In this document: in pieces, positions 1 through 37,806 of the stretch
Layout: every line of letters starts with the position of its first letter
Position numbering within the stretch: position 1 is the first letter of the stretch
Assembly (NCBI GenBank): GCA_964459705.1
Contig: CAYWNR010000001.1
Coordinates: forward strand, 16,481-54,286
DNA: 37,806 nucleotides
Direction of reading: 5' to 3'
Origin: an uncultured Gemmatimonadaceae bacterium
GTDB lineage: Bacteria; Gemmatimonadota; Gemmatimonadetes; Gemmatimonadales; GWC2-71-9
Notes under the pieces: generated by a model
Databases searched by the model: none
Seen by the model: only the letters and a program-made list of their open reading frames with translations
Told to the model about the DNA's origin: nothing
Position numbers and translations under genes: made by a program

Positions 1-2389
1 CGAAGCCGTTCACCAGCGAGACGAAGAGATCGCCGGAGAGCGTGACCGCGCCGGTCACCGCCACGTGATCGTATTCCGTCCCCGGCGTCGTGCCGCCCAG
101 CTCCACCTCCACGTCCGACATGGACTGCACGTCACCGACCACCGCCAGCGTGGCGATGCCGAATGGAGCCCCCGGCGCCCCTCCCGGCGCGACCAGGCCC
201 GGAGCGCTGAACGCGCTGGTGCTCACGTCCACGGTGCCGGCCCCGCGCAGTCGTCCGGTGTTGACGAACGTGCCGCCGTCCACGGTGAGCGTCCGGCCCG
301 CCGAGACCGTCAGGTCCACCCTGTTGGTGAAGCTGGGGTTCGTGCCGGACTGGACGAACGTGAGGTCGCCGCCGGCAATCTCCAACGCGTCCTCGTTCTG
401 ATGCGCGGCGGACGGCCGATCCACCACCAGCGCGTGATCGATGCGGGCGAGGTAGCGGTTGTCCAGCTCCGCCCGGAGCACGCGGGCGCCACCCATGGTG
501 CCGGGTTCGGAATGCAATTCGCCTTCGCCGTCGATCAGCAGCGTGCCGTTCACCGCGAGGATGGCCGCCCGCGCCGCCGCCGGATCGCGGTTGGTGAGGA
601 GCAGCTGCCCTTCGTTCGTGAATCCCGCGGCCACGGTCAGCACGGCCGAATCGGCGCCTTCGGACGCGATCTCGATGACCGTGCTGCTGTTCGTCGCGAC
701 CGCTCCGGTGATGGCGGCGCGTCCGCGGACCCACAGGTTTCGCAGCACGTTCATGGGCGCGGCGATCGTGGCCGCGCTCCCACCGGCTTCGCGCAGCACG
801 ACGGTGCCGTTGTCCGACACGCCCCACGCACTCGCAACGGAGCCACCGGTGAGGTCGAGCACGCCGCCATCCATGACGAGCACACCGCTATCGGCCGCCA
901 GCACGACGTTGGAGAACGCCAGGGTCGTCTGCTGCCCGCTGACCCCGCCATCCCCCAGGACGAGCTTCCCAACGGTCACGGCGGCAGTTGCCGCACTGAC
1001 GGTGTACGTCCCTGACAACGTGATCAGCGCCGTGTCATTTGGCCCTGGCACGCTTCCGGTACTCCAATTCGTCCCGTCACTCCAGCTCCCGCCGGCCGCA
1101 TTGATCCACGAGACATTTCCGCCGGTCCCCGCTGCAACGACGCGCGCTACGACGCTCGTCGCGTTGTAGTCGATCTGCCAGACACCGGTTGTCAGCGTGG
1201 GCAGATACAGCGTCGGGAACGCGCCGCTTACGCTTCCCGCCGTTAGAACGGTGAACGCGTCACCGACCGCCGGCACGAATCCGTTCATCAACTCCAGTTG
1301 CAGGTACCCGTTCAGCGTCGCGGAGCCACTCACGAGGATCTGGTCGTACTCGCCGTCAGGGGTCGTACCACTGATGTCGATCAGGGTGGCGGCCGACGGT
1401 CCCAGCGGGAGGTTGCCAACGACCCTGAAGGTCCCCGGCAGGCCGAAGGTGTTCGGGGACAGGTCGCCGTCGGCCCGAACGAAGCTGGTCCCCGAGACAT
1501 CGAGCGTTCCCGTGCCACGCAGCCCGCCCGTCGACGTGAAGGTCCCGCCGGTCACCACCAGGGTACGCCCAGCATCGATGGTGAACCCGGCCCCGCTGAG
1601 CGTCGGGTTGGTCCCGGTCTGCACGAACGTCAGGTCACCGCCGGTGAGCATGCCGCTGCCGACGTGCACCGCGGAGGGCCGATCCACCACGAGCGACTGG
1701 TCGACGTGGACGCGCGCGGAGTTGTCCATCAGGACCTGGGCACGCAGGGTCCGACTGCCACCCATGGTCCCGGGCTCGACGAAGAAGTCGCCCGTTTCGC
1801 CGTCGATCTGTAGGGTACCGCCTGATACCTCGAGCGTCGCTGCGCGCGGCGCGGCCGGATCGAGGTTGGACAGGTAGAGATCGCCAGTGACCACGAGGCC
1901 GGTGGCCAGTGTCAGCACCGCCGAGTCCGCCGCTTCCGACGCGATTTCAATCAGGGACCGATTGTCGGTGAGCGTTCCCGTGATCGCGCCGAGGCCCCGA
2001 ACCAGGAGGTTTCCACTGTTGGCGAACGACGTTGCGATCGTCGCGGGACTGGCGTTGAAATCCCGCAGGACGACCGTGCCGTCGTTGAGCACGCCGGCCG
2101 CACCCGCCACGGACCCACCCGTCAGGTCGAGCACTCCACCCACCGTGACCCGTATTCCACCCTCGGCCGTGAGCGTCACCGCCGACAGCGCCAGCGTCAT
2201 CTGCCCCCCGCTCGCGCCGTCGTCACCCACCACCAGGCGACCCACGTTCACCACGGCGTCCGCGTCGGTCACGGTGTACGTCCCCGAGAGCGTGATCAAC
2301 GCGGTATCGCTTGGGCCAGGAACGGTTCCGGTGCTCCAGTTGCTGCCGTCGTTCCAGTTCCCGCCAGCCGCGTTGACCCACGAGACATT
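1..2389 (-). repeat. Two tandem 1272-bp (424-aa) coding modules inside the lipoprotein gene; the second reaches the window edge
   Basis: Module starts NVSWVNAAGGNWNDGSNWSTGTVPGPSDTALITLSGTYTV (Asn codon 2389-2387) and NVSWINAAGGSWSDGTNWSTGSVPGPNDTALITLSGTYTV (1117-1115). The modules are collinear throughout. Examples are EPGTMGGSRTLRA / EPGTMGGARVLRA, GGDLTFVQTGTNP / GGDLTFVQSGTNP, and GEYDQILVSGSATLNGYLQLELMNGF / TEYDHVAVTGAVTLSGDLFVSLVNGF. By eye roughly half the residues are identical. Confidence 0.85.
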
Positions 2390-4501
2390 CGCACCGGTCA
2401 GGGGCGGAACGACGTCGAACGGGAGGCTGGTCGCCCCAGTGACCCCCAGGGTCGAGGCCGTGAGCGTGTAGCCCGTTCCCGGGGCGTCGAGGATCAAATC
2501 CCCGAATGTCGCCACGCCGTTCGCGACGTCCTGATCGGTCGTCCCAGCGAGCGTGGCCCCACTGGGATTTGTCCCGATGGCCACCGTGACCGGATTCGGA
2601 AGCGCCGGCACGACGTTCCCCGCCGCGTCGCGCACCGTCACCTCGACCGCCGGGCTCAGTGCCTGCCCCACCGTCGTCGCGCTTGGTTGCACGGTGAACT
2701 CGAGCCGATCCGCCGCCCCCGGAGTCACCGTCACGCTCGCCGTGCCGTCCACCCCTTCCACGGTGGCGGTGATGGTGGCGGTCCCGACCAGCGCCGCCTG
2801 CACCAGGCCGTTCCCATCCACACCAGCCACGGGCGAATCGCTCGAGGCCCACGTCACCGTGCGGCCGGTGAGCGGGTTGCCGCCGGCGTCCCGCGGCGTG
2901 GCCGTCAGCTGCACCGTGGCGCCGGACGCCAGTGTCGTGGCCGGCGGCGTGACGTCCACGCTCGCCACGGACACGGCCGTCACGGTCACACTCGCCGTGC
3001 CATCCACTCCTTCCACCGTCGCCGTCACCGTCACGGGGCCCGGCGCCACCGCCGTCAGGAGTCCCGTGGTATCGATCGTCGCGATCGCACCGTCGCTCGT
3101 GCTCCACGCGACGGTGCGGTTCGTGAGTGCGTTGCCACCGGCGTCCCGTGGCGTCGCGGTGAACTGCTGGGTACCGCCCGCCGTGAGGGTCACGGTTGCC
3201 GGCGTCACGTCCACACTCGCCACCGGCACCGCCGCCACCGTCACGCTCGCCGTGCCGTCAACACCCTCGACTGTCGCCGTCACCGTCACCGGGCCCGGGG
3301 CCACCGCCGTCAACAGACCCGTGCTGTCGATCGTCGCGATGGTCCCGTCGCTCGTCGCCCACGTCACCGCGCGGCCCGTGAGCGCGTTCCCACCGGCATC
3401 CCGCGGCGTCGCCGTGAACTGCTGTGTCCCGCCCGCCGTCACCGTCGCGGTCGGCGGCGTGACGTCCACGCTCGCCACGCTCGATACGGCCGTGGCGGAG
3501 AACGCCGCGATGAGGAGGCCGCCGATGTCGGCGCGTACCGTCTGTGGCTGGCCCGCGGCGCCCAGCGTCCATTGCACCGTCGCCTGGCCCTGGCCATCGG
3601 TCACCACCGAGGTATCCGAGAGCGTGCCGCCACCGGCCGTGACCTGCCAGGTGACGGTGACGGCGGGTACGCCGTTGTCGAAGCGGTCGGCGGCCCGCGC
3701 CACGAGCGGAACCGGGAGCGCCGCCCCGGGTTGTCCGGCCTGTCCATCCCCACTCAGTGCCACGAGCGTGGTGGCGGCCCCTGGCCGCGCGGTCGCGGAG
3801 AACGTGGCCACCGCCTGCGGCAGGCGGGTCGCGCGGGCCTCGATGGTGTTGGGACCCGCGACGGTCCCCAACGTGTACCGCACCGCTGCGACCCCGCTCG
3901 AGTCGGTCATCGCCGAGTCACTGGACAGCGACCCGCCACCCGTCACGACCGCAAAGGCCACGGAGATGCCTGGCACGCCGTTTCCGCGCCGGTCCGTCAC
4001 TTGCGCGCGGAGGCTGTCCAAGAGGACCTCGCCGACGATTCCGAGTTGGCTGTCGCCTGCCGCAACCGCGAGCGCGGTCGGCACGGGCTGCACCACGATG
4101 CTCGCCCCCACGCTCGCCGTGGTCACCCCGCCACCCGTCGCGGTGACGGCGATCTGCGCTACGCCCGGTGCGTTGGCCACCACGGCGCCCGTGGCCCCCA
4201 CGGATGCGATGCTATCGTCGGAACTCGTCCAGTTCAGCGTCACACCCGGCGGCAGCGTGTCGAACGGGCGGCCCTCCTGATCCAGCACTGTGGCGGAGAG
4301 TTGCGACGTCTGGCCCTCGTTGAGGACCATCTGGAGCGCGCTGAGCTGCACCGCCCGCGGCGCGCGCGTGGGTGTCTCCGGTGCCAGCACGTACTCCGCG
4401 CAGGCGGCGGCCACGGCGGTCATGAAGGCGACCAGCAGCAGCCGTCTCGCTGCCGAGCGCGGCGCGCCTGTGTCGGGGACCTGGCGGTGGGCGCGGCGCA
4501 C
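1..4501 (-). CDS. Large surface lipoprotein/adhesin-like protein; the 3' end runs off the left window edge. Lipoprotein-type signal, one Big_2 domain, two Big_1-like Ig domains, three tandem Big_2 domains, one further Ig-like domain, then two 424-aa beta-helix/passenger-like modules.
   Basis: Not in the supplied ORF track, because it has no stop inside the window. Reverse-complement translation from GTG 4501-4499 gives VRRAHRQVPDTGAPRSAARRLLLVAFMTAVAAAC-AEY, a possible lipobox with Cys at 4402-4400. Further on comes VASVDVTPPTATVTAGGTQQFTATPRDAGGNALTGRAVTWATSDGTIATIDSTGLLTAVAPGPVTVTATVEGVDGTASVTV, which fits the Big_2 pattern. Later comes NVSWVNAAGGNWNDGSNWSTGTVPGPSDTALITLSGTYTV. I checked this frame codon by codon and it stays open down to nt 1, ending ...GDLFVSLVNGF. 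The alternative start ATG 4423-4421 would remove the signal n-region. The plus-strand ORFs listed here are T/S/A/V/P-rich or R/H/G-rich artefacts. Confidence 0.85.
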   Translation of the reverse strand, partial: MRRAHRQVPDTGAPRSAARRLLLVAFMTAVAAACAEYVLAPETPTRAPRAVQLSALQMVLNEGQTSQLSATVLDQEGRPFDTLPPGVTLNWTSSDDSIASVGATGAVVANAPGVAQIAVTATGGGVTTASVGASIVVQPVPTALAVAAGDSQLGIVGEVLLDSLRAQVTDRRGNGVPGISVAFAVVTGGGSLSSDSAMTDSSGVAAVRYTLGTVAGPNTIEARATRLPQAVATFSATARPGAATTLVALSGDGQAGQPGAALPVPLVARAADRFDNGVPAVTVTWQVTAGGGTLSDTSVVTDGQGQATVQWTLGAAGQPQTVRADIGGLLIAAFSATAVSSVASVDVTPPTATVTAGGTQQFTATPRDAGGNALTGRAVTWATSDGTIATIDSTGLLTAVAPGPVTVTATVEGVDGTASVTVAAVPVASVDVTPATVTLTAGGTQQFTATPRDAGGNALTNRTVAWSTSDGAIATIDTTGLLTAVAPGPVTVTATVEGVDGTASVTVTAVSVASVDVTPPATTLASGATVQLTATPRDAGGNPLTGRTVTWASSDSPVAGVDGNGLVQAALVGTATITATVEGVDGTASVTVTPGAADRLEFTVQPSATTVGQALSPAVEVTVRDAAGNVVPALPNPVTVAIGTNPSGATLAGTTDQDVANGVATFGDLILDAPGTGYTLTASTLGVTGATSLPFDVVPPLTGANVSWVNAAGGNWNDGSNWSTGTVPGPSDTALITLSGTYTVTDADAVVNVGRLVVGDDGASGGQMTLALSAVTLTAEGGIRVTVGGVLDLTGGSVAGAAGVLNDGTVVLRDFNASPATIATSFANSGNLLVRGLGAITGTLTDNRSLIEIASEAADSAVLTLATGLVVTGDLYLSNLDPAAPRAATLEVSGGTLQIDGETGDFFVEPGTMGGSRTLRAQVLMDNSARVHVDQSLVVDRPSAVHVGSGMLTGGDLTFVQTGTNPTLSGAGFTIDAGRTLVVTGGTFTSTGGLRGTGTLDVSGTSFVRADGDLSPNTFGLPGTFRVVGNLPLGPSAATLIDISGTTPDGEYDQILVSGSATLNGYLQLELMNGFVPAVGDAFTVLTAGSVSGAFPTLYLPTLTTGVWQIDYNATSVVARVVAAGTGGNVSWINAAGGSWSDGTNWSTGSVPGPNDTALITLSGTYTVSAATAAVTVGKLVLGDGGVSGQQTTLAFSNVVLAADSGVLVMDGGVLDLTGGSVASAWGVSDNGTVVLREAGGSAATIAAPMNVLRNLWVRGRAAITGAVATNSSTVIEIASEGADSAVLTVAAGFTNEGQLLLTNRDPAAARAAILAVNGTLLIDGEGELHSEPGTMGGARVLRAELDNRYLARIDHALVVDRPSAAHQNEDALEIAGGDLTFVQSGTNPSFTNRVDLTVSAGRTLTVDGGTFVNTGRLRGAGTVDVSTSAFSAPGLVAPGGAPGAPFGIATLAVVGDVQSMSDVEVELGGTTPGTEYDHVAVTGAVTLSGDLFVSLVNGF
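2714..3478 (-). repeat. Three tandem 255-bp (85-aa) coding repeats, each one Big_2 Ig-like domain
   Basis: Repeat starts GTGGCGAG(C/T)GTGGAC(G)TC/GACGCCG on the minus strand at 3478, 3223 and 2968, an exact 255-nt period. All three copies end in TATVEGVDGTASVTV. Copies 1 and 2 are nearly identical at protein level and copy 3 is more diverged. Confidence 0.9.
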
Positions 4502-4503
4502 GC

Positions 4504-6177
4504 TCAGAAGCTCCGCGCCAGCGAGAGCGTCAGGAACGACTCCTGGAACGCCGGCCGATTGCCGATGGCGGCATAGCGGCTATGCCGAGCCTGCAGTGAC
4601 ACGCGGCCTTCCCACGGCAGCGCGTAGCTCAGCTGGCCCGTGGCCGCGGTGACCGCGCGTCCGTTGTTGTACGTCTGCGAGAAGCTGACCGACGGCCGCA
4701 GGTTGCCGAAGCGTCCCTGACCGCGGAACCCGGCGTGCACGTTGCTCTGGCGCTCGCCGCCCTCGGTGTTCGTCACCGCATAGGACACGGATGGCGTAAC
4801 GCTGATCGTTTTCGACAGCGCCAGCTGAATAGACGTTGAGACGTTGTGGACGGTGATCTGCGGGATGCGCGTGATGACGTTGGCGTCGGCGGTCCGCTGG
4901 AATGCGTAGGCCATGCTCACCGTCGTCCGCATGCCGCCCAGCGAGGCCTGCAACGCCGTATTCGCCGTGAGGGCGAGCGACCGACTATCCACGACGAACG
5001 TGTCCACCGCGGCGTCGTTGGCAATGACGCTGTTCATCCCCGTCAAGGTCGCCGTGATGCGTCGGGACAGGAGTGCCGAGACGCTCGCCATCACGGCGTT
5101 CCGATTGGTCGTCGTGGCCTTCTGGCCGAGGAGGTTGTCGTTCTGGTGCTGGTACTGGCCCTGGACGCTCACGCGGTTCCGGAGCAGCCGCACGTTGCCG
5201 CCGGCGTTGTACGCCCGCCGATCGTTGATCACATAGGCGAGCCCGAGCGACGTAAAGCCGGCGCCGACGTACTCGTATCCGCCCTTGAGCCCGGCCGGGC
5301 CGAGGCTGACGGTTCCGTCGAGCTTGAAGGCGTAGTCACCCGACGACGAGAGCGTGAGCGGGATGAGACCGCCGACGAGATCGCCACCCGTCACGCTCGC
5401 GGGATCGACAGCCGGGCTCTGCACGTCCCGCGTGATCACCGCCACGGCCCCCTCGCCAGCAAGCACGAACCGGCGTCCGAACAGGCTCACCTGGCCGCGT
5501 GAGCCCAGCACGAGGTTCTCCTGCGGGCGGGTGTCGTAGCGCGGCCGCAGGGCGACGGGGATCGTATCGAGCAGCAGCGTGTCTCGCAGCGCGGAATCGA
5601 GCGACGACGGGTCGTCTTTCGCGGTGAGGACGAGCAAGTCGAGGAACGAGGACTGCTCTCGACCAACGCCAATCGACCCCGCGTACAGGTTGCGCCGGAA
5701 CGTCTGGTTGCCGGCCCCGCCCGCGACGACGCGCTGGGAGCGCCCGCCCTGGAGCGAGAGGCGGAAGATGCCGGGCCGGAGATCCACTCCACCACCGCGC
5801 AGGCGTGTGCCCTGCACCGTGTAGGCCGAGTAGTTCTGGCTGAAGTCGCCGGCGTGGAACGTTGCCCACTTCCAGCGCGGGCTGATGCCGAACTGGCTGA
5901 TGTTCTGGCGGAACTGGCTGCCCTCCGACGACACCAGGATGTTGAGGCCGACGCTGAAGGTCCCGAACAGGGTGAGCTGGGGAGACAACGACATCCGCCC
6001 CAATTCTCCGGGGCGCCGGGCGTCGATGCCGGACGCCCGGTAGCCCTCGCCGGTCATCACGATCTGGCCCGACATCCGCACCGGGATGGGAAGCGCGAGC
6101 CCGCGCGGCGGCTCCTGGGAAGCGAGCGTGGCGAACGGAACGGCGAGGAGCCAGAGACAGCGCGCGGCGCCGGTCAT
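4504..6177 (-). CDS. Outer-membrane beta-barrel protein (557 aa), family not recognised
   Basis: The internal ATG at 6177-6175 yields a signal peptide, MTGAARCLWLLAVPFATLA-SQEP. The 63 upstream residues of the listed ORF are R/P-rich junk that overlaps the TPR gene. The protein has alternating hydrophobic/polar strands rich in G, S, N, Y and R, and a C-terminal ...LTLSLARSF with terminal Phe, the OMP signature. Its ATG overlaps the upstream gene's TGA as ATGA. Confidence 0.8.
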   Translation of the reverse strand: MTGAARCLWLLAVPFATLASQEPPRGLALPIPVRMSGQIVMTGEGYRASGIDARRPGELGRMSLSPQLTLFGTFSVGLNILVSSEGSQFRQNISQFGISPRWKWATFHAGDFSQNYSAYTVQGTRLRGGGVDLRPGIFRLSLQGGRSQRVVAGGAGNQTFRRNLYAGSIGVGREQSSFLDLLVLTAKDDPSSLDSALRDTLLLDTIPVALRPRYDTRPQENLVLGSRGQVSLFGRRFVLAGEGAVAVITRDVQSPAVDPASVTGGDLVGGLIPLTLSSSGDYAFKLDGTVSLGPAGLKGGYEYVGAGFTSLGLAYVINDRRAYNAGGNVRLLRNRVSVQGQYQHQNDNLLGQKATTTNRNAVMASVSALLSRRITATLTGMNSVIANDAAVDTFVVDSRSLALTANTALQASLGGMRTTVSMAYAFQRTADANVITRIPQITVHNVSTSIQLALSKTISVTPSVSYAVTNTEGGERQSNVHAGFRGQGRFGNLRPSVSFSQTYNNGRAVTAATGQLSYALPWEGRVSLQARHSRYAAIGNRPAFQESFLTLSLARSF

Positions 6178-6884
6178 AGCCGATCTCCGCGGGTAGCGGC
6201 GGCGATGCGCGCCGCCTCGTCGTACCGGCCGAGCCGGTGCAGGATCTCGATCTCCTGCTCGCGCACGACTCGACTCTCGGGGTGGAGGATGCGGATGCGG
6301 GCGACGCTCTCGCGGAGCCGCGCGAGGCTGCCCGCACGTTCGTGGGCATGGACCAGCGCGCGCCATCCGCCGTCATCCTCGGGGGCCAACTCCCAATACG
6401 CCTGGCGCGCCCGCAATGCCTCGGCGGTCTGGCCGAGGGCGTCGTAGGCCTCGGCGCGCCAGCGCAGGAGCTGGGTGTCCCGCGGCATGGAGACACGCAA
6501 CCGGTCGGCGAGCCGCAGGACCGCGGCGGGGTCGTCCGCAGCGATGGCGGCTCGGATTTCGGCCCGCCGCACGAGCTCCGCCCCGGGCAGCTCGGCCGCG
6601 AGACGCTGGATCGCGGCACGACCGCCGGGCCCGGCGGTGATCAACCGATCCAGATCGCGCGCGATCTCCGCACGCGCTCGGTCCCGTCGCTCGAGGATGG
6701 CATCGTCCGGGCGGCGGAGCCCGCTGGCGCCGCTGGCCGGCATCAGCTCGCGCTCCGCGCGCTGGAGGTCCGCCACGTGTTGACGCACCGCGCGCGCGGC
6801 GGCCGCGACATCCGTCTGCCCCTGCGCACGCGCCGCCGCGGCGCCGCCGCACAGCATGACGAGGCACACGGCGCGGTGGATCAT
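6174..6884 (-). CDS. Secreted (periplasmic) TPR-like helical repeat protein (236 aa)
   Basis: Signal peptide MIHRAVCLVMLCGGAAAARA-QGQ. The rest is Ala/Leu/Arg-rich helical hairpins, for example AEAYDALGQTAEALRARQAYWELAPEDDGGWRALVHAHERAGSLARL and EILHRLGRYDEAARIAA. There are ATGA overlaps at both ends (6881-6884 and 6174-6177). Confidence 0.75.
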   Translation of the reverse strand: MIHRAVCLVMLCGGAAAARAQGQTDVAAAARAVRQHVADLQRAERELMPASGASGLRRPDDAILERRDRARAEIARDLDRLITAGPGGRAAIQRLAAELPGAELVRRAEIRAAIAADDPAAVLRLADRLRVSMPRDTQLLRWRAEAYDALGQTAEALRARQAYWELAPEDDGGWRALVHAHERAGSLARLRESVARIRILHPESRVVREQEIEILHRLGRYDEAARIAAATRGDRL

Positions 6885-8881
6885 GGCGCTTCCACCAGGA
6901 CCGCCACAGGACTCTCGGCGGACTCGTTGCCTGACGTGTCAACGGCGCGTACGACGTAGCGGGCCCCCCGCGGCCCTGCGCGATCCACGTACCGCGGGGT
7001 CGCGGCCGACACTTCCGCCAGGCGCGTGCGGGGGCCGTCACTCCGCTCGGCTCGGTAGATCACGTAGCCCCGCAGGTCGGCGCTCACCACGCGCTCCCAG
7101 CGGAGCAGGGCTCCGGAATCGTCGCGAATCGCGGTCAGACGGCGCGGCGACGGGGGACGGGTGAGGTCGCGGAAGGTAAGCGTATCGGCCCGCGGCGCCG
7201 AGCGGTTTCCAGCCGAGTCCACGGCGATCACGCGCCAGGTCGCGGTCGGGCCGCGTGGTGCGGTGGTGTCGCGCGCTTCGAGTCGGTCCGATCCGACCAC
7301 GCTCGCGACCACGACCGGCGTGCCGTTCGTTGCGACGCGCTCCACCACATAGCGCGCCACGTCGAGCGACGGACTTCCGGTCCACACGATCTCCACGTCC
7401 CGGCCGAGATGGTTGCGGAGCGCAATGGTCCGCGCGGCCTCGGGAGGTTCGTCGTCCACGATGCGCAGCCGTGCGTCGGCGGGCGCGGACACGTTGCCCG
7501 AGCTGTCTTCCGCGACGACGCGCCAGGCATAGCTCCGCCCCGGCTCCAGTGGGGTCGCACTGTAGCCCGAATCCACGAAGACCGCGGCGCGGAGGGGTTG
7601 GCTGGTGAGCGTGGCGAACAGCGTGTCGTCACGCTCGGCGCGCTGCACCTGGTAGCCCCGCAGGTCGGGATCTGGTACCGCCGTCCAGGTGAGCCGAACG
7701 CGATGACCGGGGAGCGGGGTCGCGGTGAGCCCCGTCGGCATGGCAGGCGGCCGCTGATCCAGCGCGCGCGTGGTCGTGGGATTCGAGGGCGGGCCGGCAC
7801 GGCCCGCGCCATCCAGCGCGCGCACTCGATAGGTGTAGATCTCCCGGCCACTCACGAGCGTGTCCACCCACTCGGGCGCATCGGCCGGCACCATCGCCCG
7901 TGTGACCCGCGTGAAGACGGAATCACCACCCGCCGCACGCTCGACGTGGAACCCCCGCACCTCGGGCTCGGGTGACACCGTCCACACCACGCGGATGCGG
8001 CCGTCGCTCACCTGCGTTGCCACCTGTTCGGGCGGCAAGGGTCCACGCACGTTCGGGGCGCGCACCGCCGTCACCGGCCCCGGTTCCGACAGCCGGCCCA
8101 ACAAGTCGGCGGCCCGCAGCCGATAGCGATAGAGGTGGTGCGGCTCGACCGCTTCGTCACGGAATCCGCTGGCTCGGTCGGCGAGTCGCATCACCGGGAG
8201 TGCGGAGATCCGTGCGAAGCCCCCCGTGCTGTCGGCGCGCTCGACGACATACGCGACGACGATGTCATTCGGCGCGCCGGTGAAAGCCGGCGGGGTCCAC
8301 TCCAGCGCGATCGCTTCGTCCCGCACCCGGCCATTGGGGGCTGGAGCCGGTGGCACGGGCATGTCGACAACACGCACGGTGGCCTGCGCTGTACGCAGCG
8401 CCGAGTCCGGGCGCGAGAGCCGGACGAGTTGGGCCGTGTATGCGTGCGTCTCGCCTGCGGTGACCGTCGAGTCCACGTAGAGCGCGCCCAAGGCGAGTGC
8501 GGCGCGTGGCGAGAGAATCTGCGCAACGCCTGCGGCGGTGCCTCCGGCTCGCAGGCGCCGGTACACCTCCACGACGGATTCTCTCGCAGTGATGCGTTGT
8601 AGCAGCGCCAGGTCGTTGGCGACCATCGCTCCGAAGGCGGCCGGGTCGAGCACGCCGGTCATCGGCTCCGCGGTGAGTCGCACGCCGTCGCGCGAGATGA
8701 TCCATCCCTCTCCATCGGCTGGCACCCGGGTCGGGTATACGAACACGCGTCCTTCGCTGACGACCACGGCGAGGCGGCCCTGCACGGGCGCGTCACTCTG
8801 CCCCAGTGCGACACCTGTCCAGACCATGAGCGCGATGCCGATCGCGCCCGCGCGGGGAAGTGGCGATGACGTGCGCATCAC
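6881..8881 (-). CDS. Secreted protein with an unknown ~180-aa N-terminal domain followed by five fibronectin type III-like modules (666 aa)
   Basis: Signal peptide ...AIGIALMVWTGVALG-QSD. The FN3 signature recurs five times: (L/V)xW...D(L/V)xGYxVxR...Y.Y.V.A.D..GN.S. Examples are RVRLTWTAVPDPDLRGYQVQRAE...YAWRVVAEDSSGNVSAP and LLRWERVVSADLRGYVIYRAE...YVVRAVDTSGNESAES. The start is GTG 8881-8879 (GTGA overlap with the giant gene's stop) or ATG 8878-8876. Confidence 0.85.
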   Translation of the reverse strand: MMRTSSPLPRAGAIGIALMVWTGVALGQSDAPVQGRLAVVVSEGRVFVYPTRVPADGEGWIISRDGVRLTAEPMTGVLDPAAFGAMVANDLALLQRITARESVVEVYRRLRAGGTAAGVAQILSPRAALALGALYVDSTVTAGETHAYTAQLVRLSRPDSALRTAQATVRVVDMPVPPAPAPNGRVRDEAIALEWTPPAFTGAPNDIVVAYVVERADSTGGFARISALPVMRLADRASGFRDEAVEPHHLYRYRLRAADLLGRLSEPGPVTAVRAPNVRGPLPPEQVATQVSDGRIRVVWTVSPEPEVRGFHVERAAGGDSVFTRVTRAMVPADAPEWVDTLVSGREIYTYRVRALDGAGRAGPPSNPTTTRALDQRPPAMPTGLTATPLPGHRVRLTWTAVPDPDLRGYQVQRAERDDTLFATLTSQPLRAAVFVDSGYSATPLEPGRSYAWRVVAEDSSGNVSAPADARLRIVDDEPPEAARTIALRNHLGRDVEIVWTGSPSLDVARYVVERVATNGTPVVVASVVGSDRLEARDTTAPRGPTATWRVIAVDSAGNRSAPRADTLTFRDLTRPPSPRRLTAIRDDSGALLRWERVVSADLRGYVIYRAERSDGPRTRLAEVSAATPRYVDRAGPRGARYVVRAVDTSGNESAESPVAVLVEAP

Positions 8882-11800
8882 CTGATCCTCGCGCTGGATG
8901 CCTTGCTCGCGATGCCGGCGCCGTTCTTGACGCGCACGAACACATAGAGCTGACTGGCCTGCAGTATTTGAGCAGGCAGCTGGATGGTGCGGGTGGAGGT
9001 ACCAGCGGCGACCGGATAGGCCACGTAGGGGATGGAATACGTGCTCGTACCCGACGAGAGGATCGGCTCGGTGGAGGACGTTCCGAAGGAGATATCCACG
9101 CCTCCAAGCCCGCTCTCCGGATCGGTTTGCACGGTGAGCGTCAATACCGCCGCGCCGTTCACGATGCGTCCGGAGACGCCGGCGGGCTGCGGAGGCGTGA
9201 CGTCCGCCAGCACTTCGCCGCTCGAGGCCACATCGCCCGCGACGCCGAGGCCGCTCACGGCACGGAGGTCCACGAGGAAGCGCCAGCCACCCGCGGGCGT
9301 GAACGGAATTCGCACGCCAGTGTTCGCGAGCGCCTGCGAGGCGGGCCAGTCCACCGTGGATCCGGACGGGAACCCGCGTACCGTTACTCCGGTGACGGCA
9401 TCGCGCACGCGGATCTGATAGCCCAGGACGCCGGTCTCGTCATCGGTGGCGAGTGTCGTGAGGTAGGCGATGATCCCGGCGCTGTACCCGGCGCAGAACG
9501 CTGGACGGCTCGGAACGGTGGCGTCCGGGACTGTTACCGGACCGTAGGTGAGCGGTGCCGACTTCACGCCCAGCGCGTTGATCGCGACGAGCGTCACGAA
9601 GCGCGGCTTGCCATACCGGAAGTCCGGACCCGTCGCTACGAACGATGGGGTTGCTTCCGGGATGTCCGCCCATCCGTCGTTCGGCAGCACCGGACCGGGG
9701 GCCACCGAGTCCACGCGGTAGAGGTAGCCGTAGATCCCGGTCTCGGGATCCGTCGCGTCCGGGCGTCCGAGGGTCAGCCGGACACGCGCGTCACCGCCCA
9801 CGATACCGCCGGTCGGGACAACCGTGACGAGCCGGCCATCCCACACCGGCCGCTCCTCGCCAGATCTGAGGCTCGTCGTCGTGCCGCAGGCCGGGCTCGG
9901 TGCGGGCTGCGAGATGAGCAGGACGGGTGCACGGGGAGTCGCGAACATGCCGGCGGGCGGCACGAGCTGGCTTCCCACCGGGAAGACCGGCGGCGTAGGA
10001 TCAAGCCGCAGCACCGGTGACTGGCCGATGTCGCCCACGAGTCCGGCGCCGTTGGTCGCGCGAACTTCCACGTGGATCTTCTGGCTCGCCGCCAGATGCA
10101 GGCCCTGGATGGCCGCGCTAGTGCGCCCGCCGACGCTCGTCCAATCCACGAGCACCGTCGGCCGAACGAGTGTGGCCCGACCGAGGAGCGACGAGGTTTG
10201 CGTGGTCGTCTGTTCCACCGGGAGTGCGAGGACGCGGTACGCGTATTCCGCGATACCACTCTCCGGATCCGAGGCGCTCCAGCGCGCGGTGACGCGTGTC
10301 GAGTCCGCCGTCCACACCTCGCCCACACCGTCGACGTTCACTAGCGTGGGCAACCCCACGAATTCCACGACCGGACGCCCCGGTGGGGTGAGATCGACCG
10401 GTGGCACCGCGACCGTGCTGTGCGGCGTCGCAACCGGCGTACTGGAGAACGTCAGCGTGTACGGCGTGAGCGCTTCGCCGGTGAGCCCTGCTCCGCCACG
10501 CACCAGTACGTGCTGGTTGCGCGCGACCGTGCCGCCGGCGGGCTCGGTCGAGTACGCCCAGCGCACGGCCTCGCCCGTGCCACCCACGGAGTGCAGGGAG
10601 TCGCTCCCCTCCTGCAGGAGGTACTCGTACACGCCGCGCGGATGCGTGCCCGACCACGTGGTCGTAATCGACGAGAGGAATCCGTAGTCGGTGACTACCA
10701 CGCGCGGGCTCGTGACGCGCGGCGCCTGCAGCATTTCGTTGAGCTCGGCGAGCCGCGCCGAGAACTGCTGGCCCTCCGTTCCCGTCGTCCCGTACGTCCG
10801 CAGGTAGTCATCGTACAGGTCGTGAAGCACGCCGTAGAGCTCCGCCTGCTGCTCGTTCAGTGCGGCGAGCGACGACGTGAGCGACGCCAGTTGATCGCGA
10901 GCGGAACGGATGACGAGCTCCGCCGTGTCGGCCGCGCCGTCGACGACGGCCCGGGCTCCATCGCGCGCCTGGGTGAGCCCGGCGTCGGCGACCTCCCACC
11001 ACGTCCGGAGCCCGTAGCTCACCGCTTGCGTGCGAAACCACGTGAGCGCCTGGTCCATGCGCGCGGAGGCCGCCCCGTCGAGCGAATCAGATTTGAGCGC
11101 CTTCGCCGCAGCCACCCGCTGCGCGCGCCAGCTCGCCGCATCGGAGGCATAGGTCTGCTCCAACGACGGGTCCCCCGCCCATTCGCTCAGGTAGTGCACT
11201 CGGCTTGCCGCGAGTGCATCGAGCTCGACCGCCGTGCCGGAGCGCTGCAGATAGTCCGGGTTGCCCAACGTCTGCTGATAGGAGCTGATGTCGCCGAGCT
11301 TCGCGTTGAGTCGCTGCTCGACTCCGGGCCGCTCCTGCGCCAGCGTATCCAGCTTGGCCAGCGTCCAGCTCAACCGCCGCATCCGAAACTCGACGTTCAC
11401 CGCATGCTCGCGCTCGATCGTCTCGACGGCGTCGCTGTGGAGCCGTGCGTACGAAGCGAACGAGGCGGCATCGGTGCCGCTTGTCGCTGCGAGGACCGTC
11501 GCGAGTCCGGACTCGACCGCCGCGATCTGGTCGCGCATTTGCGCCTGCCTGGCGACCGTCGCGGCCTGCGCCGCGCTCATCGTACCTCGTGCGGTTGCCG
11601 ATGCCTCATCGTCGAGCGCGAACTCGGGGACGCCGGTGAGTACCATAGTCGGCGCGCCATCAGGGCCAGCAGGCCCTTCCACGAGCGCGGGACTTCCCGA
11701 CGACCATGTCGTGACCGGGTCGGCGGGCGGCACGAAGGCGGCGGTCTCCTCCAGATCGGCGAGCTGGAGCCGCACGGCCCGGATGCGCGCCTCGACCTCT

Positions 11801-14800
11801 GCGCGCTGGTCCACGATCACGGCCAGCTTGTGTTCCGCCTCGGCGCGGAGCTGTACCACTTCGGCTGTGTCCGCGGCCGCTTCGGAGTTGCTCAACACGC
11901 GCTCGTAAAACGCGACGTATGGGTCGGTGGCGGTGGTGGGGAGCAGTCCGCCGCGCGTGGTGCCCTCCATGGCGCGGAAGCCGTTCCACCCCACGAGCAT
12001 CTGCACCCAGTTCCAGCGCTGGAAGTTGGCGTACGCAGCGGCGAGACTCTCGCGCGAGACGGGAATCGGCGTTCGCGCCAGCTCCTGGGCCGCCGCATCG
12101 ATGCCGGCGAGAATGTCGTTCGCTTCGGATTCCAACTCGCTCGCCACTTGCTGAGCGTGGGCGAGCACGGCCGCCAGTTCCTCGCTGCGTCCGAGCCCCA
12201 TCGCGAACCCGCCCGGCGTGTACTGCGCCCAGACCTCGAACGTGAGCAGGTCTACGCCCACCACGCGCGCCGTCCCCTGGGCGTAGATCGCCAACTGGGG
12301 CTCGATCACGAGCGCGCCGATCATGCCGAGCTCGCCGGTGACCCCCATCGCGGTCACCTGACCCGTGAACGTCAGGAAGGCTCCGAGATCGCTGGTAGAC
12401 GGTCGATACCAGAGCCGCAGGTTCGCGCCCACCGTCGCCGACAAGGCATTGGTGCTCTTCGACACCGAATAGCCCATGCTCACGGTGAATCCACTCGGGA
12501 CGACGATCACCTCGGCGTTGGCCTGGATCACGTCGAGGATGGTGAAGTCGGCATTTCCTTTCACCGCGAACGTGTTGCTGCCCGCGAAGAACTGGATGCC
12601 GGCGCTGCCGCTAACGGTCTTCTCGATGTTCACCACCAGCGTCACGTCACCCCGGACGTAGGCAGCCGGTGACCACCCCACCTGCAGCGCGAGGTCGCCG
12701 GAGATCTGGTTGTGCATGTTGAAGAACGTCGCCATCGCGTTGAGCTGCGCGGCCTGGTCGGTGATTGTCAGCATCGCTCGCCCCGAGGCGGCCGAAGCAC
12801 CACCCGCGCCGACGACGTCCACGGACGCGTAGAGCATGACCGCGAACTGCCCCGCGGGTGGCATCCCCACCCGATCCGCCGACGGGCCGTTCAAGCCGGC
12901 AACGTTCTTGACCAACTGCAGGTCCGTCGTGCTCGGGTTGATGAAGAACCCGCCTCCGACGCCGGTGAGCGTCACGACTCCCGGAACGAGCGGCACCTCG
13001 ACGCTCGTACGCAGGAAGATCCCGGCGCTGAACTGGTCGGCGCGCCGCCGCATCACGCCGACCATGGCGACCTCGTAGTGCCCGAGCAGTGTTCCCTCGG
13101 TGGCAAGCGAGAGGTCGAATCCGTTCGGCAGCTCGTCGTAGCTCAGCGACGCCTGGAAGGCGACGACGTCGGGGATCTCCACGGCGAGGTTGTGGATCAG
13201 GAGATGTGTGGTCGAGTCGCTGGCGCGGACGTAGACGAGCACGCGATCCACGCCGCCCTTGAACACCCCAGCCACGTCCACCGAAGCGCCGAAGTCCAGA
13301 TAGTTCCGGACCGTGACGGAGACGCTGTCTGGACGGACGCTCCCATCTGACGCCGGCGGCTGCGCGACCGGGACGAAGATGGACGATTCCTCCCTGTTCC
13401 ACGCAACGCGCCCGACCACGAGCTTCACCTTCTCCTGGATCGTGAACGTGCCGCCGTCGAAGCTCGCCTCGCCGAGGTTCACCTCGCCTGCGGACGTGAA
13501 GCCAACGTTGTGGAACGTGAGCGTGCCACTGCCGCCCGCGACATCGAGCGCCAGGCTGCCACCGAGCGCCACCGCGAACCCCGTCTCGGTCGGTTGCGCC
13601 GTCGCCTGCCGGACCGTGAGCGTGGCCGGTGCCATGCGCACGGTGATCGGACTCGGCATGGCGAGGCCACCCCACGTGACCGCGCCATTCGCCGCGATCC
13701 GGATGCCCGGCGTGACGGTGCCGCCCGATACCGACCCGAACCGGAGCAGGTTGCTCGGGTCGTCCTGCACGTAGACGTCCGCCACCATCGACGCGGCGGT
13801 GTTCGCCTGGTTCTCGAAGTCGAGCGCGAGGTCGAGACGCCGGAGATGGAACGTGGCAACGCCGGCACTCACCTTGGTCTGCGCGGACGCGAGCCCCTCG
13901 GGCTCGTCGATCAACACCACGTGACCACCGCCGGTGACGCGGCCGTCCGGGAGCACGTGCACCGTCACCTCCTGCGGAGCTCGTGAGGTGAACGGCGGCG
14001 GGAGCGTCACGGCACCCGCGAGCTCCAGCGCCCGGGTGGCGATGCGCGCGGTGGTGAGTTGCGCGTACCCGGGAATGATGTCGATGGGACGACTGAGGAA
14101 GTTCGCGCCCTGCAAGGCGAACGAGCCGTCGGTGCCGACTTGGAGCCCGATGAAGCGCATGGTGTTCTGGAGCAGTGTGACGTAGCCCGACATCGTGAAG
14201 CGAACGACGCCGGCCGCGATCGCCACGTCCACCGCCGGTGCTACCTGCGTGGAACCGACGACCGAATCCTGCAATGCGAATTGCGCGCCGAATAGCTCGA
14301 ACTCGGCCGTACTCGTCGGTGCGGTGATGGAGATGTTCGGCAAGGTGATCCCCGTCGAGCCCACCCGGAGATCGTGGACGCTCAGCGCAAAGCCCGGAGC
14401 GAGGTCCGGCAGTCGCAGCGTGCCGCCCAGTCGCAGCGCGAAGTCCTGCGCCGTGGCATCCACGACGATCCCCGGCTGCCCAAAGCCATTCTCGATGGTC
14501 AGCGCCGCTTGTCCGATCGCGATGGGGGTCTCGGGATCGCTCACGTCAGCGGTCCCGTGGAAGCCCTGCGCGTCCACGCGCGCCGCCAGATGAATGGGCA
14601 ACGGCGTTCCCTCGGCGGATGCGAGGAACACCGAATGGATGGCACCCGAGACCTCGACGACGTTCGCGTTCGGCGCCAGCGTCAGCCGGGCGCCCGTCAG
14701 CCGGACCGCCAGCGTGTCCCCGCGGAACTGGGCCTCGGCGATCGCCGGCGCCGACGGCACGTACGTCTCGCTGTACTGGCCAAGCTCGACCTGACCGCGC

Positions 14801-17800
14801 AGCCCCTCCGCGGAGAGCTCCATATCGCGGAAGACGAGGTCCACGTCATCGAGTGGTCCAGGGAGCGTCGCGCGCAGGTCCGCCTGTAGGTGATAGCCGC
14901 CCGCGCCGCCACGGTACGCGAGCTGCGTGATCGCCACCGGGTAACCCGGCAGCGTGATGAGCGGTGCTCCCGCCTGGGTGCTCACGACGATCTCGCCGCT
15001 CAGCGGCCGGAGGTTGCGCGCGTTCAGGACGAGGTCGAAGCTCGTCCGCACGTCCGGTGGCGCCCCGCCGTCCGCGAGCGCTGGCAGCACGAGGTCCACT
15101 TGCTCGTTCGGCCGGGTCCGGATCCGCAGGGTTTCGGCGGAGAAGATCGTCTCCACCAGGAGGACCGAGGTGTCCGCCGGGTTCCGCAACTGGAGGTAGG
15201 CCACGTCTTCGCTCGGGATCCCGAGGCGCGCCGGGATCGGCAAAACCGCAAAGACGTTGCCCGGCCAGAAGCCGAGCCGGTTCACGTACGCGATCAAGTC
15301 GCCTTCTGGACTCCGCAGGTCGAGCCGCCCCTGCGTGATCGCCACCCGTGGCGAAAACCCGATCGTGAACGCGCTGTCGAACGTCGCCGTCAGGGCCGCG
15401 TACGTCTCGCCGCCGTAGCCAAGCGATGCCGTGGCGGTTCCCGTCAGCTCCACTCCGGCCGTGTCGATCACCGCGCCGGCCGACAGCACGATGCGCGCGG
15501 ACGCGCCGGTTCCGCGGGGCTCGGTGGCCGGGAAGACGCCATACACGAGATCACCGGACTCCCCGATCTCGATCCCCACCGCCAGGTCGGCGGTGACGTG
15601 GATGCGTCCCTTCGCGAGCGTGCCGGTGTTGAGATCGAAGGCGACGTCTTCGAACCCGACGTCAACGCCGGCACCCTCGGCGGTCCGCAGCTCGCCCGTG
15701 GCGCCGAACTGCAGCCAGTGCTGCGTGAGGGACGCCTGGTTGACGACGAGACGCAGGAAGGGGTTCGCCGGGTCCGGCGCCCAATAGAACGGCTGGTCGA
15801 TGCTGGCCTCCGCGTCGACGACTTCGCCGCGGATCAGATCGATGGACAGGGTCCCGGTGGCGGAGACCGTGTCGCCCGCTTGATCGCTGAGGAGCCGCAC
15901 GACAACCGACGCGTCGAGGCCGGCCTCGACCGTCCCCGAGTCCGCGTCGTAGCCGAATCGGACGGTGCTGTTGCCGATCTGCGCCTCAAGCGGGCCGAGT
16001 GCGACGACGCAGGTGGGAAGCACGTTCCGGACCGATCCGTACAGCGTCCCGTTACCCGCAATGAAGAGCGTGTCCGTAGGGGACTCGAGCGATACGGTGC
16101 CAGAAACCGCGGACGGACACGCGAGCAGGTTTGGCAGCGTGAGGTCGGCAAGCAGCCCGATTCGCACGTCGCCCGGCCCATTCTCGGACAGGTCGAACGA
16201 GCCGAAGGCGCCGCGGATGTCGGCGACCGGCGTCCGGAGCGGACGTGGGAAGTCCACGCGCTCGAACGTTCCCGTGAGCCGCCCATTCGCGAACCCCACA
16301 TCGAGCGCGCGGATCGTGAAGCGGGCCGTCTGGTCGTCAAGACCGGAGGGGATGTCCTCGATCGCGAACTCAAGGTCCACGCCGAAATCCAGCTCGGGCG
16401 GCGGCGCGTTGCTGGACCAATCCCAGCGGAATTCGCCCACGCGGTACGCGAGCGCGCGCACGGCGAACCCCCCGACGCGCAGCGGGCGCAGGGAGTCGCT
16501 GCCGGACTCGAAGGGGCCGTTCGGATCGGAGATCGTCGGAACCGCGGGAAGCTCGAACCCCGGCACCACCATGCCCTGCGGCGTGATGTGGACGTCCCGG
16601 ATCTCCGGAAGGCGCAGACTGTCAAGCGCGGGGATTTCGATGGCCGCGTCGAACAGGAACTCGAAGTCGAACTGTGACTGCGCGATGTCCCAGCGGAACT
16701 GCGGCGCGCGGAACCGTCCCAGCAGCAGGTCGACGCCTGGCAGCGGGACGCGGAAGAGCGAATCGGGCGACTCGAAGTTCACGAGCGCCGCTTCGGTTGG
16801 GGACAGGCGGAACGTGGCCGTGGCGATCTGGGTCGTCCGGTCCGCATCCGGGTCCACGTAGGCGATGTGGCCCGGCAGCTCCAGCCGCCACGCGAACGTC
16901 GCGTCGAGCGGTCCCTGGGCCTGGAACCGGAGCGTGTCGATGCCGAACCGCAGACGGGATACGCCGGGCACTAGCGCGACACTGTCGCTGAACGGCTGCT
17001 CGATGTCCGCCGACAGGATGCCGCCTCCCTCGAGCCCCAGCGTGATGCGCAGCGGCTCCTGGCCGTTCAGCAGTGCCAGCCGCCCGTGCGCGAGGAACGA
17101 CGGCTCGCTTCCGCGCTCCGCCCGAAGTGCGATCGAGTCGAGGACGAACGGGAAGTCGGCGGTCGGCTGGCCGCCCGCGGCCCCTGAGCTGGTCTTCGCG
17201 CTCAGCTGACCGGAGATCGGAAGGAGCGTTCCGCGGTCGAGCGTGAGGTCGAACGCAACGTCGAGCGCGGGCGGATCCGGTCGCGTGCCCTTGAGCGCGG
17301 GAACGACGAGCCGGAGTGTCTCGCCCGTCCGCGTGCGGAAGCGCAGTCCGTCGTCCGTCGAGTCCACCTGCACCAGGAGGTTGCCGGTCGTGTCCTTGAG
17401 CGGGACGAAGGCGGTCGCGCGGTCGCGCAAGAACAGCGTGTCCGGGATGACCGCTGTGAGCAGCTCGGCGAGCGCGAGATGCCACCCGGAGGCGTCCAGG
17501 TACGCGATCGGATACTCCTTCAGGTGCACCGTCGCGCGGCCGCCTGTGACGCGCCCGCTCGCGGGCTGAACCGCGAAGCCCTCCTCGAACGTGACCGACG
17601 CGTCGTCGAACCGCGATCCCCGGACGGCCACCTGCGCCGGTGCCCGGCCCTGGAGACGGAGGCCGTCCGCATTGACGGCCGGTGCGGCGGGCAGCACCAA
17701 CCGGATGTTCCCGCCACCCCAGTCACTGTCCTTCGGGTCGAACGAGCCGCTCGCGAGACTTGGCGTGAAGTTCTTGGCTCCGCTCCACACGAAGCCGATC

Positions 17801-20800
17801 GGCGACGACTCCAGTGCCAGTCCCTCCATCATCCCGATGGCACCGGAGGTGATGTCGCCGGAGGCGGGATTGAGATACACTCCCGCGAACGTGACGCTCA
17901 CGGTGTCCGTCCGGTGCGTGTACACGCTGTCGATACGTTCCGCGTTGTAGTCCTTGACGCCCGACATCACGGAATCGACGAGCATCCGCTGTCGTCCGTC
18001 CACGAGCAGACCCCGCGGGCTCAGCGTGGCCCGGGCGACGATGAACGTCAGCATGCCCCACTCGAGCTTAAACGGACCTTCCAGCGCGATGTCGCCGGAC
18101 AGCAGCCGGCCGGTGATGTAGTCAATGCGCGCCGTGGCCGTGGGCGCGTCCTGCGTGCCGCTCAGGACCCCGCTCGCCAACCCGCCCGCCGGACCGGCGG
18201 CCTGCGCAGCCGCGTCCGCCCCGGCTTTGGCCTTGTCCTGTACGGCAGCACTCTCGTCCGACGCGCTGGTCTTCGCCGGTTCTTCCTTCTTCGCCTCCTC
18301 GATCCGCCCGAAGTCCACCTTGATCGACCCATCGTAGATGGCCGTCTGCGTGCCGGAATCGCTGACCGCGAGCACCAACTGCCCACCGGCCGGGGAGAGC
18401 TTCGCGAATCGCAGGTCGAACTGGACCCAGGATGGTTGGAAGCCCTCCAGGGTACCGCGCAGCCGACCCGTGGGCGTCAGCCGCAGCTCACCGTTCAGCT
18501 CGTGAGAGGTCGTCTGGCCTAAGCACCCGACCACCGGCAGCCCGCAGTCGGGATCCGGTCGCACCAGGGCGCCCGCGATCAGGGGAAACTCGGTCACCCG
18601 GGGCGTATCGCCGAGGGCAAAGACCACCTTCCCATCCACGGTCTCGACGCTGACGTGCAGGTTGTCGGCCTCGCGCAGCACGCAGCCATTCTCGAAGCGA
18701 TGCTCCTGGAGGGTCGCATCGATGCGGCCATCCTTGACCACCAGAGTGTCCACCTCGAACGGCTGCTCGTTGAGACATGCCGACTGCTCCAGGGGCACGT
18801 GCGGGAAGGAGACCCAGCTCGTCCCCGACCCCCACTCGAAGCCGGGGTCTTGGCCGCTCAGCCAACGGTCGTAGGGCACTTGCTGGCCAACGAATCCCAT
18901 GGTGCGTGGCAAGAGCTGCACGCTATCGATCTCGATGACACCGGACGTTTGCGTTCCTGGCGCGTCCGAACTGCTGCCGGGCAACGTCACGCCGGTCTCG
19001 TCGAGGACAACGCCCTCAATGGGTGGGAGCTGGAGGTTCTCCGCCCCCCGCGCCTGGGGTGCAAGGTCCACCAACGCCCGCCAGACGAGTCGCCCGCCTG
19101 GATCGAGGTCGAATCTGTCCAGCCGCAGGTTCGACAGTCCCATCCGGACCCAGCCGAAGTCCGCGTACGCATGGCCTGCGTCGCAGTCGCTGCGCTCGTC
19201 CTCGCGCGTCAGTGACTCCCGCCCGAGCACGAGGGTGAAATCCACCGTACACCCTTCGCTGGCGTCGCCGAACACCTGCAGCGTCGCCGGCGCTCGGAGG
19301 TCACTCTCCAGTCGGTCGCCGAGGAAATCCGCGGTGAGTGAGCCCGCGATCGTGCCGAACGTCACCAGCGGACGCGTTTCAGCTCCGCCCGGCGCGAAGC
19401 CGCCCGTCGGTCGACAGACAACCGGGATCGTGACCACGCCATCAGCCAGCGTTCCCGTGGCCGAGCAACCGACATCGGCGCCGAGCACGCGCACCTGCCC
19501 CGTCATCTCGAGGCGTCCCGTGGGCAGGAGGAGCCGCGCCTGGTCCACCGCGTACTGCACCGGTGAGCCTCCGATGCTCGCCAGGGGAGCATCCGCCGGA
19601 GCGGTTCTCTCCAGTTGACCGAACAATCCAGCCGCGGTGACTTGTGCCCGCCCCGTCAGGTCCATCGGTGCGAACCCCGGGAGTGCCACCTGCGCCGCCA
19701 GCGTGAGTCCTGAACCGGTCTCGTAGCCAAGTTGGGTGAACCGCACCAACGGTCCTGCCGCCGCCGCGAGATCGCTGCCGGACTTCACCGCGCCGCTGAG
19801 CTCTCCGGACCGCACGACTGCGAGGCTCTGGATGCTGGTCCGATCGATCTCGAGGTCGCGTGCCTCGACGCGCACGATTGTCCGGAGCGGCGCCTCCAAC
19901 TCGAGGTTCAACCACCCGTTGACGACGTACGCGAAATCGGTGAGACCGACCTCGGCGCTCCGAAGGCCCGTGAGTTGCGCCACGCCCGGGATGAGCGTCA
20001 GCGTGTCGGGTAGTTCCTTCGTCACTCCCGTCTCACGGCCCGGTCCACCGACTGAAAACGTCCAGATCTCGCTCGACCGTCCACCGCGCGTCACGGGCCG
20101 GCCCTCGCCGTCGAGCGCTTCGACCGACCACACGTACTGCTTCATGGGATCGAGGGGCAGCGCGTCCAGCGGGTAGACGACCATCGGAGCGCCGGTCTCC
20201 TCCTCCTCGAACCACACCGGATTGGCGAAGACGGCGGTTTCCGGTGTCTGTCCTTTGAGCAACTCGAAGACCCGCACCCGATACGACGCGCCGATCTCTG
20301 GCGGCAGGAAGATCGGGGTCCATTGAAAGACGGGCAGGAGTCCGGCCACGACCCCCTGGTTGGCCGGGAAGATCAGCTGCGGCGGCTCCGGCAGCGCGAT
20401 TGTGAAATCGGCGCACGTAGACACCAGCTCGACGTTTTGCGCGTCGAGCACGCGCGCGCACATCTGGTGTCGGCCCTCCGGGATCATCCCGGTGCGCAGC
20501 ACCTGGTCCACGTACTTCTGATCCTGGCGGACGGTCTCCCAATCGAGGATATCGGCGCCAGTGAAGATCTGCGTGACGGGCCCGAACCCGAACGAGACGG
20601 ACGGACTCACGACGCGGGCCAACTCCCCGCGCTCGGCGCTCTGGACCCACCCCTCGACGCGGAAGTCCTGCGGTGCCGTTCCACTGTAGATGAGCGTCAG
20701 GACCGCCATCTGGGGATTGCGCTCCCAGTCGGCGATGAACGGAGACGGAAACGGCTGGACCAGCAGACTGGCGGTCCACCCGGGGGCCTGCGCGGCCAGC

Positions 20801-20931
20801 TCGGCGGGCTGGGTGCCGCCGACCAGGACGGCGAGCAGCACCCCCAGACGCACCCAAGCGCCCCCGTTGGTTCGAGGGCGCCTCCCAGGCCGGTCGTCCG
20901 CGGTCGCCATTGCGCCGAACACAGCCGTCAA
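8878..20931 (-). CDS. Giant secreted protein (4017 aa from TTG 20931; 4010 aa from ATG 20910), family not recognised. N-terminal signal, small beta-sandwich-like modules, ~2600 aa of beta-rich repeats, ~490-aa helical segment, four C-terminal FN3-like modules.
   Basis: A single uninterrupted 12-kb frame with protein-like composition and G/C-rich third positions. Signal-like N-terminus ...GGAWVRLGVLLAVLVGGTQPAELAAQA-PGW. There are internal repeats, a K/E/A-rich linker and an Ala/Glu/Leu/Gln-rich helical block. C-terminal modules carry DPESGI / DPETGI / DDETGV / DPESGL motifs. The start is ambiguous: TTG 20931-20929 overlaps the upstream small ORF's TGA as TTGA, and ATG 20910-20908 is the first ATG. 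Confidence 0.9.
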   Translation of the reverse strand: MTAVFGAMATADDRPGRRPRTNGGAWVRLGVLLAVLVGGTQPAELAAQAPGWTASLLVQPFPSPFIADWERNPQMAVLTLIYSGTAPQDFRVEGWVQSAERGELARVVSPSVSFGFGPVTQIFTGADILDWETVRQDQKYVDQVLRTGMIPEGRHQMCARVLDAQNVELVSTCADFTIALPEPPQLIFPANQGVVAGLLPVFQWTPIFLPPEIGASYRVRVFELLKGQTPETAVFANPVWFEEEETGAPMVVYPLDALPLDPMKQYVWSVEALDGEGRPVTRGGRSSEIWTFSVGGPGRETGVTKELPDTLTLIPGVAQLTGLRSAEVGLTDFAYVVNGWLNLELEAPLRTIVRVEARDLEIDRTSIQSLAVVRSGELSGAVKSGSDLAAAAGPLVRFTQLGYETGSGLTLAAQVALPGFAPMDLTGRAQVTAAGLFGQLERTAPADAPLASIGGSPVQYAVDQARLLLPTGRLEMTGQVRVLGADVGCSATGTLADGVVTIPVVCRPTGGFAPGGAETRPLVTFGTIAGSLTADFLGDRLESDLRAPATLQVFGDASEGCTVDFTLVLGRESLTREDERSDCDAGHAYADFGWVRMGLSNLRLDRFDLDPGGRLVWRALVDLAPQARGAENLQLPPIEGVVLDETGVTLPGSSSDAPGTQTSGVIEIDSVQLLPRTMGFVGQQVPYDRWLSGQDPGFEWGSGTSWVSFPHVPLEQSACLNEQPFEVDTLVVKDGRIDATLQEHRFENGCVLREADNLHVSVETVDGKVVFALGDTPRVTEFPLIAGALVRPDPDCGLPVVGCLGQTTSHELNGELRLTPTGRLRGTLEGFQPSWVQFDLRFAKLSPAGGQLVLAVSDSGTQTAIYDGSIKVDFGRIEEAKKEEPAKTSASDESAAVQDKAKAGADAAAQAAGPAGGLASGVLSGTQDAPTATARIDYITGRLLSGDIALEGPFKLEWGMLTFIVARATLSPRGLLVDGRQRMLVDSVMSGVKDYNAERIDSVYTHRTDTVSVTFAGVYLNPASGDITSGAIGMMEGLALESSPIGFVWSGAKNFTPSLASGSFDPKDSDWGGGNIRLVLPAAPAVNADGLRLQGRAPAQVAVRGSRFDDASVTFEEGFAVQPASGRVTGGRATVHLKEYPIAYLDASGWHLALAELLTAVIPDTLFLRDRATAFVPLKDTTGNLLVQVDSTDDGLRFRTRTGETLRLVVPALKGTRPDPPALDVAFDLTLDRGTLLPISGQLSAKTSSGAAGGQPTADFPFVLDSIALRAERGSEPSFLAHGRLALLNGQEPLRITLGLEGGGILSADIEQPFSDSVALVPGVSRLRFGIDTLRFQAQGPLDATFAWRLELPGHIAYVDPDADRTTQIATATFRLSPTEAALVNFESPDSLFRVPLPGVDLLLGRFRAPQFRWDIAQSQFDFEFLFDAAIEIPALDSLRLPEIRDVHITPQGMVVPGFELPAVPTISDPNGPFESGSDSLRPLRVGGFAVRALAYRVGEFRWDWSSNAPPPELDFGVDLEFAIEDIPSGLDDQTARFTIRALDVGFANGRLTGTFERVDFPRPLRTPVADIRGAFGSFDLSENGPGDVRIGLLADLTLPNLLACPSAVSGTVSLESPTDTLFIAGNGTLYGSVRNVLPTCVVALGPLEAQIGNSTVRFGYDADSGTVEAGLDASVVVRLLSDQAGDTVSATGTLSIDLIRGEVVDAEASIDQPFYWAPDPANPFLRLVVNQASLTQHWLQFGATGELRTAEGAGVDVGFEDVAFDLNTGTLAKGRIHVTADLAVGIEIGESGDLVYGVFPATEPRGTGASARIVLSAGAVIDTAGVELTGTATASLGYGGETYAALTATFDSAFTIGFSPRVAITQGRLDLRSPEGDLIAYVNRLGFWPGNVFAVLPIPARLGIPSEDVAYLQLRNPADTSVLLVETIFSAETLRIRTRPNEQVDLVLPALADGGAPPDVRTSFDLVLNARNLRPLSGEIVVSTQAGAPLITLPGYPVAITQLAYRGGAGGYHLQADLRATLPGPLDDVDLVFRDMELSAEGLRGQVELGQYSETYVPSAPAIAEAQFRGDTLAVRLTGARLTLAPNANVVEVSGAIHSVFLASAEGTPLPIHLAARVDAQGFHGTADVSDPETPIAIGQAALTIENGFGQPGIVVDATAQDFALRLGGTLRLPDLAPGFALSVHDLRVGSTGITLPNISITAPTSTAEFELFGAQFALQDSVVGSTQVAPAVDVAIAAGVVRFTMSGYVTLLQNTMRFIGLQVGTDGSFALQGANFLSRPIDIIPGYAQLTTARIATRALELAGAVTLPPPFTSRAPQEVTVHVLPDGRVTGGGHVVLIDEPEGLASAQTKVSAGVATFHLRRLDLALDFENQANTAASMVADVYVQDDPSNLLRFGSVSGGTVTPGIRIAANGAVTWGGLAMPSPITVRMAPATLTVRQATAQPTETGFAVALGGSLALDVAGGSGTLTFHNVGFTSAGEVNLGEASFDGGTFTIQEKVKLVVGRVAWNREESSIFVPVAQPPASDGSVRPDSVSVTVRNYLDFGASVDVAGVFKGGVDRVLVYVRASDSTTHLLIHNLAVEIPDVVAFQASLSYDELPNGFDLSLATEGTLLGHYEVAMVGVMRRRADQFSAGIFLRTSVEVPLVPGVVTLTGVGGGFFINPSTTDLQLVKNVAGLNGPSADRVGMPPAGQFAVMLYASVDVVGAGGASAASGRAMLTITDQAAQLNAMATFFNMHNQISGDLALQVGWSPAAYVRGDVTLVVNIEKTVSGSAGIQFFAGSNTFAVKGNADFTILDVIQANAEVIVVPSGFTVSMGYSVSKSTNALSATVGANLRLWYRPSTSDLGAFLTFTGQVTAMGVTGELGMIGALVIEPQLAIYAQGTARVVGVDLLTFEVWAQYTPGGFAMGLGRSEELAAVLAHAQQVASELESEANDILAGIDAAAQELARTPIPVSRESLAAAYANFQRWNWVQMLVGWNGFRAMEGTTRGGLLPTTATDPYVAFYERVLSNSEAAADTAEVVQLRAEAEHKLAVIVDQRAEVEARIRAVRLQLADLEETAAFVPPADPVTTWSSGSPALVEGPAGPDGAPTMVLTGVPEFALDDEASATARGTMSAAQAATVARQAQMRDQIAAVESGLATVLAATSGTDAASFASYARLHSDAVETIEREHAVNVEFRMRRLSWTLAKLDTLAQERPGVEQRLNAKLGDISSYQQTLGNPDYLQRSGTAVELDALAASRVHYLSEWAGDPSLEQTYASDAASWRAQRVAAAKALKSDSLDGAASARMDQALTWFRTQAVSYGLRTWWEVADAGLTQARDGARAVVDGAADTAELVIRSARDQLASLTSSLAALNEQQAELYGVLHDLYDDYLRTYGTTGTEGQQFSARLAELNEMLQAPRVTSPRVVVTDYGFLSSITTTWSGTHPRGVYEYLLQEGSDSLHSVGGTGEAVRWAYSTEPAGGTVARNQHVLVRGGAGLTGEALTPYTLTFSSTPVATPHSTVAVPPVDLTPPGRPVVEFVGLPTLVNVDGVGEVWTADSTRVTARWSASDPESGIAEYAYRVLALPVEQTTTQTSSLLGRATLVRPTVLVDWTSVGGRTSAAIQGLHLAASQKIHVEVRATNGAGLVGDIGQSPVLRLDPTPPVFPVGSQLVPPAGMFATPRAPVLLISQPAPSPACGTTTSLRSGEERPVWDGRLVTVVPTGGIVGGDARVRLTLGRPDATDPETGIYGYLYRVDSVAPGPVLPNDGWADIPEATPSFVATGPDFRYGKPRFVTLVAINALGVKSAPLTYGPVTVPDATVPSRPAFCAGYSAGIIAYLTTLATDDETGVLGYQIRVRDAVTGVTVRGFPSGSTVDWPASQALANTGVRIPFTPAGGWRFLVDLRAVSGLGVAGDVASSGEVLADVTPPQPAGVSGRIVNGAAVLTLTVQTDPESGLGGVDISFGTSSTEPILSSGTSTYSIPYVAYPVAAGTSTRTIQLPAQILQASQLYVFVRVKNGAGIASKASSARIR
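10717..12192 (-). other. Predicted alpha-helical / coiled-coil-like segment of the giant protein (residues ~2914-3405)
   Basis: The composition changes sharply from G/T/V/S/D-rich beta-type sequence to A/E/L/Q/R-rich runs. Examples are SEELAAVLAHAQQVASELESEANDILAGIDAAAQELA, VVQLRAEAEHKLAVIVDQRAEVEARIRAVRLQLADLEE and LASLTSSLAALNEQQAELYGVLHDLYDDYL. Confidence 0.6.
18127..18300 (-). other. Lys/Glu/Ala-rich low-complexity linker in the giant protein (residues 878-935)
   Basis: EEAKKEEPAKTSASDESAAVQDKAKAGADAAAQAAGPAGGLASGVLSG. I verified codon coordinates directly: GAG GAG GCG AAG AAG GAA GAA starts at 18300 on the minus strand. Confidence 0.7.
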
Positions 20932-21137
20932 CTCATTTTGGTAGCGTCACTTGCCCACGCGCTGAGCAAGCGGAGGAGTTCTTCGGAATCCTCGAAGTTG
21001 CGCCGGTCGGCAGTGCCGAGGCGCTCGATCATCCCGGCGCACGTCGGTGGGTCGCCTGCGGTGGCCAGCCGCAGCTTGAGGACGAAATACCCGTAACCCG
21101 TTGTCACAAAAGTGTCTCCCTCACCCCGGCGGTCCAT
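20928..21137 (-). CDS. Small hypothetical protein (69 aa), first gene of the operon
   Basis: ATG 21137-21135 is preceded by AGGAA nine nt upstream. The composition is protein-like: MDRRGEGDTFVTTGYGYFVLKLRLATAGDPPTCAGMIERLGTADRRNFEDSEELLRLLSAWASDATKMS. Its TGA overlaps the TTG of the giant ORF as TTGA. The antisense ORF 20910-21155 looks less protein-like. Confidence 0.5.
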   Translation of the reverse strand: MDRRGEGDTFVTTGYGYFVLKLRLATAGDPPTCAGMIERLGTADRRNFEDSEELLRLLSAWASDATKMS

Positions 21138-21182
21138 GGCGTCGGTTCCTGGTGACGTGACGCAGATTGAAGCTCACCCCGA

Positions 21183-21222
21183 CCCGTCAGCGGGCCGTGA
21201 ACCGGGTGTCAACCGCGTGTCA
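21183..21222 (-). promoter_or_regulatory. Four direct heptamer repeats at exact 11-bp phasing; candidate SARP/OmpR-type activator binding array upstream of the operon promoter
   Basis: The minus strand reads TGACACG cggt TGACACC cggt TCACGGC ccgc TGACGGG. Plus-strand unit starts are 21216, 21205, 21194 and 21183. A weak -10-like TTCAAT lies 11 nt downstream (21171-21166), about 28 nt ahead of the small-ORF ATG. The array also ends 8 nt before the regulator's GTG on the other strand. Confidence 0.45.
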
Positions 21223-21230
21223 GGCCCCCC

Positions 21231-24200
21231 GTGCTGACGCTGCGCACCCTCGGGCCACCGCGGCTCGACGGGCCGGACGGTGAGTTGCTCCGGGGCCGTC
21301 GCAAGGAGCTGGCGCTCCTCGCCTACCTCGCCGCGCGCCGCCCCCGCGCCGTGCCGCGGGAGGCGCTGGCGGATCTCCTGTGGGGTGCCCGGCCGGACAC
21401 CAACGCCCGGCAGTCGCTGCGGCAGGCGCTCCTCAGCCTCAAGCGAGCCGTTCCCGACGGGTTCGACGCGGAGGCGGACGCGGTGGGCCTCGGGACGGAC
21501 GCGCTGCAACTGGACATCTCACTCTTCGAGGCGGACCTCGCCGCCGGGCGCCGCGCGGAAGCGATTGCCCGTTGGCAGGGCGACTTTCTCTCGGGCTTTG
21601 AGGACATCGGCGGCGAGGCGTTCCGGAGCTGGCTGGAAGGCGAACGCGAGGGCCTGCGGCGGCGCTTGCAGGTCGCCCTGGCAGAGCTCGTGGATGACGC
21701 GGAGCGGCGCGGAGACAGAGCCGAGGCGGTCGTATGGGCGGAGCGGTGGACCGATCTGCTCCCGCTCGACGAACGCGGCGTCATCCGGCTCGTGCGAGCC
21801 TTGCACGCGGCAGGACGCGCGGGCGAAGCTCTGGCGCGCCGGTCCGCGTACGTGGCGCGCCTGCGTCAGGATCTCGGCGTGGAGCCCTCCGCCGAACTCG
21901 AGCAGCTCGGGAAAGAGATCGCCCCTGGCAGCCCGGCGGCGTCTCCCGCACCCGTCTCCGGCGTGCTGTTCACGCCGGACCTGGTCGGGCGTGGGGCGGC
22001 GCTCGAGGCACTGGACCGCGCCTGGAGCCTCACGACGTCAGGGACGGCGGCGCTCGTGCTGGTCGAGGGCGACGAGGGGATGGGGAAGACCCGCCTGTGC
22101 GAAGAGTTCGAGCGCCGGCTCCCGCCAGGCACGGTGGTGCTTCGGGCGCGGGGAATCGACGCCGCACGCAGCGTGCCGTACTCCACCGTTCATGATCTGC
22201 TCGGGGGGCTGCACGAGGCACCCGGCCTCGCCGGCGCACGAGGCACGGCGTTGGCCACCATCGGCGCGATCGCGCCGGGCGTGCGCGAGCGGTTCCCGGA
22301 CGCCGTCGCCGCCGGACGGGGCTCCGAGCTGGCCGAGGCGCTCGCCGACGTGCTGGCCGCGGTGGCCGCTGAGCGTCCGGTCCTGCTGTTCGTGGACGAC
22401 TATTCCGTCGCGGACCGCGAGAGCCAGGCGCTGCTCCTCACCGTCGCCCGCCGCCTGCGACACGCCGCCGTCTGCATGCTGTTCACCGCCCGCACCATCG
22501 ACACGCCGGCGGACCTGCTGGCTGAGCTGCGCGGCCGGGTCGGCGAGACGCGCATCCGGCTGGTCCCGCTCTCGAGTCAGGACGTCGAGGCGCTGCTCGC
22601 GTCGATGCTGGAAGTGGCGCCGGATGATCGGCCCGCGCTGGCCCGGCGGCTGTACGCGGAGAGCGGCGGCAACCCGTTCTACCTGACCGAGACGACCGCG
22701 ATGCTGCTCGATGAGGGTCGGCTGACCGCCGATGCTCGGGGCGTGTGGCGACCGACGGCGGGCGTGCTCGACGGCACGCTCCCGGTCCCGCCGTCTCTCC
22801 GCGAAGCAGCACGCCGCCGGTTCGAGGCACTGTCACCACACGCGCGGACGGTCGCCGAGGCAGCGGCGGTGCTCGGCCCCCTCGCCACCCTGAGCCGCCT
22901 GGCCCTCGTGACCCACCTACCCGACGATACGGTCGAGCGAGCGGTCGAAGAGCTGGTCCTCCGCCGCGTGCTGCGCCCGTCGCCTGCCGGTGCGGGGACG
23001 TACGAATTCGCGCACGACGTCACGCGCCGTGCCGCGCTTGACCGCCTGCCAGGAACCCGCCGCCGTCGGCTCCACACCGCCACGTTGCGGGTGCTCCGGG
23101 CCGCGCCGCCCTCGCCGGAGGTGACGGCCGCCACCCTCGCGCACCATCGGCGTCGCGCCGGACCGCTGGGGGGGCGCCTCCCGCCGTGGCTTGGCACGCG
23201 CGCGCTCGTCGCGGCCGGCCTCCTCGTGGTGGTCGGGTTCGCCGCATGGCTCCGGTTCGGCGCCTCACCCACCGGATTCGCCGAGCGTGACTGGATCGTG
23301 CTCGCGGATCTCGACAATGCCACCGGCGACTCCGTGTTCGATGAATCGCTCACGGCCGCGCTCTTTGTTTCGATCTCGCAGTCGCAGCACGTGAACGTGT
23401 TTCCACCCGCGCGAATCCGCGAGACGCTCCAGCGCATGCAGCGGAGTGACGTCAAACACCTGACGGAGTTGCTCGCGCGGGAGGTCGCGCAGCGTGAAGG
23501 GGTCCGGGCCGTCGTCACGCTCACGCTCACGCGGACCGGCGATCGGTACGCGCTGGTAGCACGAATCGTGGACCCCCCAACGGGACGAACCCTGGCCACG
23601 CTCACCGCCGACGCCCAAGGGAGAGCGCGCGTCCTGAGCGCGCTCGACGATCTCGCGGCGGGGCTCAGGCGGAAGCTCGGGGAAAGTACCGGCGATATCC
23701 GCGAGCGGAACGTGCCGCTGCCCGAGGCAACGACCGCATCACTCGAGGCGCTCAAGCTGTTCGCCGATGGGAGCACTGCGCTGGACGAGGACCGCACAAG
23801 CGAGGGCATCACCGCCCTCCGATCCGCGGTGGCCCTGGACGCGAACTTCGCGTGGGCGCACGCGCTGCTGGGCCGCTACCTGGCGTGGATGAACGACCCC
23901 CTCAATGCGGCACCCCACCTCGAGAAGGCGCTGGCCCTGAGCGATCGGCTGCCAGAACGGGAACGGCTATGGATCAAGCTGCTGGTAGCCGAAGGTCGTG
24001 AGGATCGTCCCGAGGCAGTTCGACGCGCGCGCGAGTACCTCGCGCAGTATCCCGACGACCGCGACGGCTGGTTCGCCCTTGGGCGCACGCTCCAGGAGGC
24101 GCAGGACCGTGAAGGCGCGCTCGAGGCATATCGCCGCGTCCTCGAGATCGACCCGCACGCCACGTCCGCGCTCGTCAATTCGGCCTTGTTGTATGACCTG

Positions 24201-25118
24201 CTCGGGCGCCCACGGGAAGCAGTAGCCGCGTTCGAGCGCGCGGCGGCGATGGACTCATCGGTCGTCACCCAGGTGGCGGGCGACCTCAACCGCCTCTACG
24301 GATTTGCCCTCCTCCGGACGGGTGACAGCGCTCGCGCGCGCGCCGTGTTCGAACGCCTCCTCTCGGGCCGCCGTAGCCAGCAGCTCAACGGCCTCCGATC
24401 CCTTGCGCTCCTCGAGGCATACTACGGTCGCTATGACCAGGCAGTGGCAACGCTCACACAGGCGATTCAACTCAGCGTCGCTGCGGACGCGCGGGTCAGC
24501 GAGTTTCGGAACCGGCTGTATCTGGCCGGGATCCACCGGACGGCGGGGCACCTGGACGCGGCACGCCAGCAGCTGCGCCGCGCACGCGAGATCCAGGTGG
24601 CCATGGCGGGTCTCCCTGGAGCCTGGCTGGGGCTGCTGGGCCAGCACGAGGCTCGCACCGGCCTGACGGACGACGCCCAGCAGGTGTTGGAAGCGATGCT
24701 CGCGAAGGACACCACGTCCTGGACCAACATGGATCGGGCCGCGATCCCGCTCGTGCGGGGGGAGTTGGCCCTTGCTCAGGGCGACGCCGCGACGGCGGCT
24801 GACGCTCTCGCACGTGCCGTGGAACTGAATGGCGCCACGTATGAGCGGGAGGCGCTCGCCCGCGCGCTGGTGTCAGCCGGGCGTACGCAGGAAGCGGTCG
24901 ACGCCTATCAGAAGACGCTGAGCGACAGCGCCATCGGGTGGGAGGTCCAGGAACCGTGGGTGCTGGCGCACTACGAATTGGCCCAACTGTATGACGCTCT
25001 GGGCGATTCGGCCGCGGCGCTGCCGCTCTATCGCCGACTCGCCGAGCAGTGGCGCGCCGGCGACCCTGACCTTCCCCTCCTTCAGAGCATTCGGCGCCGC
25101 CTGGGGCAGGGTGGCTAA
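21231..25118 (+). CDS. Membrane-anchored SARP/AfsR-like regulator (1295 aa). OmpR-type winged helix plus BTAD, P-loop NTPase, one TM helix, then a TolB-N-like/TPR C-terminal region.
   Basis: The N-terminus MLTLRTLGPPRLDG...RKELALLAYLA...REALADLLWG...ARQSLRQALLSLKR...LDISLFE...GDFL..F...F..W...ER matches the SARP wHTH+BTAD pattern. Walker A is GDEGMGKT (22068-22091) and Walker B is VLLFVDD. After the TM helix comes WIVLADLDNATGDSVFDESLTAALFVSISQSQHVNVFP, then many TPR-like hairpins to the C-terminus. An in-frame TGA at 21198-21200 makes GTG 21231 the first possible start. Confidence 0.85.
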   Translation: MLTLRTLGPPRLDGPDGELLRGRRKELALLAYLAARRPRAVPREALADLLWGARPDTNARQSLRQALLSLKRAVPDGFDAEADAVGLGTDALQLDISLFEADLAAGRRAEAIARWQGDFLSGFEDIGGEAFRSWLEGEREGLRRRLQVALAELVDDAERRGDRAEAVVWAERWTDLLPLDERGVIRLVRALHAAGRAGEALARRSAYVARLRQDLGVEPSAELEQLGKEIAPGSPAASPAPVSGVLFTPDLVGRGAALEALDRAWSLTTSGTAALVLVEGDEGMGKTRLCEEFERRLPPGTVVLRARGIDAARSVPYSTVHDLLGGLHEAPGLAGARGTALATIGAIAPGVRERFPDAVAAGRGSELAEALADVLAAVAAERPVLLFVDDYSVADRESQALLLTVARRLRHAAVCMLFTARTIDTPADLLAELRGRVGETRIRLVPLSSQDVEALLASMLEVAPDDRPALARRLYAESGGNPFYLTETTAMLLDEGRLTADARGVWRPTAGVLDGTLPVPPSLREAARRRFEALSPHARTVAEAAAVLGPLATLSRLALVTHLPDDTVERAVEELVLRRVLRPSPAGAGTYEFAHDVTRRAALDRLPGTRRRRLHTATLRVLRAAPPSPEVTAATLAHHRRRAGPLGGRLPPWLGTRALVAAGLLVVVGFAAWLRFGASPTGFAERDWIVLADLDNATGDSVFDESLTAALFVSISQSQHVNVFPPARIRETLQRMQRSDVKHLTELLAREVAQREGVRAVVTLTLTRTGDRYALVARIVDPPTGRTLATLTADAQGRARVLSALDDLAAGLRRKLGESTGDIRERNVPLPEATTASLEALKLFADGSTALDEDRTSEGITALRSAVALDANFAWAHALLGRYLAWMNDPLNAAPHLEKALALSDRLPERERLWIKLLVAEGREDRPEAVRRAREYLAQYPDDRDGWFALGRTLQEAQDREGALEAYRRVLEIDPHATSALVNSALLYDLLGRPREAVAAFERAAAMDSSVVTQVAGDLNRLYGFALLRTGDSARARAVFERLLSGRRSQQLNGLRSLALLEAYYGRYDQAVATLTQAIQLSVAADARVSEFRNRLYLAGIHRTAGHLDAARQQLRRAREIQVAMAGLPGAWLGLLGQHEARTGLTDDAQQVLEAMLAKDTTSWTNMDRAAIPLVRGELALAQGDAATAADALARAVELNGATYEREALARALVSAGRTQEAVDAYQKTLSDSAIGWEVQEPWVLAHYELAQLYDALGDSAAALPLYRRLAEQWRAGDPDLPLLQSIRRRLGQGG
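23202..23252 (+). other. Single predicted transmembrane helix within the regulator (residues 658-674, ALVAAGLLVVVGFAAWL)
   Basis: A 17-residue uncharged hydrophobic stretch, flanked by RRRAGPLGGRLPPWLGTR on the N-side and RFGASP on the C-side. I verified the codon register at 23202 (GCG CTC GTC GCG GCC GGC CTC). Confidence 0.65.
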
Positions 25119-25503
25119 GCCCGACCTTGCTTCGGTCAACGTCCTGGACGTCACCCCCGTCCGGCTCGCGGCCTGGGAGGAACGCGGCGACCGTGTCGTC
25201 CTCATCCGCCCGCGTCCGCGCGCGGCTTGGTATCTCCTTCCATATGAATGGCTGCGCTACCTGCTTGCGGTCCACCGCATTCAATTGGATGCGGTTGGCA
25301 GCGCCGCGTGGTTGGCGTGCGACGGTGCCCGGACGACCGGCGACATCGCGTCCCTGCTCCGCGACGCGTTCGGCGAGACCGTCGAACCCGTGGAGCAGCG
25401 ACTCGGCCAGCTCGTGAGGCGCCTGCGGCACGAGGGATTGCTCGCCTACCGGGAGCTCGATGCCCCGATCACCCACCCCGACACGCAGTTGAACGCCCGT
25501 TGA
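25111..25503 (+). CDS. PqqD-family (RiPP recognition element-like) small protein (130 aa)
   Basis: The core IQLDAVGSAAWLACDGARTTGDIASLLRDAFGETVEPVEQRLGQLVRRLRHEGLL fits the PqqD pattern: LD..g..iW.l.DG.rt..ei...l...f....e....v..fl..L...GLl. GTG 25111 is the only start in this frame that does not run deep into the regulator gene, and it overlaps the regulator's stop by 8 nt. Confidence 0.65.
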   Translation: MAKPDLASVNVLDVTPVRLAAWEERGDRVVLIRPRPRAAWYLLPYEWLRYLLAVHRIQLDAVGSAAWLACDGARTTGDIASLLRDAFGETVEPVEQRLGQLVRRLRHEGLLAYRELDAPITHPDTQLNAR

Positions 25504-25525
25504 GTTGGAGGCATACTCTTTGACC

Positions 25526-26593
25526 ATGCAATCGACCTCCCTTGCCTTCCTGCATCGCCTCCTCGACGCGCCGGGACCGTCCGGGTTCGAGACCGGCCCC
25601 GCCCGCCTGTGGCGAGACGAAGCCGCGACCCTCGCCGACACCGTCTCCGGCGACGTCGCGGGCAACTCCATCGCCGTGCTCAACCCCAAGGGCGCGCCGC
25701 GGGTCATGTTCGCGGGGCACATCGACGAGATCGGCCTCATGGTGAGTCACGTCGACGACGACGGATTCCTTTCCTTCCAAACCATCGGCGGCTGGGACAG
25801 TCAGGTCCTGGTCGGCCAACGGGTGGTGATCGCCGCGCGCGGCGGGCCCGTGGCCGGCGTGATCGGCCGGAAGGCCGTGCACCTCCTCAAGTCGGAAGAG
25901 AAGGACAAGGCGACGAAGATCACGGAGCTGTGGATCGACATCGGAGCCAAGACCCGGAAGGACGCCCTTCGGCGTGTCCGGATTGGCGACTCGGCGGTCC
26001 TCGCGCAGACGTCGTTGACTCTTCCGAATGGGCGGCTCGTTTCCCGGAGCATCGACAACCGCATCGGCGCGTTCATCGTGCTCGAGGCGCTGCGTCGCCT
26101 GCGACGCTCCAAGCCGAAGGCGCTCGTGCACGCCGTCGCGACCACACAGGAGGAGATCGGGTGGCTCGGCGGCGGCGCGCGCACGAGCGCGACGGGCCTC
26201 GAGCCGACCGTGGCCCTCGTGGTGGACGTGACGCACGCTACCGACCACCCGGGGCTGGAGAAGAAGGACGTGGGTGACGTTCGCCTTGGGGGCGGCCCCG
26301 TGCTCTCGCGCGGATCCGTGATCAATCCCGTGGTGTTCGACCTGCTTACCGAGACCGCCGAGCGGGAGAAGATCCCGTATCAGCTCCAGGCCGCGCCCCG
26401 GGATACCGGCACCGACGCGGACGCCATCGCGGGCAGCCATCGCGGCGTCGCGACGGGACTGGTGTCCGTCCCGAACCGCTACATGCACAGCCCGAACGAG
26501 ATGGTGGATGTCGGCGACCTCGAGAAGGCTGCCCGGTTGCTGGCCGCGTTTGCCCGGCGCGTGACGCCGAAGCTCGATTTCACACCTGGGTAG
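25526..26593 (+). CDS. M42 family metallo-aminopeptidase (FrvX/YsdC/TET-like), 355 aa
   Basis: Motifs seen: FAGHIDEIGLMV, SRSIDNRIGAF, TTQEEIGWLGG, VVDVTHATDHP and NRYMHSPNEMV. GGAGG at 25507-25511 lies 14 nt upstream of ATG 25526. The listed TTG 25505 start is less likely. Confidence 0.9.
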   Translation: MQSTSLAFLHRLLDAPGPSGFETGPARLWRDEAATLADTVSGDVAGNSIAVLNPKGAPRVMFAGHIDEIGLMVSHVDDDGFLSFQTIGGWDSQVLVGQRVVIAARGGPVAGVIGRKAVHLLKSEEKDKATKITELWIDIGAKTRKDALRRVRIGDSAVLAQTSLTLPNGRLVSRSIDNRIGAFIVLEALRRLRRSKPKALVHAVATTQEEIGWLGGGARTSATGLEPTVALVVDVTHATDHPGLEKKDVGDVRLGGGPVLSRGSVINPVVFDLLTETAEREKIPYQLQAAPRDTGTDADAIAGSHRGVATGLVSVPNRYMHSPNEMVDVGDLEKAARLLAAFARRVTPKLDFTPG

Positions 26594-28124
26594 TCGCCGC
26601 GCTTTGCAAGGCCGCCGCCGCCGCCGACCGAATATCCCCTGAGCGGCTCCGGACCAGGTTCTTCAACGCGGCGATCGCCCCCGTGCCACCCGCGGTGCCT
26701 AGCGCCTCGATGGCGGCGAGGCGAGGTGCCATTGCCTTTCGACCAATGAGCTTCCCACCCTCGCTCGCGGCCTTGACGAGTGCCTGCACGGCGTCCGGCG
26801 TCCCGATACGCCCCAGCGCGCGGTAGAACTCCGCGAGCACATCGGGGTCCTGCTCCTCACCAGCCGCCGTTACCAATGACATCGCCAACCCCGAGAGATT
26901 CCGGCCTCCGACTTCCTTCACCACCGCCACCCGCACCTGAACATCGGGATCCGTGAGCAGCTTGCGGAGTGGGAGAGCCGTTTCCGGCGTGCCAATGCGC
27001 GCAAGGGCCATCCCGACGGACCGGCGCACGCGCGGGTCATCGTGTTGCACGGCCCGGGCGAGGGACGGCACGGCTTCGACGATGCGGAGCTCTCCCACGA
27101 GGTCGGCGGCGTTGCGCACCACGAACCACTCATGATGGTTGAGCAGGCTGGCGACGACGTCCGCCCCTTCTTCCATCCGCCGCAGCGCCCGCAGATAGGC
27201 TCGGCGCTCGGCCTGGCTCTGCGCGTCGACCAGGAGATCGAGCAACACCTTCGTTCCGGCCTTGCCCGCGCGCTGCATCAGCAGCACGATGTCCTCGTGG
27301 TACACATCATCGAACACCAACGGCGCGAACTTCCTGAGGTGCTCGGTCGTGAGCAGCCGCCGCATGGCGATGCCGTACTGGCGCTGGATGTCCGCGTCCG
27401 CCGTTTCCGCTTCGATGCGTAGCATGCGGAGGAGCGCCTCGAGGGCTTGATTCAGATCGTTCGCCCCGATGGCCCTGGAAATCCCGTTCTGCACGGCGTC
27501 GAGGCGCGAGAGCAGCGGGGTTGGATCCTCGGGGTCCTGGAGACGCTCAACCGCCGCGGCGAGCGTGCCGGTCGCGGTGCGTTGCTGGCGCTCCATCTCG
27601 CTATAGGCCGCGCCTTTCGCGGACGGAACGACGCCGATCTGCCTCCCCGTCGGCCGCCCCTCGGTGTCGGCCGTCGCGCGGAGCGCCTCGGATGGTCGCA
27701 TGGAGCGGCGCGAGGCCGCCCCCACCTCGCGCTCCCGGGACACGATCGTTACCGTCACCACCTGCGCCGTCTCGAGCCGCTCTTCGAGTTCCTGTGCCGG
27801 CCGGGCGGGCGGCGGCGGCGCGGCGAGCGCCCGCAGCACCTCGACCAGGTCGACGGCGGTTGCCCCGTGCGCGATCATGAGTCGCGCGACGTGATGCGCG
27901 GCCAGGCGCTCCCGCAGGTTGGCGGCGAAGGGCGTCGCGTCCGGCACCTCTTCGCCTTCGGCGGTCAGGCGGGCGCCGTCGAACACCACGACCGCGCTCC
28001 GCCGGGCGACGAGTTCCGCGAGCGCCTGCAGCGCCGTGCGGTGGTCGTCCGTGGTTTCCTGCGTCCGGGCCATCAGCTCCAGCAGACGGCCCAGAAGAAC
28101 GGCGATCTTGATCTCGTCTCGCAT
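26580..28124 (-). CDS. HEAT-repeat protein A (514 aa): unknown N-terminal domain plus C-terminal HEAT/PBS-lyase-like repeats
   Basis: HEAT-like units recur at the C-terminus: AVPSLARAVQHDDPRVRRSVGMALARIGTPETALPLRKLLTDPDVQVRVAVVKEVG and FYRALGRIGTPDAVQALV. The N-terminal ~100 aa are paralogous to the next gene. Confidence 0.8.
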   Translation of the reverse strand: MRDEIKIAVLLGRLLELMARTQETTDDHRTALQALAELVARRSAVVVFDGARLTAEGEEVPDATPFAANLRERLAAHHVARLMIAHGATAVDLVEVLRALAAPPPPARPAQELEERLETAQVVTVTIVSREREVGAASRRSMRPSEALRATADTEGRPTGRQIGVVPSAKGAAYSEMERQQRTATGTLAAAVERLQDPEDPTPLLSRLDAVQNGISRAIGANDLNQALEALLRMLRIEAETADADIQRQYGIAMRRLLTTEHLRKFAPLVFDDVYHEDIVLLMQRAGKAGTKVLLDLLVDAQSQAERRAYLRALRRMEEGADVVASLLNHHEWFVVRNAADLVGELRIVEAVPSLARAVQHDDPRVRRSVGMALARIGTPETALPLRKLLTDPDVQVRVAVVKEVGGRNLSGLAMSLVTAAGEEQDPDVLAEFYRALGRIGTPDAVQALVKAASEGGKLIGRKAMAPRLAAIEALGTAGGTGAIAALKNLVRSRSGDIRSAAAAALQSAATTQV

Positions 28125-28136
28125 GGGGGGTCGAAG

Positions 28137-29630
28137 TTACGGGCTGCCGCCGGGCGCGGCAATCGTGAGGTCTTCCAAGGCCTCGCGCGCCGACCGTCGG
28201 ACTTCCCGGTCGCGATCTCCGGTCAGCTCGCGCAGCGCACTGACCGCGCCCTGCCCCGCCGCCAACCGGAGCCCATCGATGGCTGCCACGCGCAACCCGG
28301 TCTGCCGCCGCCAGAATTGCCACCGGGGCGGCATCGCCCACCGCACCAGCGTCGCCACCGCGTCGGGAGTCCCGATCCTCCCCAAAGCCCGCGCGAATTC
28401 CGCGCGGAGATCCGGGTTCCGTTCCCGCAGCCCGAGCCGTGCGAGCGGCTCGGTCAGGGAGCCAAGCGACGCGTCCCCAATGGCCCGCGCGACACACAGG
28501 CGGAGCGAGGAATCGTCGCCGTCCAGGATCTGGCGCAACTGCTCCAGCGCGGGGACGCCAATCCTCGCGAGCGCCGTTGCGATCGCAACCCGCACAGCCG
28601 GCGTGGGATGGCTGAGCACCCGGGAAAGCGCGGGGACTGCCTCGCGGACCCCGAGGTTCCCCAGAATCTCCGCCACCCGGCGCACGAGTTGAGCATCCGG
28701 ATCCTGCAACAACAGGACGAGTGATCGCAGCCCCTCGGTTTGCCCACGCAACAGCGTCAGGTATCGACGCCGGACGTCCAGGTCGTCCGCGCGCAACAGG
28801 CGGTCACGCAGCACGTACGCGCCGGCCACGCCACTTCGCTGTAACACGCGGACCGCCGCCGACCGGTGCCCCTCGTCCAGGGCGGAGTCGGCCGCATCCG
28901 CCAACAGGACCGGCGTCAGCAGCGGCGTGAGGGCATCTCGGAAGATGGCCCGCACGCCTACGGTCGGGGCCGTCTCCTCCAACTGGACAAGCTGGGCGAC
29001 CGCCCGGACGGCGCCGGAGACGCGGCCGTGCGCCAACTCCTCGTTGACGTGCGCAGCCACGGCCTCGAGGCGCGCGGCCAGGTCGTGGACGTTGGGATCC
29101 AGCGCGATGGCGGCCACCGCGCGCTCGGGCCGGGAGAGCGACGGCGCGCGAAGCACCGCCTCGGACAACGCGTTGCGCACGCGCGGATCGCCCGACGGAC
29201 GAACGGCATCCAGTCGGATCTCCTCCGGGAGCAGGTCGCCGCCGACGACCACCGAGATACCAACCGCCTGGGACGCGCGGAACCGGGTCACGGGATCCTG
29301 GCCATCGACGAGCCCGCCAAGTGGCATGGCCAGCGTTCGCAGGAGCTGGAGCATGGCCGCGGGCGCGGAGTCCTTCTCGATCTGGATCTCGCGGAGGTCG
29401 TGCGCCTCCATTTGGGCGATCAGGGTGGGGACCCCGGGCAGGGCCTTCCCGATTTCCGTGTCCTCAACCCACAACTTCCCATCCCTGACGCGCAGCGTTG
29501 CCCCCCCAAGGCCGGTGAGGGCGACGAGCACGCGCAGCGCGCCCTTGAGCTCGGGTACGGCATCGGGCCGGCGGCGGAAGAGATCCACCGCCCGGCCAAG
29601 CGTAATCGCGAAATTGTCGTAGTTCAGCAT
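28137..29630 (-). CDS. HEAT-repeat protein B (497 aa), paralog of protein A
   Basis: The internal ATG at 29630-29628 gives MLNYDNFAITLGRAVDLF, which aligns with the paralog start MRDEIKIAVLLGRLLELM. The upstream 131 residues of the listed ORF are R/P/S-rich junk. HEAT units include AVPALSRVLSHPTPAVRVAIATALARIG and FARALGRIGTPDAVATLV. The gap to gene A is 12 nt. Confidence 0.8.
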   Translation of the reverse strand: MLNYDNFAITLGRAVDLFRRRPDAVPELKGALRVLVALTGLGGATLRVRDGKLWVEDTEIGKALPGVPTLIAQMEAHDLREIQIEKDSAPAAMLQLLRTLAMPLGGLVDGQDPVTRFRASQAVGISVVVGGDLLPEEIRLDAVRPSGDPRVRNALSEAVLRAPSLSRPERAVAAIALDPNVHDLAARLEAVAAHVNEELAHGRVSGAVRAVAQLVQLEETAPTVGVRAIFRDALTPLLTPVLLADAADSALDEGHRSAAVRVLQRSGVAGAYVLRDRLLRADDLDVRRRYLTLLRGQTEGLRSLVLLLQDPDAQLVRRVAEILGNLGVREAVPALSRVLSHPTPAVRVAIATALARIGVPALEQLRQILDGDDSSLRLCVARAIGDASLGSLTEPLARLGLRERNPDLRAEFARALGRIGTPDAVATLVRWAMPPRWQFWRRQTGLRVAAIDGLRLAAGQGAVSALRELTGDRDREVRRSAREALEDLTIAAPGGSP

Positions 29631-29850
29631 CGCGTAATCAGCGAAGATAGACCGTGGACGGCAGGGGCGGCAACGCGGCCGCCGAGGGGGGGATCCCCGG
29701 GCCCCCACGCCCCGAGGCGACCGCGAGGCGTCCCATAGAGACGGACTGGACCCCTCATTACCTTTCGACCCGTTCCCCCGTCGAGTCGATCGATGGTTAC
29801 GCCGCCCGCACCACGGGGTTGACCAGCGACCCCTTTGCGAGAAAACCGCC

Positions 29851-31101
29851 ATGAGCCGTCGTAGTAAGCTCCTGCTTTTCGCCCTCGTTCTGAGCCCCGC
29901 GACCCTGCCGGCCCAGTCCACGTCCAGTCGGCGGATCGGCGCCGACATTGCGTTTCTGGCCGACGATGCCCGCGATGGACGCGGGATCGGCACTGCCGGC
30001 CTCGACGCGTCCGCCGAGTACATCGCACGGACGTTCGCGCGGATCGGTCTCAGTCAGCCGTTCCCCGACGGATTCTTCCAGACGTTCACCATCGACCCAA
30101 CGGCCCCGGCGGCGGCGCATACCGGCATCGGGGGCGCAGTGGTGAAGAACGTCGTTGGTGTGCTGCCGGGCCGCGGCCCGCTCGCGGGGCAGGTGATCGT
30201 CATCGGGGCGCACTACGATCACCTCGGGTTGGGCGGGCCGAACGCCCTCGACCCCGACAGCACCGGGATCGTGCACAACGGCGCGGACGACAACGCGTCG
30301 GGCACGGCGGCCGTGATGGAGGTCGCCCGTTTGCTGCGCGGCCGGCTGCGGGGCGATCGCCGGACGATCGTCTTCGTGACGTTCACCGGGGAGGAGGAGG
30401 GGCTCATCGGCTCCACCTACTATGTGCAGCATCCGGTGGCCCCGCTGGACTCCACCGTCACCATGCTCAACTTCGACATGGTCGGCCGGCTGCGGGACGA
30501 CAAGCTGCTCGCGATGGGAGCCGAGACGGCCCTTGAGTTCACGCCGCTGCTCGACTCGCTCAACGCGGACTACAAGTTCGACCTCAAGGCCAGCGGGGAC
30601 GGCTGGGGGCCGAGCGATCAGGCGTCGTTCTACGCCGCGAAGATCCCCGTCATCATGTTGTTCACGGACCTGCACTCCGACTATCACCGGGTGAGCGACG
30701 ATTTCGCGACGATCAACACCAACGGCGAGGGTCGCATCGCCGGTTTCGCGGCGGATCTCGCGGTGGCGCTCGCCACCAGACCGGAGCGGCCGACCTACAA
30801 CAGCATCCCGCGCCCGGAGCCGCCAAAAGGCGGCACGCGCGCGTGGCTCGGCACCATCCCCGACATGACGGGGTCCCCGGGCGGCGTGCGGCTCACCGGC
30901 GTCACCGCGGGAAGTCCCGCCGCCGACGCGGGTCTCCAGGCAGGGGACGTCCTCATCAAGCTCGGAGACTACGACATCGCGAATCTCAACGACATGCAGA
31001 ACGCGCTGGTGTCGTACAAGGCGGGGGACGTCGTCCAGATCGTGGTGCGGCGGAGCGAGGAAACGAAGACGCTCACGGTGACGCTGCGGTCGCGTGGATA
31101 G
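29851..31101 (+). CDS. Secreted M28 family metallopeptidase with a C-terminal PDZ domain (416 aa)
   Basis: Signal peptide MSRRSKLLLFALVLSPATLPA-QS. M28 motifs GAHYDHLG, GADDNASGTAAVME, FTGEEEGLIGS, LNFDMVG and HSDYHRVSD. PDZ-like segment GVRLTGVTAGSPAADAGLQAGDVLIKLGDYDI. Confidence 0.9.
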   Translation: MSRRSKLLLFALVLSPATLPAQSTSSRRIGADIAFLADDARDGRGIGTAGLDASAEYIARTFARIGLSQPFPDGFFQTFTIDPTAPAAAHTGIGGAVVKNVVGVLPGRGPLAGQVIVIGAHYDHLGLGGPNALDPDSTGIVHNGADDNASGTAAVMEVARLLRGRLRGDRRTIVFVTFTGEEEGLIGSTYYVQHPVAPLDSTVTMLNFDMVGRLRDDKLLAMGAETALEFTPLLDSLNADYKFDLKASGDGWGPSDQASFYAAKIPVIMLFTDLHSDYHRVSDDFATINTNGEGRIAGFAADLAVALATRPERPTYNSIPRPEPPKGGTRAWLGTIPDMTGSPGGVRLTGVTAGSPAADAGLQAGDVLIKLGDYDIANLNDMQNALVSYKAGDVVQIVVRRSEETKTLTVTLRSRG

Positions 31102-31555
31102 GAGCGTCCTCGACGCGGACGCGGTGGTGCGAGCCCTCCACGCTGCGTTTACGCACGACGTCGACCGCGCGGGACTGCTCCAGCTCGCGGCCGGCCGGAT
31201 CCGGGCCGCGGGCGCACCCTACAGCGGGGTGTACCTGTACATGCTCCACGGCGACGAACTCGTGCTCGAGGCGTTCGACGGACGGCCGACGGACCACACG
31301 CGGATTCCGGTGGGGGCCGGCATCTGCGGGCGGGCGGTGGCCGAGGGGCGCGATCTCAACGTGCCGGACGTCCACCAGGCCGACGGGTATCTGGCCTGCA
31401 GCATCGACACGAAGTCGGAACTGGTCGCGCTGATCCGACGTCACGATGAGATCCTGGGGCAGATCGACATCGACAGCGATGTCCCCGACGGGTTCGACGC
31501 GAGCGAAGAGGCGGCGGTCCGGGCGGTAGCGGATGCGCTGGCCGCGTTGCTCTAG
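31094..31555 (+). CDS. GAF domain protein, similar to free methionine-(R)-sulfoxide reductase (153 aa)
   Basis: GVYLYML..DELVLEAFDG....RIPVGAGICGRAVAEGRDLNVPDVHQADGYLACSIDTKSELVALIR..DEILGQIDIDSDVPDGF matches the YebR/fRMsr-type GAF pattern. One of the usual Cys positions is not conserved. The GTG start overlaps the M28 stop by 8 nt. Confidence 0.75.
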   Translation: MDRSVLDADAVVRALHAAFTHDVDRAGLLQLAAGRIRAAGAPYSGVYLYMLHGDELVLEAFDGRPTDHTRIPVGAGICGRAVAEGRDLNVPDVHQADGYLACSIDTKSELVALIRRHDEILGQIDIDSDVPDGFDASEEAAVRAVADALAALL

Positions 31556-31597
31556 CTGACAGAGCAGCGGGACAGAGGGGCGGAGAGAAGAAAGAAG

Positions 31598-32455
31598 ATG
31601 AGCAATGCGCCCCTGACGGGCACGACGGAGTCCCTGCTGTCTGTCAACGGGATCCACCTATTCACCCGCCGCATCGGCAGCGGACCGATGGTGGTCGTGC
31701 TCCACGGCGGTCCCGGCGCCCACCACGACTACCTGCTCCCACAATACGACCGGCTCGCCCGGGGCCGGACGCTCCAATACTACGACCAGCGCGGCGGCGG
31801 GCGGTCGCCCGTGGATCGCGAGGTGCCGGTGGGATGGCAGGCGCACGTCGCCGACCTGGACGCGCTCCTCGAGGCCTGGGACGCCGTGCCCGGGACACTC
31901 TTGGGATACTCGTGGGGCGGCCTGCTCGCCCTGGTGTACGCCATCGCGCACCCGGCGCGGGTGGCCCGCCTGGCGCTCGTCTGTCCCGCCCCCGTGACCG
32001 GGAAGGACCGGCGGCGGTTCGAGACCGCGTTCGCCGAGCGTTCGCGGGCGCCCGCGATCGTCCGGGCGCGCGAGGAGCTGCAGGCATCGGACCTGCGCGA
32101 CCGTGATGCCGACGCCTACCGTCGCCGGCTGTTCGAGCTTTCGGTGGCCGGGTATTTCCACGATCCCGCCAAGGCGGAAGACCTCACGCCGTTTCGCGTC
32201 ACGGGCCGTACGCAAGAAGAGGTTTGGGCCAGCCTCGGTCACTACGACCTGCGCACTGACCTGCGGGGCCTCGCGATTCCGGCGCGCGTGTTCGCCGGGC
32301 GGCACGACCCCATTCCGCTCGACGCGGCCGAGACGACCGCGGCGTGTTTGGGCGCCGAGCTGGTGGTCTTCGAAGCATCGGGTCACTGCCCGCACGTCGA
32401 GGAGCCCGACGCGTTCGTCGCGGTGCTGGACCCCTGGCTCCGCGGGGACATGTGA
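31598..32455 (+). CDS. Alpha/beta hydrolase, proline iminopeptidase-like (285 aa)
   Basis: VVVLHGGPGAHHDY...YYDQRGGGRS, nucleophile elbow GYSWGG and C-terminal SGHCPHVEEP. A purine-rich stretch, GAGAGAAGAAAGAAG, lies just upstream of the ATG. Confidence 0.85.
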   Translation: MSNAPLTGTTESLLSVNGIHLFTRRIGSGPMVVVLHGGPGAHHDYLLPQYDRLARGRTLQYYDQRGGGRSPVDREVPVGWQAHVADLDALLEAWDAVPGTLLGYSWGGLLALVYAIAHPARVARLALVCPAPVTGKDRRRFETAFAERSRAPAIVRAREELQASDLRDRDADAYRRRLFELSVAGYFHDPAKAEDLTPFRVTGRTQEEVWASLGHYDLRTDLRGLAIPARVFAGRHDPIPLDAAETTAACLGAELVVFEASGHCPHVEEPDAFVAVLDPWLRGDM

Positions 32456-33111
32456 GTCGGCCGACCCCCTTCGAGCTGATCTTCGCGGACGTCGCCGATG
32501 AGCTATCGGCGATCGGGATGGCGAGTCTCGAGGGCGGTGGCGATCTGGGTGACGCCTTTGCGAGTATGGCCGAGGTGCAGCGCTTGCTGCAGCGGATCGA
32601 GGTTCCGGAGCTCGTGGACGGCGCCCCGGAGGCCGCGGCAGAGTACCTGGCACTCGTGTACGCCGCCGCTCGTTTCGGCGCCGCGGGGAAGTCGGTGCTC
32701 GCCCCGTCGCGGCAAGCACTGGAACCGATGCTCGATCGCGTGCCAGCCCCGGGTGTGCCTCCCGTCCCACAGAACGCCTGTTACCTCCAGCTCCCGACCC
32801 ACTGGATTTGGGCCCAGGCAGCCGAGCATGGGCCTCACGAGCCCCTGGACGGCATGTTTGCGGTCGCGTCGTTGCGCGGCGACGTGACGACGGTCGTGGC
32901 GGTGCTCGGCATGCGGGCAGAGCGCGGCGGGTTCACGCAGGTGACGGTGCAGGCCGGCGCCGCGGAATTCGAGGCCGCGCGGACGTTGCGACGGACCCCA
33001 CCTTTCGGTCCGTTGATGGACGCCGGCGCGTCGCGGGGCTTCCGATCCGTCGCCAACCCGGCCGAGCTTCTCACGCTCACGCACCTCGCGCTGCTCGCCG
33101 CCGGCGCGTAG
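32452..33111 (+). CDS. Hypothetical protein (219 aa)
   Basis: GTG 32452 overlaps the hydrolase TGA as GTGA. The composition is protein-like with G/C-rich third positions, and I recognised no motif. The listed start at 32344 would overlap the hydrolase by 112 nt. Confidence 0.6.
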   Translation: MSRPTPFELIFADVADELSAIGMASLEGGGDLGDAFASMAEVQRLLQRIEVPELVDGAPEAAAEYLALVYAAARFGAAGKSVLAPSRQALEPMLDRVPAPGVPPVPQNACYLQLPTHWIWAQAAEHGPHEPLDGMFAVASLRGDVTTVVAVLGMRAERGGFTQVTVQAGAAEFEAARTLRRTPPFGPLMDAGASRGFRSVANPAELLTLTHLALLAAGA

Positions 33112-33125
33112 GTTCGCCGTTCAAG

Positions 33126-34847
33126 ATGGACCGGAACGACGTCGCCGCCACACTCAAAGAGATTGCCGCTCTGCTCCAGCTCAAGGGGGAGAGCCGCTTC
33201 CGGGTGCGCGTGTATCAAACCGCCGCCCGCGTGATCGCGGCGCACCCCGGCGATCTGCGGATCGCGCGCGCACGCGGCACGTTGGCCGAGCTATCCGGTC
33301 TCGGTCCCACGACCCTCGAGATCATCGACGAGTTGCTGGATACGGGACGGTGCACCGTGGCGGAGGATCTGCGTGACCAGGTGCCGCCCGGCCTCGCGGA
33401 GATGCTGCAGATCCCCGGTTTGGGGGTCACCAGGGTGCGACAGATTCACGAGAGCCTCCACGTGGACGAGCTCGCCGATCTGGGCGAGGCGGCGCGGGAC
33501 GGCCGTCTCGCGCGGCTGCCGCGGTTCGGGCCCAGGACCGCCGAGCGCATTCTCCGTGGGATCGCGTTCCTGCAGCAGCAGGCCGGGGCGTTGCTCGTCC
33601 ACCACGCGCGCCGGGAAGCGGAGACGCTCGCTGCCGCGCTCCGGACCCTGCCCGACATCGAGCGGGTGGAGATCGCAGGCAGCCTGCGTCGCCGGTGCGA
33701 GTTGGTGCGCGATCTCGATCTCGTCATCGTCACCGCGCGGCCCGCGAGCGGGCTCCTCGGAGACGTGCGCCGTCTCCCTGGTGTCACCGAGGCCACCGCT
33801 CACGGCCCGGACGCCATCCACGTGCGCATGGACGGGGGAACGTCGGCGGATCTGTATCCCACGCCGCAGACGCGGGCCGGTTTCACCCTGCTCCGCGCGA
33901 CCGGCACCACGGCGCATCTCGCCCTGTTGGCGGCGCGCGCGGCAGAGCGCGGCGTATCCTGGAACGAGGACGGGCTGCGCGGACCGAGGGGGTTGCTCCC
34001 CGCGGAAAGCGAGGAGGCCGTGTTCGGCGCCCTGGCGATGGCCTGGATACCGCCCGAGCTCCGAGAGGGAGGAGAAGAAATCGAGGCCGCCATCGCCGAC
34101 ACCCTGCCCCACCTCGTGGAACGCGGCGATCTGCAGGGCTTTCTCCACTGTCATTCCCACTACTCCGATGGGACCAGTGGAATGGCGGAATGGATCGCGG
34201 CGGCCGGGGCCGCCGGGTATCGCTACGTGGGCATCACCGACCATTCCCCTGCCACGGCGTTCGGCGGCGGTCTTGCCGCGGGAGACATCGAGCGCCAGCA
34301 TCGCGACATCGACGCGGCCAACGCCGCGACCGATCAGTGCCGACTCCTGAAGGGCGTCGAGGCGGACATTCTCGCGAGCGGCACGCTCGACTACTCCCCG
34401 ACGCTGCGGCGGCGGTTCGACTTCATCATCGCGTCGGTGCACAGCCGGCACGGAATGGACGACGAGGCCATGACCGACCGCGTGCTCAGGGCCATGGACG
34501 ACCCGACCATGACCATCCTCGGCCACCCCACCGGGAGGCTCCTGCTCTCGCGCGACCCGTTTCCGCTCGATCTCGATCGCGTGTTCGCGCGCGCGGCGGA
34601 GCGACGCATCGCGATCGAGATCAACGCGGATCCCCAACGGCTGGATCTCGACTGGCGGGTGCTGCGGCGGGCGGTGGCCGCGGGCGTCCCGATCTCGATC
34701 GGCGCCGACGCCCACGGCCCCGCGCAGATGAGCAACATGGACCACGGCATCGGCATCGCGCGCAAGGGATGGCTCCGCGCGGACGACATCCTCAACACCC
34801 GACCGCTCGAGGCGTTTCTCGCCTTCGCCCGCGCGAGGCGCGCATGA
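33126..34847 (+). CDS. polX: Family X DNA polymerase with C-terminal PHP domain (PolX), 573 aa
   Basis: ATG 33126 gives MDRNDVAATLKEIAALLQLKGESRFRVRVYQTAARVI. Helix-hairpin-helix segments LSGLGPTTLEII and IPGLGVTRVRQI. Pol-beta nucleotidyltransferase motif GSLRRRCELVRDLDLVIV. PHP motifs HCHSHYSDG and GITDHS. The listed start at 32808 adds an R/G-rich junk extension. Confidence 0.9.
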   Translation: MDRNDVAATLKEIAALLQLKGESRFRVRVYQTAARVIAAHPGDLRIARARGTLAELSGLGPTTLEIIDELLDTGRCTVAEDLRDQVPPGLAEMLQIPGLGVTRVRQIHESLHVDELADLGEAARDGRLARLPRFGPRTAERILRGIAFLQQQAGALLVHHARREAETLAAALRTLPDIERVEIAGSLRRRCELVRDLDLVIVTARPASGLLGDVRRLPGVTEATAHGPDAIHVRMDGGTSADLYPTPQTRAGFTLLRATGTTAHLALLAARAAERGVSWNEDGLRGPRGLLPAESEEAVFGALAMAWIPPELREGGEEIEAAIADTLPHLVERGDLQGFLHCHSHYSDGTSGMAEWIAAAGAAGYRYVGITDHSPATAFGGGLAAGDIERQHRDIDAANAATDQCRLLKGVEADILASGTLDYSPTLRRRFDFIIASVHSRHGMDDEAMTDRVLRAMDDPTMTILGHPTGRLLLSRDPFPLDLDRVFARAAERRIAIEINADPQRLDLDWRVLRRAVAAGVPISIGADAHGPAQMSNMDHGIGIARKGWLRADDILNTRPLEAFLAFARARRA

Positions 34848-35542
34848 AGACGCCGAAGGAACGCATTGGGCCAATCATCCGGAAGTTGAAGCGACGCTTC
34901 CCGGAAGCACGCTGCTCGCTCGATTACGAGACGCCGTTGCATCTCCTCGTCGCCACGATTCTCTCCGCCCAGTGTACCGACGAGCGGGTCAACATGGTGA
35001 CGCCGGCGCTGTTCACCCGGTACCGCACGGCGGTGGATTTCGCCGACGCGAACCCGGCCGAGTTGGAAGAGATGATCCGCTCCACGGGGTTCTATCGGAA
35101 CAAGACGAAGTCGCTGATCGGCATGGGCCGCGCGTTGACGGAACGCTTCGGCGGGGAGGTGCCCCGCACCATGGAGGAGCTGACGAGCGTTCCCGGGGCC
35201 GGCCGGAAGACGGCCAACGTCGTGCTCGGGAACGCGTTCGGGATTGCCGACGGGGTGGTGGTCGACACGCACGTCGGCCGCATCAGCCAGCGGTTGGGTC
35301 TCACTCGGCACCAGGACGCGACGAAGATCGAGCGCGACTTGATGGCGATCGTCCCGCGTCGCGAGTGGACGCTCTTCCCGCACCTGATGATCCACCACGG
35401 CCGCGCCATCTGCCAGGCCCGGAAGCCGCAATGCGAAGTCTGTCCGATCAACGATCTCTGTCCGTTCCCGGGCCGGGACGCACCCCGCCCCAGATCGAAG
35501 CTCGGCGCCCGACCGCCGCGTCGTCCTTCGCGGTCGTCGTGA
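34844..35542 (+). CDS. nth: Endonuclease III (DNA glycosylase/AP lyase), 232 aa
   Basis: LLVATILSAQCTDERVN, HhH-GPD segment LPGVGRKTA-like SVPGAGRKTANVVL, VDTHV, and the Fe-S motif CQARKPQCEVCPINDLC (C-X6-C-X2-C-X5-C). Its ATG overlaps the PolX TGA as ATGA. There is a basic Pro/Arg-rich C-terminal tail. Confidence 0.93.
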   Translation: MKTPKERIGPIIRKLKRRFPEARCSLDYETPLHLLVATILSAQCTDERVNMVTPALFTRYRTAVDFADANPAELEEMIRSTGFYRNKTKSLIGMGRALTERFGGEVPRTMEELTSVPGAGRKTANVVLGNAFGIADGVVVDTHVGRISQRLGLTRHQDATKIERDLMAIVPRREWTLFPHLMIHHGRAICQARKPQCEVCPINDLCPFPGRDAPRPRSKLGARPPRRPSRSS

Positions 35543-35609
35543 GCGCCGGCGGGCGGCACACCCCGGCGCGCGGTATCGCCGGAGCGTAGCCGGGTCTAAG
35601 ATTCCCCCC

Positions 35610-37715
35610 ATGTCGTCCCGCCTCGCCGACGCCCGTTCCGCTTATCTCCGTTCCGCCGTGCACCAGCCGGTCGACTGGTATCCGTGGACGGAGGAAGCCT
35701 TCGCCCGGGCCCAGCGTGAGCAGCGGCCGATCCTGCTCGATATCGGGGCGGTCTGGTGCCACTGGTGTCACGTGATGGACCGGGAGTCGTATGAGGACCC
35801 GGCCCTCGCCGCCCAGCTCAATGACGAGTGGATCTGCATCAAGGTCGACCGGGACGAGCGACCGGACGTGGACGCCCGGTACCAACGGGCCGTGCAGGCA
35901 ATCACCGGCCAGGGTGGCTGGCCGCTCACCGCGTTTCTCACGCCGGACGGTGCGGTCTTCTACGGCGGCACGTACTTCCCGCCGGACGCGCGCCAGGGAC
36001 GGCCGGGATTCGCGGCCGTGTTGCGCGAGCTGCGCCGCGCGTTCCGGGAGGACGGAGACAAGGTCAAGCAACAGGCCGCGATCATCCGACAGCACGTGGC
36101 GGCGCACGCGCTCGAATCGCAGCCCGGCACCGTCCCGGACGACCTCGTGCGTCGCAGCGTCGAGGGAATGGCGCGGGTGTTCGACTTCGAGCACGGCGGC
36201 TTTGGAGGACAACCCAAGTTCCCGCACCCGACGGCGTGCGAGGTGCTGTTGCACCATTGGCGTGACACCGGCGAGACCGGTTCCCGTGAAATGGTGGACC
36301 GCACGCTCACCGCGATGGCGCGGGGTGGGGTGTACGATCACGTTGGTGGCGGCTTCCATCGGTATGCCGTGGACGCCCGCTGGATCGTGCCACACTTCGA
36401 GAAGATGACGTACGACAACTCCGAGCTGCTGCGCGTGTACGTGCATGCCCTCGCTTCGCTTGGGCCGGCGGACCGGCGGACCGGCGGACCGGCGGACGGG
36501 GACGAGGGTGGGACCGGGACGCTGTACCAGCGGACCATCGAGGGCATTACTGACTGGGTGTTGACCACGATGGCGGATCCGCTGGGTGGGTACTACGCCT
36601 CGCAGGACGCGGATGTGGGGCTCGCGGACGACGGGGACTACTTCACCTGGACACTCGACGAGGTTCAAGCGGCGGTGGACGATCCCGAGCGGGCGGCGCT
36701 CGTCCGGCGCTTCGACGTCGAGCGGCAGGGTGAGATGCCGCACGACCCCACGCGGAACGTCCTCTGGGTGCGCGATTCCCACCGCGACATCGCGACGGCG
36801 CTCGCCATTCAGCCGAGCGAGGCGGCCGCGCTGGTCCAGCGCGGGCTGGAGCGGCTGCTCGCCGCGCGCGGACGACGCCCCGTGCCACTGGTCGACACGA
36901 CGCTGTATGCCGGTTGGAACGCCATGATGGCATCGGCCATGCTGGAAGCGGCCGCCTTACTCGATCGCCGCGATCTCGACGCTCACGCGCTGCGCACCCT
37001 CGAGCGGCTCCTGACGGAGGGGGCGGACGGCTCCGGCGGCGTGCGGCACGCCATCGGGAGCGGCGTCGAGGGACTGCTCGACGATCATGTCCATCTCGCG
37101 AACGCCTGCGTGACCGCTTTCGAGAGCACGGGTCGTCACACGTGGCTCACGCGGGGGGCTCAGCTGATGAATCACGTCTGGGAACACTATCACGCGGACG
37201 ACGGCGGTCTCTACGATCGGCGCGCGTCCGACGGCAACGGGCTCCTGCCCGAGCGACTCCGCCCCATCCTCGACGCGCCGACACCGTCACCGAACGGGGT
37301 CGCGGCCGTGGTGCTCGCGCGGCTCGCCGCGCATGACTCCGCCAATACCATGTGGGGCGCCCGCCAGGAAGAACTGCTCACCGCGTTCGGCGGGGGACTC
37401 GAAGATCTCGGACTGCACGGCGCGGCGCTGCTGCTCGGTGCCGATTGGGCCCACGGACCAACCGCGCACGTGGTCGTCGTGGCCCGCGATGACGAGCCGG
37501 GACGGGCGTTGCGCAGGGCGGCGCGCGTGGGGTTCCGGCCGCGCAAGGTCGTCACGTTGCTCGATCCCGACGCGACGACCTCGGCGACCGTCCCCGAGGC
37601 CGTCCGCGCCATGCTCGACGGCGCGAACCCGCGCGCCTACGTGTGCGTCGGGCCGGAATGCCGAGCGCCGGTGACGTCGTCGGAGGAACTCCTGGAGGCT
37701 TTGAACACACCATGA
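35610..37715 (+). CDS. Thioredoxin-domain protein of the YyaL/DUF255 type, with a C-terminal six-hairpin glycosidase-like domain (701 aa)
   Basis: The N-terminus ...AVHQPVDWYPWTEEAFARAQREQRPILLDIGAVWCHWCHVMDRESYEDP...INDEWICIKVDRDERPDVD is the characteristic DUF255 thioredoxin-like region. The length also matches that family. Confidence 0.88.
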   Translation: MSSRLADARSAYLRSAVHQPVDWYPWTEEAFARAQREQRPILLDIGAVWCHWCHVMDRESYEDPALAAQLNDEWICIKVDRDERPDVDARYQRAVQAITGQGGWPLTAFLTPDGAVFYGGTYFPPDARQGRPGFAAVLRELRRAFREDGDKVKQQAAIIRQHVAAHALESQPGTVPDDLVRRSVEGMARVFDFEHGGFGGQPKFPHPTACEVLLHHWRDTGETGSREMVDRTLTAMARGGVYDHVGGGFHRYAVDARWIVPHFEKMTYDNSELLRVYVHALASLGPADRRTGGPADGDEGGTGTLYQRTIEGITDWVLTTMADPLGGYYASQDADVGLADDGDYFTWTLDEVQAAVDDPERAALVRRFDVERQGEMPHDPTRNVLWVRDSHRDIATALAIQPSEAAALVQRGLERLLAARGRRPVPLVDTTLYAGWNAMMASAMLEAAALLDRRDLDAHALRTLERLLTEGADGSGGVRHAIGSGVEGLLDDHVHLANACVTAFESTGRHTWLTRGAQLMNHVWEHYHADDGGLYDRRASDGNGLLPERLRPILDAPTPSPNGVAAVVLARLAAHDSANTMWGARQEELLTAFGGGLEDLGLHGAALLLGADWAHGPTAHVVVVARDDEPGRALRRAARVGFRPRKVVTLLDPDATTSATVPEAVRAMLDGANPRAYVCVGPECRAPVTSSEELLEALNTP

Positions 37716-37806
37716 CGGTGGATTTCGCGGTCGCGTGCGACTATGCGCTCATCGACCAGCACGGGAAGCTCTCGGTGCTGGGGATCTTCCAGCACATCTG
37801 GGCCGT
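37712..37806 (+). CDS. Hypothetical protein, 5' fragment (runs off the right edge)
   Basis: ATG 37712 overlaps the preceding TGA as ATGA. The frame MTVDFAVACDYALIDQHGKLSVLGIFQHIWA is open to the window end. Confidence 0.5.
   Translation, partial: MTVDFAVACDYALIDQHGKLSVLGIFQHIWA

Follow-up and report, generated by a model that had tools for sequence, protein, structure and literature searches.

In the first 21 kb of a 37,806-nucleotide stretch of DNA (hereafter the window), a soil-type Gemmatimonadota bacterium carries an operon whose genes are translationally coupled. At its core are four genes that form a dedicated, co-inherited envelope module, one that recurs across the FCB superphylum. 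The module encodes a giant protein of 4010 residues, an FN3 protein, a TPR protein and a predicted outer-membrane β-barrel. By its remote sequence similarity, the giant appears to be distantly related to the TANFOR-domain giant exoproteins of Bacteroidetes, which Jana, Salomon and Bosis described in 2020 as a polymorphic toxin class (PMC7073777), but it carries no toxin. No known secretion system among those that we tested fits the module, and we propose that it may serve to export a very large surface protein or to anchor it.

Gene content, regulation and synteny of the operon

A preliminary description of the window had read this region as six minus-strand genes for exported or envelope proteins, forming one operon. 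GC3 frame analysis backs five of them, all on the minus strand: the giant (gene B, 8878..20910, GC3 0.86), the FN3 partner (gene C, 6881..8878, 665 aa), the TPR protein (gene D, 6174..6884, 236 aa), the barrel (gene E, 4504..6177, 557 aa) and an Ig-rich lipoprotein (gene F, 1..4501). The operon does continue off the left edge of the window as had been supposed, leaving at least 1500 aa of gene F in view, and a public Logan contig ends inside this same gene. That contig calls the giant at 4010 aa, its length from the ATG; the gene proposed earlier is real, and the 4017 aa then assigned to it count from a TTG seven codons upstream. Junctions of TGATG, ATGA, ATGA and a 2-nt gap between the five genes indicate translational coupling. 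All five proteins carry an N-terminal signal peptide by inspection, in keeping with the exported or envelope location first claimed for them.

The sixth gene, a 69-aa ORF (20928–21137, minus strand), is probably spurious. Its GC3 of 0.73 falls below the 0.82–0.89 of the real genes of the window, it has no family match in Pfam or NCBIfam, and the orthologous intergenic regions of two other loci (L032 and L033) measure only 133–168 nt and do not contain it. The divergent intergenic or leader region in which it lies (20911..21230) yielded no sigma-70-like promoter or terminator match and no Rfam match, and a tRNA scan was empty. On its far side, a SARP-type regulator is encoded on the plus strand (21231..25118, given as the longest ORF, with an uncertain true start) and combines Trans_reg_C, BTAD, AAA_16 and TPR domains in Pfam. 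L032 and L033 hold a divergent BTAD/TPR regulator of ~940 aa in the same position, with 32–35% identity by tblastn. The module also occurs as two paralogous copies per genome, and together with the dedicated regulator these copies argue for an accessory surface function over housekeeping envelope biogenesis.

The preliminary description had named a lack of conserved gene neighbourhood as grounds for refutation, and here the answer is decisive: synteny of the giant–FN3–(TPR)–barrel core extends to more than 25 loci, across phyla that comprise Gemmatimonadota, Zixibacteria, Ignavibacteriota, Calditrichia and Bacteroidota. The conserved set comprises these four genes and the divergent regulator, rather than the six genes first proposed. 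The FN3 protein is syntenic in every locus examined (23–65% identity). The position of the barrel gene varies: it is downstream in the window but upstream in Bacteroidetes and Calditrichia. The barrel lineage is moreover swapped relative to the giant, FN3 and TPR lineage, which argues against each barrel being strictly matched to its own cargo.

Gene F was correctly described as an Ig-repeat lipoprotein: a lipobox (AVAAAC) is followed by four Big_2 and three Big_1 domains and then by a 424-aa tandem duplication. In other Gemmatimonadota loci the proteins in this slot are of the Big_1/Big_2 or PKD(+dockerin) kind, often lipoproteins, and measure 1,076–3,074 aa. The Ig-rich lipoprotein is a variable accessory outside the conserved core. 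Every giant-family member whose source name was looked up is annotated as hypothetical, and the literature yielded nothing relevant on giant proteins of Gemmatimonadota, on barrels of 26 strands or on secretion systems of the FCB group, the TANFOR lead alone being productive.

Architecture of the giant protein and its link to TANFOR exoproteins

The giant belongs to a family of 206 representative clusters with a median length of 3854 aa, most members having about 3,850–4,100 aa, and all full-length homologs carry comparable signal peptides. In the window protein the Sec signal peptide, read from the sequence, spans residues 1–41 (20788..20910, minus strand, as for all segments of the giant), with predicted cleavage after AAQ. 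Two Ig-like domains follow (residues 42–300, 20011..20787) and form the best-conserved part of the protein in a conservation profile; the first is TANFOR-like and bears the motifs PSP[FY]xxDWERNP and RTGxLPEGxY. An Ig_Rha78A_N match was present in 5 of 11 homologs. Two β-rich modules of ~800 aa each then lie in tandem (14635..19515; residues 466–1270 and 1271–2092). Slices of a 26-sequence alignment matched one module to the other with hhalign probabilities of 97.5–99.9%, and piecewise BLAST paired residues 1155–1244 with 1892–1982; the two modules are an ancient tandem pair. The giant is not built from short repeats.

Downstream lies a conserved core (residues 2093–2906, 12193..14634) in which a GGGFFxNP motif is invariant in both alignments inspected (A2 and A5). 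AlphaFold2 (AF2) covered residues 2271–2906 of this core and predicted a meander of ~45 long amphipathic β-strands (block pLDDT about 75–92), whose hydrophobic face has a mean KD of 1.98 and whose other face has one of −0.38. A long-helix region (residues 2907–3395, 10726..12192) contains predicted helices of up to 95 residues with a β-hairpin inserted between helices. The protein ends in ~5 FN3-like domains (8881..10725) with a DxE[ST]G motif at positions 3548, 3721, 3823 and 3930. An fn3 match was found in 5 of 11 homologs, the C-terminal profile matches titin FN3 only, and this C-terminal remainder keeps a length of ~600 aa even where the homolog reaches 4,700–6,400 aa. Taken as a model, the giant is a TANFOR-like Ig pair with a ~2,600-aa amphipathic β-meander after it, followed by ~490 aa of very long helices and then the FN3-like domains. 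Its central ~3,000 residues have no Pfam, NCBIfam or PDB sequence match, and PDB searches with single sequences and profiles reached nothing past titin-type FN3.

Foldseek searches with the core returned generic curved-sheet matches only, at TM ≤ 0.27, topped by the β-belt of ApoB100 and by LptD. So strongly amphipathic a sheet might just as well form a groove that binds lipids. The giant could then carry hydrophobic cargo within the periplasm or across the envelope, as bridge-like lipid transfer proteins such as TamB, YhdP or LptA do, and dock on the barrel, which would act like LptD or TamA. The strong amphipathicity of the strands, the long antiparallel β runs shared with AsmA-like proteins, TamB and ApoB100, and the 26 strands predicted for the barrel, as in LptD, all favour such a carrier. 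We nevertheless consider it improbable. TM-scores to the AsmA, TamB and ApoB100 class are ≤ 0.2, and no homolog has an AsmA, TamB or DUF490 match; hhalign gave 0.1% for alignment A5 against E. coli TamB and 0.4% for A1 against TamA, in each case with a single-sequence template, which a very remote kinship may escape. The giant also has a cleavable signal peptide and no inner-membrane anchor, its ~2,600 residues of sheet far exceed what the periplasm would need, and it carries helical and C-terminal FN3 regions, with secreted-toxin fusions in its relatives. A dedicated regulator and paralogs are likewise atypical of housekeeping lipid transport.

The helical region invites a different comparison, with membrane-active toxins of the Tc or ClyA kind, in which helices and sheet would insert into a membrane and the barrel would be the release pore. 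Foldseek gave the helices weak matches limited to the coiled-coil, TcA (TcdA1/XptA2) and MakA classes, and against BFVD nothing other than a tail fibre and the coiled coils of SMC/SbcC. These matches, the β-hairpin between the helices and the family tie to a toxin class lend this idea some substance. TM-scores, however, are ≤ 0.11 to TcA and 0.27 to MakA (TMt), with Foldseek probabilities of 0.3–0.97; TcB/TcC partners are absent, the window operon has no toxin or immunity gene, neither the giant nor 11 of its homologs contain a toxin domain in Pfam or NCBIfam, and conserved FN3 domains occupy the C-terminus. A membrane toxin therefore strikes us as very improbable.

The link to TANFOR proteins rests on the N-terminal domain. 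Matches to the TANFOR model TIGR02542 occur in 8 of 32 giant-family N-termini (best E 3.3e-8), and TANFOR is the only family to recur among them. All are sub-threshold, scoring 14–31 bits against a cut-off of 67 and covering model positions ~76–142 of 145; the window giant matches at residues ~106–166 (E 0.027, 14.4 bits). The earlier statement that the operon cannot be assigned to a described system was, in view of these matches, too strong. Published TANFOR proteins reach 4,059 aa, carry C-terminal polymorphic toxins and are almost exclusive to Bacteroidetes (PMC7073777). They share with the giant a Sec signal peptide, the Ig-like domain (at this sub-threshold similarity), very large size, Fn3 content and FCB-group hosts. 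TANFOR loci are enriched in Fn3 and PKD, and the giant there is flanked by two proteins with signal peptides, one of 548–567 aa and the other an Fn3 protein of 662–672 aa (PMC7073777, Supplemental Data 1), partner genes that the paper left uninterpreted. The window neighbours E and C are alike in size, position and signal peptide (~560 aa; ~665 aa with Fn3), and PKD/Ig-rich lipoproteins belong to the picture in both; by this likeness of layout, the published neighbours may be homologs of E and C. Indirect support comes from locus L026, in which the gene for a barrel homolog immediately precedes that of a 990-aa protein whose N-terminus resembles the giant's. The two groups also differ: where the TANFOR class has a toxin and an immunity gene, the giant ends in its FN3 array and the next gene encodes the FN3 partner; the barrel is upstream in Bacteroidetes and downstream here; and the hosts of the present clade are Gemmatimonadota, Zixibacteria and Ignavibacteriota.

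The TANFOR authors favoured the type IX secretion system (T9SS) as a hypothetical export route, more than 95% of TANFOR genomes having a T9SS and SprB/CTD genes being enriched nearby (PMC7073777). If the giant also left the cell by this route, the barrel, TPR and FN3 proteins would form an attachment platform only, as PorP/SprF does for SprB, and not a pore. The FCB range of the module matches T9SS-bearing lineages, and SprB–SprF is a parallel from the same superphylum, again pairing the gene of a giant surface protein with that of its barrel. Yet neither a type A nor a type B CTD (TIGR04183, TIGR04131, Por_Secre_tail or CHU_C) was detected among the proteins of the window or among 11 diverse giant homologs, SprB repeats are absent, and the barrel and 55 of its homologs have no PorP_SprF match. 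PorP-type barrels are also much smaller than 26 strands. On balance, we regard T9SS export of the giant as unlikely.

Partner proteins and comparison with known envelope systems

Protein C consists of a signal peptide, a ~170-aa N-terminal domain and five FN3 repeats; both its Pfam fn3 match (1.3e-18) and its ~100-aa periodic self-similarity are consistent with the five FN3 units first proposed. Protein D has weak TPR matches of its own. Its counterpart at other loci is the conserved C-terminal stretch of ~150 aa in TPR proteins of 600–690 aa, and it is homologous to the N-terminal TPR part of three proteins in which TPR and barrel genes are fused (P0096, P0099 and P0100), and its designation as a periplasmic TPR protein agrees with these relationships. 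For protein E, likewise in line with the outer-membrane barrel first described, AF2 predicts a β-barrel of 26 strands (pLDDT 83.3, pTM 0.73) behind a signal peptide; its loops are short, it lacks a separate plug domain, and its C-terminus reads ...ARSF. The barrel has homologs in more than 120 clusters, and 55 homologs, searched against Pfam at E ≤ 1, matched no family save for four unrelated single-member chance matches.

Structural searches with the barrel returned generic large barrels only (FimD, MtrB, TBDTs and AlgE among them). The top match, FimD (1.7e-8, TM 0.44), aligned through the FimD barrel only, and despite it no Usher or PapD match points to a chaperone–usher system. The best TM-score was to MtrB (TMq 0.51, a generic value). 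Barrel E has the same predicted strand count as LptD (of LptD–LptE) and MtrB (of MtrB–MtrA), and like them no intrinsic plug, but it shows no sequence kinship with either: OstA_C and MtrB_PioB HMMs do not match, there is no LptD β-jellyroll, no CxxCH motif and no cytochrome, and LptD is absent from the top 50 Foldseek matches. Both of these solved 26-strand barrels hold a partner protein in the lumen.

Pfam and NCBIfam scans of the window proteins and homologs, together with motif counts, confirm what the preliminary description had reported from inspection: signatures of T1SS/RTX, TPS/POTRA, autotransporters, T9SS CTD, glycosyltransferases and RHS are all absent. Of the known systems that it had named as possible homes for these genes, HMM searches detected neither TamAB, T9SS with PorP nor an EPS secretin, and T1SS, TPS and autotransporters were likewise undetected. 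There are no ABC/MFP genes and no GGxGxD motifs for a T1SS, and a Sec signal is present. Generic Pfam and NCBIfam scans also gave nothing that would point to the Glt/Nfs complexes of Myxococcus, and the giant has no TPR. Two-partner secretion and CDI (TpsA–TpsB, CdiA–CdiB) offer a functional parallel, a giant Sec-dependent exoprotein beside a dedicated outer-membrane barrel, with polymorphic C-terminal toxins that here occur on relatives of the giant. The module, in contrast, has no TPS domain, β-helix repeats or Omp85/POTRA transporter, and pairs a 26-strand barrel with TPR and FN3 partners.

A periplasmic TPR module coupled, and sometimes fused, to an outer-membrane barrel is also seen in BcsC, PgaA, AlgK–AlgE and Slam/T11SS, and Slam loci likewise place a large lipoprotein gene beside the barrel. 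The TPR protein of locus L036 has a faint TPR_Slam match, which, like the TPR–barrel fusions, is an analogy only. Slam/T11SS can be set aside, as DUF560 does not match and the DUF560 barrel has 14 strands against 26. Export of a polysaccharide or other polymer by the TPR–barrel pair, with the giant and FN3 proteins as matrix scaffolds, would explain this architecture and the gene fusions, and AlgE among the generic matches and a GT2 gene downstream of the module at one locus (L034) would fit it. But no synthase, glycosyltransferase or polymerase is linked at the other 25+ loci, no BCSC_C, PgaA or Alginate_exp match was found in the 55 barrel homologs, strand counts in TPR–barrel exporters and Slam are 14–18 (16–18 in the polymer exporters), and the cargo here is a 4,000-aa protein. 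We think polymer export most improbable.

A proposed route to the cell surface

The gene set with its coupling and synteny, the folds predicted for its proteins and their remote link to TANFOR lead us to infer an outward direction of transport, surface exposure of the giant, a barrel acting as pore or anchor, and a function in contact. After Sec export of the giant, the TPR protein would dock on the barrel, to which it is fused in some species, and the barrel would be the dedicated conduit, the anchor or both, bringing the giant to the cell surface and holding it there. We count the 26 strands formed from only 557 aa in favour of a conduit, and the FN3 partner possibly fills the lumen. Once at the surface, the giant could form a structure of fixed geometry that touches other cells or substrates, to which the variable Ig-rich lipoproteins encoded beside the barrel would add. 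Expression may be conditional, under the divergent SARP-type regulator. A TANFOR protein of T. forsythia appears in a proteomics table of vesicle fractions (EVs/OMVs) (PMC10682907), and the toxins fused to TANFOR relatives imply a scaffold that is exported and meets other cells. We give about even odds to the reading that the TPR–barrel pair provides a dedicated route by which such a fixed-geometry surface protein is exported across the outer membrane or anchored in it. The self-contained apparatus of the preliminary description accordingly stands as a dedicated, co-inherited envelope module by synteny, with its role in export or anchoring a plausible inference only.

A broader proposal would have the barrel, TPR and five-FN3 proteins be an unrecognised outer-membrane pathway that both exports and anchors TANFOR-type giants across the FCB superphylum, resembling TPS in function but built of unrelated parts, and taking the place of T9SS as the route of TANFOR toxins in Bacteroidetes. 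We offer this tentatively and are somewhat inclined to doubt it.

The module shows that a family of ~4,000-aa proteins much wider than the TANFOR class is accompanied by a large barrel, a TPR protein and an FN3 protein of its own. The giant itself represents a large uncharacterised fold, a ~2,600-residue amphipathic β-meander with ~95-residue helices, of strikingly constant length. That this scaffold exists without a toxin suggests a primary function at the cell surface or in contact, with toxins grafted on later. The machinery that exports TANFOR proteins is undescribed in the paper on the class, where T9SS is a guess (PMC7073777). The module offers a concrete candidate route, dedicated to secreting or anchoring such proteins, and it may reveal how the TANFOR class leaves the cell.

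Gene content of the operon

The window has a G+C content of ~70%, and a codon-position G+C plot revealed minus-strand coding that is unbroken from position 1 to ~20,910. By translation and start-site inspection we defined five minus-strand genes in this region, encoding a giant exported protein (B, 8878–20910; 4010 aa from its ATG, with an identical call on a public Logan contig), a partner protein with fibronectin type III repeats (C, 6881–8878; 665 aa), a TPR protein (D, 6174–6884; 236 aa), an outer-membrane barrel (E, 4504–6177; 557 aa) and an Ig-rich lipoprotein (F, 1–4501; at least 1500 aa, as the window edge cuts the gene). The junctions between successive genes are TGATG, ATGA, ATGA and a 2-nt gap, indicating that B–F are translationally coupled. 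All five products begin with a signal peptide, and F has a lipobox. A preliminary description of this DNA had proposed six genes around a 4017-aa secreted protein; the giant gene is real, but that length counts from an upstream TTG. The sixth gene, a 69-aa ORF (20928–21137, minus strand), is weakly supported: its GC3 is 0.73 versus 0.82–0.89 in the real genes, it has no family or homolog match, and it is missing from the orthologous intergenic regions, which are only 133–168 nt long. We regard this stretch as a probable leader region, not a gene.

A divergent regulator contains Trans_reg_C, BTAD, AAA_16 and TPR domains, and two related loci also have a BTAD regulator at this position. Housekeeping genes unrelated to the operon fill the right half of the window. 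There, an M42 peptidase and an M28-PDZ peptidase lie on either side of two adjacent HEAT-repeat proteins (26580–30023, minus strand; 514 and 628 aa), likewise unrelated to the operon. Ordinary housekeeping genes within 32808–37715 encode a PHP-domain PolX-type polymerase (679 aa) and a DUF255 thioredoxin-like protein (701 aa).

Synteny and possible exchange within the module

The gene order giant, FN3 protein, (TPR protein), barrel is widespread. We found it in ~20 loci of Gemmatimonadota metagenome-assembled genomes, several of which carry two copies, in one Zixibacteria locus, and in two loci of 44% G+C with giants of 3140 and 2168 aa. A lack of synteny in related genomes would have refuted the preliminary description; as this order recurs across phyla, that refutation fails and the operon represents a conserved module. 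The finding is real and conserved. Loci from Ignavibacteriales and Bacteroidota encode a shorter large protein (1,776–2,119 aa) that has its N-terminus in common with the giant, and three of the four have a beta-propeller lipoprotein instead of the TPR protein. Three loci of the Ignavibacteriales type (L028–L030) have a Y_Y_Y sensor kinase and a LuxR response regulator downstream, as well as an extra gene of ~200 aa after the large protein. In a Calditrichia locus (L026), a barrel homolog immediately precedes a 990-aa protein (11818–14790) sharing the giant's N-terminus. This protein joins giant-type N-terminal domains to an unrelated Cys-rich C-terminus and has no PDB sequence match; it could be a short, toxin-type member of the family.

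Comparison with related loci revealed the operon to be of mosaic composition. Four loci (L023, L024, L025 and L032) match its giant, FN3 and TPR genes at ~60% identity but have barrels only 41% identical to E, whereas the barrel of another locus, L007, shares 83% identity with E, the C and D counterparts there sharing only 45% and 34%. This pattern, seen at window positions 4504–8878 with the D/E junction near 6177, suggests that the barrel, and perhaps also F, has been exchanged between paralogous systems, and it counts against tight specificity between cargo and barrel.

The slot after the barrel is also variable. F itself contains Big_2, Big_1 and Invasin_D3 domains; three Big_2 units have a mutual identity of 54–77% (~75% for adjacent pairs), and a 424-aa tandem duplication (residues 690–1075 versus 1114–1500, 44–67% identity) runs past the window edge. 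In other Gemmatimonadota loci this slot holds differing Ig-rich or PKD-rich proteins of 1,076–3,074 aa, often lipoproteins, making it a variable accessory position. Examples (L011, L019–L022, L024 and L025) include Big_1/Big_2 lipoproteins of up to ~3,070 aa and proteins of 1,076–1,436 aa combining PKD and dockerin domains.

Architecture of the giant and its partners

Searches of Pfam, NCBIfam and PDB sequences gave no match to the giant; among its homologs, matches were confined to FN3 and Ig models at either end. Residues 2271–3420, searched exhaustively with HMMER, yielded a family of 206 representative clusters (96 with E ≤ 1e-30), with a median length of 3854 aa among the best 150 matches listed. 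Where source names are given (Zixibacteria, Melioribacteraceae), they read 'hypothetical protein'. The core domain always lies at about residues 2150–2900. 'Short' giants, such as a 1739-aa call, are assembly artefacts; giant genes in L005, L009 and L016 are split by frameshifts in long-read assemblies. When segments of a 26-sequence alignment were compared profile to profile, residues ~466–1270 matched ~1271–2092 with a probability of 97.5–99.9%, which shows, at the level of sequence profiles, an ancient tandem duplication in an otherwise non-repetitive protein.

An AF2 model of residues 2271–3420 (pLDDT 81.8) shows a meander of ~45 long strands and then helices as long as 95 residues, after which the first FN3-like domain starts. 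The strands are strongly amphipathic (mean KD 1.98 on the hydrophobic face and −0.38 on the other), with a larger contrast between faces than in barrel E. Foldseek returned low-TM matches only (TM ≤ 0.27), to the ApoB100 beta-belt (2.6e-6), LptD, TcdA1, MtrB and ushers, and nothing useful from its viral library. From the model, the strand amphipathy and these matches, the fold class would be a very large curved amphipathic sheet with a long-helix region, to which the searches made gave no family assignment. A sheet of this kind would be compatible with a giant that is itself a TamB- or Lpt-like hydrophobic conduit, and LptD is among the matches; we consider this quite unlikely.

Among the partners, C shows FN3 matches and a self-similarity period of ~100 aa, consistent with five FN3 units. 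D has weak TPR matches; it shares homology with the last ~150 aa of TPR proteins of 600–690 aa that occupy the same slot in other loci, and also with the N-terminal TPR part of three fused TPR–barrel proteins. A 646-aa TPR protein in a related locus (L036, 19375–21315) has a faint precomputed match to PF24575 (TPR_Slam), a hint of possible resemblance between the TPR partner and the TPR region of Slam/T11SS translocators. E, modelled with 55 homologs, is confidently predicted to be all-beta, its 26 strands joined by short loops (pLDDT 83, pTM 0.73), forming a barrel without a plug of its own. None of the homologs (0/55) has a relevant Pfam match, and Foldseek recovered generic large barrels only: FimD (1.7e-8), MtrB (TMq 0.51), TonB-dependent transporters and SlpA. 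A TPR–barrel pair that exports a polymer is a rival reading to which we assign very little probability.

Probable relation to TANFOR loci and a proposed route to the surface

One giant homolog matched NCBIfam TIGR02542, the TANFOR domain of giant exoproteins, which mapped to the first N-terminal domain. Across the giant family, TANFOR is the sole recurrent family, matching 8 of 32 N-terminal segments (best E 3.3e-8; window giant E 0.027), with all matches below the curated cut-off and covering the C-terminal half of the model. TANFOR proteins are large, carry Sec signals and occur almost exclusively in Bacteroidetes; many have C-terminal polymorphic toxin domains with immunity genes, and their neighbourhoods are enriched in Fn3 and PKD proteins (Jana, Salomon & Bosis 2020, PMC7073777). 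In a layout recurring in Tannerella, Dyadobacter, Larkinella and Salibacter (Supplemental Data 1, PMC7073777), a 547–567-aa protein with no annotated domain, and in most rows a predicted signal peptide, usually overlaps the TANFOR gene start by 17 nt, and a signal-peptide protein of 662–672 aa, Fn3 where annotated, lies downstream, directly or past one or two small inserted genes. These neighbours equal E (557 aa) and C (665 aa) in size. Among them are WP_140230601.1 and WP_041590599.1 (~560 aa) and WP_046825214.1 (665 aa) in T. forsythia, and WP_051100115.1 and WP_019942834.1 in Dyadobacter. PKD lipoproteins occur near TANFOR genes in Flavobacteriia (PMC7073777), and a proteomics table listing T. 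forsythia proteins from vesicle (EV/OMV) fractions includes a TANFOR protein (PMC10682907).

Together, the remote similarity to the TANFOR domain, the similar architecture and the Calditrichia intermediate point to a link at the level of the module, by which the operon would be, judged from sequence, a distant, toxin-less variant of TANFOR giant-exoprotein loci. The preliminary statement that the operon could not be assigned to a described system stands in part: it fits no characterised secretion system but has a probable precedent in TANFOR loci. Searches within the giant clade detected neither toxin domains nor immunity genes, and no T9SS C-terminal domain. Homologs of 4,700–6,400 aa have their extra residues before the core, and their C-terminal remainder stays at ~600 aa; this branch is not polymorphic at its C-terminus.

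The authors of the TANFOR study describe the export route as unknown and speculate on T9SS (PMC7073777). Export of the giant by that system, leaving the barrel only an anchor, would agree with their suggestion, and given a clade in which we found no T9SS C-terminal domain we regard it as rather improbable. That the giant is an intrinsic membrane-active toxin would recall the toxins of its relatives and the TcdA1 match, and seems very unlikely.

The system comprises a Sec-dependent giant whose architecture is fixed, an FN3 partner inherited with it, a TPR protein that is sometimes fused with the barrel, a predicted plug-less 26-strand barrel and dedicated regulators. Two solved 26-strand barrels, LptD and MtrB, each enclose a partner protein, and from this we infer that a barrel as wide as E must be occupied. 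The TPR–barrel pair would be the best candidate for a conduit and/or anchor bringing the giant, or its FN3 partner, to the surface; we give roughly even chances to the overall reading in which it takes the giant there. The C-terminal toxins acquired by relatives would imply a scaffold that is exported and meets other cells, and the regulators and paralogs would argue against a housekeeping role. Beyond the probable TANFOR precedent, our analysis reveals the breadth of the giant family, recognises the barrel, TPR and FN3 proteins as a co-inherited set, and offers, through structure prediction, a first fold-level picture of the giant.

Follow-up and report, generated by a model that had tools for sequence, protein, structure and literature searches.

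The stretch of DNA analysed here (the window) comprises 37,806 nucleotides from an uncultured Gemmatimonadaceae bacterium and contains, on its minus strand, five translationally coupled genes which, in operon order, encode a giant protein of 4017 aa, a 666-aa FN3-repeat protein, a TPR protein, a beta-barrel and a lipoprotein:

8878..20931, minus strand: giant secreted protein, 4017 aa if translated from TTG 20931 and 4010 aa if translated from ATG 20910 (the start called in locus L005)
6881..8881, minus strand: FN3-repeat protein, 665-666 aa (Pfam fn3, E 1.3e-18)
6174..6884, minus strand: short TPR-like protein of the periplasm, 236 aa, which carries a signal peptide of the signal peptidase I (SPI) type and has a profile match to consensus TPR
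4504..6177, minus strand: outer-membrane beta-barrel, 557 aa, with a signal peptide and 26 strands in an AlphaFold2 model
2..4501, minus strand: large probable lipoprotein starting at GTG 4501, of which the N-terminal 1500 aa are present, the gene leaving the window at its left end

Each of the four junctions is an overlap or a 2-nt gap. The start of the FN3 gene overlaps the stop of the giant gene, the TPR gene has ATGA overlaps at both ends and is thus coupled to the upstream FN3 gene as well as to the barrel gene (the latter overlap is read directly in the sequence as '...CGG CTA TGA CC...'), and the last ORF begins two bases past the barrel stop. The ATGA-coupled, split pair of a TPR protein and a large barrel described in the original prediction is therefore present, and it forms the tail of a five-gene operon; the two genes upstream of it, the overlap-coupled giant and FN3 genes, had been left unconnected to the pair. 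The GC3 values of the called frames (0.85-0.86; 0.86 for the giant), together with 126 homologues at 40-87% identity, indicate that the called genes are real. A 620-aa version of the barrel ORF was rejected as a spurious upstream extension of the 557-aa ORF, and three further ORFs, 2553..4280 and 2687..4576 on the plus strand and 2223..3107 on the minus strand, were dismissed as shadow ORFs of the lipoprotein gene. BLAST comparison among the five operon proteins revealed no meaningful internal paralogy, and a promoter and terminator scan of the intergenic region between the giant gene and a regulator gene returned nothing.

Modelling of the barrel with AlphaFold2 (56-sequence alignment) yielded 26 strands (pLDDT 84, pTM 0.74), with a disordered N-terminus up to residue 32, where the barrel begins, and with strand connections that are alternately long and short, averaging 10.9 and 3.8 aa, respectively. 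The protein thus combines the generic features of outer-membrane beta-barrels, namely a signal peptide, a closed antiparallel barrel with an even number of strands, the long/short alternation, and a C-terminal aromatic beta-signal (...LSLARSF, with a terminal Phe; TLSLxRSF is conserved in the family). Neither the Pfam (E <= 0.1), NCBIfam and PHROG scans nor the PDB sequence and profile search gave a match to the barrel, and Pfam (E <= 0.01) and NCBIfam showed no known-family match for the barrel and 48 relatives (23-45% identity to the barrel, most 23-31%); four distant family members have weak matches to generic OMP_b-brl models. Foldseek comparison of the model returned generic large barrels only, led by FimD/PapC when ordered by E-value (1e-8; TM 0.44-0.45; 9-11% identity) and by MtrB when ordered by TM-score (0.49), with TonB-dependent transporters and porins among many others, AlgE in 26th place (TM 0.29-0.30) and LptD outside the top 50. 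Likeness at this level (TM at most 0.49) was not accepted as a sign that the barrel belongs to the ushers, MtrB or the TonB-dependent transporters, and the kinships raised in the original prediction (Slam/DUF560, AlgE, PgaA, BcsC, PelB, PorP/SprF, FadL and LptD) found no Pfam, NCBIfam or PDB match. The barrel contains no TonB box or plug domain. We conclude that it is a member of an undescribed 26-strand outer-membrane family, which has 3002 representative relatives (clusters at 50% identity) and in which the most conserved elements are the predicted extracellular loops L1, L7 and L8, the loops being conserved at least as strongly as the strands.

For the TPR protein of the window, single-sequence Pfam TPR matches fall below the gathering score; the family profile (26 sequences), however, finds PDB entries of consensus and designed TPR proteins, the class defined by tandem 34-residue helical hairpins, with E values from 1e-12 to 1e-9, and longer homologues have several TPR Pfam matches. 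At other loci, homologues of the window protein are the last ~180 aa of TPR proteins of 600-680 aa and the N-terminal TPR part of natural TPR-barrel fusions (P0096, P0099, P0100, P0159 and P0162). The ATGA overlap and these fusions indicate that TPR and barrel are functionally coupled, the fusions in particular suggesting that the two act together. The TPR protein is nevertheless optional: depending on the locus it is short, long, fused to the barrel, absent (L001, L020, L033 and L036) or replaced by a beta-propeller (L030).

The FN3 protein has an SPI-type signal peptide, no Cys, an N-terminal domain of ~130-190 aa that matched nothing in any database searched, and then about five FN3 domains; positions ~135-656 of its profile align with the FN3 arrays of titin and fibronectin. 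Across all phyla its length is nearly constant (655-712 aa).

The giant opens with a signal peptide and a conserved N-terminal domain (aa ~45-300). A long region that is entirely beta follows, then a segment of helices and coiled coil (aa ~3010-3400) and, at the C-terminus, FN3-like repeats, the last two being read by eye from the translation. It has no Pfam (E <= 0.01), NCBIfam, PHROG or PDB sequence match, its N-terminal domain gave an empty PDB sequence and profile search, and the giants of L030 and L033 show no match to known secretion-signal families; the giant of the window carries a Sec signal. The AlphaFold2 model of aa 1-1100 (6-sequence alignment) is all-beta, with pLDDT 60-88 over aa 50-650 and a mean pLDDT of 56, and it is shallow and moderately confident at best, since a homologue search with these first 1100 aa found 5 proteins. 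Foldseek likened the model to strings of Ig/FN3/macroglobulin-like sandwiches, and on the strength of this fold we rejected a TamB/AsmA-like or beta-helix giant. Wherever the N-terminus lay within the retrieved DNA, the giants share one conserved N-terminal domain of ~250 aa, which is common to those beside barrel homologues in four phyla; an HMM of this domain, built without the giants of L036 and L034, detects both of them (E 3e-60 and E 1e-34, respectively).

The downstream protein comprises at least 1500 aa, begins RRLLLVAFMTAVAAAC/AEYV (that is, ...FMTAVAAAC/AEY, with the lipobox AAAC), and has the lipobox Cys as its sole Cys in 1500 residues. Pfam identifies three Big_1, four Big_2 and an Invasin_D3 domain, and the Big_2/Big_1 domains are followed by two ~420-aa repeats (from aa 705 and aa 1129) of no recognised fold. 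Full-length lipobox homologues of 1.2-3 kaa occur at Gemmatimonadota loci, where the lipobox is kept in the forms GLAC, TLAC, LLAC, AVAC and VWAC and where the Cys is followed by a conserved acidic motif, C-x-[DE]-[YF]. Judged from these sequence features, the protein is probably a lipoprotein with Ig-like domains.

Comparison of gene neighbourhoods was based on ~35 loci out of ~3000 representative clusters, drawn from members with E values up to 1e-57. The loci span Gemmatimonadota, Ignavibacteriales, Bacteroidota and Calditrichia, as well as two metagenome loci of 46-54% GC, and one of them (L026) is a homologous cluster in a MAG of Gemmatimonas, a genus that includes cultured species. A giant homologue adjoins the barrel in 27 of the 27 informative loci, and 25 of these also have an FN3 homologue next to it, the exceptions being L028 (Calditrichia) and L034; L036 is a clean three-gene operon of giant, FN3 protein and barrel flanked by housekeeping genes. 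In Calditrichia, the partner of the barrel is a 990-aa protein in which, of the giant, the N-terminal domain alone is kept, together with a coiled coil. A lipoprotein gene follows the barrel in Gemmatimonadota only (about 17 of 24 loci); in five Gemmatimonadota loci its place is taken by the gene of a large PKD/dockerin protein whose signal is of the SPI type, and no such lipoprotein gene occurs in Ignavibacteriales, Bacteroidota, Calditrichia or L036. The constant partners of the barrel are thus the giant and, nearly so, the FN3 protein, not the lipoprotein or the TPR protein: the linkage to a giant protein that the original prediction proposed to look for exists, and the alternative linkage to a lipoprotein does not extend beyond one lineage. 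Our literature search found nothing relevant on a giant/FN3/barrel system in these phyla.

An undescribed barrel family whose neighbours, giant and FN3 protein, stay constant across phyla looks like the outer-membrane part of a surface-display or secretion module rather than a Slam or a polysaccharide secretin. We consider it moderately probable that a conserved envelope module, which moves or anchors giant surface proteins built of beta-sandwiches, has the TPR-barrel pair as its end at the outer membrane, the lipoprotein being an additional cargo or partner in one lineage; the core of this best explanation consists of three genes, those of the Sec-exported giant, the fixed-size FN3 protein and the 26-strand barrel. 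Of the export role originally suggested for the pair, the protein-related part is accordingly retained as the best reading, and the lipoprotein, confined to Gemmatimonadota, is given up as the conserved partner.

From the structure and coupling of the genes, the fold, the lack of a match to known families and the conserved synteny, all described above, we infer the localisation, transport direction, cargo identity and every protein-protein contact of the module as follows. Sec would carry all five products across the inner membrane, the last of them being lipidated, and BAM would place the barrel in the outer membrane. The TPR protein would dock on the periplasmic face of the barrel as an optional scaffold or chaperone, and the FN3 protein, as a constant component, would be the adaptor in the periplasm. 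The giant, a chain of small beta-sandwich domains, would then pass through the wide barrel to the cell surface, or be anchored there, with its conserved N-terminal domain as a putative recognition or retention element. In Gemmatimonadota, the barrel would have a second client in the variable large Ig/PKD protein, usually a lipoprotein, whose gene directly follows that of the barrel. The likeness of the barrel to FimD/PapC and MtrB supports a wide pore, although the model does not show if the long conserved loops close the lumen; FimD/PapC are 24-strand pores that pass folded Ig-like subunits, and the 26-strand MtrB sheathes a protein. Across the loci, the giants range from 990 to 4035 aa, as against the near constant FN3 protein and barrel (525-665 aa), which fits a variable fibre served by fixed machinery. 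The downstream gene also varies in domain content, encoding either Big_1/Big_2 lipoproteins or PKD-dockerin proteins, a variability that would be cargo-like. We identified no energy source or periplasmic chaperone for the module, and the giant could be part of the machine, for instance a scaffold, instead of its cargo.

The same observations also bear on a structural envelope complex without transport, in which the barrel would be an anchor or sheath that holds the giant and the FN3 protein as a periplasmic or trans-envelope scaffold. The conserved synteny is also compatible with such an anchor that translocates nothing, the best TM-score belongs to a 26-strand barrel, MtrB, and known 26-strand barrels, those of MtrCAB and LptDE, hold a partner protein inside the lumen; moreover, the conserved loops of the barrel could clamp a partner, and the giant includes a ~400-aa helical/coiled-coil segment. 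The four-fold variation in giant length is, however, hard to reconcile with a scaffold spanning a periplasm of fixed width, and a string of beta-sandwich domains ~4000 aa long would probably reach far beyond that width. Furthermore, none of the five operon proteins contains a CXXCH haem motif, so that a porin-cytochrome reading was rejected, and no LptD or MtrB_PioB Pfam match was found. We regard a purely structural complex as unlikely.

A Slam-like (type XI-like) translocator, in which TPR and barrel would flip or export the adjacent lipoprotein and the upstream genes would be incidental, appears quite improbable. As in Slam, the TPR is N-terminal to the barrel or fused to it. The lipoprotein gene lies 2 nt past the barrel stop in the window, and it adjoins the barrel about as often in Gemmatimonadota loci as a lipobox gene adjoins Slam genes (52%; PMC5449769); in addition, the C-x-[DE]-[YF] motif is reminiscent of the lipoprotein export signal of Bacteroidota (PMC5080379). 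However, neither the barrel nor its 48 relatives match DUF560 (PF04575), and the barrel, as the original prediction rightly noted from its size, is far larger than that of Slam (26 strands, compared to 14 predicted; PMC5449769). Slam is a proteobacterial family (PMC5449769, PMC8406197) and carries its N-terminal TPR always in the same protein, whereas the barrel family described here lies in FCB phyla, with the TPR in a separate gene, fused to the barrel in few homologues and missing from four loci. The lipoprotein is lineage-restricted and, even within Gemmatimonadota, replaced by non-lipoproteins in five loci, and the genes that would have to be incidental, the giant at every locus and the FN3 gene at nearly every one, are overlap-coupled to the TPR-barrel pair.

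A general porin or nutrient channel that lies in the operon by chance is disfavoured and very improbable: porins do appear in the Foldseek results, next to TonB-dependent transporters, and the weak OMP_b-brl matches would suit such a channel, but the synteny with the giant and, mostly, the FN3 gene holds across phyla, the genes are translationally coupled, plug domain and TonB box are missing, and the loops are conserved as much as the strands or more, which is not the pattern of general porins, where the extracellular loops are not the most conserved part. An exopolysaccharide secretin of the AlgK/AlgE, PgaA, BcsC or PelB type, which shares the layout of a periplasmic TPR and an outer-membrane barrel in both split and fused form, is largely refuted, as the original remark that no polysaccharide synthesis genes are in view extends from the window to ~30 related loci (no glycosyltransferase, synthase, polymerase or polysaccharide-modification genes in either), there is no homology (no Alginate_exp, BCSC_C or PgaA-type Pfam match, and AlgE low in the Foldseek ranking), the TPR is dispensable, and those barrels have 16-18 strands rather than 26.

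Returning to the giant-FN3-barrel module, the closest known systems differ from it in sequence and in parts. Like the ushers FimD/PapC, it pairs a large single-chain barrel with co-encoded candidate substrates, and ushers pass folded Ig-like chains that Sec has exported to the periplasm; however, there is no Pfam Usher match and no other sequence relationship, the barrel has 26 rather than 24 strands and is bare, lacking a plug and periplasmic domains at either terminus, a gene for a PapD-like chaperone is missing (no PapD Pfam match), and the putative substrate is one giant polypeptide instead of polymerising pilins. MtrB shares the strand number and, besides sheathing a partner, pairs with a surface lipoprotein, MtrC, whereas the partners here are beta-sandwich proteins and not multihaem cytochromes. 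LptD/LptE likewise joins a 26-strand barrel to a lipoprotein; the barrel of the window has no LptD/OstA match and no N-terminal beta-jellyroll, and the downstream lipoprotein cannot be an LptE-like plug because it exceeds 1500 aa. By analogy only, giant adhesins of the LapA/LapE type offer a giant repetitive beta-sandwich protein whose N-terminal module may be a retention element in the channel, but the giant described here has a Sec signal and lacks both RTX and a type I signal at its C-terminus, and genes for an ABC transporter, a membrane-fusion protein or a TolC-like protein do not accompany it.

Outside Proteobacteria, and especially in Gemmatimonadota, Ignavibacteria and related phyla, little is understood of the passage of very large Sec-exported surface proteins and of surface lipoproteins across the outer membrane. 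More tentatively than for the envelope module as such, we suggest that giant, FN3 protein and barrel may constitute an unrecognised outer-membrane secretion and display system of the FCB group (including Gemmatimonadota), homologous neither to types I-XI nor to ushers, that would thread giants by way of their N-terminal domain and, in Gemmatimonadota, Ig lipoproteins as well. The barrel family, of ~3000 clusters, has no Pfam, NCBIfam or PDB relative and is genetically locked to an unannotated giant. If the module is a translocon, both the secretion route and the class of wide outer-membrane pore would be new, and if the barrel is an anchor, it would belong to a new envelope-spanning structure; in either case, the barrel, the FN3 protein and the N-terminal domain of the giant provide a three-gene experimental target.

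Codon-position GC singles out five minus-strand genes in one run (GC3 0.85-0.86) in the window, where overall GC is about 70%:

20931..8878, minus strand: giant protein, 4017 aa
8881..6881, minus strand: FN3-repeat protein, 666 aa
6884..6174, minus strand: TPR-like protein, 236 aa
6177..4504, minus strand: barrel, 557 aa
GTG at 4501 to beyond the left window end, minus strand: downstream ORF (lipoprotein), at least 1500 aa

The junctions, taken straight from the nucleotide sequence, are a TGATG/GTGA overlap between the giant and FN3 genes, ATGA at both the FN3/TPR and the TPR/barrel boundaries, and a 2-nt gap before the downstream ORF. All five proteins (5/5) begin with what appear to be Sec-like signal peptides. 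These junctions, together with a lipobox and Big_1 and Big_2 domains (Pfam) in the last gene, bear out the original prediction of a split, ATGA-coupled TPR and barrel pair followed by a large probable lipoprotein. An upstream ATG would give a 620-aa barrel ORF (4504-6366, minus strand), but it was rejected: homologues and gene calls back the 557-aa start at 6177, and the added N-terminal part runs into the TPR gene and is rich in Arg and Pro. Plus-strand ORFs over 2553-4576 were rejected as shadows of the lipoprotein gene. Elsewhere, the window encodes two adjacent HEAT-repeat proteins of 514 and 628 aa (26580-30023, minus strand) and ordinary genes (25505-26593 and 29851-37715, plus strand) for an M42 aminopeptidase, an M28 peptidase with a PDZ domain, a GAF protein, an alpha/beta hydrolase, a PolX-type polymerase with a PHP domain and a DUF255 thioredoxin-like protein.

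We examined 37 fetched loci carrying barrel homologues; the ORFs of these loci were matched against the five proteins of the window and against an HMM built on the N-terminal domain of the giant. A giant homologue lies beside the barrel in 27 of the 27 non-redundant loci with enough flank, and the FN3 protein is also present in 25 of these, with none in L028 (Calditrichia) or L034. The barrel-giant synteny spans Gemmatimonadota (GC about 70%), Ignavibacteriales and Bacteroidota (GC 35%) and two metagenome loci (GC 46-54%). Locus L036 is a clean giant-FN3-barrel operon flanked by RuvX/YceG and unrelated metabolic genes, the order in L034 is TPR-barrel-giant, and in L028 the barrel is followed by a 990-aa protein that retains the giant N-terminal domain and a coiled coil. 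The downstream lipoprotein, wrongly taken by the original prediction as the defining partner, is by contrast confined to Gemmatimonadota (about 17 of 24 loci); that prediction is partly supported, having been right in seeing a protein-related TPR-barrel device but having overlooked the two upstream genes. We interpret the TPR and barrel proteins as the outer-membrane end of a conserved module, the core of which is the giant, the FN3 protein and the barrel. In several Gemmatimonadales MAGs the whole cluster occurs twice, as paralogues on separate contigs (L010/L016, L011/L018, L012/L013, L015/L024 and L021/L027); the giant gene in L011 and L018 is broken into several ORFs by frameshifts or long-read assembly errors. 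A divergent 1295-aa BTAD/AAA_16/TPR regulator (SARP/LAL-like; window 21231-25118, plus strand), about 300 bp from the giant gene start, may control the operon; the distant clusters had no counterpart next to them (RuvX/YceG lies upstream in L036).

Searches of Pfam, NCBIfam, PHROG and PDB sequences gave no match to the giant. Its residues 1-1100 were modelled as all-beta (AlphaFold2, shallow alignment; pLDDT 60-88 over residues 50-650), and Foldseek relates this model to strings of Ig/FN3/macroglobulin-like sandwiches, so that a TamB/AsmA-like or beta-helix assignment was rejected. Farther along, a helical segment of about 400 aa and C-terminal FN3-like repeats were judged by eye. The first ~250 mature residues are kept across phyla, with the ordered motifs GWxAxLxxxPYPSPFISDWxxNP and LPEPPQLIxP...FQWTP...GQTP...YPxDALPL...YVWQV...SEIWxF, and the remainder diverges. 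The FN3 protein combines an N-terminal domain of about 130-190 aa that has no match with about five FN3 domains.

The window TPR protein by itself scores under Pfam thresholds; with a profile of 26 sequences, consensus TPR proteins are matched at E 1e-12. It is the counterpart of the C-terminal ~180 aa of 600-680-aa TPR proteins in the same position at other loci, and of the N-terminal region in homologues where TPR and barrel are naturally fused (P0096, P0099, P0100, P0159 and P0162), and therefore the TPR protein and barrel act together. The TPR gene is absent in L001, L020, L033 and L036, and in Ignavibacteriales (L030 8552-9862; L031, L032) an NHL/SGL beta-propeller gene occupies its position. 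After the L030 barrel comes a Reg_prop/Y_Y_Y/HisKA_3 sensor kinase gene (11965-14868); L031 and L032 have a similar-sized ORF there, that of L032 sharing the N-terminal motif.

The downstream protein is a probable lipoprotein, judging from its signal, which ends in the lipobox FMTAVAAAC|AEYV with the sole Cys in 1500 residues. Residues 705-1500 (window 2-2389, minus strand) form two tandem repeats of ~420 aa with no Pfam match, each opening NVSWxNAAGGxWxDGxNWSTGxVPGPxDTALI and closing GTTPxxEYDxxxVxG...L; the opening presumably resembles autotransporter-associated beta-strand repeats. Gemmatimonadota lipoproteins share one of two post-Cys motifs, C-[AKSDQ]-[DE]-[YF]-[VIL] (window 4400-4501, minus strand, CAEYV; L001, L003, L004, L009-L016, L019 and L024; CKDYV, CDEYL or CQEFV elsewhere) or C-[NS]-G-[IV]-[IL]-T, extended by G-P-D in L007 and L025-L027. 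The former recalls, but is not identical to, the Bacteroidota surface-lipoprotein export signal K-(D/E)2 (PMC5080379). In five Gemmatimonadota loci a PKD-dockerin protein with a signal peptidase I-type signal takes the lipoprotein's place, and other phyla have unrelated genes there.

The barrel model (AlphaFold2, 56-sequence alignment) is confident, with pLDDT 84 and pTM 0.74, and has 26 strands. Odd strands are followed by long connections (mean 10.9 aa) and even strands by connections of 2-6 aa, an alternation that is usual in outer-membrane barrels; together with the even strand number and the conserved C-terminal motif TLSLxRSF (LSLARSF in the window), the predicted topology fits an outer-membrane barrel. 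Neither Pfam nor NCBIfam matches the barrel, its 48 relatives (23-45% identity, most 23-31%) belong to no Pfam family beyond stray generic OMP_b-brl matches, and the family profile found no PDB sequence. The family is large: 3002 representatives (clusters at 50% identity) fall within E <= 1e-3, and 1046 of them within E <= 1e-30. Foldseek returned generic large barrels only, among them FimD/PapC ushers (E 1e-8, TM about 0.45), 26-strand MtrB (highest TM, 0.49) and TonB-dependent transporters. In Ignavibacteriales and Bacteroidota barrels (L030 9881-11857, L033 9875-11863), predicted extracellular loop L5, which joins strands 9 and 10, contains an insert of ~100 aa that matches the Ig-like Kre9_KNH family weakly; the barrels of Gemmatimonadota and L036 lack this insert.

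We give an even chance to the barrel serving as a dedicated pore or anchor for a Sec-exported beta-sandwich chain that reaches, or is held at, the surface; every contact, the localisation and the transport direction are inferred. This reading rests on the invariant synteny and translational coupling, on a giant that varies in length (990-4035 aa) against a nearly constant FN3 protein (655-712 aa) and barrel (525-665 aa), on the giant's Sec signal with no recognisable signal for any known outer-membrane route, and on the conserved barrel loops. The 24-26-strand size class points the same way, since ushers pass folded Ig-like domains and the MtrB and LptD barrels house a partner protein.

A non-transporting anchor or sheath complex is rather unlikely. 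Porin-sheath complexes, ushers, Slam and two-partner systems resemble the module in function, each having a dedicated outer-membrane barrel encoded beside a protein partner; the module is a member of none of them, and wherever a family-defining feature could be judged clearly here it was absent. A Slam-like lipoprotein translocator, in which a TPR protein and barrel would export the neighbouring lipoprotein, is distinctly improbable: the module departs from Slam in three of the four testable criteria (PMC5449769). The earlier view that the device is neither a 14-strand Slam nor a polysaccharide secretin holds. Slam, PgaA, BcsC and LptD are missing from the top 50 Foldseek matches. A general porin is very hard to credit, because the most conserved barrel elements are predicted extracellular loops L1, L7 (GPGYxSLGLxYLIND) and L8 (NDNLxxQK), unlike in general porins. 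An exopolysaccharide secretin can be practically dismissed: AlgE ranks 26th (TM 0.29), and polysaccharide-synthesis genes, already missing from the original reading, occur in no locus examined.

Since we found no literature description of a giant/FN3/barrel module, we rate it as a putative new kind of envelope system. Under the pore-or-anchor reading, the Sec-exported giant, a chain of small beta-sandwich domains, would reach or stay held at the cell surface via the barrel, with its conserved N-terminal domain serving for recognition or retention. The FN3 protein would then act as a fixed adaptor and the TPR protein as an optional periplasmic scaffold, while in Gemmatimonadota the lipoprotein or PKD protein would be a further, variable cargo or partner.

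Follow-up and report, generated by a model that had tools for sequence, protein, structure and literature searches.

Is an open reading frame of 4,017 codons (12 kb) in an uncultured Gemmatimonadaceae bacterium a genuine gene, and where would its product reside? The frame lies on the reverse strand of a 37,806-nucleotide stretch of DNA, here called the window. An earlier note described a giant β-rich protein with a helical insert, and left open whether it is a periplasm-spanning groove protein of the AsmA/TamB type or an extracellular fibre or adhesin. Here, we describe the gene, its protein family and its operon, and propose a cell-surface fibre docked to the β-barrel of its own operon, a reading to which we give an even chance.

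The giant gene is genuine and under constraint

The reading frame is uninterrupted (Table 1), with a GC content of 69/51/86 % at the three codon positions (GC3 0.86). Comparison with the 83 %-identical homologue in locus L006 yields a dN/dS of 0.19 overall and of 0.10–0.38 in every 400-codon block. Homologous frames of 3,950–4,340 aa are intact in six loci (L002, L003, L006, L007, L034 and L036), and at least seven independent copies of the gene are intact. On the strand opposite the L002 and L003 homologues, antisense frames of 3,017 and 2,891 aa are open. Intact full-length homologues are found in Gemmatimonadaceae MAGs and in many metagenome contigs; the copies in two metagenome loci (L001 and L005) are frameshifted. 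Codon-position GC, dN/dS and the intact homologues establish a genuine gene under constraint, so the single 12-kb coding sequence of the earlier note stands. The alternative of a chance open frame on a GC-rich strand, or of a pseudogene, could draw on the long spurious frames that arise in GC-rich DNA, such as the antisense frames mentioned above, and on the frameshifts in L001 and L005, but is already refuted by the GC3, the dN/dS, the intact copies and 88 full-length family representatives.

Table 1 Features of the giant gene and its neighbours. Positions refer to the window, residues to the giant protein.
Feature	Residues	Position	Strand	Remarks
Giant CDS		8878..20931	-	4017 aa; TTG start at 20931; alternative in-frame ATG at 20910 = codon 8
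Sec type-I signal peptide	1-48	20788..20931	-	predicted cleavage LAA↓QAPGW
N-terminal didomain (Nmod)	49-296	20044..20787	-	two β-sandwich modules
'Pre' β segment	297-472	19516..20043	-	related to super-repeat ends
Super-repeat copy A	473-1287	17071..19515	-	hhalign vs copy B; Cys pairs
K/E/A-rich low-complexity linker	~875-935	18127..18309	-	inserted within copy A
Super-repeat copy B	1288-2023	14863..17070	-	profile-profile comparison
β region C1	2024-2540	13312..14862	-	recurring ~75-95-aa sub-modules
GGGFF domain	2541-2912	12196..13311	-	hydrophobic, low-charge, hairpin-rich β
Helical domain	2913-3405	10717..12195	-	predicted long helices; motif NFQRWNW
FN3-type tail	3406-4017	8881..10716	-	4-5 modules
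Gene 2, secreted FN3-repeat protein		6881..8881	-	666 aa; fn3 1.3e-18
Gene 3, secreted TPR protein		6174..6884	-	236 aa; newly noticed; TPR_14/TPR_9 matches
Gene 4, predicted outer-membrane β-barrel		4504..6177	-	557 aa; signal peptide; ends ...LSLARSF
Gene 5, Big_1/Big_2 Ig-repeat protein		2..4501	-	at least 1,480 aa; runs off left window edge
Divergent regulator, Trans_reg_C-BTAD-AAA_16-TPR		21231..25118	+	1295 aa; Pfam matches

The giant protein belongs to a large family

By its sequence, the giant is one member of a large uncharacterised Gemmatimonadota family of ~4,000-residue, putatively secreted modular proteins, whose operons invariably supply a cognate outer-membrane barrel. Searches with tiles of ~1,150–1,200 aa recovered only 1–2 relatives because the word index was limiting, whereas an exhaustive profile search retrieved 363 cluster representatives of an unnamed family at E≤1e-30. 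Eighty-eight of the best 150 matches share an architecture that runs from a signal peptide and an N-terminal didomain through 1–5 copies of a ~740-aa β super-repeat to a GGGFF domain, then a helical domain and finally an FN3 tail. Super-repeats number 1, 2, 3 or 5 among family members, which are 3,118–6,395 aa long. The single giant sequence has no match in Pfam, NCBIfam, PHROG or PDB (whole-protein Pfam scan at E≤1: 0 families), and sequence and profile searches of the PDB with 1, 3 and 10 family sequences gave nothing significant. Pfam and NCBIfam contain no toxin, Rhs, MACPF or RTX domain matching the giant. PHROG matches of the neighbouring protein are to generic FN3 tail-fibre proteins only. 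A literature search found no published description of the family.

Profile and sequence analysis thus upholds the domain layout read from the sequence by the earlier note and the absence of a match to a characterised family. Its suggestion of novelty holds in that respect, but the protein is not unique: it belongs to a large family lacking a curated model anywhere, whose members are all annotated 'hypothetical'.

Signal peptide and N-terminal didomain

The signal region of family members contains an uncharged h-region of 11–22 residues. In about 30 of 34 aligned sequences, it is followed by an A-x-A↓Q site located a few residues upstream of the first conserved domain. Beyond the signal peptide of the giant, the maximal 19-residue hydropathy is 1.69, and a hydropathy scan detected no second hydrophobic helix. 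Since the h-region is short and the A-x-A↓Q site conserved, the N-terminus is predicted to be a cleaved Sec signal and not an inner-membrane anchor; of the 'signal or anchor' of the earlier note, only the signal is retained.

The didomain contains the motifs PPQLIFPANQGVV...PVFQWTP...YVWSVEALD, and its second module is FN3-like with a conserved pair C158/C173. The small modules claimed for residues ~50–300 are real, and no other part of the giant is as widely conserved as this region (~49–296). The didomain is always N-terminal, directly behind the signal peptide, and also heads unrelated multi-β-sandwich proteins with CarboxypepD_reg, bMG3 or Big_2 domains. This is the placement expected of a module for sorting or anchoring. 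In four loci (L037, L038, L040 and L041) the didomain, a ~200-aa Pro/Ala/Ser-rich linker and a barrel homologous to that of gene 4 form one reading frame of ~975 aa. The link between didomain and barrel is based on the giant operons and these four fused loci; a barrel HMM found no barrel in the top-150 didomain proteins.

Super-repeats of the β body

Self-BLAST of tiles detected the internal duplication of the β body only as weak matches, and profile-profile comparison was needed to define it. Residues ~473–1287 align to ~1278–2023 with an hhalign probability of up to 100 % and E 2e-43, so the large internal repeats claimed previously are a true duplication. Residues 350–468 of the 'pre' segment resemble the super-repeat ends at 1220–1304 and 1958–2084. 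The K/E/A linker, also claimed previously, is an insertion across which the repeat offset shifts from 806 to 745. Copy A contains the invariant cysteines C489, C506, C561, C583, C719 and C750, and Cys pairs are invariant across the N-terminal third of the giant.

AlphaFold modelled residues ~304–875 as all-β with moderate to good confidence; the 'pre' segment, likewise all-β, has a pLDDT of 70–90, and the linker one below 50. The modelled strands are amphipathic and often 10–20 residues long, exceeding those of typical Ig/FN3 domains. In Foldseek searches, the confident part of the model matched only tandem β-sandwich/FN3 arrays and no groove proteins, of which the PDB holds few.

GGGFF domain, helical domain and FN3 tail

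The GGGFF domain, with the motif VTLTGVGGGFFINP, is the most hydrophobic and least charged region of the giant (10–13 % charged residues), and its motifs are conserved in 101 family members. According to DSSP of a low-confidence AlphaFold model, it forms a β meander. In the same model, residues 2917–3402 are all-helical with helices of 40–95 residues, in agreement with the helical stretch noted earlier at 2914–3405. An HMM of the helical domain found it in 64/88 full-length members; profile searches with this domain gave insignificant coiled-coil matches only. The model of residues 2330–3420, calculated from a 2-sequence MSA, has a pLDDT of 37.6. Its Foldseek matches, long-helix proteins and, at the top, the TcdA delivery domain (E 4e-3, probability 0.14, not significant), are noise.

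The tail was described as four FN3-like modules, and is formed by four mutually homologous modules, m2–m5 (97–99.5 %), preceded by a divergent one. A12, the family profile of the tail, hits titin FN3 arrays with E 4.9e-11. Pfam fn3 scores 26.3 bits (cut-off 25) in the homologue P0042 and gives no hit in the single sequence of the giant.

The giant gene heads a conserved operon

The giant gene is the first of a translationally coupled operon that continues with the FN3, TPR, barrel and Ig-repeat lipoprotein genes. Start/stop overlaps of 4 nt join the first four genes (between the giant and gene 2, and as ATGA at both ends of gene 3), and almost no gap separates the barrel gene from the lipoprotein gene. 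The products of genes 2–4 likewise have signal peptides, and the start of gene 5 is lipobox-like (VAAAC). The five-gene order is kept in L034 and L036, where the giant is only 29–31 % identical and the barrel 52 %. Gene 2 is syntenic in L001-3, L007, L034 and L036, and gene 5 in L002, L034 and L036. The TPR protein is kept in six loci at 35–61 % identity, and its orthologues in L034/L036 score above the Pfam TPR threshold. Scans for promoters and terminators around the operon found nothing. In about 25 loci, among them L004 from Longimicrobiales, the divergent regulator is a neighbour of the giant gene.

The barrel is 38–53 % identical in five loci. It has no family match in Pfam, NCBIfam or PDB, its profile matches nothing in the PDB, and no homology to POTRA/Omp85, TpsB, usher, secretin or TolC was detected. 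PF13505 (OMP_b-brl) is matched by 3/8 members of the barrel family, with a best E of 8e-5, and not by the window protein itself. With its signal peptide, its C-terminal aromatic residue and these matches of its relatives, the product of gene 4 is taken as an outer-membrane barrel of an undescribed family.

Proposed surface fibre

We hypothesize that the giant is exported by Sec and loses its signal peptide, as its sequence pattern indicates. The didomain would dock onto the barrel of the operon and hold the giant at the outer membrane, with the periplasmic TPR protein perhaps serving as receptor or chaperone of the barrel. The super-repeats, in 1–5 copies among species, would build a length-setting stalk; at ~3.5–4 nm per ~100-aa β module, the two-copy giant may be ~80–90 nm long. 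The GGGFF domain, helical bundle, FN3 tail and FN3 partner could form a working tip that binds, or inserts into, a surface or another cell. The conserved adjacency of the divergent BTAD/AAA/TPR regulator suggests that it sets expression. A tip function of the GGGFF and helical part is a guess, since the model of this region failed.

The docked fibre is supported by the Rosetta-stone fusion of didomain and barrel in the four loci, and by the five-gene order with its overlaps and signal peptides on the partners. The all-β model resembling tandem β-sandwich arrays, the FN3 tail and the variable copy number point the same way, as do the constrained gene, the cleavable signal and the invariant Cys pairs. 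The didomain, always next to the signal peptide and heading other multi-β-sandwich proteins, fits a docking role. Operon context thus favours, but does not prove, the fibre or adhesin option of the earlier note. Several features count against a fibre: the barrel shows no homology to Omp85/TpsB, ushers, secretins or TolC, the modelled strands are longer than those of typical Ig/FN3 domains, and the didomain, possibly even the whole protein, could be periplasmic because the barrel N-terminus is periplasmic by default and the Pro-rich linker of the fused relatives resembles a periplasmic tether. This linker looks unlike the helix of autotransporters.

Comparison with known systems

The layout of Sec signal, N-proximal domain and cognate barrel matches that of TpsA/TpsB, by analogy only and not by homology. 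Like type Vb TpsA proteins (FHA, HMW1 and CdiA), the giant is a large, apparently Sec-dependent protein. A conserved domain of ~250 aa directly follows its signal peptide, the β-rich body is long and repetitive, and the operon supplies a dedicated outer-membrane barrel; the fused and split didomain/barrel versions parallel types Va and Vb. Unlike TpsA, it has neither a TPS domain (Haemagg_act) nor filamentous-haemagglutinin repeats, starts with a β-sandwich pair instead of a β-helix cap, and ends in a conserved set of FN3 modules; its barrel lacks Omp85/POTRA, and the operon includes an extra periplasmic TPR protein.

In T1SS giant adhesins (LapA/LapE, MpIBP and SiiE), an N-terminal module retains the adhesin at the outer-membrane channel, and is followed by a variable-repeat extender and distal ligand-binding domains, an arrangement that the giant resembles. 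However, these adhesins are made without a Sec signal, end in an RTX/T1SS signal and depend on ABC/MFP/TolC-like genes, whereas the giant has a predicted cleavable signal peptide and no RTX matches, and the 37.8-kb window contains no T1SS genes (ABC/MFP/TolC). SprB/SprF of the Bacteroidota T9SS, from FCB-related organisms, likewise pair a giant repetitive protein with a small dedicated outer-membrane protein. Unlike T9SS cargo, the giant has its sorting-like domain at the N-terminus; there is no PorP/SprF match, and no C-terminal sorting domain (TIGR04183, TIGR04131, Por_Secre_tail or CHU_C) was found, also when the last 612 residues were scanned separately.

The combination of a periplasmic TPR protein and an outer-membrane barrel, with a surface-type lipoprotein next door, recalls Slam (type XI), PgaA, BcsC and AlgK/AlgE. 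Slam consists of a TPR domain and a DUF560 14-stranded barrel. Here, the TPR protein and barrel are separate polypeptides, DUF560 does not match the barrel even at E≤10, and the window contains no polysaccharide synthesis genes.

Alternative locations and functions

The strongest competitor of the docked fibre, although unlikely, is a protein that stays within the envelope: after signal cleavage, the didomain would bind peptidoglycan or the barrel from its periplasmic side, and the body would be a scaffold within the periplasm or across the envelope, perhaps a lipid-conducting groove like TamB, YhdP or AsmA. The tether-like layout of the fused relatives and the periplasmic TPR protein are consistent with this location, as is a didomain protein with an MG3 domain of bacterial α2-macroglobulin, a periplasmic family. 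Like AsmA/TamB/YhdP, the giant is a very long β-rich polypeptide, its modelled strands are amphipathic and its partner is an outer-membrane barrel; residues 2600–2900 form a hydrophobic low-charge β domain. However, AsmA, AsmA_1/2, TamB (DUF490), DUF748 and DUF3971 have no Pfam match in the giant even at E≤1, and NCBIfam has none relevant. The signal peptide is predicted to be cleaved, leaving no inner-membrane anchor, and the barrel partner is not of the Omp85/POTRA type. Disulfide-type Cys pairs, a helical domain and an FN3 tail also set the giant apart. Since the super-repeats number 1, 2, 3 or 5, the length is not fixed by the width of the periplasm, and a range of 3,118–6,395 aa is a poor match for a bridge whose span is fixed. 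An FN3 tail, an FN3 partner and an Ig-repeat lipoprotein next door are what one expects of a surface structure. That Foldseek retrieved no groove proteins is a weak point, given how few of them the PDB holds. The TamB/AsmA reading of the earlier note is thus not borne out.

It is improbable that the giant is instead secreted and set free as part of a matrix, coat or S-layer-like structure, without staying attached to the barrel. The evidence for export applies equally to it, and the neighbouring Ig/FN3 proteins could co-assemble with it, but the fusion of didomain and barrel in one gene speaks for a durable physical association, and a ~430-kDa protein whose operon also encodes its barrel is better explained as an anchored fibre.

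A contact-dependent delivery or pore-forming weapon, in which the stalk presents the tip, and the GGGFF domain and long helices insert into a target membrane, is a longer shot still. Membrane insertion has been proposed for the FHA-2 region of CdiA and for the delivery domains of large toxins, and the size, dedicated barrel and N-terminal targeting-like domain of the giant parallel CdiA/CdiB. The low-charge, hydrophobic hairpin meander of GGGFF preceding the helices, and the insignificant TcdA match, would suit such a role. However, the structural hint comes from an unusable model (pLDDT 37.6), the C-terminus is a conserved FN3 array and not a variable toxin, no immunity-like small gene lies downstream, and the toxin, Rhs, MACPF and RTX searches were negative. 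The uniform purifying selection implies that there is no hypervariable tip.

Three further architectures were considered and dropped: an α2-macroglobulin-like protein (no thioester Cys and no A2M Pfam matches), an intimin/invasin-type inverse autotransporter (no IAT barrel) and a polymorphic toxin (conserved C-terminus).

Implications for Gemmatimonadota envelopes

Gemmatimonadota are abundant in soils and sediments, and to our knowledge their cell envelope is almost unstudied. The analysis defines a large family of fixed architecture without a curated model (at least 88 full-length representatives among the best 150 matches, 363 at E≤1e-30) and a conserved operon of five genes that has a regulator to itself. 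Even if the giant is an ordinary adhesin-like fibre, Pfam-type models are merited for the didomain, ~740-aa super-repeat, GGGFF domain and barrel, and the 1–5-copy super-repeat offers a natural test of length versus function.

We speculate, with considerable doubt, that the didomain, TPR protein and barrel make up a hitherto unrecognised pathway for export and anchoring at the outer membrane in Gemmatimonadota and neighbouring FCB-type phyla. Many large β-sandwich proteins would carry the didomain as their sorting signal, with the ~4,000-aa family as the most prominent cargo, a surface fibre of tunable length whose tip acts on membranes. If the link between didomain, barrel and TPR protein is a true sorting or anchoring system, it would add a surface-display route in diderm bacteria and explain the N-terminal domain common to many unannotated large proteins.

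Coding status and operon of the giant gene

The giant gene is an unbroken open reading frame (ORF) that starts at TTG and spans 4,017 codons; codon 8 is an in-frame ATG. Its coding status was checked because the window DNA has 69 % GC, and GC-rich DNA yields long chance ORFs. Among the homologous loci, those of the Gemmatimonadaceae MAGs L002 and L003 carry antisense ORFs of 3,017 aa (12998-22051, minus) and 2,891 aa (8435-17110, minus) opposite the giant gene, so ORF length alone is no proof at such a GC content. The GC contents of codon positions 1, 2, and 3 are 0.69, 0.51, and 0.86, respectively. Compared with L006, its closest relative at 83 % identity, the whole gene has a dN/dS ratio of 0.19, and each 400-codon block lies within 0.10-0.38. 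Intact full-length homologues of 3,950-4,340 aa are present in both L002 and L003 (n=2 MAGs) and in the metagenome contigs L006, L007, L034, and L036. On these three grounds the single 12-kb coding sequence proposed in the earlier note is real, and its reading as an artefact is excluded. The L001 homologue is called as two genes (2,298 and 1,694 aa) owing to a one-base frameshift at ~6928-6937, and that of L005 is fragmented over three frames; both are either assembly errors or pseudogenes.

The giant gene is the first gene of an operon. Gene 3 occupies an apparent gap between the FN3 and barrel genes, where it had not been noticed earlier, and is conserved in six related loci. Relatives of the gene 4 barrel match the generic OMP_b-brl model, but neither a more specific barrel family nor any structure in the PDB. 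The operon order is kept in L002, L003, L007, L034, and L036; in the last two, identity falls to 29-31 % for the giant protein but stays at 52 % for the barrel. In about 25 loci, one of them a Longimicrobiales contig, the giant gene has the regulator as its divergent neighbor.

Features of the operon and its surroundings in the window
Feature	Position	Strand	Product	Remarks
Gene 1	20931-8878	minus	giant protein, 4,017 aa	
Gene 2	8881-6881	minus	secreted FN3 protein, 666 aa	start overlaps giant stop by 4 nt
Gene 3	6884-6174	minus	secreted TPR protein, 236 aa	ATGA overlap with gene 2
Gene 4	6177-4504	minus	signal-peptide protein (barrel), 557 aa	ends ...LSLARSF; ATGA overlap with gene 3
Gene 5	~4501 to left edge (2-4501)	minus	Big_1/Big_2/Invasin_D3 Ig-repeat protein, at least 1,480 aa	starts a few bases from gene 4 stop; lipobox-like (VAAAC); after the Ig domains, two ~370-aa near-repeats starting G(A/G)NVSW(V/I)NAAGG(N/S)W.DG(S/T)NWSTG
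ORFs	65-4280	plus		antisense artefacts of gene 5
Regulator	21231-25118	plus	Trans_reg_C-BTAD-AAA_16-TPR	divergent
HEAT-repeat gene	26580-28124	minus	514 aa	adjacent paralogue of the next
HEAT-repeat gene	28137-30023	minus	628 aa	overlaps start region of M28 peptidase-PDZ ORF by about 170 nt; one start of this pair probably mis-set
M28 peptidase-PDZ ORF	29851-31101	plus		

Architecture of the giant protein and its family

Searched as a single sequence, the giant protein matched no Pfam family at E<=1, nothing in PHROG or among PDB sequences, and nothing relevant in NCBIfam. Profile-profile self-comparison (10-sequence alignment) identifies a large tandem duplication: residues ~473-1287 align to ~1278-2023 (probability up to 100 %, E 2e-43). 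The first copy of this super-repeat contains the K/E/A linker (875-935) as an insertion. In a comparison of finer profile tiles, residues 350-468 are similar to the end of each copy, and sub-modules of ~75-95 aa recur within residues 2024-2540 (C1). The following GGGFF domain (2541-2912) is more hydrophobic and carries less charge than any other part of the protein, and its motifs FsGGv, GGGFFyNP, GaY, and Wa...gG.G are strongly conserved in 101 family members. Residues 2917-3402 are predicted to be helical at low confidence (AlphaFold of residues 2330-3420, two-sequence alignment, pLDDT 37.6). The C-terminal tail contains four mutually homologous FN3 modules and a divergent first module; the similarity of its family profile to titin FN3 arrays reaches E 4.9e-11, and one homologue passes the Pfam fn3 threshold. 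The layout read earlier from the sequence, with its internal repeats, linker, helical part, and FN3-like tail, thus holds almost point for point.

A profile of residues 45-1100 was searched exhaustively with HMMER, giving 3,765 cluster representatives at E<=1e-3, of which 363 reached E<=1e-30. The best 150 matches were scanned with domain HMMs derived from the family of the window protein, and 88 of them share the order didomain (two β-sandwich modules), pre region, super-repeat(s), C1, GGGFF domain, and FN3 tail; 64 of these also match the helix HMM. The super-repeat is present in one (4 proteins), two (76), three (6), or five copies (2), and total lengths range from 3,118 to 6,395 aa. Where sources name family members, they are hypothetical proteins of Gemmatimonadales, Gemmatimonadota, or Longimicrobiales; candidate division KSB1 is the source of one variant. 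This variant belongs to a group of six proteins of ~3,800-3,950 aa (P0100, P0092, P0109, P0127, P0134, and P0143) with the didomain plus an extra copy of its module 2, a single super-repeat, a GGGFF domain placed far closer to the N-terminus (~residues 1730-2240), and a C-terminal half that is long and different. P0006 from a Longimicrobiales MAG (L044:10001-14086) is a complete short relative of 1,361 aa, composed of didomain, pre region, and one super-repeat. Its gene adjoins NikR and a TonB-dependent receptor, and lacks the regulator and barrel.

Export signal and didomain

In a 34-sequence alignment, the N-termini of the giant family combine a basic n-region with 11-22 uncharged residues; in about 30 of the 34, A-x-A|Q comes next, and the first conserved domain lies three to eight residues further on. 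This is the sequence pattern of a cleaved signal-peptidase-I substrate, and the predicted site of the giant protein is LAA|QAPGW. Hydropathy of the whole protein reveals no further hydrophobic helix. From the signal or anchor suggested before, the cleaved signal is retained and the anchor is not. Predicted sites of the A-x-A|Q or G|Q type, with Gln at +1, occur in the operon's secreted proteins (20788-20800; starts at 8881, 6884, and 6177). The +1 Gln of the giant family recalls the 'Q-rule', which a paper that leaves Gemmatimonadetes unmentioned (PMC5837995) describes as Bacteroidetes-specific; the rule may extend to Gemmatimonadota.

The didomain, always directly after the signal peptide, also heads other proteins of 800-2,200 aa with CarboxypepD_reg, bMG3, Big_2, or SpaA-type sandwiches, one of them from Ignavibacteria. 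In four fused ORFs of ~975 aa (L037:2207-5209, L038:6047-8992, L040:3361-6291, and L041:9869-12799), a signal peptide, the didomain, and a ~200-aa Pro/Ala/Ser-rich linker precede a ~480-aa barrel homologous to gene 4. Their didomains are 26-29 % identical to that of the giant over ~230-260 residues. This fusion is the strongest evidence that the N-terminus of the giant physically cooperates with the barrel. The gene upstream of the L038 fusion encodes a 1,382-aa CARDB/DUF11 protein.

Proposed function

The AlphaFold model of residues 45-1100 (seven-sequence alignment) has a mean pLDDT of 61, with 70-90 at residues ~304-644 and 55-76 at ~684-875. Residues ~304-875 are modelled as all-β, with many strands of 10-20 residues. 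Foldseek searches of PDB and BFVD returned weak, generic matches to tandem β-sandwich/FN3 arrays only (lambda J fibre, GbpA, Sevenless ectodomain, and complement/alpha-2-macroglobulin MG arrays), and no groove-type lipid-transfer protein was among the matches of this N-terminal model. The predicted structure mildly, and not decisively, favors a beaded fibre.

We hypothesize, with about even confidence, that the giant protein is an envelope fibre docked by its didomain on the operon's barrel. The observed elements are a Sec-type export signal, conserved co-translated partners, the didomain-barrel fusion in relatives, a variable number of stalk repeats, and the FN3 tail. After signal cleavage, the didomain would dock on the barrel, with the TPR protein as a putative periplasmic receptor or chaperone. 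The β-body would project as a fibre, its length set by repeat number. A usual β-module spans 3.5-4 nm per ~100 aa and the periplasm ~25-30 nm; a two-copy giant would measure about 80-90 nm, well past the periplasm. The GGGFF, helical, and FN3 end, together with the FN3 partner, may form an interacting tip.

The main rival, that the giant protein is kept in the envelope, is unlikely; in its favor, the fused relatives resemble a barrel to which a periplasmic domain is tethered. A released matrix protein is improbable, and a membrane-inserting effector slightly more so. It is a real, unproven, and rather small chance that didomain, TPR protein, and barrel constitute a new sorting pathway.

The layout of the system is closest to two-partner secretion and N-terminally retained T1SS adhesins. 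Homology tests for membership of the TPS domain, Omp85/POTRA, RTX, T9SS CTD, AsmA/TamB, and DUF560 families were all negative, and known families account only for the FN3 tail and a generic signature in the barrel. Therefore, the giant system would represent a known type of arrangement, a very large envelope fibre paired with its own barrel, made of undescribed parts.
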